Shown here one piece after another: positions 1 to 39,832 of a stretch of 39,832 nucleotides of DNA. The translations under genes were made by a program, and so were the position numbers. The notes beneath the pieces are model-generated. The model worked only from the letters and a program-made list of their open reading frames with translations, was not told the DNA's origin and made no database searches. The DNA comes from a virus (Duplodnaviria; Caudoviricetes): positions 1 through 39,832 of IMG/VR virus record IMGVR_UViG_3300025296_000045. One strand, written 5' to 3'. Each line of letters starts with the position of its first letter. Positions within the stretch are counted from its first letter, which is position 1.

Positions 1-6
1 AAGATA

Positions 7-318
7 ATGGATCATAGAGATTCTATTCAGTCTGAAGGTGCTAGAGGTATTAGCTCCTTGGCTTCTTCTGTTGGTAAAGCTATAGAGTTTTGCATTCTTC
101 TAGAAGAAGATCCTGACGGTTATTTTGCAACTAACGGCGATAAAGAAGAAATACGCCAAGACTTTACATCAGTAATGAACTCTCTTAACGAAGTACTACC
201 CACTATTACTTTAATAGAGCAACTTAGAAACGAAGCTATAACTGTAGAGCAATTTAGAACGTCAACAGGTAAAGAAGGTTTCGACGTACAAGCCTATCAA
301 GATTCATTGACGAGTTAA
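7..318 (+). CDS. Hypothetical protein, 5'-truncated copy of 37603-37950
   Basis: Near-identical translation to 37603-37950 but lacking the first 12 aa at the window edge. Confidence 0.8.
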   Translation: MDHRDSIQSEGARGISSLASSVGKAIEFCILLEEDPDGYFATNGDKEEIRQDFTSVMNSLNEVLPTITLIEQLRNEAITVEQFRTSTGKEGFDVQAYQDSLTS

Positions 319-322
319 AAAA

Positions 323-1819
323 ATGGCCTTTGGCTTTACTGCTACAGCAGGCACAATAACTGGCACTCACTCAGGTTTTGTGGGTTTATTTGTTACTGCT
401 AACTTCCCTGCAGGCTCTCTCTCTGGAGCTAACGCTATACTTAACGGTGGCGGAAATTTACGTGCATACACTGACAGCACAAAATCAACTGCATTACCTC
501 TTGAAATAGTAACTCTCGTTACAGGCGGTAGCTCTGAAGCAGGAGTATGGGTAAGGTCAAATTCTCTTTCTACTTCTGGAACGGTTTACTTTGAAGCTGA
601 TGACACAGCTACTACTCAGCCCGCAGTTACAGCACCATTAGGAAGGAATGCTGTATGGTCTGACTATGATCATGTTTACCATTGTCATGACTCTAATTAT
701 ACAGATAGCACAGGAAATTCGAATCTATCCCTACAAGGCTCTACGGCACCAACGATTGTAACCTTGAGTAATGGCAGAAATGCCTACAGATTTACATCAG
801 CAGACAGTACGGCGTTGGTGACAACGAGTAATATTAGTTACTCTCTTCCGTTAACATTACAATCATCAGGAGCAATATCACAATTATCAACAAGCCAGCA
901 AATAGGCTCATCTATATCAACTTTAACTGGAACTGGTGGGTATGATATAGCGTCATCAGTTTATTCATCAGGCACTAGATTTGAGCCGAGGGGCAGGTAT
1001 CCGCAAAACCAAGAATTAAACCCTCCTACAACAGCACATGTTGGTCAGGTTGGAGATTTATTTTACACTAATATATTATGGGATGGTGCTGGCCTACTAA
1101 CATTAAATGGTAGTTGCGAAGGCAATGAAGAAAAGCGCACAGACATTGTAGGAACTAGAACATTAATTAGTAATGGTCAGCCATACAATAAAATAGGCAT
1201 AGGCGCCGCTATTGACACCTCCCCCATATACTCAACTATTGATGTTCAAGAGGCAAGATTCTCCAGCATAGCATTATCTACTGATAGGGTAGATACAGAA
1301 TACGACAACCAAAACTCTCCAAGTACGTTCTGGACTTCTAGCGCATGGGCAGAACAAGCAACAGGAATAACTGTTACAGGTGCTACAGCAAGTTATGTTT
1401 ATAACGGGGTTCTCGGCACTATAGAGCTAACCGGTGAAATAGTTGTAACTGGTTCAACTGCATCATATGCCTATAACGGCGTCAACGGAGATATTGACTT
1501 AGCGTCAGAAATATTAATTACGGGTCAGACAGCCTATTATAGTTATGTTGGCTTATCTGGTTCGGTAGATTTATCAGGTTTAATTTCTGTCACGGGCCAA
1601 ACAGCGTCTTATGATTATGACGGCGTTTCAGGTGAATTAATACTGCAAGGGACTATAATAGTAACTGGTGATACAGCTAATTATGCCTACAATGCTTTAA
1701 ATGGTACAATAATAATACAAGGGCCAATAACGGTTAATCCTAAAAACGTTATAACGGTCAAGCGAAAATCAAATGACATAATAGTCAGTAGAAAATCAAA
1801 CACAGTAAGGGTTAAATGA
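323..1819 (+). CDS. Putative virion fibre/receptor-binding protein, allele A (DUF2341-like N-terminus, ConA/LamG-like middle, C-terminal 24-aa repeats)
   Basis: GGNLRAYTD..LPLEI..VWVR..VYF..VWSDY..VYH pattern typical of DUF2341-LamG proteins; S/T/G-rich composition. Confidence 0.65.
   Translation: MAFGFTATAGTITGTHSGFVGLFVTANFPAGSLSGANAILNGGGNLRAYTDSTKSTALPLEIVTLVTGGSSEAGVWVRSNSLSTSGTVYFEADDTATTQPAVTAPLGRNAVWSDYDHVYHCHDSNYTDSTGNSNLSLQGSTAPTIVTLSNGRNAYRFTSADSTALVTTSNISYSLPLTLQSSGAISQLSTSQQIGSSISTLTGTGGYDIASSVYSSGTRFEPRGRYPQNQELNPPTTAHVGQVGDLFYTNILWDGAGLLTLNGSCEGNEEKRTDIVGTRTLISNGQPYNKIGIGAAIDTSPIYSTIDVQEARFSSIALSTDRVDTEYDNQNSPSTFWTSSAWAEQATGITVTGATASYVYNGVLGTIELTGEIVVTGSTASYAYNGVNGDIDLASEILITGQTAYYSYVGLSGSVDLSGLISVTGQTASYDYDGVSGELILQGTIIVTGDTANYAYNALNGTIIIQGPITVNPKNVITVKRKSNDIIVSRKSNTVRVK
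1367..1726 (+). repeat. Five degenerate 72-bp (24-aa) coding repeats, IxxTGxTAxYxYxxxxGxxxxxxx
   Basis: Seen in the translation; also present in allele B. Confidence 0.85.
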
Positions 1820-2268
1820 TGGCGGCAGGTGATACAAAACTATTTAATGATTTTGTCTTGAAAGATAGACAAGGTGTTTACGCTTTATCTAATGATTGGC
1901 AGCTTGTTTTTTTGTCAGATACTTACGCAAGTGTTAATACTGATTTAACTAACCCCACATCAGCAAGTTTTACTATAACTAGCGGTGGCAATGTAGCGGC
2001 TAGCTATGCACTGACAGGTGAGGTTGTTACAAGAAGCGGTGCAACAATAACATTTGATGCTACAGATATAGGCACGATATTGAAAGCGGCAGGTAATCCG
2101 GTCGACTTGCGCTGTGCTCTACTAATAAACGCTACAGTAACAAATGATGCTGCTCAGGTTTGGGATATGACCTCAGACGGGACTACGCCACTTGATTTAG
2201 TTAATAACGATTTTACTTTTAATTTTGGCGTAAACGGCATCAACACAAGTATTAACAACACGCCATAA
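1816..2268 (+). CDS. Putative virion structural protein
   Basis: ATGA overlap with upstream gene; beta-rich composition; largely conserved between the two end copies. Confidence 0.6.
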   Translation: MMAAGDTKLFNDFVLKDRQGVYALSNDWQLVFLSDTYASVNTDLTNPTSASFTITSGGNVAASYALTGEVVTRSGATITFDATDIGTILKAAGNPVDLRCALLINATVTNDAAQVWDMTSDGTTPLDLVNNDFTFNFGVNGINTSINNTP

Positions 2269-2353
2269 ACTATAGTACAATAAAAGAGTTGCAAGGTGAT
2301 GGGTGCAACAGGCTAGCTAGCCACTTTACTCCATCAAAAATATCCATCGGTAA

Positions 2354-2373
2354 GCCCCTATAGATTTAGGGGC
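2354..2373. terminator. Stem-loop, possible terminator
   Basis: GCCCCTA-tagatt-TAGGGGC; weak U tract. Confidence 0.4.
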
Positions 2374-2414
2374 GCTTTAATCCCATCGTATAACTTTTTA
2401 ATTAAGGAACCGTG

Positions 2415-2681
2415 ATGGCGAACTCATTACCAAACGTAAATATAAAATCCCTTACTTGGGTAGATCTATATGCAGAGACAGGGATAGCTGTAGGGACTCA
2501 ATTGATAATTCAGAACATAGGATCGGGAAGTTGCAGGCTAACAGAGAGCGATACACAGCCTGATATACAAAGCGGTTATAACTTGATTCCAGAAAACCAA
2601 TATCTAACTAGCGCGTCAACTCCTGTCGGTGCGTGGGCATACTCACACACTGGATCTTTACTTCATGTAGAGGAGGCTTAG
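2415..2681 (+). CDS. Hypothetical (possible virion) protein
   Basis: ORF with AAGGA RBS. Confidence 0.65.
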   Translation: MANSLPNVNIKSLTWVDLYAETGIAVGTQLIIQNIGSGSCRLTESDTQPDIQSGYNLIPENQYLTSASTPVGAWAYSHTGSLLHVEEA

Positions 2682-2683
2682 CC

Positions 2684-3721
2684 ATGAGTAACGGATTCAA
2701 ACCTATTTCTGGTGATGGACTAAGTTCAGACCAAGAGGAAGCAGTTGACTCAATAATCAATGCACCAGACGATCAGTTATTACTAGCAAGAAGCGGAGTA
2801 CTACAAGCATCAACAGCTTTTCAAGCAGTAGGCGACACAACAATAAAAAATGATGTTGGAGCATATGAGGCTGGACCGTCTCCAGGTTACAAGCTTGGAC
2901 TTGCATGGACTTTAAACAGCGCAGGGCAAAACGTAAACTTTACCAACGAAGGATCATCAGAAAACTTTCATCCTGTATGGCAAAGGTACTTAGTAGGAAG
3001 AAAGAATATATTTGCAAAAAATAGATTTGACACTGCTGATGTACCAATAGAGACCGTATTTACAGACCAATTAACTAATCCAACTTGGTCGATAGTTGTC
3101 CCTGCTATATCTACAGAAGACGGTCAGACTGCTGTATACTCTGACGTTAAATTTGATGCAACATCAGTAGTAACTAATTTAAAGATAATTGTAAATATAA
3201 ACGGTACAGATTACAGAGAAATACTTGTTGATACTGCTGCTGTCGGTGATTTTAGATTCTTCTACGATCCGCCTACTGATTTTTTTGTAGGTGACACCTT
3301 AACCTTTTCTATATCTAGTATTGATGGAGATGTCATACTTCTTGGTAATAATGCTACATCACAACCATTTAACACAACTCGAGTTCTTTTGTGGGATGAT
3401 GTACCAGTAGGTCTACTCTCTGATAATGTTCCGCATTACCTTAGTCTATCATCTGCAAATAAAACAGCTTTCGACGGACAGACATACGCAGCAGATTCAT
3501 CAAACGAAGCTGGGGGCGGCTTTACTATAACTGCCGACTCTGATGCTAATAGCTTTTCAGTGTTCGATTATGCAGGTAAATGGAATGCAGGATCTAGAAA
3601 GGTAACAGTAAGCATAGGTGTGGATAATTATTTTTTAACCAGAAGAAATAGAGAGTACTTTTTTTACAAAGACGAGGCCAATAATTGGCAATGGTACTAC
3701 AAATCAAACTTTAGAGGTTAA
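2684..3721 (+). CDS. Putative virion/fibre protein (start corrected to ATG 2684)
   Basis: AGGAGG RBS before ATG 2684; beta-rich 345-aa product. Confidence 0.6.
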   Translation: MSNGFKPISGDGLSSDQEEAVDSIINAPDDQLLLARSGVLQASTAFQAVGDTTIKNDVGAYEAGPSPGYKLGLAWTLNSAGQNVNFTNEGSSENFHPVWQRYLVGRKNIFAKNRFDTADVPIETVFTDQLTNPTWSIVVPAISTEDGQTAVYSDVKFDATSVVTNLKIIVNINGTDYREILVDTAAVGDFRFFYDPPTDFFVGDTLTFSISSIDGDVILLGNNATSQPFNTTRVLLWDDVPVGLLSDNVPHYLSLSSANKTAFDGQTYAADSSNEAGGGFTITADSDANSFSVFDYAGKWNAGSRKVTVSIGVDNYFLTRRNREYFFYKDEANNWQWYYKSNFRG

Positions 3722-3722
3722 T

Positions 3723-3929
3723 ATGACTGATTTTACAGATAGCGTTGATTTTAATTATACTCAGCAGTCACCTATGGAGCCATGCACAGCTCCTACTGTT
3801 GAATCATTTGAGAACGATCAAGGCACTCTCATATGGTCCAATATTTCAGGAGAAATGAGGGTTTACTCATACGATGGAGTAAAGGTTCAATATCAAGTAG
3901 TTCAATTGGGTGCCAAGATAGACTCATAA
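3723..3929 (+). CDS. Hypothetical protein
   Basis: Tightly coupled ORF ending before a terminator. Confidence 0.6.
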   Translation: MTDFTDSVDFNYTQQSPMEPCTAPTVESFENDQGTLIWSNISGEMRVYSYDGVKVQYQVVQLGAKIDS

Positions 3930-3933
3930 AAAT

Positions 3934-3955
3934 AAGGGGTTAACGCCCCTTTTTC
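3934..3955 (+). terminator. Intrinsic terminator
   Basis: AAGGGG-ttaacg-CCCCTTTTT. Confidence 0.75.
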
Positions 3956-4012
3956 ATTCTTAGCTATAAATGGTATAATTATCCGTAAATGTCGGATAAA
4001 TGACGGTCATAC

Positions 4013-4456
4013 ATGCCAAAAGAAGATACTCAATTCACATCAGAAAATCAGCCAGATAGAAAGCCAAGAGGCAAAGGTAGAAAGTCCTTAATGCTGGATG
4101 CTATACGAAAGGTTTGCAAGACGGAGCAAGAATTCTTACAGCAAGTAGTTATTCTAGGGCTTGGAGATGGTAAAGAGCTTCCAGCAAACCCTACACTATT
4201 AACGCTAGTCTTAAATAGAATAGAACCACCGCTTAAAGCTACGTCTCCTATGGTTAACTTTGAATTCAACGAAAAAGCAAAGCCACACGAACAAGCAGCA
4301 CAAACATTAAAAGCTGTATCTGAAGGTAGTCTATCTCCAGACATAGGCAATATGTTTGTACAGTCAATAAAGGCCATGATCGACATAGAAGAGTACACCG
4401 ATCTTAAAGAGCGTATCGAGGAAATAGAGAAGTCTTTAGGTATCGTTAGTGAGTAG
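4013..4456 (+). CDS. terS: Terminase small subunit
   Basis: Directly upstream of and overlapping terL; QFxxxNQP..PRG N-terminal motif. Confidence 0.75.
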   Translation: MPKEDTQFTSENQPDRKPRGKGRKSLMLDAIRKVCKTEQEFLQQVVILGLGDGKELPANPTLLTLVLNRIEPPLKATSPMVNFEFNEKAKPHEQAAQTLKAVSEGSLSPDIGNMFVQSIKAMIDIEEYTDLKERIEEIEKSLGIVSE

Positions 4457-6122
4457 GCTATCTAAAAGACTTGGAAGAGTTGAGATGCTAGCCAAGTCAG
4501 CTAGCGGTACTTTAGAGCCAACAGTTTACGGTGTTATAGATAGAGTTGATAAAGTAGACGGTCAGTTAGTTCCTAACGTCATACGTAAATGGAAAGGCAC
4601 AGTGGGAGAGATGAAGCCTACAGATGACGAGCCTACGGTTTTTCTTGTTCCTAAATTAGAGCCTTTTATATTAGAGCATAGAAAATACAAACTACTGTTT
4701 GGCGGTCGTGGAGGAATGAAAACAAGATTTGCACAAAATGTATTTGTTGCAGATGTTCATTCTAGCGCCACTAAAAACTATGTCTTACGTGAAAGAATGA
4801 CCTCCTTGCGCGAAAGTATTTACGCTGGCATAGAGTCAACTGTTAAACGTTCAGGGCTTGGCGGCTTTCTTTCTGTTCCGTCTAAGTGGGAAATAAGGAA
4901 CGGTAATGGTGGTAAGTTTACATTCGGTGGTATGCAAAATATTATCGATATGAAAGGCGCGGCAGACTTTAAGCGGTTCTTAATGGAAGAAGCTGAAAAG
5001 ACTAAGCAAGCTACTATCGATACGTTAGGACCAACATTGCGTGATACTCCTGGTGCTGAGTTATGGTATTTATGGAACACCGGTTCAAGCCAAGACCCTA
5101 TGAGCAAAGAGTTCATAACGCCTTATCAGGCTAGTTTGGACAAGACAGGTTACTATCAGGACGATTACCACATGATTGTTAAGCTAACGTTCGAAGACAA
5201 TCCGTGGTTCATTCATGACGAGTCATTACAGCAAGAGCTAGATAAAGATAGGCAGAAGGTTGAGAGAGGGATAATGTCACAAGCTAGGTTTGATGGTATA
5301 TGGTACGGAAAGTTTAATGATGACGTATCTAGCTCAGTAATCAAAGAGGATTGGTTTAAAGCTTGTATTGATGCGCACATAAAATTGGGTATTGATGTTC
5401 GAGGTGCAAAAATAGCGTCTTGTGATCCATCTGATACCGGCTTAGATCCATGCGGATACTCAGCAAGACAGGGAATAGTGTTTACTGATATTGACGAGAT
5501 AGAAGGCGAAAACGGCAACATTAAAATGGATGAGTCATGCAAAAGAGCTATTGCTTACGGCGCCGATTCATTCGGGTATGATGCTGATGGGTTAGGCGCT
5601 ACGCTTCGAGATAACGTTTCTAAATGCTTCAAGGGTAAAGCTACTCACATATTCGCATATAAGGGTTCAAGTGAAATTCACGACCCTATGGCACAGTTTA
5701 AAAGCGAGACAGCTAACTTAACTAATCGTAGTGAGAACTTAAAAAACAAAGACGTACTTTATAACAAGAAAGCTCAAAATATTATTGGTATAGCTGAAAG
5801 GATACTGAATACTTATGAGGCTGTTACGTTTGGCAAGTATCACGACCCAGATACGCTAATAAGCTTCTGCTCAAAATCAATAAAGCCTGAGATGCTAGAA
5901 AAACTAAAAGCAGAGGCATGTAAAACACCAATAAAACCCGGTGATACTGTAAAGTTTTACACTAAAGAAGAATTAAGAAAGGGTATAGCAATGCCTGATG
6001 GTTCACGCTTAAAGATACCGTCACCCAACTTATTTGATGCTTGTTTGGTCTCGTTAGATAAAGCAAGTATAATAACCAGAATAAAACCAAAGAAAATAAA
6101 TTTTAGCTCGGTGCAAAGGTAA
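4449..6122 (+). CDS. terL: Terminase large subunit
   Basis: Walker A GGRGGMKT, Walker B FLMEEAE, DNPW motif, nuclease acidic residues (CDPS..D, YDADGLG, SPNLFD). Confidence 0.93.
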   Translation: MSRLSKRLGRVEMLAKSASGTLEPTVYGVIDRVDKVDGQLVPNVIRKWKGTVGEMKPTDDEPTVFLVPKLEPFILEHRKYKLLFGGRGGMKTRFAQNVFVADVHSSATKNYVLRERMTSLRESIYAGIESTVKRSGLGGFLSVPSKWEIRNGNGGKFTFGGMQNIIDMKGAADFKRFLMEEAEKTKQATIDTLGPTLRDTPGAELWYLWNTGSSQDPMSKEFITPYQASLDKTGYYQDDYHMIVKLTFEDNPWFIHDESLQQELDKDRQKVERGIMSQARFDGIWYGKFNDDVSSSVIKEDWFKACIDAHIKLGIDVRGAKIASCDPSDTGLDPCGYSARQGIVFTDIDEIEGENGNIKMDESCKRAIAYGADSFGYDADGLGATLRDNVSKCFKGKATHIFAYKGSSEIHDPMAQFKSETANLTNRSENLKNKDVLYNKKAQNIIGIAERILNTYEAVTFGKYHDPDTLISFCSKSIKPEMLEKLKAEACKTPIKPGDTVKFYTKEELRKGIAMPDGSRLKIPSPNLFDACLVSLDKASIITRIKPKKINFSSVQR

Positions 6123-6126
6123 CACA

Positions 6127-8352
6127 ATGGCAGACTTCACAAAGTTAGACGATGTTCTAAATATGATTAAAAAGGCACAAGAGGCCGAGTATGATATTAG
6201 AGAAAATTCTCGCACAGCTAAATCATTTATTATTGACCCAGATGGTCAGTGGGATGATGACGCAAAAAATAAGATGGCTGATAGCTATCGCGGCACATTT
6301 GATATGTGTACACCTATTGTCGATCAGATAAGCGGGGAAATTGAGCAATCAGATTTTACCATCAAGGTTAGTCCTGCCGGTAGCGAGTCCTCAATGGATA
6401 CCGCCAAGACTCTTGACGGGTTAATTAGAAATATACGCAACCTTTCCAATGCTGAAGATGTGTTTAGTAAAGCCAGTAGAACAAATGTTATTCAGGGCTT
6501 TGATGCATGGGAAGCGGTTCAAGAATTTGTTGATGATGATTCATTCGATCAAGATTTGCTAATTAAATATATTCCTAATGCGATTGATTCGGTTTGGTTT
6601 GATTTAAGCGCTGTAGCTCAAGACAAGCACGATGCTATGTGGGCTGTTAAGTTAGTAGCCATGCCTACTGACGAATATAAAGATAGATTTCCAGACGGCT
6701 CAGGTCAAAGTGTAGGGCAAGGTAAGCGAAGAGTTAGAGAATGGCAAAAAGCTGAATCAGTTGTTGTTGGTAAGCTTTATTATAAAAAATCCACTAAAGT
6801 TGATTTAGTCAGAATGTCAAACGGTGAAGTGTACACCGACGATGAAGAGTTTAAAAAGATTGTAGATGAATTAGAGCAAGCAGGTATTGTTGAAGAAGAT
6901 AGACGAACTAAAGATAAATTCATTGTTCATACTCGTATTTTTGATGGTGATGAATGGCTAGATGATGAAGAGGAAACGGTATTTTCATTTATTCCTCTTA
7001 TTCCTATATATGGTAACTATGACATTGTTGATAACAAGGTTATTTTCTACGGCAAGATTGAAAAGCTTTTCGACCAACAGCGCGGCTTGAACTACTTGAT
7101 GAGTCGAGACATTAACGATACAGCTTTATCTCCTAGAGCTAAGTATTGGGTAACTGATGAACAGATAGATGGTTATGAAGATACTATATCAACACTAAAC
7201 ACTAATAACGACCCTGTTCAATTATACAACCATGTAGAAGGTCAACTTCCACCTCAGCAGCAACAAGGCAGCCAAGTAAACCCAGCGCTACAAGTTGGCA
7301 TTTCTAATATGCAACAAATGATTAATACATCTGCTAATAGCTTTAACGCACAGCAAGGCAATGCTAATGCTTTACAAAGCGGTATAGCAGGGCAACAACA
7401 GATAGAGCAAGGCAACATAGGCTCAATCAAATGGTTTGCTTCTTTACAAGTCGCTGTTTGTCATACCGCTAGGGTTTTAATCGATGCTATACCGCGTGTA
7501 TATGATGCAACAAGACAGGTTAGAATTTTAAATGAAGACGGCACAGGCAATATAGTTACACTAAATACTACGGTTTTTGACGAGCAGTCACAGCAGAATA
7601 TCGAGGTCAACGACCTAACTAAAGGTAAATACGATGTAGTTTGTGATTATGGTCCAGCGTTTAACAGCCAGCAAAAAGAAACTGTTCAAGCTTTCTTAGA
7701 TATGGCGGCTATTGATCCCACATTCTTGGAGCAGGGAAAAGACATCATGCTTAAGAATTTATCAGTCCCTGGTATGGAACAGATGGCTGAGCGTTCACGC
7801 GAGCAATTATTTAATGCTGGTTTAATTCCTGAATCACAATGGACGGAAGAGGAGCGACAGAAGATTGCAGAAGCACAAGCGCAGGCAGCTAATCAACCTC
7901 CGCAAGAAGATCCATTGATGGTAGCGGCAAGAGCAGAAGAAGGGAAAGCTCAAGCTGAATTAATGAAGTCTCAAAACGCACAACAGCAAACACAACTAGA
8001 CGCTCAGGTCAAAATGTCTAATGTGCAACTAGAGCAAGAAAAGATTGTTTTAGAGCGTGAAAAACTACAGTTAGATGCGGCTAAGTTTGAACGAACAGGA
8101 CAAGCTAAGTTTAACACTGATTTAATTAGTGCTGACCAGAATCAACAAAAGATTGATAACCAAGCGCAGAAAGATCAATTTGATGCTTTATTCAAACAGC
8201 AACAGCAGCAACAACAAGAGATTAACGACGCTATAAATAATCTCAAGGTATTACGTGAAGCCATGGGAGTTGATGCCATTGTAGGGCCAACTAATACAGA
8301 GGCTTACAAAGAGCAAGCCGATATTGTATTAGATAAGCAAGACGAAGAGTAA
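6127..8352 (+). CDS. P22-like portal protein
   Basis: 741 aa after terL; GQW, VWFD and IPRVYDATRQVRI motifs; Q-rich coiled-coil barrel at C-terminus. Confidence 0.92.
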   Translation: MADFTKLDDVLNMIKKAQEAEYDIRENSRTAKSFIIDPDGQWDDDAKNKMADSYRGTFDMCTPIVDQISGEIEQSDFTIKVSPAGSESSMDTAKTLDGLIRNIRNLSNAEDVFSKASRTNVIQGFDAWEAVQEFVDDDSFDQDLLIKYIPNAIDSVWFDLSAVAQDKHDAMWAVKLVAMPTDEYKDRFPDGSGQSVGQGKRRVREWQKAESVVVGKLYYKKSTKVDLVRMSNGEVYTDDEEFKKIVDELEQAGIVEEDRRTKDKFIVHTRIFDGDEWLDDEEETVFSFIPLIPIYGNYDIVDNKVIFYGKIEKLFDQQRGLNYLMSRDINDTALSPRAKYWVTDEQIDGYEDTISTLNTNNDPVQLYNHVEGQLPPQQQQGSQVNPALQVGISNMQQMINTSANSFNAQQGNANALQSGIAGQQQIEQGNIGSIKWFASLQVAVCHTARVLIDAIPRVYDATRQVRILNEDGTGNIVTLNTTVFDEQSQQNIEVNDLTKGKYDVVCDYGPAFNSQQKETVQAFLDMAAIDPTFLEQGKDIMLKNLSVPGMEQMAERSREQLFNAGLIPESQWTEEERQKIAEAQAQAANQPPQEDPLMVAARAEEGKAQAELMKSQNAQQQTQLDAQVKMSNVQLEQEKIVLEREKLQLDAAKFERTGQAKFNTDLISADQNQQKIDNQAQKDQFDALFKQQQQQQQEINDAINNLKVLREAMGVDAIVGPTNTEAYKEQADIVLDKQDEE

Positions 8353-8356
8353 AAGG

Positions 8357-8379
8357 TAAAGCCCTATTTATTTAGGGCT
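8357..8379. terminator. Stem-loop between convergent portal and reverse operon
   Basis: AGCCCTA-tttatt-TAGGGCT. Confidence 0.6.
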
Positions 8380-8547
8380 AACTTCTAAGAATTTAATTAG
8401 CTCGATTATTCGCCTGCCACTGTAATGCAGCGTAGCTTGATGGTTAAAGCTAATCGTACCATCACCATTGTCAGAAAGTACACGTTCATTAGTTCTCATA
8501 TTAACTCCAAAATACTCAGCAAGTTGTATTATCTGTTCATCGGTCAT
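8368..8547 (-). CDS. Small hypothetical protein (59 aa, MTDEQIIQLAEY...)
   Basis: Hand-translated; GAGG RBS; last gene of a coupled reverse operon. Confidence 0.65.
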   Translation of the reverse strand: MTDEQIIQLAEYFGVNMRTNERVLSDNGDGTISFNHQATLHYSGRRIIELIKFLEVSPK

Positions 8548-8549
8548 AA

Positions 8550-8720
8550 TTACCTCGCACTAGGGCTTTTTCCAGTGGTATTACTAAAGCATTTAGGCGA
8601 ACTCAATTGCCTAGATGCTAACCCTTTACAATTACAGTTGATAACCATTACATGATCTTCAACCATTCTTTCTATGAGAGCTTCACACTCTGCGCATTTA
8701 AAAGCTCTAATCTTTTTCAT
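8550..8720 (-). CDS. Small zinc-ribbon protein (56 aa, FmdB-like)
   Basis: Hand-translated MKKIRAFKCAEC...INCNC...RQLSSP. Confidence 0.65.
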   Translation of the reverse strand: MKKIRAFKCAECEALIERMVEDHVMVINCNCKGLASRQLSSPKCFSNTTGKSPSAR

Positions 8721-8877
8721 CAATAAAAAACTCCATCAACTTAACTTCGTCAGCGCCAGCTTTCACGGCCTCTTCTAACAACTTAAGCATTATCTGAGTA
8801 ACGTCTGAGGTTGTGAAAAATGTTTCGCCATGTAGCTGTGTTTTTACATTAATATCTTTACGTGTGTATTTTTTCAT
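8707..8877 (-). CDS. Small hypothetical protein (56 aa, MKKYTRKDINV...)
   Basis: Hand-translated; overlaps next gene; GGTG RBS. Confidence 0.6.
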   Translation of the reverse strand: MKKYTRKDINVKTQLHGETFFTTSDVTQIMLKLLEEAVKAGADEVKLMEFFIDEKD

Positions 8878-8880
8878 ATT

Positions 8881-9036
8881 TCACCAATTTAAAAAGTTAA
8901 CTATTATATATATCGGAGCGGTAACAGGAGCAAACGCCCACACCTTAAACCATGACTTTAAACTATATCCGTTTAGTGATTTGTACAGCATAACTAGAAG
9001 CATAAATACGTAAGATAACAGCAAGTAGATAATCAT
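8881..9036 (-). CDS. Small membrane protein (51 aa)
   Basis: Hand-translated MIIYLLLSYVFMLLVMLY...WAFAPVTAPIYIIV; AAGGAGG RBS. Confidence 0.65.
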   Translation of the reverse strand: MIIYLLLSYVFMLLVMLYKSLNGYSLKSWFKVWAFAPVTAPIYIIVNFLNW

Positions 9037-9206
9037 TCGTCAACCTCCTTCTCTTTCAATCCTCTGCACATACTTAATAACTGTGCTTTCATTCTCGGAT
9101 TATTACACCGCCTGTAATAAGTTTTTTTCTCTATCCCCCAATAAGCCAAAGCCTCATCAACTGTCCAGCCTTGCCTATTGATAACTCTAGTAAATAAGTG
9201 CTTCAT
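9033..9206 (-). CDS. Small HTH-like DNA-binding protein (57 aa)
   Basis: Hand-translated; WTVDEALAYWGIEKKTYYRR resembles an excisionase/Cro-type HTH. Confidence 0.55.
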   Translation of the reverse strand: MKHLFTRVINRQGWTVDEALAYWGIEKKTYYRRCNNPRMKAQLLSMCRGLKEKEVDE

Positions 9207-9257
9207 ACTTTATAGCGTTAAACGCCCTCTTTTTGTAGCTATTTCGCCCACTACTTA

Positions 9258-9286
9258 ACAATACACCTCAATAGTATAATAGTCAA
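9258..9286 (-). promoter_or_regulatory. Sigma70-type promoter for the reverse operon
   Basis: TTGACT-17 nt-TATTGT on minus strand. Confidence 0.55.
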
Positions 9287-9350
9287 CAAGGCTTACGTTG
9301 AGCCTAAATTCAACGGCACGTCAAAAGACTATACCTAATAAGGGCATAAA

Positions 9351-10184
9351 ATGAGTGAACAAGAGCTACAAAGCGAATCACTTGAGCCTGTCGAAAATAC
9401 AGAACCTCAAGAAAACGCAAACCATGATAATGGCGCAGACTTAGCAACTGCTAGTGATGGCAACCACGAACAAACGCCAGAAGTTGATGAAGAAGCCAAA
9501 AAGCAAGCGGCAATTGATAAAGTTATCGGCGAAAAAACATTTAAGGCAAAGCAAGCAGAACGTGAAGCGGCAGAGTACAAGCGAAAGCTTGATGAATACG
9601 AAGCAAAACAACGCGAACAAGAAGCGCAACAAATTGGCAATATTCCGCCAATGCCTACAGATGAATTTGATGATAATTATCAGAGAGACTTGCAAGCCCA
9701 TATCGATGCAAAGGTTAGGCATGGTCAGTGGGAGGCTAATCAAGCTGTTTACACTCAGCAGCAAGAGCAAATTCAGCAACAGCAACAAGCGCAACAAGTG
9801 CAAGAGTTGCAGCAAAAAGTGGTTAGCTATGGCGAATCAGCTAAGAAGCTTGGCGTTGACTCTAAAGAGTTAGAAGTGGCGGCGAACCAGTTAGATCAAT
9901 ACGGTGTCAATTTAAATACAGCACCTAATTTAGTATCAAGCTTGTTAGCAGACCCTGAAGGGCCGTTAATTGTTAAGCATTTAGCGGCTAACCCAGTTGA
10001 TGCAATGCAGTTAACGTCTATGAACCCTTACGAGCAAGCGGTATTTATTGAGCGTAACGTAAGAGGGAAGCTTGATGCGATTAAACCGAAAACAAGTAGC
10101 GCTCCAAAGCCTGCAAAAGATATTACAGGTAGCGGAATAAGTGATGATAAGTATCAGCACATTAAAGGCGCTAAATTTTATTAA
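9351..10184 (+). CDS. Scaffolding protein
   Basis: Acidic N-terminus, coiled coil, TSSAPKP C-terminal motif; directly before coat gene. Confidence 0.85.
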   Translation: MSEQELQSESLEPVENTEPQENANHDNGADLATASDGNHEQTPEVDEEAKKQAAIDKVIGEKTFKAKQAEREAAEYKRKLDEYEAKQREQEAQQIGNIPPMPTDEFDDNYQRDLQAHIDAKVRHGQWEANQAVYTQQQEQIQQQQQAQQVQELQQKVVSYGESAKKLGVDSKELEVAANQLDQYGVNLNTAPNLVSSLLADPEGPLIVKHLAANPVDAMQLTSMNPYEQAVFIERNVRGKLDAIKPKTSSAPKPAKDITGSGISDDKYQHIKGAKFY

Positions 10185-10199
10185 TTAAGGACCATTATC

Positions 10200-11465
10200 A
10201 TGGCTAATAATTTCGACAGTAACTTTACGCGCAAACTAATGCGCTCTTTCTTGGACAAGTTTGAATCAAGTCGCGTTTTATCTAAAAACGTCGATACTCA
10301 AATGTTTCAAGGTAAATTTAACGGCAGTACAGGCGATACGATTGACGTAAAACGTCCTACTGATTACCGTACAGTGCGTACACCAAATGGTGATGTATCA
10401 GGCGAGACTAAATCTGATATCGTAACTGGTAAAGCTTCAGCAGTGGTTCAAGATTACTTTACAGTATTCGTTGATTATGAAGAAGCAGACGAAGCAATCA
10501 AAATGGATCAAATTGACGAGCTATTAGCTCCTATGGTTACTCGTGTGGTAACTGACTTTGAGACTGATTACGCTGAATTTATGATGAAAAATACTGCGTT
10601 ACTTGCTGGTACAGTTGGTACAGGTGTTTCTACATGGGATCATGTTGCTGAAGCTGGTGCTATTATGGATGCTTCAGGCATTCCTAAAGATGGTATGTGG
10701 TGTTATGCGGCCAACCCATTCACACAGCGTAAATTGGCGAGCGATCAACGTTCTCTAGGTGGTGAAACTGGCTCTATGACTGCCAACCGTATGGCTACAA
10801 TTACTGATAATTTTGCCGGCATGAAAGTAATGACAGCTAACACGTTAGCAAATTATCAAACTGGTGTAGGTGCTGACCGTGAAGGTACTGTTGTTGGTAC
10901 TCCGGTAGCAACTTACTTAGCAGCTAAGGACACTATGACTCAAGTTATCGGCGTCACAGCATTCCAAGCTAACTTAGAGGTTAAGGCTGGCGAAACAGTT
11001 ACAGTTATTGGCCCTAACCGTCTAAATCTTTCAACTCGCAAAGCTATCATTGATGATACAGGCGCTCCAATTGTTTGGACTGCCACTGTAAATCAAGACG
11101 TTACGTTGGACGGCTCTGGCGCAGGTAACTTAACGGTAACTGGTCCGGCAATCTTTGAAGCTAACGGGCAGTACAATACCGCAACTGAAGCAATTCAAGC
11201 TGGTGCGGTCATTTCATTGGGTGGTGCTGATAATACAATTATTCAGCCAAACTTATTCTGGCACAAGCAAGCTTTTACTATCGCTTCTGTTCCGATTAAA
11301 CGTTTACATTCAACTGATACATTTGCTGAAACCGAAGACGGCATCCAGGTTCGTGTTTCTAAAGGTTCAGGCTTCTTAGAAAACACTAACAAGGTCCGTA
11401 TCGACTTCCGCCCAGCTTACGGTACATTGAATCCGTTCTTTGCTGGTCAAGGCTTTGGCTCTTAG
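10200..11465 (+). CDS. Major capsid protein (P22 gp5 family)
   Basis: 421 aa; GDTIDVKRP, NLFWHKQAF and RIDF motifs; position. Confidence 0.93.
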   Translation: MANNFDSNFTRKLMRSFLDKFESSRVLSKNVDTQMFQGKFNGSTGDTIDVKRPTDYRTVRTPNGDVSGETKSDIVTGKASAVVQDYFTVFVDYEEADEAIKMDQIDELLAPMVTRVVTDFETDYAEFMMKNTALLAGTVGTGVSTWDHVAEAGAIMDASGIPKDGMWCYAANPFTQRKLASDQRSLGGETGSMTANRMATITDNFAGMKVMTANTLANYQTGVGADREGTVVGTPVATYLAAKDTMTQVIGVTAFQANLEVKAGETVTVIGPNRLNLSTRKAIIDDTGAPIVWTATVNQDVTLDGSGAGNLTVTGPAIFEANGQYNTATEAIQAGAVISLGGADNTIIQPNLFWHKQAFTIASVPIKRLHSTDTFAETEDGIQVRVSKGSGFLENTNKVRIDFRPAYGTLNPFFAGQGFGS

Positions 11466-11476
11466 TAGCTTTATCG

Positions 11477-11498
11477 CAGCCCTTCATTGAGGGGTTGC
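11477..11498 (+). terminator. Stem-loop after capsid gene
   Basis: GCAGCCCTTC-att-GAGGGGTTGC. Confidence 0.55.
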
Positions 11499-11524
11499 TA
11501 TTAAGGTTATTGTTGAGGTGAAAA

Positions 11525-11668
11525 ATGAATAAATTATATAAGCCGTGCGGTAAAGAAGTGGAAGTAAACGACAACTCTCTTGAGTACGCACTATCTCTTG
11601 GTTGGGCTAAGACAAACCCTAAAAAAAAGAAAGCATCAACAAAGAAAGCAACCAAAAAGGCTGAGTAA
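11525..11668 (+). CDS. Small protein with lysine-rich tail (47 aa)
   Basis: Hand-translated MNKLYKPCG...LGW...KKKKASTKK; GAGGTG RBS; TAATG coupling to next gene. Confidence 0.7.
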   Translation: MNKLYKPCGKEVEVNDNSLEYALSLGWAKTNPKKKKASTKKATKKAE

Positions 11669-12372
11669 TGTCTGAAACAGCGCAAAGCGTTATCAAAGAC
11701 GCATTACAATCAATACTCGTTCAAGCTTCTGAACAACCTGTTGAGGCAGATGAGCTTCAAACATCTATCCGTTATTTAAACAGAATGATGGCTAAGCGTC
11801 CGTATTCTGGATTAGGGTTTACTGATGTTGTTAACCCTAGCGACCCTATAACGATTGACCCGTCAGCTATTGACGGTGTTGTTTTTAATTTAGGTCTTGC
11901 GCTTGCTCCTCAGTACGATATCAGCCCAAGCCCTTTGTTGGTGCTACAAGCTAGAGAGGCGCTAAAGGATATTCGCAAAATTACGGTTCAGGTTAGACCT
12001 ACTCAGTTTCCTGGTACCATGCCTGTCGGCTCCGGTAATCGTGATAGATGGGGATGGTATGAGGACTTTCACTTTTATCCTCGTCCTTTGGATATTCCAG
12101 AAGATGCGCAAGAATTGAAGGTTGATGAAATAGATTCGTTTAGCGTTGATTTTACCAACTACCTTTTAGATGGCGCAACGATAACAAGCTTTACGGTTAC
12201 ACCTAACGAAAACATAGAGATTTTATCTAGCGCTGAAGCTGACGGTGTTGTGACATTCTCAGCTAAAGGCTTGAAGCATGGTCATGGTAAAGTGTGCATA
12301 GACATTATAACGTCAACCGGTAGGCAAAACCCTGAGCAAGTAGATTTCTTTGTTAAAGAGGTTTGCCAGTGA
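11668..12372 (+). CDS. Head-to-tail adaptor (P22 gp4-like) with an extra C-terminal beta domain
   Basis: LNRMMA, NLGLALAPQY and MPVGSGN gp4 motifs, then about 100 extra aa. Confidence 0.8.
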   Translation: MSETAQSVIKDALQSILVQASEQPVEADELQTSIRYLNRMMAKRPYSGLGFTDVVNPSDPITIDPSAIDGVVFNLGLALAPQYDISPSPLLVLQAREALKDIRKITVQVRPTQFPGTMPVGSGNRDRWGWYEDFHFYPRPLDIPEDAQELKVDEIDSFSVDFTNYLLDGATITSFTVTPNENIEILSSAEADGVVTFSAKGLKHGHGKVCIDIITSTGRQNPEQVDFFVKEVCQ

Positions 12373-13847
12373 GTCGCGTAACTATTCCTATTTCTGGTTT
12401 TTATCAATCTGATTCGTTACCTATTAGTAATCAGCAGTGTGATAACTGGTATGTGAATGTGCCGCAAACTCAAGGCGCTTTATCTCCTTCTACTTTGTAT
12501 GGTTGTTCAGGCATTACTCAGTTTGAAACTACTGGCCCATTAAATCAGGTTAACCGTGGTGCTCATGTTAAAGCGGGTAAACCTTATTTTGTTAACGGCA
12601 CTGATATTTATAGAGTCGATAGAACAGTTGCAGTAGATGGCACTGAAACTATAGATATAGTTAACCTCGGCACGATACCGGGAAGCGGTCGCGTATCAAT
12701 GGCTGATAACGGAACTGAATTGATGGTTCTTGTTCCTGGTGGTAATGGCTACATAATTAACGAAGATGCTTTACCGGTGTTTCAACAAATTACCGCGCCG
12801 GGCTTTACGGCTAACGGCAATCCACAGTATGTAGTATTTATAAACTCGTTCTTTGTTTGTTCTACTGATAGTAAAAAGTTTATCCGTTCAGATGCTAATC
12901 AGGGGTTAGTTTGGAATTCATTAAACTCAGGTACGGCAGAGGCAGACCCAGATAACATAGTTGCACCTATCGTGCATAAGAATCAGTTGTTTATGTTCGG
13001 CTCTGAAACTGGCGAAGTGTTTGAGGGTGTACCTCAAGGCGGCTTGGGTTTTCAGCGTATCAACGGCTTCATTATAAACAAGGGTTTATTTGCTCCGTTC
13101 AGTTTAATAGATGCTAACGATACTTTTATGTTTATCGGTGGCGGCGTCAATGAATCTCCTGCTGTATGGGCCTTGAATGGTTCGACTGTACAAAAGGTTT
13201 CAACCACTGCTATAGACTCAGCTTTACAAGATTTTAGTAACGAAGAAATAGAAACGGCATTCGCTTATACGTATGCACAAAACGGCGCTTTCTTTGTGGG
13301 TTTTTCTGTAGGTAATCGCACTTTTGAATTTAACACGATAACAGCTCTATGGAACGAAAGAACGTCAAGAGTGCTAGACGAGTTCGGTCAAACAGTGATT
13401 GACAGGTGGCGAGCTAATTCAGTTGTAACCGCTTATAACCGTGTAATAGTTGGCGATTCTCAAGATGGTCGCTTAGGTGTTTTAAACCCTGATATTTATG
13501 CAGAGTACGGCAACGAAATAGTAAGGACGTTTACGACTCAACCATTCGCAGATCAAGGCAACGTATTAACAATATCGCAACTTGAATTAACTGTTGAATC
13601 TGGCGTTGGTGATTTCACTACCACAGACCCCGTTATAAGAATGAGTTACTCAGATAATGGGAAGTCATTTAATAACGAGTTATCTCGATTTATTGGAAAG
13701 ATAGGCGAGTTTTCAAAGCGTTGTATCTGGCGAAGATTAGGAAGAATCCCGCGCTACAGGGTGTTCAAGTTTGTAATGTCTGACCCTGTCAAACCTGTTG
13801 TTATCAAGCTAGAAGCTCAGGCGAGAGGTTATCAAATTGGCAGTTAA
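12363..13847 (+). CDS. Tail hub / DNA stabilisation protein (P22 gp10-like)
   Basis: GRVSMADNG, TAEADPD and WRRLGR motifs; position. Confidence 0.88.
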   Translation: MPVSRVTIPISGFYQSDSLPISNQQCDNWYVNVPQTQGALSPSTLYGCSGITQFETTGPLNQVNRGAHVKAGKPYFVNGTDIYRVDRTVAVDGTETIDIVNLGTIPGSGRVSMADNGTELMVLVPGGNGYIINEDALPVFQQITAPGFTANGNPQYVVFINSFFVCSTDSKKFIRSDANQGLVWNSLNSGTAEADPDNIVAPIVHKNQLFMFGSETGEVFEGVPQGGLGFQRINGFIINKGLFAPFSLIDANDTFMFIGGGVNESPAVWALNGSTVQKVSTTAIDSALQDFSNEEIETAFAYTYAQNGAFFVGFSVGNRTFEFNTITALWNERTSRVLDEFGQTVIDRWRANSVVTAYNRVIVGDSQDGRLGVLNPDIYAEYGNEIVRTFTTQPFADQGNVLTISQLELTVESGVGDFTTTDPVIRMSYSDNGKSFNNELSRFIGKIGEFSKRCIWRRLGRIPRYRVFKFVMSDPVKPVVIKLEAQARGYQIGS

Positions 13848-14109
13848 TCGACCTACAGACCTAACGGCAACAAGGCCTATAACACAGGAAAGCATGACAA
13901 GCTCACAAGAGCTTAGGTCGTGGGCGAATCAAGTTACGTTATCAATACCAATTACGGGCAACGGTAGCCCCGAAGGAGTAGTGGAGGGTGTATCGAACCC
14001 CTTTCCTCAACTGTATATAGATTTGGATGGCACGACAGGAACGATTGAATACAGAAAGATGCAGGATGATATTGCAGGCGACAAGACGATGGGATGGGTT
14101 CTAGTTTGA
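13837..14109 (+). CDS. Small tail-associated protein
   Basis: GNGSPEGVV..LYID..GW motif common in tail proteins; position after gp10. Confidence 0.55.
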   Translation: MAVNRPTDLTATRPITQESMTSSQELRSWANQVTLSIPITGNGSPEGVVEGVSNPFPQLYIDLDGTTGTIEYRKMQDDIAGDKTMGWVLV

Positions 14110-14570
14110 TTATAGAAAGAACTTACGACAAAAAGATAATAGGTGATGTTGTTTCTGATTCGTTAAACGATCTATTACAGGACGGAGAAACAGAAGGCGA
14201 CTGCTATTTTGATGTTGAAAGAGATTGTTACCTAGCCTTATACGATGACAACTTAATAGGCGTTTATCAGCTCAGGCCTATAAACAGAACAGTAATAGAT
14301 TTACACCCGATAATGTTACGTAAACACAGGGATAGATCGAACGAGTCCATAAAAGAAGTATTCAAATGGATTGTTGATAACTGTGCAAAAACTGTGAATA
14401 AAGTTATTGCGCAATTCCCTAGCAACAGAATCCATATAGAGAAATTTGCATTAAGGGCAGGTTTTAAGAAAGAAGGTATTAATCGTGAATCGTTTTTACT
14501 TAATGGAAAGTATTTAGATCAAACGATGGTAGGCATAACCATGAACGAAATTAAAGAGGCATTATTATGA
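14094..14570 (+). CDS. GNAT-like protein (P22 gp14 position)
   Basis: FALRAGFKKEG..RESFLLNGKYLDQTMVG GNAT signature. Confidence 0.75.
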   Translation: MGSSLIIERTYDKKIIGDVVSDSLNDLLQDGETEGDCYFDVERDCYLALYDDNLIGVYQLRPINRTVIDLHPIMLRKHRDRSNESIKEVFKWIVDNCAKTVNKVIAQFPSNRIHIEKFALRAGFKKEGINRESFLLNGKYLDQTMVGITMNEIKEALL

Positions 14571-15106
14571 GCGGAATAGTTGGCGGTGTTAAAGATGTGT
14601 TTTTTGGAGGTGCAGAAAAGGACGCGGCCAAAGCACAGCAAAAAGGTATCGAGCGTGGCATTGAAGCAACCGAGCGAGCAACCGCTCAAGCAAGAGAGGA
14701 CTTGTTTAAATTATTTCCTGCGGCACAACAAAACGCACAGCAAGGCTTTCAAGGTGCTTTAGATGTATTAGGGCAGTCTTTACCAGCTCAAACAGGATTG
14801 TTTCAAGGCGGGAATGTGGCAGCTCAACAGCAAATACTTGCAGGTTTACCACAATTTCAAAATGCAATACTAGGCGGCCAAGTCGATTTTAGTCAAATGC
14901 AACCGACTCAATTACAAATGCCTGATTTAAGTTTTTTACAGCAACAGTTACCGCAAACTGTAGATCCATTTGCACCAACACAGCAACAATTCACAGGACC
15001 GGTAAATACTGGTAATCCGTTGGCAGGCAATATAGGCGGTATAGGCGCAGGTCAATTCGGCGGTATCAGCGGTTTGTTTGGCGGTAGTCGCCCAAGATTA
15101 TTTTAA
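14567..15106 (+). CDS. DNA ejection protein (resembles gp7 N-terminal part)
   Basis: G/A/Q-rich; GGAEKDAAKAQQKGIE. Confidence 0.65.
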   Translation: MSGIVGGVKDVFFGGAEKDAAKAQQKGIERGIEATERATAQAREDLFKLFPAAQQNAQQGFQGALDVLGQSLPAQTGLFQGGNVAAQQQILAGLPQFQNAILGGQVDFSQMQPTQLQMPDLSFLQQQLPQTVDPFAPTQQQFTGPVNTGNPLAGNIGGIGAGQFGGISGLFGGSRPRLF

Positions 15107-15115
15107 GGAATTATT

Positions 15116-16351
15116 ATGGTAACACCATTGCAACAACTAGGCGGCTCATTTGTAGGCAGGGCCCCTATGTCAACACAAAGAGTCCCAGCACAAACTCAAG
15201 TTATGCCACAAGCTACAACTCAAGCACCGCAACAACAGTTTGGGTTATCTGGCGCCGAACAAGCTCTACAGGCTGGATTAGGTGGCGGAGTATCAGCGAT
15301 AGAGCAAGGGATGGGTGGCGCATTAAATACACTTAACCAAGGCGCAAACAGCGCTTTGCAACAATTACAACAAGGTCAACAAGCTTTAGGTGGGGACTTC
15401 TCTGGCTCGGTAGTTAATGTAGATCCAACTACAGGTCAAAGATTTTTCACTCAAGCATCACAGGGCGTGAATCAGTTTACCCCTGCGGGATTACAGGCGC
15501 AGGGCGTACAATCTGCCCTTAGTGGAGCGCAAGGTCAAGCGGCATTTGATGAAGCGCTAATAAACTCTCCTGCTCAAGCGTTTTTACGTCAACAAGGCGA
15601 GCAAGGTATCATTAATCAGGCAGCGGCTCTCGGCGGTCTTGGTGGTGGTGACGTAAGAAAAGAATTAACCCAATTCGGACAAGGGTTAGCATCAACTCAA
15701 TTGCAACAACAAATAGACAACCTAGCCAACTTAAGCAATCAAGGGTTACAGGCGGCAGGGCTGAGCGGTAATTTCTTAGCGCAAGCAGGAACGCAAGAAG
15801 GTAACCTGGCGGCACAAAACGCACAGTTAGGAACACAAGCTAACCTAGCTAATGCGGCCAACAGATTGTCAGCAGCAGGACAGCAAGCGGGTTTATTTGG
15901 TCAAGGTGCTAATTTGTTAAGCGGTTTAGCGGGTCAAGGCGCAGGATTCCAACAACAAGCCGGATTGAATGCGGCTAATTTATTTAGCGGTACAGGTCAG
16001 AATTTAGCGCAAGGTCGATTACAAGCTGGTCGTGATATCGCAGGGCAAATAGGTCAAAGTTCATCCGCTCTATCTAATCTTGCTAACCAACAAGGTTCAG
16101 GTTTATCTGATATAATCGGACAAGGATCAACCAATGTTGCTAACTTATTAAGTGGCTCAGGTCAATTTACAGCAGGGCAACAAACGCAATTAGCACAATT
16201 ACTATCTAATTTAGCTACACAGCAAGGCTCACAGGCGGCACAAGCACAGCAGGCTATAGGGCAGGCACAAGCGGGTGGTATCACTGGTGGAGCAGGCGCT
16301 ATAGGTGGTACGATTGGTGATATAGCAGGGTTTTTAGGCGGTATACTTTAA
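15116..16351 (+). CDS. DNA ejection protein (gp7-like)
   Basis: FLRQQG..NQAAALGGLGGG..KELTQFGQGLAS motif; G/A/Q-rich. Confidence 0.75.
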   Translation: MVTPLQQLGGSFVGRAPMSTQRVPAQTQVMPQATTQAPQQQFGLSGAEQALQAGLGGGVSAIEQGMGGALNTLNQGANSALQQLQQGQQALGGDFSGSVVNVDPTTGQRFFTQASQGVNQFTPAGLQAQGVQSALSGAQGQAAFDEALINSPAQAFLRQQGEQGIINQAAALGGLGGGDVRKELTQFGQGLASTQLQQQIDNLANLSNQGLQAAGLSGNFLAQAGTQEGNLAAQNAQLGTQANLANAANRLSAAGQQAGLFGQGANLLSGLAGQGAGFQQQAGLNAANLFSGTGQNLAQGRLQAGRDIAGQIGQSSSALSNLANQQGSGLSDIIGQGSTNVANLLSGSGQFTAGQQTQLAQLLSNLATQQGSQAAQAQQAIGQAQAGGITGGAGAIGGTIGDIAGFLGGIL

Positions 16352-16362
16352 AGGGTAACAAC

Positions 16363-17481
16363 ATGCCAGCAAGTAATATTTTTCAGCAGTTTGCACAGGG
16401 TCAGTCGTTAGCACAACAGCGAGACTTGAGAAACCAGCAAGCTCAACTGAACGAACAAAAAAGACAGCAAAATCTTTTAAAGCTTGATGATCAGCGAAAA
16501 GGTGCTCTATTCCAAGACGCTCAAGCTATCAATACTTTTTTAAAAGGTGGCGACACTAACAGTGCTATGGGTGTTATCTCTAATCGTGTAAACATGCTTG
16601 AGCAATTAGGTGGTGACTCTTCCGACACAATGGAAATAGCTAACCTTATCGGCTCTGGCAATATCCAAGGCGCTAGAAACTTATTAGACTTAACTGAGCA
16701 AGTCGGAATGCAACAAGGATTCTTAAAAGATCCTGACGAACAAAAAACAAAAGACACCAGAACAGCAACACAGAAAGACTTTGACACATTCCAAGGCTTG
16801 ATGGCTAAAGCGGCGGAAAGCGGCAGTGAAAAAGATAAAAAACGCGCTGAAAGGTTTGGTCGCGCTGCTAGATTTATTAGAGAGTCAGAGCAAGAAAAGG
16901 CCGATATAAAAGTAAGTCAAAAAGAACGAGAGACTATAGCGAAAGCCAATGTAGCAAGAAAGCAAGGATTTATAAATTCAGGCATAGAGGCGGCAAACGG
17001 GGCGGCAAACACAAGAAGAGCTTTAACCTTATTGGATGAAGTTGAAACGGGTGGTTTTGATAACCTAGCATTAAAAGCTAAAAGACTGTTCGGCGTTGAG
17101 GGAGCTAGCGAAGGTGAGCTATCAAACCTTATGGGCAAGGCTGTGCTAGCCCAATTAAAACCTATATTTGGTGCGGCGTTCACAGCTAGAGAGGGTGACG
17201 CATTAGCTGAAATAGAAGCTAAGTTCAGTAATTCAACTGCTAACAATAAACGACTGCTCGAAAACGCTTTAAAGCTAATTGATAGAGCGGCAAGGCGAGG
17301 AATTGCGGCGGCAGAAGATCAAAAAGATGAATTCACAGCTAACGAAATCAGAGAGGCTTTATCGTTTGAGTTAGAGGATAAAAACATTCCTTTGCAAGAA
17401 CCTCAGCAAGCTATAGGGGGCTTATCGCCTGAAGAGCAAGCAGAGTTGGCGCAACTAGAGCAAGAATTTGGTGGTCAATAA
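16363..17481 (+). CDS. DNA ejection protein (gp20 position)
   Basis: Synteny; helical Q/A/E/K-rich sequence. Confidence 0.65.
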   Translation: MPASNIFQQFAQGQSLAQQRDLRNQQAQLNEQKRQQNLLKLDDQRKGALFQDAQAINTFLKGGDTNSAMGVISNRVNMLEQLGGDSSDTMEIANLIGSGNIQGARNLLDLTEQVGMQQGFLKDPDEQKTKDTRTATQKDFDTFQGLMAKAAESGSEKDKKRAERFGRAARFIRESEQEKADIKVSQKERETIAKANVARKQGFINSGIEAANGAANTRRALTLLDEVETGGFDNLALKAKRLFGVEGASEGELSNLMGKAVLAQLKPIFGAAFTAREGDALAEIEAKFSNSTANNKRLLENALKLIDRAARRGIAAAEDQKDEFTANEIREALSFELEDKNIPLQEPQQAIGGLSPEEQAELAQLEQEFGGQ

Positions 17482-19151
17482 TGAGTGACAGAGAAAGGCT
17501 CGAAGCTTTAAGACAGAGAAAGCGCCTTAACGAGTTGAGGGCACTAAAAGCCCAACAGGTGGTTAACCCTGACGTTCCAACAGAGACAAATCTTGAATCG
17601 GTTAGCGTTGCAGGAACTCAACCACAAGAGACATTAGGCCAAAAGGCTTTGGGTGTTGGAGAGGCTGCTCTGTCTACATTGACAGGAGCTACTACTGGAG
17701 CTTTGGGTTTTGGTGGCGGCTCCGTTGTTGGTGCCCTAGGTGAATTAACAGGTCAACTAGAAGAGGGTGAAGGATTGGAATTAGCTTCTCAAGCTGGCGG
17801 CGCTTTAACGTTTGAACCTCGTACTGAATTTGGTCGCGAATTAATGACTGACATAGCTAGTGTTGCCGGAGTTCTGCCACCTGTGTTAGGCACCACACCT
17901 TTAGGTGCAACCTCTGTAAGAACTAGACCGTCTAAATTAAAATCACCTAAAATGAAGAGGCTGGCTATAGCGCAAGAAATTGAGGCAGGTAATGTTAACG
18001 CTGGCAATATCGCTAAGACTTTAGATGCTGACGGTAAATTAATTACAAACCCTAACTTGAAAAAAGCAATAAAATTAATGGGTGACGATGACTCTGCATA
18101 TTCTGCAGCTATCAACTTTGAAAAAATGAATGACGCAACTCGTTCACAAGTAAATAAAATGCTTGATGTAGTGAAGGGCAATAAAGTGAGTGGAGACCCT
18201 ACGCAGATTATCGAGAATAGACCGGTAAATGTGATAGGCCAATCATTAGCTAATCGAGTTAAAAAGCTAGATAGTATTAAGAAAAAGGCTAGCTCTGATG
18301 TTGGTAAAATCATTAATAGCGATATAGGTCAAAAGCAAATAAATACCACCAATGCCAGAAACAATTTTGTTAACGCTTTACGTGAATCAGATATAGATGT
18401 CGGTTTTGATGCTGACGGTAATTTAATCGCAGATACATCTAGAGCACTTGCCAACACCGGCGAAGTACTAAGTGACGCTAAGCTTAACAACGTATTAAAA
18501 AGATTACAAAGCGGCAACATGACAGCCAAAGAAGCGCACAGACTTAAAAGGAATGTACGTGAATTAGTGAGCTTCGATGCAGCTGCACCAGGTGCCGCAA
18601 GAGTTAGCGCAGAAATAGAAAGCACTGTTAAAAACTTAGGCGCAGACTTAAATACAGAGATTAGCAACGTAAGTCCAGCATACAAAAGAGCCAATCAAAA
18701 ATTCTCCGATAGTATAGATGTATTAAAAGAAGTTGATCGTATGCTAGGTAAGCGCTTAATGGTCGGTGATGAATTAGCAGAAAGCAAATTAGGTGCGCTA
18801 TCTAAACGAATCGGCACTAATTTAGCAAGCCGAGAAGATGTTATAGCTATGGTTGAAGGTGTTGACTCTGCATTAAATAAGCGCGGCATTAGACCCAAAG
18901 ACAATATTAAACAACAAGTAGCGGCTTTAGCTGATTTGGAGAAAATATTCAAAGTTGAATCTGAGCAAGCTCCTTTTGGATTTCAAGCAAGAATTGCAGA
19001 AGGTGCAGGGGAGGCCGCTCTAAGTGGTGGCGCTAGCCTGCAGCGTGATGCTGTTATGGGTATTATTAACAAGTTTAGAAGCATGAACAAGTTAGAATTT
19101 GATGATAAAATGAAGGCATTACGAGCGCTTTCTAAAAAAAGGGGTAAATAA
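17481..19151 (+). CDS. DNA ejection protein (gp16 position)
   Basis: Synteny; Gly/Ala-rich hydrophobic N-terminal segment; LTFEPRTE motif. Confidence 0.65.
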   Translation: MSDRERLEALRQRKRLNELRALKAQQVVNPDVPTETNLESVSVAGTQPQETLGQKALGVGEAALSTLTGATTGALGFGGGSVVGALGELTGQLEEGEGLELASQAGGALTFEPRTEFGRELMTDIASVAGVLPPVLGTTPLGATSVRTRPSKLKSPKMKRLAIAQEIEAGNVNAGNIAKTLDADGKLITNPNLKKAIKLMGDDDSAYSAAINFEKMNDATRSQVNKMLDVVKGNKVSGDPTQIIENRPVNVIGQSLANRVKKLDSIKKKASSDVGKIINSDIGQKQINTTNARNNFVNALRESDIDVGFDADGNLIADTSRALANTGEVLSDAKLNNVLKRLQSGNMTAKEAHRLKRNVRELVSFDAAAPGAARVSAEIESTVKNLGADLNTEISNVSPAYKRANQKFSDSIDVLKEVDRMLGKRLMVGDELAESKLGALSKRIGTNLASREDVIAMVEGVDSALNKRGIRPKDNIKQQVAALADLEKIFKVESEQAPFGFQARIAEGAGEAALSGGASLQRDAVMGIINKFRSMNKLEFDDKMKALRALSKKRGK

Positions 19152-19780
19152 TGCCACGTTCACCGAATCCGGTCCCGCAGTATTTTGACGGTGCCAATAA
19201 GCTTTTACCGGGCTTTCAAATGTTTTATTTTGAAGCAGGCACAAGCACACCAAAAGCAACTTATTCAGATGATGCTGAGACTATTGCTAATACACACCCA
19301 GTAATAGGTGATGCAGAGGCTAGACTTCCTAACGTATTTTTTACAGGCACAGCCAAGCAGGTTTTAAAAGACGCTAACGGTGTTCAGATATGGGAGCGTG
19401 ACAACGTAGGCTCGACCGTTACCACAGGAGATTTTAACGAATGGAACTCTGTAATAAATTATTTAACTATTGGTGACATTGTTAAATACGGTGGTAAATA
19501 TTACAGGTCATTACAAACACCTAATCAAGACAAACAGCCCGATACTAATCCAGATTATTGGGAAGAGTTCACTTTTATCAGTGTGTGGAACACGAACAAA
19601 GATTACGCTGTAGGTGAAATAGCGCAAACTTCCAACGGTCAATTATGGGCATCACAACAAACACCCAACGCTGGTAACGATCCGTTATTAGATGAAATAG
19701 GCACGTTTTGGCTACCTGCTGTAGATGGTGATAAAATAGCATTCAACAGAGTATTACAACATTGGAATAGGAACAGATAA
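19151..19780 (+). CDS. Short tailspike-like protein: virion-binding N-domain plus two CBM5/12-like repeats
   Basis: QYFD..G...FEAGTSTPKATYSD..NTHPV N-terminus; W....Y..GDIV.Y.GKYYRS...P...W repeats. Confidence 0.7.
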   Translation: MPRSPNPVPQYFDGANKLLPGFQMFYFEAGTSTPKATYSDDAETIANTHPVIGDAEARLPNVFFTGTAKQVLKDANGVQIWERDNVGSTVTTGDFNEWNSVINYLTIGDIVKYGGKYYRSLQTPNQDKQPDTNPDYWEEFTFISVWNTNKDYAVGEIAQTSNGQLWASQQTPNAGNDPLLDEIGTFWLPAVDGDKIAFNRVLQHWNRNR

Positions 19781-20139
19781 TGACAGATACAATCGGACAA
19801 TTAGCGGCTCTTAGTGTCGCAGGAACAGCAACGTTAACCGATGTTTACACTGTTCCAGCCTCAAAAGAGGCTAGCGTAAATATACGTATAACAAATTCAG
19901 CAGATATTGATACGGATATCATTGTCGCCCATATTAAAGATGATGTAGCAGCAAATGTGTCAGCGGAGGACTATATTTATGGCGGATCAGGCTCAGGAAT
20001 ACCCACAAGTAGGCTTGTCGACAATCGCGCACCTATAGGGCTTAACGGAATATTAATGAGTGCAGGCGATACTATCGCTGTGTCAAGCTCAGCTAACGCC
20101 GTAGCGGTACAGGTTAACGGTGTTGAGGGGGATGCGTAA
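19780..20139 (+). CDS. Putative tail-associated protein
   Basis: TAATG coupling; beta-sandwich-like sequence. Confidence 0.55.
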   Translation: MTDTIGQLAALSVAGTATLTDVYTVPASKEASVNIRITNSADIDTDIIVAHIKDDVAANVSAEDYIYGGSGSGIPTSRLVDNRAPIGLNGILMSAGDTIAVSSSANAVAVQVNGVEGDA

Positions 20140-20552
20140 TGGCTGATAACATACCTTTCAAACCATCCGGTGGCGGCTCTTTTGTTCCTTATACTGGGAT
20201 ATCCGTAACCTCAACACCTTCAGGTGTTTCAGGTGATGTATACGACATAACCCCAGCAACAGGAAATACACTAAGAATTCTTAGGCTGAGTACAGGAAAT
20301 ACAAGCGTCGAATTAGGCATGACAGTAACAATTACCAACAATAACGGCACCCAAGACCTTATAACCAACGACGAGTTAGAAGAAAACCAGCCGACCAACG
20401 GTTTTTTTATAGGTCAATTGGGTCCGTTGAACCTAGACGTTGTCCAAAAAAGCCTGCCTTTTGTTGACTGCCAAAGAATAGTAGTAACGAAGGTTGCTGG
20501 AAATACGGCCCAGCCAATAGATATCTCATATGTAGAAGGTAGATTCGAATGA
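20139..20552 (+). CDS. Putative tail-associated protein
   Basis: TAATG coupling; beta-rich sequence. Confidence 0.55.
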   Translation: MADNIPFKPSGGGSFVPYTGISVTSTPSGVSGDVYDITPATGNTLRILRLSTGNTSVELGMTVTITNNNGTQDLITNDELEENQPTNGFFIGQLGPLNLDVVQKSLPFVDCQRIVVTKVAGNTAQPIDISYVEGRFE

Positions 20553-20689
20553 TTGAAGTTTTTGAGAATGGTGAATGGGTAGAAAAACAACCAGAGCACA
20601 AAGATAAATACAGAAAGACAGAAGGTAGATCTGTAATTATCTCCTATTGGAGAGACTTTGACGAAGAGCCAAAAGAGGTTGCAGAATAG
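20549..20689 (+). CDS. Small hypothetical protein (46 aa, MIEVFENGEWVEKQP...)
   Basis: Hand-translated; ATGA overlap; ends before terminator. Confidence 0.6.
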   Translation: MIEVFENGEWVEKQPEHKDKYRKTEGRSVIISYWRDFDEEPKEVAE

Positions 20690-20694
20690 TTCGC

Positions 20695-20727
20695 AACACC
20701 CCTCTAAACTAGGAAACGAGGGGTGTT
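20695..20727. terminator. Stem-loop between convergent late and reverse operons
   Basis: AACACCCCTC...GAGGGGTGTT 10-bp stem. Confidence 0.65.
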
Positions 20728-20739
20728 ACTTGCGGGTCA

Positions 20740-20895
20740 TTACTCCGCCAAAATTTTCACGTTCTCACTATCGTATTTGATAGCAGTTATTTTCTGGTTT
20801 AAATCATTTAGCCATTGGTCTGGCTTTTCTTCTTCGCTACCACCACCGCAAGAGGTTAAACTACTTAAACACAATAGTATTATTAGACGCATCAT
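20740..20895 (-). CDS. Small lipoprotein (51 aa)
   Basis: Hand-translated MMRLIILLCLSSLTS-CGGGSEE; lipobox LTSC. Confidence 0.65.
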   Translation of the reverse strand: MMRLIILLCLSSLTSCGGGSEEEKPDQWLNDLNQKITAIKYDSENVKILAE

Positions 20896-21232
20896 AATAT
20901 AACCTATGATTTACAGAGTACGTTAAATAACCCTCCCAGTCGGAAGGGATGATGTCAGGATCTAGATTACTGCAGGTCTCATCTAGCTTGTTATTGGCAG
21001 TAATTATAAACTTATCAATAAACTCGTCAACGGTCTCATTAGCTTTTATAATTCCATCGTACTCTCGGTTTACTGTCCATCCCCAATTTCCATTATCCTT
21101 TTTAATGTTAAGCACTAAGACGCCTTCTTCTTGATAGTGATGAATACGCCATTCCTCACCACAAGCTTCAAACTCTAAAGCTGACACTGGCAAAGATAAC
21201 AACAAAGACAATGTTAAAAATATTTTCTTCAT
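20861..21232 (-). CDS. Secreted/periplasmic protein
   Basis: Sec signal peptide MKKIFLTLSLLLSLPVSA; GAGGA RBS. Confidence 0.75.
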   Translation of the reverse strand: MKKIFLTLSLLLSLPVSALEFEACGEEWRIHHYQEEGVLVLNIKKDNGNWGWTVNREYDGIIKANETVDEFIDKFIITANNKLDETCSNLDPDIIPSDWEGYLTYSVNHRLYYDASNNTIVFK

Positions 21233-21279
21233 GATTTATCCTCTCGTTTAAAATCAACTAACAGTTTAACATTTTCGAT

Positions 21280-21429
21280 CTATAAAAACATAGACCAGCC
21301 AATCAAGCCAATGACAACAATAACAAAGAACAGCACGCCGTTAAGTGCTATATGCTTTCGTAGGCTTTTATTGGATTCCCTTAATGACTCAGACAAATCA
21401 TTAATAATATGCTCGTCTTGTTTACTCAT
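21280..21429 (-). CDS. Small membrane protein (49 aa, C-terminal TM helix)
   Basis: Hand-translated MSKQDEHII...GVLFFVIVVIGLIGWSMFL. Confidence 0.6.
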   Translation of the reverse strand: MSKQDEHIINDLSESLRESNKSLRKHIALNGVLFFVIVVIGLIGWSMFL

Positions 21430-21430
21430 A

Positions 21431-21658
21431 TCACCCAACCCCACCAAAACACCAATCTATAGTCTTATCAGCTAAAGTCTTTTTACGCTCCTCATAAGTC
21501 CATGAGTTCAAAGCCTCTTCAGCCTCTGTTGTTAGTTTAGATTTTCTTTTGCAGCTACTATGAATATACTGACCCTTTCGGATACGTGTTTTACTCTTAC
21601 CGATATTGATAGTATTGCGGCATAAGTAGCATTTTAAACCTCTTGTTTTGTTTATCAT
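21431..21658 (-). CDS. Hypothetical Cys/His-containing protein
   Basis: CxxC...HxxC; coupled to ninB. Confidence 0.65.
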   Translation of the reverse strand: MINKTRGLKCYLCRNTINIGKSKTRIRKGQYIHSSCKRKSKLTTEAEEALNSWTYEERKKTLADKTIDWCFGGVG

Positions 21659-22098
21659 TATTTATCCTTGAACTTAATCGGTACGCCTAAATCATTCCAA
21701 TACAATATAAGTTGCTCCATGTACTCCTTGGACTCAGCAGTATTAAACAGGCTGGTGACTTCTAAGCACTGAACAAGCTTTAATTTATTTTCGTGACTGT
21801 GTTTGTAGTATTCCAGTTTAGTTAATAAAAACTCTATCTTGTCACCATGTACAGAACTATTGTGAAGTATCGGCAAGCCAAAAGCATCTTTACAGAAGTT
21901 TTTAACCTCTAACGCTGTTCTGTCGCCTAACTGTTTTGATATTTCTCCGTACCATTGGTGCTGTTGATTGTTAGCACTTAACCCGCGTTTCTCCTTCCAT
22001 TCTGTAATACGTATGCGCTTAGGTTTCGTTAAATCGACCCCTCTTAACTCTTGCGCAACAAAATCAAAATTACTCGCGGTGTACATTATGTCTTTCAC
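21658..22098 (-). CDS. ninB: NinB/Orf-family recombination protein
   Basis: KRGLSAN..H.W..EISKQ and TS.....E...YME motifs. Confidence 0.7.
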   Translation of the reverse strand: MKDIMYTASNFDFVAQELRGVDLTKPKRIRITEWKEKRGLSANNQQHQWYGEISKQLGDRTALEVKNFCKDAFGLPILHNSSVHGDKIEFLLTKLEYYKHSHENKLKLVQCLEVTSLFNTAESKEYMEQLILYWNDLGVPIKFKDK

Positions 22099-22244
22099 GA
22101 GAGAGGAACCGCATTAAAAGCAATCACGAATATAAACGCCAGAACAACGCCGTATATTTTCCAGCCTATCCCGTCCATTTTTAGCTCGTCTTCTTCACGC
22201 TTTTCAGTGCATGGCTTTATTTTACATCCGTATCCAGCTTTCAT
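22095..22244 (-). CDS. Small membrane protein (49 aa)
   Basis: Hand-translated; GTGA overlap with ninB; IYGVVLAFIFVIAF TM. Confidence 0.55.
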   Translation of the reverse strand: MKAGYGCKIKPCTEKREEDELKMDGIGWKIYGVVLAFIFVIAFNAVPLS

Positions 22245-22266
22245 AATATTTCCTTTTTGATTATCT

Positions 22267-22320
22267 ATATAACACTACGCTAAGTTGGGACGCAGAGCGC
22301 CCACTAGCTACTTGTTATGC
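22267..22320 (+). repeat. attC-like site 1 (head subfamily, 54 bp)
   Basis: ATATAAC-ACTAC-GCT[A]AGT[T]GGG[A]CGC...GCGCCCACTAGC-TACTT-GTTATGC. Confidence 0.88.
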
Positions 22321-22536
22321 GGCACAAATGCCATACGGCTTTCCGCGGGTGCTTTTCCACTCTGCAATAACTTCTTCTACATCAGCATTAGCACCTATAG
22401 AAAAACCAGCTCCGTTAAAATCAAATGTAACGTAAGCAACTTGCCATAACTCAGCTTTTTGCTTTGCTTCTACCACCGCTTTTTCAACTTCTGTTCCTAC
22501 TAAAAATTCTACTTTAATTGTCATACTACTTTTCAT
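22315..22536 (-). CDS. Cassette-borne hypothetical protein
   Basis: GGAG RBS; stop TAA lies in the attC core. Confidence 0.8.
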   Translation of the reverse strand: MKSSMTIKVEFLVGTEVEKAVVEAKQKAELWQVAYVTFDFNGAGFSIGANADVEEVIAEWKSTRGKPYGICAA

Positions 22537-22552
22537 TATAGTCTCCAGTGCC

Positions 22553-22611
22553 GCATAACAACGGCATTAAATCGGACGGCACTACGTTTGCCGTTTATGC
22601 TAAGGTTATGT
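22553..22611 (+). repeat. attC-like site 2 (59 bp)
   Basis: GCATAAC-AACGG-CAT[T]AAA[T]CGG[A]C...GCCGTTTATG-CTAAG-GTTATGT. Confidence 0.9.
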
Positions 22612-22842
22612 GGATTGTCGCTTTCTAATAAATCCGTCAACATCGCCACACATTACCTTTCCGCTGTACTGAAATTTATTTTTACTAGGCCAGTAATCTA
22701 ATCGTTTTCCATTCAGTGTGCGCGACCAATGCCATTCTGTGTGTAAATTCCAACCTTCTTTGCTTGCGCTTTCAAGATTTCGTTTCTTTCTGTCTTTATT
22801 TAACTGCTTTAAAAATTTAAAGTCTTCTGCCATATCACCCAT
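22606..22842 (-). CDS. Cassette-borne hypothetical protein (start corrected to MGDMAEDF)
   Basis: AAGGAG RBS; LDYWPSKNKF motif; stop in attC core. Confidence 0.8.
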   Translation of the reverse strand: MGDMAEDFKFLKQLNKDRKKRNLESASKEGWNLHTEWHWSRTLNGKRLDYWPSKNKFQYSGKVMCGDVDGFIRKRQST

Positions 22843-22863
22843 TGATTTTCTCCTTAAATATCC

Positions 22864-22933
22864 ACATAACAACGGCTATCAAATGACACGTAACCGCTAC
22901 GCGTTTCCTTAGCATCTGTAGCTAAGGTTATGT
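22864..22933 (+). repeat. attC-like site 3 (70 bp)
   Basis: ACATAAC-AACGG-CTA[T]CAAATG[A]C...GCATCTGTAG-CTAAG-GTTATGT. Confidence 0.82.
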
Positions 22934-23176
22934 TACTAAACCAATCTCGTGTAATTTAACCTGTGCATTATGCAAACTCTCTTTATCCCAATGATCGGCA
23001 GGCATTAAATTATCTTTGTGGTTAATATCTCGCATAGCATTAATTTCATCTATCGCCATATCTAACTCGCCCATTAGGCTATCCACCAAACTAATTAACT
23101 CCACCTGTGAAACGTGGTAATTATCGCGCTGCTTTAAAACTGTTTTATAACATCTCTCTAAGCTATCTTTATTCAT
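22928..23176 (-). CDS. Hypothetical protein
   Basis: AAGGA RBS; stop TAA abuts attC 3. Confidence 0.75.
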   Translation of the reverse strand: MNKDSLERCYKTVLKQRDNYHVSQVELISLVDSLMGELDMAIDEINAMRDINHKDNLMPADHWDKESLHNAQVKLHEIGLVT

Positions 23177-23239
23177 TGTTTATTATCCTTGTTGATTAGA
23201 CTCATCTGTTCAATTCCTTGTTTGCGTTAAGTTGAAATA

Positions 23240-23284
23240 ACTTTAGCAAATACATTTGACACTGTAAAGCGTTTAAGTTAAATT
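23240..23284. promoter_or_regulatory. Overlapping divergent sigma70 promoters
   Basis: Plus TTGACA-17-TAAATT (23256-23284); minus TTTACA-17-TAAAGT. Confidence 0.65.
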
Positions 23285-23313
23285 AAGTACAGTTAATTAA
23301 ATAAGGAAAAACA

Positions 23314-23529
23314 ATGAAGCCATTAACAGACGCACAGCAAAAGATATTGAATTTTATTAAAGACTTTATCGAATACAATAGATACCCGCCAACATCAAAG
23401 GAGATAAAAGAGCATTTTAAATTTAACTCAATAAATGCAGCTTACGAGCATTTAGGCTGGATAGAAAAGAAAGGTTACATAAAGCGAACTCCTAGAGTCG
23501 CACGCTCTATTGTGGTTTTGCAGGCATAA
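23314..23529 (+). CDS. LexA DNA-binding-domain-only protein
   Basis: LT..QQ.I..FI......YPPT..EI...F.F.S.NAA.EHL....KKGYI; no peptidase domain. Confidence 0.85.
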   Translation: MKPLTDAQQKILNFIKDFIEYNRYPPTSKEIKEHFKFNSINAAYEHLGWIEKKGYIKRTPRVARSIVVLQA

Positions 23530-23584
23530 AAAATGCGCTACCACCAAGTAAGCGCACTAATTAATAAGACAAGGTAACTATAAC

Positions 23585-23773
23585 ATGTTCAAACAAAACT
23601 ATATAAACATATTTGAAAACGCTGGCGGGAACATAACAGTAGCTTACGCGACTTGTGGGGATGACGCTTTACAAATAAATGAGGTTGAGGTCGTGTCGCT
23701 AGATAAAGCCGATCTTCACACTATAGGGAGTGTGCTTAATAATATTGCTGATTCTATTGTTCAAGAGGTTTAG
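23585..23773 (+). CDS. Hypothetical protein
   Basis: ORF with AAGGT RBS in replication operon. Confidence 0.6.
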   Translation: MFKQNYINIFENAGGNITVAYATCGDDALQINEVEVVSLDKADLHTIGSVLNNIADSIVQEV

Positions 23774-23776
23774 TCA

Positions 23777-24475
23777 ATGTGTACGTTCATAAAGGCTTAC
23801 AGAAGTGAAACAGCGTCTTTTTTGGACTTTAATCCAAACGCTAACCACTTACTAAACGTGATAGCAAGAAGGGCAAGGAGAACGCCTTGTAATCTAAATA
23901 ACCTAGCTGTAGGTGAGTGTTTTATAGGTTTTAAATCGGTTGGTTTGACAGAGCAACAGTACAGAACAGCAAAAAAACACCTTCAAAAAATAGACTTAGT
24001 TTCGTTTCGTGTCGCCAGAAAGTTAACGGGTGGTGTAACGTCTGGTGTAACGGTCGCAAAGCTAATGGATTCGAGGGTTTACGATATAAATACAAGTGAG
24101 GGTAACGCCACGGCAACGCCAACCCAACGCCAACCTAACGCCAACCTAACGAGTAATAAGAATGTTAAGAATGAAAAGAATAAAGATATATGTCAGCAGG
24201 TAGCTGACGAGTTCAATAATTATTTAGGTGACGAATTGTCGTCTGTGGTTAAAGTTACTGATAAACGCAAAGCTGGTATACGTGGTTGTATTGCTCAGAT
24301 GAAAGGAACAGATCACGACTTTACAAAAATAGAAGCATGGATAGGTTTATTCGACTATATTAAAAAGTCAGATTTTCTAATGGGAAGAAAGTCAGATTGG
24401 AGCATGAGCTTTGATTTTTTAGTTAACAAATCTAATCTATTAAAAATTATCGAGGGACAATACGAGAATGAATAA
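23777..24475 (+). CDS. Replication initiator (lambda O-like)
   Basis: wHTH-like N-terminus, internal iteron linker, SDFLMG..W..SFDFL...N..KIIEGQY C-terminus; upstream of DnaB. Confidence 0.8.
   Translation: MCTFIKAYRSETASFLDFNPNANHLLNVIARRARRTPCNLNNLAVGECFIGFKSVGLTEQQYRTAKKHLQKIDLVSFRVARKLTGGVTSGVTVAKLMDSRVYDINTSEGNATATPTQRQPNANLTSNKNVKNEKNKDICQQVADEFNNYLGDELSSVVKVTDKRKAGIRGCIAQMKGTDHDFTKIEAWIGLFDYIKKSDFLMGRKSDWSMSFDFLVNKSNLLKIIEGQYENE
24104..24190 (+). repeat. Putative replication origin: 11-bp iterons plus AT-rich tract
   Basis: AACGCCACGGC AACGCCAACCC AACGCCAACCT AACGCCAACCT AACG, then three AAGAAT at 9-bp period. Confidence 0.75.
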
Positions 24476-25853
24476 AGTAATCCAGCCGCCAAACAATCAC
24501 GAGTCAGAGCAAGTTATCCTTGCTAGCTTGTTGAGAGACTCAGGCCACCAAACATGCAGAGAGGTTATGGATAGCGTTGCTAGCGATGATTTCTATAACC
24601 GAGCACATAGCGTTATCTACAAAGCAATTAAACAACTCATTGATAAAAAAATAAATCCTGACTTTGTGGCTATAGACGATCACTTATCGAAATCTAATGA
24701 TAATTTTGATTTTGGCGGGTTGACGTATCTCGCTGAAATACAGCGGTCGTTCATATCTCACAGTATGTTATCAGGAGCAGTGGCTACAGTTAAACGCACT
24801 AAGTCTGCAAGGGATTTGTTAAGCATTAGTTTTACAGTTAACGAACAGTCTAACGCTGGCGTAGACCCTGACGAAATAATCAGAGGCGTAGAAGACGGAA
24901 TAAAAGAAATATCAAGCAAGTCTGCAGCAAAAGACATAAGCCATATTTCAGACTTCGGCGAGCAATGGCTAGACGAGTTCGAACGAAACATTGAGAACCG
25001 AGGTGGCATTAGTGGATTAGCTACAGGGATAGCTGAATTAGATGAAAGGCTCTCAGGCTTCGATAGAGAAGGTTTATTTGTTTTGGCTGGTCGTCCGTCT
25101 ATGGGTAAGACGTTATTAGCCCAGACAATCATTGAGAACGTTTCTCGACGAGATTCAGAGCAATCAATGTTCTTTTCGTTAGAGATGAGCGGCAAACAGG
25201 TTTTTCAAAGGTTTGTTTCTAAAATATCTGGAGTGTGTCCTAAAAAAATACGATCAGGTGTAGACGTTAACAATGACGACTGGGGGAAAATAGCGAACGC
25301 TATAGAGCATTTAAACACTAGCGGAATTTATCTTGATACTGACCAAAAACTTTCTGTTGATCAAATACGCGCCAGGGTACGTAGAAGAATAAACAAAGCA
25401 GGTAAGCAATCTTTAATTGTTATTGATTACCTTGGATTAATGAAAAAGCCAAAAGCAGATAGAAACGACATTGCTATTGGAGAAATAACCAGTTCATTAA
25501 AAAGCTTAGCGAAAGAAATAGAAACCCCTATTTTATTATTAGTTCAAGGCTCGAGAGCGATGGACAAAACCAAACGTCCGACAATGAGTGACTTAAAAGA
25601 TTCGTCATCAATCGAAGCTGATGCAGATGTGGTTATGTTTGTTCACCGCGAAGAAGTCATTGATCCAGAGACAGAGTTAAAAGGCGTCACTGAATTAATA
25701 ATAGCTAAAGATAGGCATAACGACGGTAACGGAACAGTTTATTTGAAAAAGGTTTCAGGTGGATTTATGACAATGAATCAAGACGAGGTAGCAACGCTAG
25801 ATCACCTTGAGAATATGAGATTGAAGCCTGTTAAGAAAAAAGGATATATGTAA
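24468..25853 (+). CDS. dnaB: Replicative DNA helicase, DnaB family
   Basis: AGRPSMGKT, FSLEM, IVIDYLGLM and DLKDSSSIEADAD motifs. Confidence 0.95.
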   Translation: MNKVIQPPNNHESEQVILASLLRDSGHQTCREVMDSVASDDFYNRAHSVIYKAIKQLIDKKINPDFVAIDDHLSKSNDNFDFGGLTYLAEIQRSFISHSMLSGAVATVKRTKSARDLLSISFTVNEQSNAGVDPDEIIRGVEDGIKEISSKSAAKDISHISDFGEQWLDEFERNIENRGGISGLATGIAELDERLSGFDREGLFVLAGRPSMGKTLLAQTIIENVSRRDSEQSMFFSLEMSGKQVFQRFVSKISGVCPKKIRSGVDVNNDDWGKIANAIEHLNTSGIYLDTDQKLSVDQIRARVRRRINKAGKQSLIVIDYLGLMKKPKADRNDIAIGEITSSLKSLAKEIETPILLLVQGSRAMDKTKRPTMSDLKDSSSIEADADVVMFVHREEVIDPETELKGVTELIIAKDRHNDGNGTVYLKKVSGGFMTMNQDEVATLDHLENMRLKPVKKKGYM

Positions 25854-25865
25854 CCAGTATAATAG

Positions 25866-25894
25866 AAAAAAAAGGAGCTCAATGGCTCCTTTTT
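25866..25894. terminator. Bidirectional intrinsic terminator
   Basis: A8-GGAGC-tcaatg-GCTCC-T5 between convergent genes. Confidence 0.85.
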
Positions 25895-25920
25895 ACAATC
25901 ACTACCTTTATATGTGGTTG

Positions 25921-26148
25921 TTAAAACTCTAAGCTTGTTGCTAATTTAAGTTCGGCGCTCTTATCTTTCCATTCGTTCAATTTTGATTGATAACAAGATA
26001 TAAAAACATCTTCTAGCCTTACGTGTTTTACGCCTACTACGCCTACATCGACAAATCCTACACCGAAATAAAGGCTATCAAAAACCTGAGATTTGAAAGC
26101 TTCATTCCCGAATGCTTTATCTAAAATTTCTTTGCTTACTATAGCCAT
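25921..26148 (-). CDS. Hypothetical protein
   Basis: AAGGA RBS. Confidence 0.65.
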   Translation of the reverse strand: MAIVSKEILDKAFGNEAFKSQVFDSLYFGVGFVDVGVVGVKHVRLEDVFISCYQSKLNEWKDKSAELKLATSLEF

Positions 26149-26171
26149 AACAATTCCTTAATAGTTAATCT

Positions 26172-26369
26172 TTATCGTTTCAACACGAACACAAATAGAA
26201 ACAGCCAAGCAGACACAACACAAGCGAAGATGATAGCCTTGCTTGGTTTGTAATAAACTCCAAACTTGGTTAAATACAAATGAATAATTAACTCCAATCG
26301 TGAACAATCAAATTTAAAAAACATTACTAGAATTAAAATGCCAGCTGCCATAGTTGTTAATTCAATCAT
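26172..26369 (-). CDS. Small membrane protein (2 TM)
   Basis: Two hydrophobic segments; GAGGA RBS. Confidence 0.65.
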   Translation of the reverse strand: MIELTTMAAGILILVMFFKFDCSRLELIIHLYLTKFGVYYKPSKAIIFACVVSAWLFLFVFVLKR

Positions 26370-26381
26370 ATCTATATCCTC

Positions 26382-26720
26382 TTAAATAGTGGTTTTTAAA
26401 GGCTTTAACGCTTCCTGTATAGCCTCTGAAAAACTACAACCTCCATTGTAGAACTTGACTTCAAAATCTATGCTAAGGTCTTTATTTTCAGATGATGTAT
26501 ATATATCGTCATATGGGTTTATTTCCTTGGTTTCTACCGTGTAAACAATTCCATTGTGTACGATTGCACACCGATAAAATTGATCGTTAAAAAAATCCAA
26601 AGCATCTTCGTAACAATCTGGTATTTCTTGCCCTTCATTCAAAAGATATTCGTTAACAAAATTCTCAACGTTTTTGCCTGTAGGAATTAACTTGCCTTTT
26701 TTATGTTCAGTATCACTCAT
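26382..26720 (-). CDS. Hypothetical protein (start corrected to MSDTEHKKG)
   Basis: GGAG RBS; FYNGGCSFSEA motif. Confidence 0.7.
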   Translation of the reverse strand: MSDTEHKKGKLIPTGKNVENFVNEYLLNEGQEIPDCYEDALDFFNDQFYRCAIVHNGIVYTVETKEINPYDDIYTSSENKDLSIDFEVKFYNGGCSFSEAIQEALKPLKTTI

Positions 26721-26755
26721 TTCTATTTCTCCATATATTTTAAACATAGGTGTCA

Positions 26756-26906
26756 TTAGATACGTTTGTCATGGATGGGGTTACTATCCTACTAAGTATC
26801 ATTAACCGTTAAATAACATAAATCAGTATCAACATAACTTTTCGCATCCTTGCAGGTAGTCCACACCCAACACCATGACATTTTCGTTGTTTGTCCGCGT
26901 ATCTAA
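26756..26906 (-). ncRNA. Candidate structured non-coding element
   Basis: Nested helices TTAGATACG/CGTATCTAA and TGTCATGG/CCATGACA in a gap with no ORF in the track. Confidence 0.4.
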
Positions 26907-27000
26907 ACGTCGATTTATATTGAGTTATTACATATTTGCTAATTTACAGTTTTAGCTAAACCGTTAGGAATTTTTACAAGATGCCAATTAACTTGGCTAA

Positions 27001-27124
27001 GTGGTGTGAATCAGAAATAAAAAAGGCTTTACAGATATCTCTGGTCGAACGCTAAAGATTGGGAGTCAATAGCCAGAAATACCTATAAAACCTTCTTGTT
27101 ACATGAGTTCGACACCACCTAACG
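27001..27124 (-). ncRNA. Candidate small RNA / attenuator
   Basis: 22-bp stem (27023-27044 with 27073-27094) whose four non-Watson-Crick pairs are all G-U on minus strand; U tract follows. Confidence 0.6.
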
Positions 27125-27130
27125 AATACA

Positions 27131-27159
27131 ATTATATTATTTTACCTCCTTGCTTTCAA
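27131..27159 (-). promoter_or_regulatory. Near-consensus sigma70 promoter
   Basis: TTGAAA-17 nt-TATAAT. Confidence 0.75.
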
Positions 27160-27391
27160 GCTTGATTTTTATTAAGGCTTTAATATTATCTCTAATCGCC
27201 ATTAATTCACCTTCGGTGTACGAGCATTCAGAAGCATGAACAGCTTTGCATTCTCCATGCGAAGATCTCTCATGCCAATCAGCCTCGTCTTTAGTAAATA
27301 AACCAGCTAAAAATGAGAATTCGGTATAGCCACAGCTATTCGGTTTGTAATAATAACCACCCTTTCTAATAAAATAACACTTGTCACTCAT
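27137..27391 (-). CDS. Hypothetical protein
   Basis: YYKPNSCGYT...AGLFT..EA motif seen in phage early proteins. Confidence 0.7.
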   Translation of the reverse strand: MSDKCYFIRKGGYYYKPNSCGYTEFSFLAGLFTKDEADWHERSSHGECKAVHASECSYTEGELMAIRDNIKALIKIKLESKEVK

Positions 27392-27541
27392 CTACTTATT
27401 CTCTGCTTGTTTATTAAACTGAGAATTACTAAATTCATAATACATCGCTCTGATAAAATCATTATCCCCACCGCTTAACTCACCAGTTTCAACGACAAAG
27501 TGTATAAACTTTCTTACAGCCATTAGTTGCTCTTCACTCAT
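27392..27541 (-). CDS. Small hypothetical protein (49 aa, MSEEQLMAVRKF...)
   Basis: Hand-translated; exactly fills the gap with TAATG coupling. Confidence 0.6.
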   Translation of the reverse strand: MSEEQLMAVRKFIHFVVETGELSGGDNDFIRAMYYEFSNSQFNKQAENK

Positions 27542-27741
27542 TACCGCACCTTTACATTATCAGGGTGCGCATAAGACACACCGATTTTAGAGCACATATT
27601 GCGTACCTGAGTTAAGTTTTTACCGGTTCTTGCGCATATGTCTTGAATAGGCTTTTTGCCAGCTAGCCTTAATACGCATAGTTTCTCAGCGTCTGACCAT
27701 TCATTTTTAATTTGCTGTTTACTTTTTTGATAAGTGTACAT
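27541..27741 (-). CDS. Small HTH protein
   Basis: WSDAE...IQDICARTGKNLTQVRN; GAGGA RBS before MYTYQ. Confidence 0.6.
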   Translation of the reverse strand: MYTYQKSKQQIKNEWSDAEKLCVLRLAGKKPIQDICARTGKNLTQVRNMCSKIGVSYAHPDNVKVR

Positions 27742-27743
27742 GA

Positions 27744-27890
27744 TTATTCCTCTATCCAATCGTTTTCTAAAAGCTCTAGTTCAACCAATTCCTTTTGAGG
27801 CTCTATATACCCCTGAACAACCATTACAGCCTCTTCTATAATTGGTAAGCGTAATTCTTTTACTGATTCGTCTGTTTGTTCGTTAATCAT
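27744..27890 (-). CDS. Small acidic hypothetical protein (48 aa)
   Basis: Hand-translated MINEQTDESVKEL...; GGAG RBS. Confidence 0.55.
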   Translation of the reverse strand: MINEQTDESVKELRLPIIEEAVMVVQGYIEPQKELVELELLENDWIEE

Positions 27891-28218
27891 GGTCATTCTC
27901 CGTCAAAAGGTTTTTAATGTGGTCTTCTCTTTGCTGTATTTTTTCTTTAGCTAAATCCTTTATTCCATCATAAAGCTCAATCGGTACTTCAATAAATTTT
28001 TCATCAGTCCACCCTTGTGAATACGATCTAACTCTTGCTTTTATAGATTTAACGAATGATATAAACAACCCATGTTCACCTCTGTCACTCATACCAGGAA
28101 ATGAAACCTTATCCATAGCATCAATCAATGCTTTCAACTTAATTAGTTCGTCAGTGTTGTATTTTATGGTTTTGGATAAGTGCTCTCTATCCTCTAGGGT
28201 TTTGTACAAATCCATCAC
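27883..28218 (-). CDS. Hypothetical protein
   Basis: AAGGAG RBS. Confidence 0.7.
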   Translation of the reverse strand: MMDLYKTLEDREHLSKTIKYNTDELIKLKALIDAMDKVSFPGMSDRGEHGLFISFVKSIKARVRSYSQGWTDEKFIEVPIELYDGIKDLAKEKIQQREDHIKNLLTENDHD

Positions 28219-28306
28219 TCTTCTCCTTTATAATCATTACCCACTAACTTCTCGAAAAAATAAAATGTATCTTCTTGCCAGTTGTTTAGCTTAATTATTA
28301 GTTGAA

Positions 28307-28456
28307 TCATTTCTTTTTCACCTTTTTATATCTAGTCATAATCATTTCGTTAACAACAGACTGCTTGTTAGCGCCTAGGTTACCTTTTTCTTTTTCGTCC
28401 TCTACAACGGCCTCTAACATGCGGTGAACGTTATCTAATAGTTTTACTTGCTTCAT
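28307..28456 (-). CDS. Small ribbon-helix-helix-like regulator (start MKQVKL)
   Basis: KQVKLLDNVHRML strand-helix pattern; AAGGA RBS; next to divergent promoters. Confidence 0.55.
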   Translation of the reverse strand: MKQVKLLDNVHRMLEAVVEDEKEKGNLGANKQSVVNEMIMTRYKKVKKK

Positions 28457-28485
28457 ATGTATCCTTATTCGTTGTTGATGATTGA

Positions 28486-28549
28486 AGTTTACTCGAATTA
28501 AAATAAAAGTCAAATAAAAGTTGACTCTATTTTAAAATAAGTCTACTAT
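28486..28549. promoter_or_regulatory. Divergent sigma70 promoters with palindromic operator
   Basis: Plus TTGACT-17-TACTAT (28521-28549) containing GACT-c-TATTTTAAAATA-AGTC; minus TTGACT-16-TAAACT. Confidence 0.65.
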
Positions 28550-28580
28550 TACTCCATCGAAACGAAAACGAGCAAACAAA

Positions 28581-28736
28581 ATGAATTGTTATATAGCAGA
28601 TCAAATAGCGGCACACTGTAACCAGGAAGAAGTTTTTTGTAGTGAGTGTGGTGGCAATATGTATGAGTCTGAATTTGATAGTGATGTTTTGGAATGTTCT
28701 GAATGTGATAATACTTATGTTAAGGAAGAAGAATAA
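28581..28736 (+). CDS. Small zinc-ribbon protein (51 aa)
   Basis: Hand-translated; CSECGG...LECSEC. Confidence 0.65.
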   Translation: MNCYIADQIAAHCNQEEVFCSECGGNMYESEFDSDVLECSECDNTYVKEEE

Positions 28737-28927
28737 TGATTAGGGCAAAGATTGAATTTGATCAAGGCAAGATAGCTACAGCTATAGCAGAAGAAGTACA
28801 GAAGAGCTTGGATTCTATGGAATGCTTTGATGGTCTGACAGATAAACAGAAGCAGGATGTATTTGAAACTGTTCATTATGAGGTTAGTGATTTTTTCAGA
28901 GAAAGTAACGGCATGGAGTTGGATTAA
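28736..28927 (+). CDS. Hypothetical protein
   Basis: TAATG coupling; stop abuts attC 4. Confidence 0.7.
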   Translation: MIRAKIEFDQGKIATAIAEEVQKSLDSMECFDGLTDKQKQDVFETVHYEVSDFFRESNGMELD

Positions 28928-28980
28928 CCTTAATTGTTAAACGGCTAGCTTTGCTAGTCCGATTCAATTGGTTGTTATGT
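28922..28980 (-). repeat. attC-like site 4 (59 bp, slightly irregular)
   Basis: Minus: ACATAAC-AACCA-ATTGAA[T]CGG[A]CTAGC-aaa-GCTAGCCGTTTAAC-AATTAAG-GTTAATC. Confidence 0.78.
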
Positions 28981-29009
28981 GTTTTAACTGGAGTTGATAG
29001 GAGAATGAA

Positions 29010-29189
29010 ATGAAATTATATGTAAAAGTTGGAAGAGTTGAGCTTGAGTATAGTGAGTCTACAGATTGTGGCAATTACCCGAAAGTAACAAGCAAAGATA
29101 GTTACGAAAACGGAACAAAAAGCGACAGATTACTTGAGTTTATAAAAGAGATGGCAGACAAAGCAGCTGAAATAGAAAAAGACACATAA
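29010..29189 (+). CDS. Cassette-borne hypothetical protein (59 aa, MKLYVKVGRVELEY...)
   Basis: Hand-translated; AGGAG RBS; stop in attC core. Confidence 0.75.
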   Translation: MKLYVKVGRVELEYSESTDCGNYPKVTSKDSYENGTKSDRLLEFIKEMADKAAEIEKDT

Positions 29190-29245
29190 CCTTTTAAATA
29201 AGCGGGCGAGGCTGTTTGCGCTCCGACTTTATTTTGTTGTTATGT
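29184..29245 (-). repeat. attC-like site 5 (62 bp)
   Basis: Minus: ACATAAC-AACAA-AAT[A]AAG[T]CGG[A]GCG...CGCCCGCTTATT-TAAAAG-GTTATGT. Confidence 0.88.
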
Positions 29246-29270
29246 TGCACTTACACAAGAGGAAAGATTG

Positions 29271-30026
29271 ATGCACTACGATGAACAAAGAGAAAAAGAA
29301 CAATTGAAGTCGTGGCTAATGCAAGGTGACTGCTTAGAGCGAATGAAAGAAATACCAGACGGATCAGTTGATATGATATTGACAGACCCACCTTATGGAA
29401 CAACCGCTTGTAAGTGGGATTCTATCATCCCATTAGAGCCAATGTGGGAGCAGCTGAAGCGGGTTATTAAGCCTAATGGGGCGATTGTTTTATTTGGTTC
29501 AGAACCTTTTTCAAGTGCTTTAAGAATGAGCAATACCAAGATGTTTAAGCACGATCTAATATGGAACAAAAACACATCTTCACCCGGCCTCGCCAAAATA
29601 AGACCGATGCCATCATTCGAAAATATGATGATATTTGGTGACGGCCTGATAACTTACAACCCACAAATGGAAGCGGGAAAACCATACAGGGACGGCAGAT
29701 CGTCTGATGAACGAAACCACCAGAACGAGCACAAGTACGGCTACAAAGGGCGCAAGGCGATAAACAATAAGGGGACTAGGTACCCCAAATCAATAGTTAA
29801 TATCACAAGGGTAAACCGAAAGGGGCAACACCCAACACAAAAGCCAGTCGCACTCATGGAATACCTAATCAAAACCTACACCAACGAGACCGAAACTGTT
29901 TTGGATTTCACTATGGGCAGTGGCACAACAGGCGTTGCATGTAAGAACCTAAACCGGAAATTTATCGGAATAGAGTTAGACGAAGAATACTTCAAGATTG
30001 CACAAGGGCGTATTAGTGCAACATAA
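29271..30026 (+). CDS. Cassette-borne DNA methyltransferase (N6-A/N4-C, beta class)
   Basis: DPPY catalytic motif precedes HPTQKP and DFTMGSGTT SAM-binding motif. Confidence 0.93.
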   Translation: MHYDEQREKEQLKSWLMQGDCLERMKEIPDGSVDMILTDPPYGTTACKWDSIIPLEPMWEQLKRVIKPNGAIVLFGSEPFSSALRMSNTKMFKHDLIWNKNTSSPGLAKIRPMPSFENMMIFGDGLITYNPQMEAGKPYRDGRSSDERNHQNEHKYGYKGRKAINNKGTRYPKSIVNITRVNRKGQHPTQKPVALMEYLIKTYTNETETVLDFTMGSGTTGVACKNLNRKFIGIELDEEYFKIAQGRISAT

Positions 30027-30075
30027 CCTTTTAAATAACGGGCGTTACACGTCCCAGTTTATTTGGTTGTTATGT
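30021..30075 (-). repeat. attC-like site 6 (55 bp)
   Basis: Minus: ACATAAC-AACCA-AAT[A]AAC[T]GGG[A]CGT-gta-ACGCCCGTTATT-TAAAAG-GTTATGT. Confidence 0.9.
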
Positions 30076-30109
30076 TACCGTTACAAATACTGAACTGGAG
30101 AAATAAATA

Positions 30110-30451
30110 ATGGGTGATCCAAAATACACACCGAAAGCAAATGGGATAATGCACGAAGATGGTTATATGCTGCCAGATGATGAGCCGTTAATGATATTAC
30201 GGGGTAAAGACATCGGCGCGTTAAATAATATTGTTGATTATATAGAGATGCTACAAGAGCAAGTACCGCAAACACCTACAATAGTTAGCCACTTGAAATC
30301 ATCAAGCGAGCGACTATTGGCATTTTACAACTACCAAGTAGAAAACCCAGAATTACAAAGCGTTGGATGTTCAAGGCGATCACATATTGACTCGTTGTAT
30401 TTCTTGGGTAGAGCAGCCAAGAAATTAGTTGAACTTGGTTTAGTAACATAA
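30110..30451 (+). CDS. Cassette-borne hypothetical protein
   Basis: GGAG RBS; PDDEPLMILRGKD motif; stop in attC core. Confidence 0.8.
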   Translation: MGDPKYTPKANGIMHEDGYMLPDDEPLMILRGKDIGALNNIVDYIEMLQEQVPQTPTIVSHLKSSSERLLAFYNYQVENPELQSVGCSRRSHIDSLYFLGRAAKKLVELGLVT

Positions 30452-30499
30452 CAATGAGTTAGCAGGCGCGTAGCGTCCTAGCTAAACGAGGTGTTATAG
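30446..30499 (-). repeat. attC-like site 7 (head subfamily, 54 bp)
   Basis: Minus: CTATAAC-ACCTC-GTT[T]AGC[T]AGG[A]CGC-tac-GCGCCTGCTAAC-TCATT-GTTATGT. Confidence 0.9.
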
Positions 30500-30507
30500 G
30501 AGCATCT

Positions 30508-30639
30508 ATGAACAAACAAACAGTAACGGTAACAATTAAAGGTCAGCCAGTTTATTTTAACGGTGATGAATTAACGTCACCGGTTGAACAGGCTATTGAA
30601 TATTTGAAAGAGTTAAGCGAACAGGAGCAGGAATTCTAA
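30508..30639 (+). CDS. Small hypothetical protein (43 aa)
   Basis: Hand-translated MNKQTVTVTIKG...; AGGAG RBS; TAATG coupling to erf. Confidence 0.6.
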   Translation: MNKQTVTVTIKGQPVYFNGDELTSPVEQAIEYLKELSEQEQEF

Positions 30640-31205
30640 TGCAAAAGTCAGAATCAATAAAGGCGATAGCGTCAGCCTTGAATAAAGCACAGAATGAAAT
30701 GTCAGGGGCGCACAAAGCAAAAGATAACCCCTTCTTTAAATCTAAGTATGCTGACTTAGCTGAGGTAGTTAAAGCTGTTAAAGAGCCTTTTGCTAATAAT
30801 GGATTGAGCTATGTTCAGTTCCCTATTGAGAAAGACGGACGAATAGGCATTGAAACTATATTGATGCACGAAAGCGGCGAGTTTATGAGTAATGAATTTA
30901 CAGTACAGTTAACTAAACAGGATGCGCAAGGAGCTGGATCAGCTATTACATATTGTCGCAGATACGCTTTACAGTCTGTTGCTGGCATTCCTAGTGAAGA
31001 TGATGATGGCAATGCTGCTTCACCTCAGCCAAATCAAAAACAAGATGACGATAAGCCTTGGTATGATGATTCAAACTGGGAAGTAGATAAACAAGGGGTA
31101 ACGAATGCAATCAAGGGAGGAACTCCTCCAGAACAAGTTATTAAGCAGATAGCTGGTAGCTTTAAAATCGCTAAAAAATACCGTGAAATGATTAAGGCAA
31201 TATAA
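30639..31205 (+). CDS. erf: ERF-family single-strand annealing protein
   Basis: NPFFKSKYADL, Q..GSAITY.RRYAL and EDDDGN motifs. Confidence 0.92.
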   Translation: MQKSESIKAIASALNKAQNEMSGAHKAKDNPFFKSKYADLAEVVKAVKEPFANNGLSYVQFPIEKDGRIGIETILMHESGEFMSNEFTVQLTKQDAQGAGSAITYCRRYALQSVAGIPSEDDDGNAASPQPNQKQDDDKPWYDDSNWEVDKQGVTNAIKGGTPPEQVIKQIAGSFKIAKKYREMIKAI

Positions 31206-31206
31206 A

Positions 31207-31692
31207 ATGAACTTACGTGAATTGACAGAAGATCAAGACGCTATATTGGCGCAAGTTGAAAATGGTGATTTTACGATTGATGATGTAAGTGATCACCTTG
31301 ATATGATACGAGAGGATAGAGAGCAAAAAATCGAAAACTATCTTCATGTTATTAATCGACTAACAAGCGAAGAAATAACAGTTACAAAAGAAATCGACAG
31401 ACTCCAGGATATTAGATTAGCCAAAGAAAAGGCGCTAAAGAATATTAAAGAATGGCTGTTGATAAGCCTTAAGGATGGCGAAAAGTACGAATTTAACTTG
31501 TTTAAGGTTACTCGAGTAAAAGGTCGTGAAGTACTCCAAGTGAATAGCACTAACGATATCCCTGAGAAGTACATAACAATAAAAATGACTAACACTATAG
31601 ATAAGCGCGGCATGTTAACTGATTTAAAAAATGGCGCTGAAATAAAAGGCGCTGAACTATCAACTGGTAAATCAAGCTTAAGAATTAAATAG
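31207..31692 (+). CDS. Siphovirus Gp157-family protein
   Basis: EIDRL...L..IK..L and IPEKY..IDK..L..G.EI.GAEL....SLRIK. Confidence 0.85.
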   Translation: MNLRELTEDQDAILAQVENGDFTIDDVSDHLDMIREDREQKIENYLHVINRLTSEEITVTKEIDRLQDIRLAKEKALKNIKEWLLISLKDGEKYEFNLFKVTRVKGREVLQVNSTNDIPEKYITIKMTNTIDKRGMLTDLKNGAEIKGAELSTGKSSLRIK

Positions 31693-31701
31693 GAGAGTAA
31701 G

Positions 31702-32202
31702 ATGGGAAGAGGAATAAACAAGGTAATCGTCGTCGGTAATTTAGGGCAAGATCCAGAAGTTCGCTTTATGCCAAACGGCGGCGCAGTAGCAAATTTTACA
31801 GTAGCAACTAGTGAGGCATGGAAAGACAAGCAGTCTGGTGAGCAAAAAGAAAAAACAGAATGGCATCGTATTGTAATCTATCAACGTTTAGCTGAGATTG
31901 CCGGTGAATATTTGAAAAAAGGTTCAAAGGTATATTTAGAAGGAAAGCTTCAAACGCGTAAATGGCAAAACCAGCAAGGCGCAGATCAATACACGACAGA
32001 GATCATCGTTAATGATATGCAAATGTTGGATTCGCGTAGTCAAGGTGGTTCACAACAACAAGGTCAAGGAGGATTTAATCAGGCGCCCGCACAACAGAAA
32101 GGAGGTTTCCAGCAGGCTGCACCACAGAAGCTACCAACAATGGCACAGCAACAAGGTGGATTTCAGCAGCAAGAACCTTTTGACGATGACATTGCATTTT
32201 AA
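31702..32202 (+). CDS. ssb: Single-stranded DNA-binding protein
   Basis: [19 protein letters not shown]...TEWHR; acidic DDDIAF tail. Confidence 0.97.
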
Positions 32203-32251
32203 GTTATATAAGCACCTGCTTAATGTGGGTGCAATCCTTTAAGGAGGTAAT

Positions 32252-32440
32252 ATGATTAGCCAAGTAACATTTATAGCTAAGAATGAAAAATGTACTAGCT
32301 TGCAGCCTAAGCGTTATTTGATTAACACAGATGATAAACATCTGGCATTAAGTAAAGGGTATCAGCTTTTAATGAAAGAGAAACATTGTGATTTATATAA
32401 AGCTTTGCCTGTTAAATTTTTAGATGTGCATGATGTGTAA
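32252..32440 (+). CDS. Hypothetical protein
   Basis: AAGGAGG RBS; stop abuts attC 8. Confidence 0.65.
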   Translation: MISQVTFIAKNEKCTSLQPKRYLINTDDKHLALSKGYQLLMKEKHCDLYKALPVKFLDVHDV

Positions 32441-32561
32441 CCTTAGCTTAATGGGTTGCGTAAAGTAACCATAAACGATTTAAAGGACACAGGAATAAAT
32501 ATTATGACCGAACTAGAAAAAACACTAACTGTTAGCAATCCCGTTGAAGCCGTTGTTAGTT
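32435..32561 (-). repeat. attC-like site 8 (127 bp, long loop)
   Basis: Minus: AACTAAC-AACGG-CTT[C]AACGGG[A]TTGC...GCAACCCATTAAG-CTAAG-GTTACAC. Confidence 0.82.
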
Positions 32562-32743
32562 GTGATGAACTGAAAGTTATATGTGACACTGTTGTTGAGC
32601 TAGCAAGAATAAGGCAGAAAGGCTGCAACCATTTATGTGTTGAGAATTTCGCTCAGCAATGTTTTGGGCAATTGCTTACAGAGTTACGGCTAAATAAAGA
32701 AGGCAAACTGAGAATATTCAACACAGAATTAGAGTCCAACTAA
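32504..32743 (+). CDS. Cassette-borne hypothetical protein starting inside attC 8 (MTELEKT...)
   Basis: AGGA RBS and the only in-frame ATG lie in the attC loop; stop in attC 9 core. Confidence 0.7.
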   Translation: MTELEKTLTVSNPVEAVVSCDELKVICDTVVELARIRQKGCNHLCVENFAQQCFGQLLTELRLNKEGKLRIFNTELESN

Positions 32744-32791
32744 CATGTAGCGCACAGGCGCAACGCGTCCTAGTGGCGCGTGGTGTTATGT
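32738..32791 (-). repeat. attC-like site 9 (head subfamily, 54 bp)
   Basis: Minus: ACATAAC-ACCAC-GCG[C]CAC[T]AGG[A]CGC-gtt-GCGCCTGTGCGC-TACAT-GTTAGTT. Confidence 0.88.
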
Positions 32792-32927
32792 AAATAACTA
32801 AAACCCGAATTAACGGGCGTCTTTAACAATCTCAGTATTAAATATCTACTGGCGGCGTTGGGTTTGGGTGTACGGGCGGTAAATCTGCCCTTACATTCAA
32901 CATTCATATTACAGCTAATTGCTGTCC

Positions 32928-33404
32928 TCATTGTTTTCCACCAAACACTTTTATGATTAGCGGCTCTAAATTTTTAACTGTTCTTTCGCCGAACAAGAAA
33001 CCTAACACTAAAATATTAATTACTATCAAAGCGGTTTGTTGTTGCTCTGAATAATCAGTAACAGTAGTAAACCATTTGAAGTCTAAGTACATCGTAAAGA
33101 ACCCCCATAAAGGACGCTGCAATCCACGCAAGAATAAAATAATCCTACCAATGAACGGAAGCTGCTTTAAATCGCTAGCTGTTCCCTCTTGGCTTTCTAT
33201 TCTCTTATCTAACTGCTTAGCTGATTCTGCTACAATGCTGCTAGCTTCAATTTCCTTCTGATGTAAAAACTTCTGTAAATTTAATTCAGTTTCGGCCTTT
33301 TGCTGCGGTGTCATATCTGGCGGAAAGTAAGACATTACACCTTCTTTGATTTCCTTGAATAATCCACCACCAACAAAGTCAGCGACCTTAGATAAGATGC
33401 TCAT
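32928..33404 (-). CDS. Putative holin (3TM-holin-like)
   Basis: Amphipathic N-terminus, RPLWG TM segment and VLGFLFGERT..K motif. Confidence 0.7.
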   Translation of the reverse strand: MSILSKVADFVGGGLFKEIKEGVMSYFPPDMTPQQKAETELNLQKFLHQKEIEASSIVAESAKQLDKRIESQEGTASDLKQLPFIGRIILFLRGLQRPLWGFFTMYLDFKWFTTVTDYSEQQQTALIVINILVLGFLFGERTVKNLEPLIIKVFGGKQ

Positions 33405-33635
33405 GTTATACGCCTGTAAATCCGTTACCCGTCACTCCTTCGTCAATAATTCCTTCATTTGTTGGTTTACATACACCGGGCGAGGTTGGCTCAAACATAA
33501 TGATACTCCTTATAAATTTTGTACAGTATACCACCAATATGTAAAGAATACATTACAACGATTTAGTTATAGATAATCGTTTTTTATGCGAATACGGTAT
33601 TTCACAATATTGTTATTTTTAATTATTCTTTGGTT

Positions 33636-33902
33636 ATGAAATCAAACATAGATAAGCAAATGTCACACATAAAATCACTAGAAACTTTAGTTAAATCTAA
33701 AGACATTAAAATAATAGAATTAGAGAAAGAAATATCAAGAATGAAGCGTTTTTATATGACTAGATACGAAAAGCTAGAAAAGGCTTTTGATTTTGAATAT
33801 AAACGCGCAGAGCTTCTTCAATACGATTTAAATATGGCTGATGATTTTATATCAGAGGTTTGTGATAAATACGCATTAAAATATTCTAGGAAACCATCAT
33901 AA
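33636..33902 (+). CDS. Coiled-coil hypothetical protein
   Basis: ORF; heptad pattern. Confidence 0.6.
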   Translation: MKSNIDKQMSHIKSLETLVKSKDIKIIELEKEISRMKRFYMTRYEKLEKAFDFEYKRAELLQYDLNMADDFISEVCDKYALKYSRKPS

Positions 33903-33911
33903 GGAAATATC

Positions 33912-34121
33912 ATGCTAAACGCATTAACAGTAAATAAAATATTAGGCGGTCAGTTATTGGCTATGCAAAAACCACCTGTATCTGATTGTTACAGTCAAGC
34001 TTTTAAGCGTAAAGTTTTAAACTGCGTTAAAGATACTGGCAGCTCAAGAGAAGCAAGCAGGGTTTTTGACCTACAACGCACGATGATAGATAGATGGGTT
34101 CGTGAAGATAATAGATACTAA
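33912..34121 (+). CDS. Small HTH protein
   Basis: YSQAFKRKVL...S.REASRVFDL....IDRWVR; stop abuts attC 10. Confidence 0.7.
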   Translation: MLNALTVNKILGGQLLAMQKPPVSDCYSQAFKRKVLNCVKDTGSSREASRVFDLQRTMIDRWVREDNRY

Positions 34122-34171
34122 CCCCAAGCTTAATGGTGCCGAAGGCATCCAATTACAGCGCCTTGTTAGGC
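34116..34171 (-). repeat. attC-like site 10 (56 bp)
   Basis: Minus: GCCTAAC-AAGGC-GCT[G]TAA[T]TGG[A]TGCC-ttc-GGCACCATTAAGC-TTGGG-GTTAGTA. Confidence 0.9.
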
Positions 34172-34193
34172 GTGAACGAACAGGAGAGATGAT

Positions 34194-34382
34194 ATGAAAA
34201 AACCAAAGGAATTAACAAGCTGGGACTTCTCTGATACTGAAATGGTGCCAGAGGGATACGACATGACAAGCATACCAAAGCTAACACAAGACAACTTTCG
34301 GACGCTTATAGATGAGCATAATAATCTGGTTGAAGTTGTTAATATGTTATGTGAAAAGCATGGTCTGATTTTTGACGACTAA
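34194..34382 (+). CDS. Cassette-borne hypothetical protein
   Basis: AGGAG RBS; stop in attC core. Confidence 0.78.
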   Translation: MKKPKELTSWDFSDTEMVPEGYDMTSIPKLTQDNFRTLIDEHNNLVEVVNMLCEKHGLIFDD

Positions 34383-34436
34383 CCTTTTAAATAAACTGCG
34401 AGCGTAGCGAAGTCAGATTTGATTTTGTTGTTATGT
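34377..34436 (-). repeat. attC-like site 11 (60 bp)
   Basis: Minus: ACATAAC-AACAA-AAT[C]AAA[T]CTG[A]C...GCAGTTTATT-TAAAAG-GTTAGTC. Confidence 0.9.
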
Positions 34437-34461
34437 TACCGCCACTGAAAGGATTGATAGA

Positions 34462-34650
34462 ATGAAAGATAAAGACGAAATGAATAGCTATAGCTACTAC
34501 AGAAAAAGCACTAAGCAATGGGTTTACGTCTGCGATGGTGTAGCAGAAAACACAAATTACATATTTAGATACTCACATAAATTTAAGTTTGTCGCATTTT
34601 GGGTGATGATTTTAAATATAGATAGCGACTTACTTGATTTAGTAACATAA
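34462..34650 (+). CDS. Cassette-borne hypothetical protein
   Basis: AAGGA RBS; stop in attC core. Confidence 0.72.
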   Translation: MKDKDEMNSYSYYRKSTKQWVYVCDGVAENTNYIFRYSHKFKFVAFWVMILNIDSDLLDLVT

Positions 34651-34700
34651 CCTCGCGCTAAGTTGTGAGGTACGAATCAAATTTAAGCGCCTTGTTATAT
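34645..34700 (-). repeat. attC-like site 12 (56 bp)
   Basis: Minus: ATATAAC-AAGGC-GCT[T]AAA[T]TTG[A]T...ACAACTTAGC-GCGAG-GTTATGT. Confidence 0.85.
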
Positions 34701-34721
34701 GGCAACTTAAGGAGACAAAGA

Positions 34722-34904
34722 ATGACCACTAAATATGAAATGAGATACAAAACTAACGGATATCCTTGGAAGGTATTTGACACATACAAAACAAAAGATG
34801 ATCCAGAGTTAATATGGCATTACAAAATGTACAGTAAAAGCAAAATAATTAAAGAAGTGGAAGTTATAGAGGTAATAACGACTAGAAATAAAATTGCCAT
34901 ATAA
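34722..34904 (+). CDS. Cassette-borne hypothetical protein (start corrected to MTTKYEMRY)
   Basis: TAAGGAG RBS; stop in attC core. Confidence 0.78.
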   Translation: MTTKYEMRYKTNGYPWKVFDTYKTKDDPELIWHYKMYSKSKIIKEVEVIEVITTRNKIAI

Positions 34905-34958
34905 CCATTTAAATAAACGGTGCAGCGTAGCAAGTCCGCTTTAATTTGCTTGTTATGT
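34899..34958 (-). repeat. attC-like site 13 (60 bp)
   Basis: Minus: ACATAAC-AAGCA-AAT[T]AAA[G]CGG[A]...CCGTTTATT-TAAATG-GTTATAT. Confidence 0.88.
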
Positions 34959-34982
34959 TGCGGACCAGATAGGAGAGGAAAA

Positions 34983-35243
34983 ATGAATTGTAAAGATTGT
35001 AAGTACTGGAGTGAGCGAGATCGGTACGAGGACGATAAAGATATTGACGTTAGAAAATGCACTAGAGTTAAAATGTTCTGGGATTGTACTGAGTGGGGTG
35101 ATGAAGATAACAACTACGAGCGAAGATTTACTAAGGCTGCTGAGAATAATAAGGCATTTGTTCAAGACGGCAGTGATTATATAGCGCACTTGTTAACGCT
35201 TGGTGATTTCGGGTGTAATCAATTTGAAGCCAAAGCAACATAA
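34983..35243 (+). CDS. Cassette-borne Cys-rich protein (start corrected to MNCKDCKYW)
   Basis: GAGGA RBS; CxxC...C...DFGC motif; stop in attC core. Confidence 0.8.
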   Translation: MNCKDCKYWSERDRYEDDKDIDVRKCTRVKMFWDCTEWGDEDNNYERRFTKAAENNKAFVQDGSDYIAHLLTLGDFGCNQFEAKAT

Positions 35244-35292
35244 CAATGAGTTAGTGGGCGACTCGTCGTCCCAACTCAACGAGGTGTTATGA
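35238..35292 (-). repeat. attC-like site 14 (head subfamily, 55 bp)
   Basis: Minus: TCATAAC-ACCTC-GTT[G]AGT[T]GGG[A]CGAC-ga-GTCGCCCACTAAC-TCATT-GTTATGT. Confidence 0.9.
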
Positions 35293-35873
35293 AAACAATC
35301 ATAACTAACATAGAGAGGTTAAGAGTGGGCAAGCGTAAATGTGCTTATTGCGGTGAGCGTGACTACAAAGAAAATATGTTTATTACTCCTGTTAGTGCGT
35401 TTTGTGATAGAGATCATGCCGCTAAGTACGCATTTAAAAATAAGCAGAAAGGCGCTGATAAGATTCACAGAGAGAATAAAAGGGCTTTAAAAGATAATGA
35501 CAAATCATTTAGAGATAAAAAAGCTCAAGCAGAGTTTAATAAGTATATTAGGTTACGTGATGCAGACTTGCCTTGTATTAGCTGTGGTCGTAATCACTCT
35601 GGTCAATATCACGCTGGTCATTACAGAAGTCGTGGGGCGCACCCTGAGCTTAGATTTGAAGAACTCAATTGCCACAAACAATGTGCTCCTTGCAATAACC
35701 ACCTTTCTGGTAATATCAGCAATTACCGTCCTGCTTTAATAGAAAAGATAGGTCAGGGTAAAGTTGATTGGATAGAAGGGCCTCACGAGGTGGTCAAATA
35801 CACTTGCCAAGATTTAAAAGAAATTGAACTTAAGTATAAAGAAAAAATTAAAGAACTAACGGAGAGTAAATAA
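35289..35873 (+). CDS. ninG: NinG/Rap recombination endonuclease (start may be GTG 35325)
   Basis: FNKYIRLRD..PCISCG..HAGHYRS.GA.PELRF...NCHKQC..CN..LSGN. Confidence 0.93.
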   Translation: MKTIITNIERLRVGKRKCAYCGERDYKENMFITPVSAFCDRDHAAKYAFKNKQKGADKIHRENKRALKDNDKSFRDKKAQAEFNKYIRLRDADLPCISCGRNHSGQYHAGHYRSRGAHPELRFEELNCHKQCAPCNNHLSGNISNYRPALIEKIGQGKVDWIEGPHEVVKYTCQDLKEIELKYKEKIKELTESK

Positions 35874-35874
35874 A

Positions 35875-36312
35875 ATGACAACTATCGTATATGACCACAA
35901 AAACAAGCAAATAGCATGTGATAGCCGATTAACTGGTGGAAATTTAATTATTACAGATAGTGCCGAAAAATATAGGGCAAACGAAAAGGGCTTGTGGTTT
36001 TTTGCTGGAACAAGGGCTGACGAGAATCAGCTTATGGAGCTTGAGCATAACGACAAACCAGAAATAAAGCCAGACGCAAACGCGCTACTCATTAAAGAAG
36101 GTAAATGCTTCTTAGTTACTTTTAATGGCGACTATTGTTCAGTAAGTGAGAATGAATATAATCACTCTATAGGTTCAGGGTGTGATTTTGCGTTATCCGC
36201 TGTTGACTTAGGAAGGACAGCAAAAGAGGCTGTTGAATATGCTATAACAAGAGATACCGGCTCGGGAGGCAACGTCCATGTTTACGATATTGAGAAAGGG
36301 AAGTTCTTATAA
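35875..36312 (+). CDS. Proteasome-subunit-like Ntn hydrolase
   Basis: N-terminal MTTI..., IACDSR, IGSG and A.EAV..A..RD..SGG motifs. Confidence 0.75.
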   Translation: MTTIVYDHKNKQIACDSRLTGGNLIITDSAEKYRANEKGLWFFAGTRADENQLMELEHNDKPEIKPDANALLIKEGKCFLVTFNGDYCSVSENEYNHSIGSGCDFALSAVDLGRTAKEAVEYAITRDTGSGGNVHVYDIEKGKFL

Positions 36313-36695
36313 TGATAGAAATTAATAGATGGTATCAAAATGATTGTACGCTAGGTCGTTTGACATGTGGTGACTTTCAATGCTGGACGCTAGAGTTACC
36401 TTATCTATATAACCAACAAAATGTTAGCTGTATTCATGCGGCTGAAGCTTACAAAGGTAGAAAGCATATAAGTCCTAACAATGGCAATGTGATAGCTATT
36501 GATAACGTATTAGAGCGAGAACATATACAAATACACTCAGGCAATTACACAAGCCAGATAAGAGGTTGTATTTTAGTCGGTGATGCAATCAAGTTTTTAA
36601 ACGATGATAAAATACCAGACGTAACGAACAGTAAGCGCACGTTAGAAAAATTAATGTCACTATTGCCAGATGAATTTAATATATCTATCAAGTAG
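36312..36695 (+). CDS. DUF5675-like protein, candidate endolysin
   Basis: TLGRL..CWTLELP..SCI and IQIHSGN....GCILVG (His/Cys motif). Confidence 0.7.
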   Translation: MIEINRWYQNDCTLGRLTCGDFQCWTLELPYLYNQQNVSCIHAAEAYKGRKHISPNNGNVIAIDNVLEREHIQIHSGNYTSQIRGCILVGDAIKFLNDDKIPDVTNSKRTLEKLMSLLPDEFNISIK

Positions 36696-36721
36696 TGTTA
36701 TAATACAAAGGAATTTTAACA

Positions 36722-37252
36722 ATGTTGGAGATATTAGAATGGGCACAACTTCTAAACGTAAAAAAACTAGTGGCGGCACAAAACGTAAGTAGTTTACTAT
36801 TAATTTTGTACGTTATGTCTTACAGAATAAGTGGTAAAGGCTGTCTTTTGACGGCCTTTATTCTATGTGAATTTTTTGCAAACTCCCAGTTTAGCCATCA
36901 CTTAGACGATAGTATGTACTATTTAGCGGATATGACTTTTTATGCAGCCTTGTATGTTTATGCTTTCTACAATAAATTGAATGTTAACACTATGTTAGGA
37001 TGTGTTATTATGATTTTATTTGATTTTGGAATGGCGTTAGATGCAAAAATATATCCTGATGATTCAACGCTTATTTACGAATACTACACTCCTATTAACT
37101 TGTCTATTCATCTATACCTCATATCAACACTATTCAGATGGTCACATATTAGGAGAAGTATGGAGAATATTTTTAGAGCTTTTGCTGTATTCTTTAGGGT
37201 TAATGATAGTTTTTCATTTTTTTGGTATTATGTTAAAAAAGCAACCTTATAA
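36722..37252 (+). CDS. Multi-pass membrane protein (start uncertain)
   Basis: Several hydrophobic segments. Confidence 0.65.
   Translation: MLEILEWAQLLNVKKLVAAQNVSSLLLILYVMSYRISGKGCLLTAFILCEFFANSQFSHHLDDSMYYLADMTFYAALYVYAFYNKLNVNTMLGCVIMILFDFGMALDAKIYPDDSTLIYEYYTPINLSIHLYLISTLFRWSHIRRSMENIFRAFAVFFRVNDSFSFFWYYVKKATL
36739..36792 (+). CDS. Possible 17-aa basic peptide MGTTSKRKKTSGGTKRK
   Basis: GGAG RBS 8 nt upstream; extended -10 TGTTATAAT at about 36696. Confidence 0.4.
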   Translation: MGTTSKRKKTSGGTKRK

Positions 37253-37263
37253 AGACAATAAAG

Positions 37264-37569
37264 ATGAGTAGTGATATTACCCCTGACTTAATTAAATCTC
37301 TCATAAGTTCAGTCGATTCAACTAATGTAACAGTCAAAGAATTGGCTGTTAGTGTTTCTGAGTTAGTTCAGGTTGAAAAGGTTAGAGAGGAGCGAGACAA
37401 GCACCAGGAAGAAAAAAACAAGAAATATGACGATCATATAAGAAAATATGAAGCGTCTCTTTTAAGGCTTGTGTCATGGCATATAACTATCGATAAAGTT
37501 AAAGTCCCTTTAATTGTCGCCTTTGTTTTAGCATTGCTAACTTTACTAGGTTTCAATTGGAAAGGCTAA
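37264..37569 (+). CDS. Coiled-coil protein with C-terminal TM helix (holin/lysis-associated candidate)
   Basis: VPLIVAFVLALLTLLGF; near candidate endolysin. Confidence 0.55.
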   Translation: MSSDITPDLIKSLISSVDSTNVTVKELAVSVSELVQVEKVREERDKHQEEKNKKYDDHIRKYEASLLRLVSWHITIDKVKVPLIVAFVLALLTLLGFNWKG

Positions 37570-37602
37570 CGCTACAAAATAATTATACAAACAGGATTTA
37601 AT

Positions 37603-37950
37603 ATGAGTAATTTAACGCTAAGAAAATTTAACAAGATAATGGATCATAGAGATTCTATTCAGTCTGAAGGTGCTAGAGGTATTAGCTCCTTGGCTTCTTC
37701 TGTTGGTAAAGCTATAGAGTTTTGCATTCTTTTAGAAGAAGATCCTGACGGTTATTTTGCAACTAACGGCGATAAAGAAGAAGTACGCCAAGACTTTACA
37801 TCAGTAATGAACTCTCTTAACGAAGTGCTACCCACTATTGCTTTAATAGAGCAACTTAGAAACGAAACTATAACTGTAGAGCAATTTAGAACGTCAACAG
37901 GAAAAGAAGGTTTCGACGTACAAGCCTATCAAGACTCATTGACGGGTTAA
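37603..37950 (+). CDS. Hypothetical protein (full-length copy)
   Basis: AGGA RBS; duplicate of 7-318. Confidence 0.8.
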   Translation: MSNLTLRKFNKIMDHRDSIQSEGARGISSLASSVGKAIEFCILLEEDPDGYFATNGDKEEVRQDFTSVMNSLNEVLPTIALIEQLRNETITVEQFRTSTGKEGFDVQAYQDSLTG

Positions 37951-37954
37951 GTAA

Positions 37955-39406
37955 ATGGCCTTTGGCTTTACTGCTACTGCAGGCACTATATCAGGAACTC
38001 ATTCTGGTTTTGTTGGTTATTTCTCCACTACCAACTTTCCGTCAGGTTCATTATCTGGCGCTAACGCTATACTTAACGGTGGCGGGAATTTACGCGCATA
38101 CACTGATAGCACAAAAGCAACTGCTTTACCTCTTGAAATAGTAACCCTAGTTACAGGTGTTTCTGCTGAAGCGCAAGTGTGGGTGAGGTTAAGTTCTTTA
38201 TCTACGGCTGGAACAGTCTATTTAGAAGCTGATGACACAGAAACGACCCAACCAGCAGTAACCGCACCACTAGGCCGTAATGCTGTATGGGCTGGTGACA
38301 AGCACGTTATCCATTGTGAAAGCACTAACACTATTGACTCAACAGGCAATGGTGGAATACCTACATTGGTTGGAGGTATAACAAATTCACAGTTAACCAA
38401 CGGACTCTCAGCCCTAGATTTTGATGGCAACATGAACACCAGGTTGCATCTAGGAAATACGGGCAGTGTTTTAGGGGATTTTGAATCGTTCGCATGGGTA
38501 AATGTTGATGCTGGAGGCTCACTTCAAAGCATAGTAGCAAGAAGGAATGATGCTTCGGGTGGTGCATGGGAATTCCAATGGAGGCTTGAAAGTCTAGATC
38601 CTGCCATACTGATAGGGAGTACATCACCTAACGACCCAGCCGCACCGATATCAACGTCTACAGATTATCTTTTGGGTGTACAAGTATCCGGTAGTACAAT
38701 AAATTTTTTCAGGGACGGCGTTTTGACCGGCTCTCAGTCAGTTTCTGGCTCTAGAGTTTCTAGGAATGTTGAGTTCAGTGTTGGCGGTATAGTATCAAAT
38801 TCAACAGGGCGCTCCATAAACGGCAGAATATCAACAGTAATGTTCAGAGAGTCGGCGAACACCACTGCAGATAGGGCAATCACAGAATACGACAATCAAA
38901 ACTCTCCTTCTACATTCTGGTCATCTAGCGCATGGGAAGATCAAGCTGGAGGAATAACTGTTACAGGTAATACTGCAAGCTATGGTTATAACGGGGTATC
39001 TGGCACTGTAGAGCTAACAGGCGAAATAGTCGTAACTGGTTCAACTGCATCATATGGGTATAACGGCGTTAACGGGGAGGTAGACTTAACGTCAGAAATA
39101 TTAATTACAGGTCAGACAGCTTCCTATGGTTATGATGGGGTATCTGGCTCTGTAGATTTATCAGGGTTAATCTCTATTACAGGTCAAACAGCGTCTTATG
39201 ATTATGATGGTGTTTCAGGCGAAGTGATCCTGCAAGGGACTATAGTAGTAACGGGTGATACAGCTAATTATGCCTACAATGCTTTAAATGGTACAATAAT
39301 AATACAAGGGCCAATAACGGTTAATCCTAGGAACGTTATAACGGTTAAACGAAAATCAAATGACATAATAGTCAGTAGAAAATCAAACACAGTAAGGGTT
39401 AAATGA
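37955..39406 (+). CDS. Putative virion fibre/receptor-binding protein, allele B (clear LamG/ConA-like domain)
   Basis: ALDFDG..FESFAWVN..QSIV..INFFRDGV..FSVGG..INGRI LamG pattern. Confidence 0.7.
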   Translation: MAFGFTATAGTISGTHSGFVGYFSTTNFPSGSLSGANAILNGGGNLRAYTDSTKATALPLEIVTLVTGVSAEAQVWVRLSSLSTAGTVYLEADDTETTQPAVTAPLGRNAVWAGDKHVIHCESTNTIDSTGNGGIPTLVGGITNSQLTNGLSALDFDGNMNTRLHLGNTGSVLGDFESFAWVNVDAGGSLQSIVARRNDASGGAWEFQWRLESLDPAILIGSTSPNDPAAPISTSTDYLLGVQVSGSTINFFRDGVLTGSQSVSGSRVSRNVEFSVGGIVSNSTGRSINGRISTVMFRESANTTADRAITEYDNQNSPSTFWSSSAWEDQAGGITVTGNTASYGYNGVSGTVELTGEIVVTGSTASYGYNGVNGEVDLTSEILITGQTASYGYDGVSGSVDLSGLISITGQTASYDYDGVSGEVILQGTIVVTGDTANYAYNALNGTIIIQGPITVNPRNVITVKRKSNDIIVSRKSNTVRVK

Positions 39407-39832
39407 TGGCAGCAGGTGATACAAAACTATTCAATGATTTTGTCTTAAAGGACAGGCAGGGCGTCTATGCTTTGGCTGATGACTGGCAACTTGTTTTTTT
39501 GTCAGATACTTATGCCAGTGTAAATACTGACTTAACTAATCCCACATCGGGAAGCTTTACGGTAACTAGTGGCGGGAACGTGTCAGCAAGCTATCTTCTT
39601 TCCGGTGAGGCGATCACAAGAAGTGGTGCAACAATAACGTTTGACGCTACAGATATAGGCACGATATTGAAAGCGGCAGGAAATCCGTCTGATTTGCGTT
39701 GTGCGCTACTAATAAACGCTACAGTAACAAATGATGCTGCTCAGGTTTGGGATATGACCTCAGACGGGACTACGCCACTTGATTTAGTTAATAACGATTT
39801 TACTTTTAATTTTGGCGTAAACGGCATCAACA
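39403..39832 (+). CDS. Putative virion protein, allele B of 1816-2268 (truncated by window end)
   Basis: ATGATGGCAGCAGGTGAT... homologous to 1816. Confidence 0.75.
   Translation, partial: MMAAGDTKLFNDFVLKDRQGVYALADDWQLVFLSDTYASVNTDLTNPTSGSFTVTSGGNVSASYLLSGEAITRSGATITFDATDIGTILKAAGNPSDLRCALLINATVTNDAAQVWDMTSDGTTPLDLVNNDFTFNFGVNGIN

Follow-up and report, generated by a model that had tools for sequence, protein, structure and literature searches.

The window, a 39,832-nt stretch of DNA (IMG/VR record IMGVR_UViG_3300025296_000045), contains a complete ~37.6-kb marine phage, a podovirus (record 100% complete). Its early operons carry 14 attC-type hairpins, 3 on one strand and 11 on the other, arranged in four arrays with ten single-gene units (Table 1). 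The cassette genes are mostly without a family, the exception being an orphan N6/N4 DNA methyltransferase (PF01555). The phage encodes ERF, NinB, and NinG, and a PF00589 profile search of the complete record gave no match, indicating that no tyrosine recombinase or intI is phage-borne. Its sites, on both strands and with no integrase nearby, fit the definition of a CALIN (two or more attC within 3–4 kb on one strand, away from an integrase; 10.1101/030866 and PMC9892861). The first junction of each array is the stop codon of a core gene, and a promoter scan was at chance level (39 vs 50 expected). All 14 genes upstream of hairpins end at the TAA of the predicted crossover, between TAA and C, so that each stop codon lies within a stem; the next RBS follows within 16–34 nt or lies inside the hairpin. 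This placement would also suit hairpins acting mainly in mRNA (translation coupling, processing, or weak termination), their attC likeness being ancestral or incidental, and the balance of G-T wobbles, which tilts toward the coding strand (window, 4 vs 0; elsewhere, 34 vs 3; scoring slightly biased), fits RNA as well as DNA. We regard a mainly mRNA role as very improbable: it leaves the exchange borders at TAA and C, the complementary unit ends, and the IntI-type bulge spacing described below unexplained, and an Rfam search of the hairpins returned no family match.

Table 1. Features of the left array and arrays 2 to 4 (X, public runs)
Feature	Coordinates	Strand	Remarks
s1, anchor-class hairpin, 54 nt, A after AAC	22267..22320	-	Last of left array; before ninB operon; bottom strand = minus = coding; body identical in L324, same downstream genes
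Cassette gene, 73 aa, no family	22315..22536	-	Stop TAA inside first box of s1
s2, cassette hairpin, 59 nt	22553..22611	-	Upstream of 73-aa gene
Cassette gene, 78 aa	22606..22842	-	L017 homologue without nearby hairpin, last codons different
s3, cassette hairpin, 70 nt, bulges 16/23	22864..22933	-	Near-identical bodies in L102 and L258 with other genes
82-aa gene feeding left array	22928..23176	-	TAA = first junction; hairpin-free L008 homologue, C-terminus different
63-aa gene	28736..28927	+	TAA = first junction of array 2
s4, irregular cassette hairpin, 59 nt	28922..28980	+	Similar body behind different gene in X5
Cassette gene, 59 aa, no family	29010..29189	+	
s5, cassette hairpin, 62 nt	29184..29245	+	Descriptor scan
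Cassette gene, orphan N6/N4 DNA methyltransferase, 251 aa, PF01555	29271..30026	+	Flanked on both sides by other hairpins in L097, L102, L243, L252, L270
s6, cassette hairpin, 55 nt	30021..30075	+	Identical body in L092 with other genes
Cassette gene, 113 aa, no family	30110..30451	+	
s7, anchor-class hairpin, 54 nt	30446..30499	+	Precedes ERF-Gam-SSB operon
62-aa core gene	32252..32440	+	TAA = first junction of array 3
s8, long cassette hairpin, 127 nt	32435..32561	+	Includes RBS, ATG, and first ~19 codons of own gene; in L247 and L092, related bodies run in frame into unrelated ORFs
Cassette gene, 79 aa	32504..32743	+	Replaced along with s8 in L324; X6 joins across this span
s9, anchor-class hairpin, 54 nt	32738..32791	+	Operon end, before terminator-like stem (32803-32818)
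69-aa HTH gene	33912..34121	+	TAA = first junction of array 4; different hairpins behind in L324, X3, X6
s10, cassette hairpin, 56 nt	34116..34171	+	Moves with 62-aa gene behind (34119-34386 pieces, X5, X6)
Cassette gene, 62 aa, no family	34194..34382	+	
s11, cassette hairpin, 60 nt	34377..34436	+	With leader, behind methyltransferase gene in X2, X3
Cassette gene, 62 aa, no family	34462..34650	+	Other hairpins behind in X2, X3, X6
s12, cassette hairpin, 56 nt	34645..34700	+	Descriptor scan
Cassette gene, 60 aa, no family	34722..34904	+	
s13, cassette hairpin, 60 nt	34899..34958	+	Descriptor scan
Cassette gene, 86 aa, no family	34983..35243	+	
s14, anchor-class hairpin, 55 nt	35238..35292	+	3' arm contains RBS-like GAGG and ninG ATG (35289)

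The descriptor scan, which scored both polarities alike, recovered 13 of the 14 sites, whereas 30 dinucleotide shuffles gave 3 hits in total, or 0.1 per shuffle, all lacking the final A. These 13 sites have RYYYAAC and GTTRRRY boxes (0–3 bases from consensus) with the AAC/GTT triplet, 5-nt and 5–6-nt spacers, and paired L'' and L' arms; in the missed site, s4, the boxes and final A are present by eye and the L arm is irregular. The preliminary description, reading antisense to the genes, had placed unpaired L'' bases at positions 4, 8, and 12 in 11 of the 14 sites and two unpaired bases in the other three. The scan reproduced the 11 (bulges 16/20/24) and two of the three (s3 and s8, positions 4 and 11, bulges 16/23), but s4 conforms only approximately. 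In both spacings, a 6-bp stem separates the first and last bulges, as in the published bottom-strand rule, which combines such a stem with extrahelical bases, two or three in number, at 16, (20), and 23/24 (PMC5027507). The last bulged base, described as always A, was A in 13/13 scanned sites, corresponding to T on the coding strand, and T23/24 recurs at 103/109 sites of other loci. On the coding strand, the bulges are N16/A20/T24, with A20 in 10/11 and G16 in only 3/13. The usual G16 is also in the minority in a Vibrio anguillarum control (2/16) and in Colwelliaceae sites (33/103) and therefore does not strictly define attC. At positions 20 and 24, attCoxa2 (G16, A20, T24) resembles the phage sites more closely than VCR (G16, T20, T24) does (PMC5027507). 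The layout R'-L'-VTS-L''-R'' is that of bacterial attC sites (IntI1, attCoxa2, attCaadA7, VCR; Nivina et al. 2016, PMC5027507), with which the phage sites share 5–6-nt spacers, 16/(20)/23–24 bulges, the conserved T, the AAC triplet, and complementary cassette ends; they differ from them in the unconserved G16 and in having C or A after AAC, where two bacterial samples have G. The earlier comparison with VCR-type sites consequently fits in spacing and fails in bulge identity and length, since the sites, which fall into several sequence families, measure 54–70 nt with one of 127 nt. VCR is a conserved repeat of ~125 nt, and the V. anguillarum control sites span 97–129 nt.

Both strands of each site were folded, as had been proposed, and energy alone picks no strand (coding strand more stable in 9/14). 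Arm geometry and the conserved bulged T mark the coding strand as the reactive (bottom) strand and, together with the breakpoints below, suggest that it is the strand recombined. The unit ends are self-complementary, as in circular cassettes: R'' matches the first box of the next site perfectly over 7 nt in 9/10 units, and in these nine the complementarity extends to 8–13 nt. Pooled across loci, 46/69 units have complementary ends, vs a permutation mean of 15.4 and maximum of 25 (5000 permutations).

In integron cassettes the textbook order is gene then attC, with the non-coding strand recombined. The claim that ten of ten cassettes are inverted was borne out, all ten single-gene units being sense on the geometric bottom strand and preceded by a purine-rich RBS-like leader; the canonical layout, with the ORF on the top strand and attC downstream of it, was found in 0/10. 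Because the gene is antisense to the top strand, the hairpin leads it. Polarity was likewise reversed in 59/60 units across 25 other phage-type loci. Sedentary chromosomal integrons have the opposite polarity, with 61 top-strand, 8 bottom-strand, and 9 units of neither type in Colwelliaceae (n = 78). The V. anguillarum integron fragment MK672802 (16 sites) was called canonical, with the longer ORF on the top strand in 10/13 units, and the same scanner called phage TJE1 canonical (2/2). H101, a phage whose sites have been assayed, was mixed: besides its annotated genes, which are bottom-strand, a leader and a reading frame are present on the top strand in two units. Coding potential on both strands, as in H101, is what would be expected had ordinary host cassettes been captured backward and phage-sense ORFs arisen on their antisense strand. 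That origin is largely refuted and scarcely credible for the window, where antisense ATG ORFs measure at most 0–54 aa in the individual units and a genuine methyltransferase, along with homologues of phage genes that occur free, is found among the sense genes; moreover, 72 phage units and 63 host units yielded no protein match.

Phage attC clusters lacking an integrase have been published (TJE1, P12002L, and PH101/H101; Qi et al. 2023, PMC9892861), with an orphan N6/N4 methyltransferase also among the cargo. The H101 sites resemble those of the window in size and loop, and the annotated genes lie on what is listed as their bottom strand. In the sections available, that article presents TJE1 and PH101 as typical arrays, with no word of inverted polarity; a literature search found no paper on reversed polarity in phage cassettes. 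Unlike the CALINs described there, the present phage has 14 sites in four early-operon arrays, all inverted, with stops at the crossover and an anchor class.

The preliminary description took the mobile unit to be attC followed by its gene and proposed co-segregation in related phages as a check. In L324, a near-identical relative, the s8 hairpin and the 79-aa gene are together replaced by another hairpin and a 238-aa gene; this exact unit replacement breaks identity at TAAC on both sides and leaves the downstream hairpin s9 unchanged. The same relative also retains s1 and s7 ahead of their core genes, with a different gene upstream. The same borders recur in public runs: s10 and its gene run unbroken over 34119–34386 in X5 and X6, the methyltransferase end is joined to s11 and its leader in X2 and X3, and X6 has joints 28924>30024 and 32442>32741 (the short side of several X6 joints spans only 43–54 letters, the intervening sequence not being covered). 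L324 and X6 are possibly one population and hence not independent. Genes often travel with the upstream hairpin, and among the matches listed (L324 and public runs), none retains a gene and its downstream hairpin with the upstream one replaced. In seven pairs with similar upstream gene ends (six from four methyltransferase contigs), the hairpins behind are unrelated in 7/7. In Mantel tests, hairpin-body similarity went with the flank downstream (r 0.18, p 0.002) and not with the one upstream (r 0.02), and the downstream correlation was also seen for 78 sites outside the search patterns (r 0.10, p 0.002).

The exchanges could conceivably proceed without a site-specific recombinase, through ERF/NinB/NinG acting on short homologies in hairpins and gene tails. 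These enzymes are phage-encoded, a tyrosine recombinase is not, arms of 15–20 nt are common to hairpin families, and some swaps retain the shared 3' arm only (piece starting 34421). We judge this route quite unlikely, given that the s9 and s1 borders in L324 share only TAAC or slightly more (4–5 bases) and that homologous recombination needs neither complementary ends, nor a T23/24 bulge, nor compensatory changes.

Genes are tied only loosely to their upstream hairpins over longer times, since R'' is a second place at which bodies are exchanged. R'' is shared in only 3 of the 19 bystander pairs whose bodies are ≥80% alike, and the flanks downstream in these pairs do not exceed background (0.51 vs 0.48); bodies are unrelated in 7 of 35 pairs with similar downstream leaders. 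The methyltransferase unit occurs with five different upstream bodies and the gene at 34462 with another in X2 and X6, so that one gene does not keep one hairpin for long. Such data raise the alternative of a three-part mosaic in which hairpin bodies and gene units move independently, with cuts about as frequent between AA and C on one side as between G and TT on the other and no hairpin belonging to any gene. For this mosaic speak the near-identical bodies that join unrelated leaders from within R'' onward (16/19 bystander pairs), an s8-type body whose ~20 codons continue in frame into three ORFs unrelated to one another, the loose ends that X3 shows at 32560, and a methyltransferase in X2 with both neighbors replaced. 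Near-identical strains nevertheless often keep the upstream hairpin with the gene (s10, s11, s1, s7, and s9), and both the one-sided pattern among the listed matches and the asymmetric Mantel tests argue against equal cutting. The canonical V. anguillarum array likewise combines similar bodies with gene-specific R'', so body/R'' mosaicism is not special to phages, and Colwelliaceae/Vibrio sedentary chromosomal integrons share related bodies on unrelated genes (Loot et al. 2017, PMC5371416) as well as small genes of unknown function. We consider the mosaic unlikely.

Each array ends in a short anchor hairpin. Sites with A after AAC are terminal in 12/13 classifiable cases (three being L324 copies of window sites), vs 12/77 sites with C. 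In eight further contigs, 10/11 such A sites lack a TAAC-ending gene behind them, and 6/8 other sites have one. Anchor arm pairs carry double-sided changes in 7/11. Unlike bacterial integrons, the phage has no intI, and it apparently lacks attI and Pc; the anchors may be resident docking sites in place of attI. IntI also inserts cassettes at GWT sites (attG) outside integrons (Loot et al., bioRxiv 10.1101/2022.09.11.507474), a possible route by which an array could be founded at a phage gene's stop codon; attG targets are double-stranded and unstructured, whereas the resident phage sites are folded hairpins.

No IntI or tyrosine recombinase was found in 12 related phage records (four under half complete). 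The Thalassotalea eurytherma SSB is 83% identical to the phage SSB, and 42/61 genomes of its family carry IntI; as judged from sequence, the host may be Colwelliaceae-like, and swapping is likely performed by the host integron integrase. In PMC9892861, IntI1 recombined five of six phage-borne attC sites, bottom strand above top. Overall, we think it probable that these are attC-type hairpins whose bottom strand is the coding strand, and that the exchanged unit is a hairpin plus the gene behind it, cut between TAA and C, with host IntI the likely enzyme. The base after AAC is G in 101/103 host sites vs 7/119 phage sites, where C or A is found, and this difference could reflect a different enzyme. 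The same architecture might then be served by a phage-borne IntI relative from co-infecting phages, with which the lack of hairpin bodies shared with the Colwelliaceae sample at ≥85% (0/119) would also agree. Set against it are the 12 records above and a search of a viral collection with one Colwelliaceae IntI query (detecting close relatives only), which returned one 58-aa fragment; a phage-borne enzyme seems improbable. The separate phage pool envisaged earlier gains support from polarity, the base after AAC, and the absence of shared bodies and genes, the host sample being small. Median site length is 60 nt in phages vs 98 in Colwelliaceae and 127 in Vibrio.

Each array reads: core gene ending in TAA at the cut; repeated units of hairpin, RBS, and small gene ending likewise; a short anchor; and the next core gene or a terminator. 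In the favored model, host IntI would act on the folded coding strand, exposed through lagging-strand replication or transcription, cutting right behind the previous stop codon, presumably with circular cassette intermediates. Longer-term re-joining of bodies at R'' may involve top-strand recombination, the formation of new cassettes, or homologous recombination of the ERF type within the 3' arm that bodies share. Ordinary phage genes could become cassettes once they acquire a hairpin and, across their last codons, a complementary tail. Bottom-by-bottom recombination keeps polarity, so a normal-polarity bacterial cassette would land antisense in phage operons, and the two pools would stay separate as a result. 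Such a firewall would work both ways: host cassettes, of which many are anti-phage, would be antisense in phage operons, as would phage cassettes in host integrons. The idea connects with the anti-phage genes stored in chromosomal integrons (10.1101/2024.07.02.601686). Recombination between opposed arrays would flip the 12-kb early region, and a probable 12-kb inversion bounded by hairpins was noted. The full combination of a mirror-image pool on host IntI, anchor docking, phage genes becoming cassettes, a polarity firewall, and 12-kb flipping is put forward tentatively and may well not hold as a whole.

A widespread, reverse-built phage pool would make the "hypothetical gene" mosaicism of early regions partly site-specific, and phage shuffling would probably borrow a stress-induced host enzyme. 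Tools that assume co-orientation would assign hairpins to the wrong gene. Genes found both free and cassette-borne, and hairpins re-joined at R'', offer material on how cassettes are made. Iteron-like repeats were observed at 24104–24147. If these are the origin, all 14 window sites would lie on the lagging-strand template, unlike sedentary chromosomal integrons, which mostly place the bottom strand on the leading-strand template (PMC5371416).

Fourteen attC-type hairpins (s1 to s14) lie in the stretch, s1 to s3 in a left array and s4 to s7, s8 to s9 and s10 to s14 in three arrays to its right. A purpose-written scanner that pairs AAC...GTT boxes and scores the bulge pattern for both polarities recovered 13 of them and 0.1 per shuffled window. 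The geometric top strand of the three left sites is the plus strand and their genes are on the minus strand; the eleven right sites show the opposite arrangement. In the available text of PMC5027507, the bottom strand is the one whose bulges lie at positions 16, 20 and 23/24 of the arm facing AAC, with a conserved T, and inverting the bulges is reported to cause the other strand to be used. On the coding strand of the window the last bulge is T in 13/13 sites, position 20 is A in 10/11 and position 16 is variable, so under the published rule the coding strand has the bottom-strand geometry. In each of the ten single-gene units the gene is sense on that strand, which bears out the preliminary description that the attC sites are antisense to their genes. 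The TAA stop of each upstream gene (14/14) falls within the first box, directly ahead of the A|C bond cut by IntI. As controls, the V. anguillarum integron fragment in MK672802 scored top-on-plus at 16/16 sites, its top strand carrying the longer ORF in 10/13 units; phage TJE1 was canonical in 2/2. The further proposal that the coding strand is the reactive one was supported by bulge geometry but not by folding both strands, where minimum free energies gave no strand discrimination (coding strand the more stable at 9/14 window sites). The window sites are attC-like in all structural tests bar G16. They form a CALIN and are neither an integron nor canonical cassettes; the polarity is real.

Positions of features in the window and in other records
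Feature	Record	Position	Strand	Remark
Hairpins s1 to s14	window	22267-35292
Stand-alone LexA DNA-binding domain	window	23314-23529	+	71 aa; PF01726, E 1e-21
Conserved non-coding stretch	window	23518-23587		also in L094, L102
11-nt direct repeats	window	24104-24147		four copies
Leftward small-gene operon	window	25921-28513	-	no hairpins
Conserved non-coding stretch	window	26961-27048		also in L008, G001
Orphan N6/N4 methyltransferase gene	window	29271-30026		cassette gene
69-aa gene	window	34117		junction point; joined to 22319 in L324
s10 and its gene	window	34119-34386		also in X5, X6
Terminal overlap	window	1-2268 / 37633-39832		84-100% alike in parts
Gene in differing versions	window	323-1819 / 37955-39406		within overlap
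Units with two-strand frames	H101, KR534323 (L278)	3971-4290, 5379-5715		90-nt top-strand leader
69-aa gene homologue to s1/ninB	L324 (G004:C541)	4229-4511
Lone phage-type hairpin	L134	405-462		T. eurytherma contig
Cassette leader on 90-aa gene	L271	3141-3164
Cassette leader on broken methyltransferase gene	L270	4948-5206

In 9/10 window units, the box that opens a gene unit pairs perfectly with the box that closes it, the complementarity reaching 8-13 nt. Complementary ends were found in 46/69 units of the pooled phage loci (permutation mean 15.4, maximum 25) and in 13/13 units of the V. anguillarum array. Such ends are needed for a circle closed by one hairpin, and are silent on which hairpin owns the gene. 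Ownership was examined in L324, a relative (contig binned in G004) with 97.8% identity to the window across 1.8 kb of core sequence and an identical SSB. The interval from a 62-aa core gene to the end of the operon is occupied in the window by s8 and a 79-aa gene and in L324 by a different hairpin and a 238-aa gene; identity is lost one base past the first TAAC and regained at the TAAC of s9, which is unaltered. Hairpins s1 and s7 are also unaltered in L324, each with its downstream core genes, and the preceding gene differs. Among the listed pieces of public-run contigs, which are examples rather than counts and include some short-sided joints, s10 travels with its gene in X5 and X6, the methyltransferase end in X2 and X3 runs straight into s11 with its leader, the stop at 34650 is followed by other hairpins, and X6 (possibly the same population as L324) has joints 28924>30024 and 32442>32741. 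Across 120 sites, body similarity correlated with similarity of the 30 nt downstream (r 0.18, p 0.002) but not of the 30 nt upstream (r 0.02, p 0.18), and the downstream correlation persisted (r 0.10, p 0.002) after 42 sites matching search patterns were dropped. Published control records were left out of these body/flank comparisons; the polarity, unit-end and body/flank counts exclude L254 and L255 (the window's own contig) and L117, L249, L155, L240 and L259 (duplicates of L096, L102, L087 and L094). The L324 replacement, in which the upstream hairpin changed with the gene and the downstream s9 was kept, the run borders and the asymmetric correlation therefore uphold the earlier inference that a mobile unit is an attC followed by its gene in transcription order. 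There is a good probability that the exchanged unit is the hairpin plus the gene behind it, moved at TAA|C by a host IntI acting on the folded coding strand.

The link between gene and hairpin is loose. Among bystander pairs with bodies at least 80% alike, R'' differs in 16/19 and downstream flanks are at background. The methyltransferase unit occurs with five different upstream bodies (one tally of bodies shared among loci still included near-duplicates). The s8-type body, whose sequence supplies an RBS, an ATG and about 20 codons, forms in-frame fusions with three unrelated ORFs (window, L247 and L092). Hairpins are thus re-joined at R'' too. Such re-joining could occur by top-strand recombination, by ERF-type recombination in shared arms or by cassette formation; according to the available text of PMC5027507, some sites do recombine, though rarely, through the top strand, which is then cut in R''.

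Each window array ends in a short hairpin (s1, s7, s9 and s14); these four are related and carry A behind AAC. AAC|A sites were terminal in 12/13 classifiable cases (three being L324 copies), against 12/77 for C sites, and an independent pattern search found 10/11 AAC|A sites not succeeded by a TAAC-ending gene. The arms of these anchors have double-sided changes in 7/11 pairs and 96% of cells paired, in a structure derived from the same sequences. The anchors may be resident docking sites. In L324, the homologue of the 69-aa gene is followed by one cassette and then by s1 and the ninB operon; in the window the s1/ninB operon is 12 kb from the 69-aa gene, on the opposite strand. The same opposite-strand joint (22319/34114) is among the listed pieces of X6. 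Such a joint, the one junction seen, is what an inversion of about 12 kb of the early region between the opposed arrays would produce.

Among 25 other loci, drawn from viral and metagenome collections, 59/60 units had the reversed polarity, and 8 further contigs shared it. Of the loci retrieved by ERF (80) and DnaB (4), one (L073) contained an array, and 4/79 methyltransferase loci had single sites (L155 duplicates L102). The host is probably Colwelliaceae-like, because the SSBs of the phage and of Thalassotalea eurytherma share 83% identity and a Colwellia bin includes a phage-like contig on which seven such sites lie. Of 61 Colwelliaceae genomes, 42 contain intI. Host arrays were represented by a small sample, 18 of 47 intI hits chosen for long contigs; these 18 regions gave 78 units, of which 61 were canonical, 8 had their longer ORF on the bottom strand and 9 fitted neither pattern. 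The bottom-strand base after AAC is G in 101/103 host and 16/16 V. anguillarum sites, whereas among 119 phage sites there are 95 with C, 16 with A and 7 with G. Against this small host sample, no phage and host bodies matched at 85% identity and none of 72 phage unit proteins matched any of 63 host unit proteins. Within that sample, polarity, the base after AAC and the lack of shared bodies and proteins favour the separate phage cassette pool proposed in the preliminary description. The array-bearing phage contigs L127, L324, L325 (G004), L117 (G003) and L133 (G001) are binned in bacterial MAGs of different genera, making bin labels unreliable for host assignment. A T. eurytherma contig carries, beside housekeeping genes, a lone hairpin 91-98% like phage s13-family bodies, then a phage-type leader and an 18-codon remnant; it is possibly a stray cassette insertion.

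No integrase was found in the 12 phage records examined, which makes host IntI the simplest candidate enzyme. No tyrosine recombinase was found in the window record, whose completeness is rated 100%, and a viral-collection search for IntI returned one fragment only. The available text of PMC9892861 reports that IntI1 recombined five phage-borne attC sites, the bottom strand more than the top. The direct repeats inside the O-like initiator gene are likely origin iterons, and hairpin polarity flips across this region. With the origin here, all 14 bottom strands would be on the lagging-strand template, which favours folding (PMC5371416, available text). Seven other records, with guessed origins, did not confirm this replication-polarity rule: some sites in G012, G013 and G014 seem to break it, while clear sites follow the gene strand. 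The leftward small-gene operon, which faces the predicted rightward fork, is free of hairpins, in contrast to the four co-directional operons. The replication operon is headed by the LexA-domain protein, which could touch the host SOS regulon. Expression of intI is under the control of that regulon.

Within 72-82 kb of phage H101, every annotated gene lies on the strand published as the bottom strand. H101 was considered as clean published proof of the inverted design and set aside as mixed: two units also have a near-identical top-strand leader, RBS and unannotated frame that converge on annotated genes, one of the frames being interrupted by an in-frame TAG, so H101 is better support for the geometry rule than for the inverted design. 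Both published sites of P12002L were missed by the scanner; in attC1, which failed to recombine (PMC9892861, available text), the published bottom strand is the gene strand, and attC2 has no clean first box. Shewanella phage 3/49 gave no site at the scanner threshold. The literature searched, with few subscription journals, described phage CALINs in PMC9892861 only and reported no phage with reversed gene-attC polarity, as far as accessible text goes; the figures or deposited data of PMC9892861 may show orientations. Inverted integrases, described in the accessible part of Cury et al. (10.1101/030866), are distinct from the polarity reported here.

Two window genes have homologues in L017 and L008 with no hairpin detected nearby and different last codons, and unrelated cassette genes share tails ahead of TAAC, two tails occurring 11 times each among 119 sites. 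This suggests that ordinary phage genes may acquire cassette ends. The methyltransferase cassette shares its leader and first codons with an unrelated 90-aa gene that no hairpin precedes (L271) and with a methyltransferase gene interrupted by an early stop (L270).

The GenBank phage set held no near match to window 22-36 kb; array 4 was unmatched, array 2 was matched by methyltransferase pieces only and s13 by 26-nt chance hits only. Rfam gave no match at gathering thresholds, a promoter scan of the window gave a chance-level result, and the public runs listed include no RNA data. Two non-coding stretches, conserved at the DNA level in other phages and without Rfam match, are possible regulatory sites or small RNAs. 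By PHROG matches, the virion module is podovirus-type (terminase, portal, capsid, Ad3, Hc3 and DNA ejection) and the early region lambdoid (O-like initiator, DnaB, ERF, Gam-like, SSB, NinB and NinG). An overlap of about 2.2 kb between the window ends leaves a unit of about 37.6 kb, and the unlike overlap copies, with one gene in differing versions, suggest two strain variants within one assembly.

Follow-up and report, generated by a model that had tools for sequence, protein, structure and literature searches.

The attC sites of integrons follow a structural rule of two to three extra-helical bases, spaced 6 bp from first to last, the last of which is a T on the bottom strand, and the integrase IntI carries out intermolecular insertion between two attC sites (attC x attC) (PMC5027507). 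Efficient cruciform extrusion from double-stranded DNA is limited to attC sites with short loops (PMC8946536), and the attI site recombines in double-stranded form (PMC12614218). Most of the attC clusters without an integrase have no intI remnant nearby, and their origin is open (10.1101/2022.09.11.507474). Such clusters lacking an integron integrase (CALINs) have already been published from phages by Qi et al. 2023, and the phage attC sites were found to recombine with attI1 under IntI1 (PMC9892861). The main text of that report contains no rule of reversed genes, no distinct first site and no empty loci, and its single attI example is a linear Shewanella-type site, unlike the hairpins described below (PMC9892861).

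Here we describe the attC arrays of a virus record of 39,832 bases (the window, i.e. the whole stretch of DNA analysed), which has a CheckV completeness of 100% and no end repeats. The window encodes a terminase, portal, capsid and ejection proteins, an O-like initiator, DnaB, ERF, a Gam-like protein, SSB, ninB and ninG, and the sequencing runs that contain this phage include marine and seawater metagenomes. With 14 attC sites (at least two being required) and no integron integrase, it is a CALIN, and it shares with the published phage CALINs both the attC arrays without intI and a DNA methyltransferase cassette (PMC9892861). The integron integrase model TIGR02249 has no match in the window, and no tyrosine recombinase family was found among the 54 window proteins compared with PHROGs or the 24 compared with Pfam. 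An Rfam search gave 0 matches, a BLAST search against GenBank phages returned no cultured phage with these sites, and promoter-like matches in the window were at chance level (37 versus 49.7), as was the terminator scan.

The 14 sites form four arrays, A to D, of 3, 4, 2 and 5 sites, at 22270, 22556 and 22867 (A), at 28925, 29187, 30024 and 30449 (B), at 32438 and 32741 (C), and at 34119, 34380, 34648, 34902 and 35241 (D). They were called with a purpose-made attC scanner, which long or degenerate attC sites escape: the site at 28925 was missed and was recovered by pattern. In shuffled windows the scanner gave 0.6 matches per shuffle at a score of at least 10.5 and none above 11.5. The coordinates of all sites and cassette genes are collected in the table.

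Table. Array sites and cassette genes of the window; L212 is the close relative treated in the text.
Position	Strand	Feature	Remark
22267..22320	+	Head A, 54-bp resident hairpin, first of array A, then 49-codon gene and ninB	Identical in L212
22315..22536	-	Cassette gene, 73 aa, no family	
22553..22611	+	Ordinary attC, array A	
22606..22872	-	Cassette gene, ORF of at most 88 aa, no family	
22864..22933	+	Ordinary attC, last of array A	
28922..28980	-	Ordinary attC, last of array B, weakest stem	Found by pattern, missed by scanner
29010..29189	+	Cassette gene, 59 aa, no family	
29184..29245	-	Ordinary attC, array B	
29268..30026	+	Cassette gene, DNA methyltransferase, PF01555	
30021..30075	-	Ordinary attC, array B	Close copies in other phages
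30110..30451	+	Cassette gene, 113 aa; stop is TAA of R' box of head B	
30446..30499	-	Head B, 54-bp resident hairpin, first of array B	Identical in L212
32435..32561	-	Long ordinary attC, 127 bp, array C, gene start in loop	
32456..32743	+	Cassette gene, up to 95 aa, phrog_13614 (function not assigned)	
32738..32791	-	Head C, 54-bp resident hairpin, first of array C	Identical in L212
34116..34171	-	Ordinary attC, last of array D	
34194..34382	+	Cassette gene, 62 aa	
34377..34436	-	Ordinary attC, array D	
34462..34650	+	Cassette gene, 62 aa	
34645..34700	-	Ordinary attC, array D	
34665..34904	+	Cassette gene, ORF of at most 79 aa	
34899..34958	-	Ordinary attC, array D	
34920..35243	+	Cassette gene, ORF of at most 107 aa; stop is TAA of R' box of head D	
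35238..35292	-	Head D, 55-bp resident hairpin, first of array D; 83% like head B	

A first-pass annotation of the sequence had set four of these sites apart as a distinct subfamily at the start of the arrays, and its description of the sites in the window was confirmed. The four sites, hereafter heads, lie where it placed them and carry the pattern it gave, starting with TAAC-AC and ending with T-GTTA, with 7-bp R boxes, a loop of 3-4 nt and lengths of 54, 54, 54 and 55 bp; they score 13 in the scanner. The ten remaining sites, of 55-127 bp, all start with TAAC-AA and end with G-GTTA, as it had stated. Each of arrays A-D holds exactly one head, which comes first among the sites when read on the attC top strand and last in transcription. 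Cassette borders fall at the G|TT of R' and the bulges are on the R''-L'' arm, as in canonical attC sites. Relative to attC, the cassette genes all read in antisense, each of them using the TAA of the next R' box as its stop codon; they therefore run with the operon. The orientation of arrays B, C and D is the same, and array A is opposed to D. Behind head B, which has three extra-helical bases and a 3-nt loop, come a 43-codon gene and the ERF-Gam-SSB genes; head C is followed by a small hairpin and a convergent ORF, with no sense gene, and the start codon of ninG is located inside the R'' box of head D. The long site 32435-32561 holds a ribosome-binding site and a start codon in its loop, so that its right arm is translated, and has close copies in two other records (G001 and G004).

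The ends of nine of the ten window cassettes are complementary over 5-10 bases beyond AAC/GTT, the tenth having 2. No cassette start was found outside the heads, as the first-pass annotation had also claimed (10 cassettes for 14 sites): within 3 kb upstream the best partners reach only 2, 2, 4 and 4 bases, and the last of the 4-base partners falls within the ninG start, at a distance of 14 bp. The gene at 22928-23176, at the far end of array A, has a cassette-type ending with no attC before it, and is possibly a fixed former cassette. Unrelated cassette genes share the final codons Leu-Val-Thr-stop, complementary to the start behind their own attC (window 22915-22930, 30436-30452 and 34635-34651; L085 9010-9050 and 9820-9850), and one attC with its leader is common to different ORFs (window 30024, L085 9580); the shared endings are possibly a trace of cassette making.

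The compensatory stem changes reported for the four heads are indeed present: all 48 stem cells are paired (12 of 12 positions in each head), with two pair types at 7 of the 12 positions, although with n=4 the shuffling of arms is uninformative. The 20 heads found in other virus records (see below) have 51-57 bp and two bulges, so that the 54-55 bp form given in the first-pass annotation describes the window heads and the family is broader. In these 20, 219 of 240 stem cells pair and at least two pair types occur at 11 of the 12 positions, the maximum after shuffling of arms being 176 paired cells in 2000 trials. Judging from this covariation of the stems, the head fold is under selection. R'' and R' boxes with AAC and GTT, L'' and L' boxes and a central spacer of 5-6 nt are found in all four window heads, and in all of the 20 others by construction of the scanner. 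The last extra-helical base is the attC-typical one (T on the bottom strand) in 4/4 window heads and 19/20 others, and the first is the usual G (bottom strand) in only 1/4 and 7/20, respectively; among ordinary linked phage sites it is G in 37/90. The predicted probability of the recombinogenic fold has a median of 0.22 in heads versus 0.034 in linked AA sites (p 3e-4), a difference due for the most part to the short loop. The fold of the gene-coding (bottom) strand is the more stable one in all four window heads, by 0.4-0.7 kcal/mol, and in just 9 of the 20 others; energy therefore does not pick the reacting strand. The T before GTT is not specific to heads, being found also in 5/112 AA sites and 6/17 of the sites of other types.

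The position of head-type sites was judged across further virus records. A scan with the pattern of the internal sites gave 123 loci, 32 of which have at least two sites, and several of these start with a shorter, two-bulge AC...T hairpin; two position-blind scans for this two-bulge type gave 7 and 19 loci, from which one chance match and repeats were dropped. In total 45 near-whole records were scanned (the window, L212 and one duplicate record being left out), which yielded 175 unique sites, 169 of them with room to be judged. When an upstream link was defined as a cassette start with at least 5 complementary bases, none of the 20 AC...T sites (16 records) was linked, versus 100 of the 122 AA sites (Fisher p 5e-13, which overstates independence, since several of the 20 heads are related by descent and there are fewer than 20 independent cases). 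Links were found for 14 of 18 sites of other types, for 2 of 9 sites with C second that are otherwise different, and for 88 of 1200 random TAAC positions taken as a control. With the criterion widened to any site at most 1 kb upstream, the counts are 1/20 heads versus 112/122 AA sites; the exception is G047 450, which a segment of several ORFs separates from an attC 859 bp upstream. These counts agree with the positional bias that the first-pass annotation had proposed to test across phages, and the observations it had named as fatal, a common internal position or travel with particular genes, were not made: no head-type site is linked, and the neighbouring gene changes or moves without the head.

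A cassette follows the head in 13 of the 20 cases. Of 91 linked cassettes, 77 are filled to at least half by an antisense ORF and 22 by a sense ORF, 20 being counted in both groups. Two linked cassette attC sites carry C at the diagnostic second spacer position (G005 41024 and G017 59288). The segment between the G047 head and the last attC of the preceding array (L312 496-1355) contains an ORF resembling by eye an HNH endonuclease. A 22-kb contig, G024, has five head-like hairpins, at 815, 3683, 9333, 11975 and 12438, some of them with CC or TC instead of AC, and one of these hairpins precedes a ninG-like gene, as head D does. In 400 other genomes of the class of G033, itself a genome with two full-length IntI, the two-bulge head pattern had 0 matches, a weak negative given that the integron content of these genomes is not known.

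Empty loci, in which a stop codon runs straight into a head, had been suggested as a check and were found for two-bulge relatives. In record G003 the stop codon of a gene runs directly into the head, with no cassette. L309 and L310 have the head and both flanks in common (94-96%), and L310 has an extra 198 bp starting exactly at G|TT, made up of a 52-codon gene and the right half of an attC only. In the second pair, L298 has an empty head adjoining an SSB gene, and L299 has the downstream gene of L298, three cassettes (825 bp) at G|TT, and the empty flank behind its last attC. Both pairs concern two-bulge heads of other phages; for the arrays of the window themselves, no empty form is among the 15 listed of 51 contig joints described below.

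The claim that the subfamily heads every array was right for this phage and too wide for others. When arrays were walked back to their start, 41 rows had no scored hairpin; 18 of these were judged by eye to be true starts, and 23 were dropped as repeats, visible or long attC sites or weak links. In these 18 arrays, from 16 other records, the first site is linear and attI-like; it resembles an L box, 5 bp and GTT, and lacks a good left arm within 400 bp. Of the 18 sites, 13 end in GT|GTT, a number that the choice by eye may bias. In the fold, the uncut arm of a hairpin head is the reverse complement of the first spacer followed by GTT, which likewise gives GT|GTT. In addition, close copies of the window attC at 30024 stand behind both hairpin and linear heads, so that the two kinds look interchangeable. 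Two records show linear heads in multiple copies, G009 (L234) with two tandem copies at 41334 and 41874 and one cassette each, and G005 with two divergent arrays from back-to-back linear heads at 41299 and 42489.

A search of 185,579 genomes with the three-bulge pattern of the window heads gave three matches, of which one is real. This match, L212, is a phage-like contig of 6.9 kb from a metagenome-assembled genome that carries the label Aliivibrio; its long backbone matches to the window have 75-98% identity. Heads A, B and C are identical in L212 and their downstream flanks are the same, and the adjoining cassettes are different; in array C the 62-codon gene and the head are those of the window, and exactly between their AA|C borders there is a different attC with a gene of 238 codons. 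The L212 genome bin contains two integron integrases on other contigs, although binning does not prove the host. In viral_contigs the strict three-bulge pattern had 0 matches and a looser one three, none of them a hairpin by the scanner; the three matches in metagenome_contigs are all the window phage. Going by these searches, the exact three-bulge form appears to be confined to the lineage of the window. Among 80 relatives of ninG, none has an array adjoining ninG, and 2 of the 80 have one attC-like match.

Contigs of four public runs (four studies) that join parts of the window gave 51 joints, 15 of which are listed. The joint 34379/28925, which connects the cassette 34119-34379 to the last attC of array B, occurs in all four runs, and run X2 has the joints 28924/30024, 29186/32438, 22924/30031 and 32442/32741 at R boxes. 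In run X10 the gene that precedes head B in the window (30110..30451) is followed by an ordinary attC, and contigs of three of the four runs start at or just before the R' box of head B. These joints suggest that cassettes move among the four arrays in related strains, with exchange at R boxes. The layout of X2 is that of L212, perhaps the same strain, so the two were counted once. In L212 (4234-4560) and X2, head A and ninB are also connected to the beginning of array D; an inversion of window 22320-35237 between the opposed arrays A and D would give this junction, which in L212 comes from one assembly where a mis-join is possible. In run X11, loose ends at 34651/35289 show another three-bulge head variant with other stem pairs, behind the cassette ending at 34650.

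We consider it probable that the heads are resident attC-shaped hairpins that stand first in arrays, likely act as insertion points in place of attI and are probably recombined as folded single strands by the integron integrase of the host. The first-pass annotation had likewise called them resident landing pads equivalent to attI; that they are resident, first, empty in related phages and the place of insertion at G|TT is borne out, and the equivalence has the limits set out further below. In terms of mechanism, a head sits in an early operon, often on the stop codon of a backbone gene, and occurs cassette-free in related phages. As the empty and filled pairs suggest, a circular cassette would join at the G|TT of the head, between the head and the upstream gene, the head would stay, and the old flank would reappear behind the last attC. 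Promoters of the phage upstream may replace Pc. From known integron chemistry, the reaction would be attC x attC by IntI, and a head, with its very short loop and fully paired stem, could fold even from supercoiled double-stranded DNA and may be the readiest target. The head would be kept when a cassette is excised, since it is cut at its distal (R') end and has no cassette start in front of it. The GT before GTT on the uncut arm, common to the linear attI-like heads, may mark acceptor sites. No phage-encoded recombinase was found that could be assigned to the heads: PF00589 is present in 8 of 36 records and is missing from the complete head-bearing records G004, G011 and G034, and IntI above cut-off was found in 0 of 46 other virus records. 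As to the order of insertion, the traced arrays have no shared cassettes and show no decay gradient away from the head.

Three other explanations deserve to be weighed. Heads could be ordinary attC sites stranded at the array start after the gene and start of the first cassette were lost, alike by descent, with insertion taking place at any attC. The geometry retains any first attC, heads keep all the structural features of attC, the traced arrays offer no shared cassettes or decay gradient that would show a preference in insertion, and 10 of the 122 AA-type sites are likewise unlinked without an upstream site. A stranded origin, however, predicts that the head type is common inside arrays, which is contrary to the absence of links among the 20 heads; the uncut arms of linked attC sites read TT in 91/107 and GT in 1/107, the head type recurs in 16 records with different stems, and heads B and D are 83% alike yet stand before unrelated genes, head C standing before no sense gene. 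We regard this explanation as improbable. Slightly less credit still is due to the idea that the heads are used in double-stranded form, like a simple attI-type site made of an L box, a 5-bp spacer and an R box, the hairpin having another role or being a relic; in attI the two boxes lie 4-5 bp apart. This idea fits the right halves of heads B and D, which contain TAAC-5 bp-GTTA, a perfect inverted pair, as well as the linear heads elsewhere, which resemble the right half of an attC and mostly end in GT|GTT, and the published Shewanella attI, which ends T-GTT like the heads (PMC9892861). On the other hand, TAGC and GCGC replace the inner TAAC in heads A and C, compensatory changes keep the stem paired with bulges at attC positions, and in hairpin heads the GT mark belongs to the left arm, so that only folding of the strand brings it to the R box.

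It is more doubtful again, and in our judgement very unlikely, that heads B and C belong, as attC sites, to large multi-gene cassettes that have become domesticated, namely a 1989-bp SSB-Gam-ERF module and a 1378-bp module, within a single array B-C-D. Since B, C and D are co-oriented, recombination sites do formally flank these modules, and the layout at G047 450 is similar; the module ends, however, share 1 complementary base beyond AAC/GTT, compared with 5-10 in nine of the ten cassettes, no site precedes heads A and D, and in a relative, L006, the 43-codon gene and ERF are present and no head was detected. Within the favoured reading of resident insertion points, a more far-reaching proposal is tentative and, in our view, rather unlikely as a whole: phages may have evolved folded sites dedicated to the acceptor role, which would make four att types together with attI, attC and attG. 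Such sites would have been copied to several points of the early operons, would found new arrays with the host integrase, would be marked as acceptors by the GT before GTT on the uncut arm, like the linear attI sites of phages, and, between facing arrays, would let the integrase invert the whole replication-recombination region.

Compared with bacterial attI, the heads are the same in being first, resident and crossed over at G|TT with cassettes accumulating behind them, and differ in having neither an adjoining intI nor a Pc reading into the array, the genes being read towards the head; furthermore, the head is a covarying bulged hairpin, whereas attI is a double-stranded substrate (PMC12614218). 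With the attC sites described by Nivina et al. 2016 they share the R and L boxes, the AAC/GTT core, 5-nt spacers, two to three bulges 6 bp apart and the conserved last bulge, but they lie outside the cassette, have an AC...T spacer and a variable first bulge, and are below the quoted range of 57-141 bp (PMC5027507), with 54-55 bp in the window and 51-57 bp, median 51, in the 20 others. The attG sites of Loot et al. (bioRxiv 10.1101/2022.09.11.507474) likewise receive insertions outside the integron platform, and have been proposed as the origin of small CALINs and SALINs; they are minimal, double-stranded GWT sites cut centrally, whereas the heads are a structured, recurring family of 51-57 bp. 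A head is thus neither a full attC (not part of a cassette and too short), nor an attI (no intI or Pc, and a hairpin), nor an attG, and it is attI-like in position and crossover. No report of a resident hairpin first site was found in the literature, in which subscription journals were thinly covered.

Cassette finders would score heads as cassette attC sites and empty heads as lone cassettes. The head is a concrete natural start of an array for which no attI and no integrase gene are required, and it has been seen in both the empty and the filled state. Heads also offer short testable substrates with which to ask which features turn a folded site into an acceptor. The existence of such a start suggests that phage arrays are built by attC x attC recombination, which is known as a side route of insertion.
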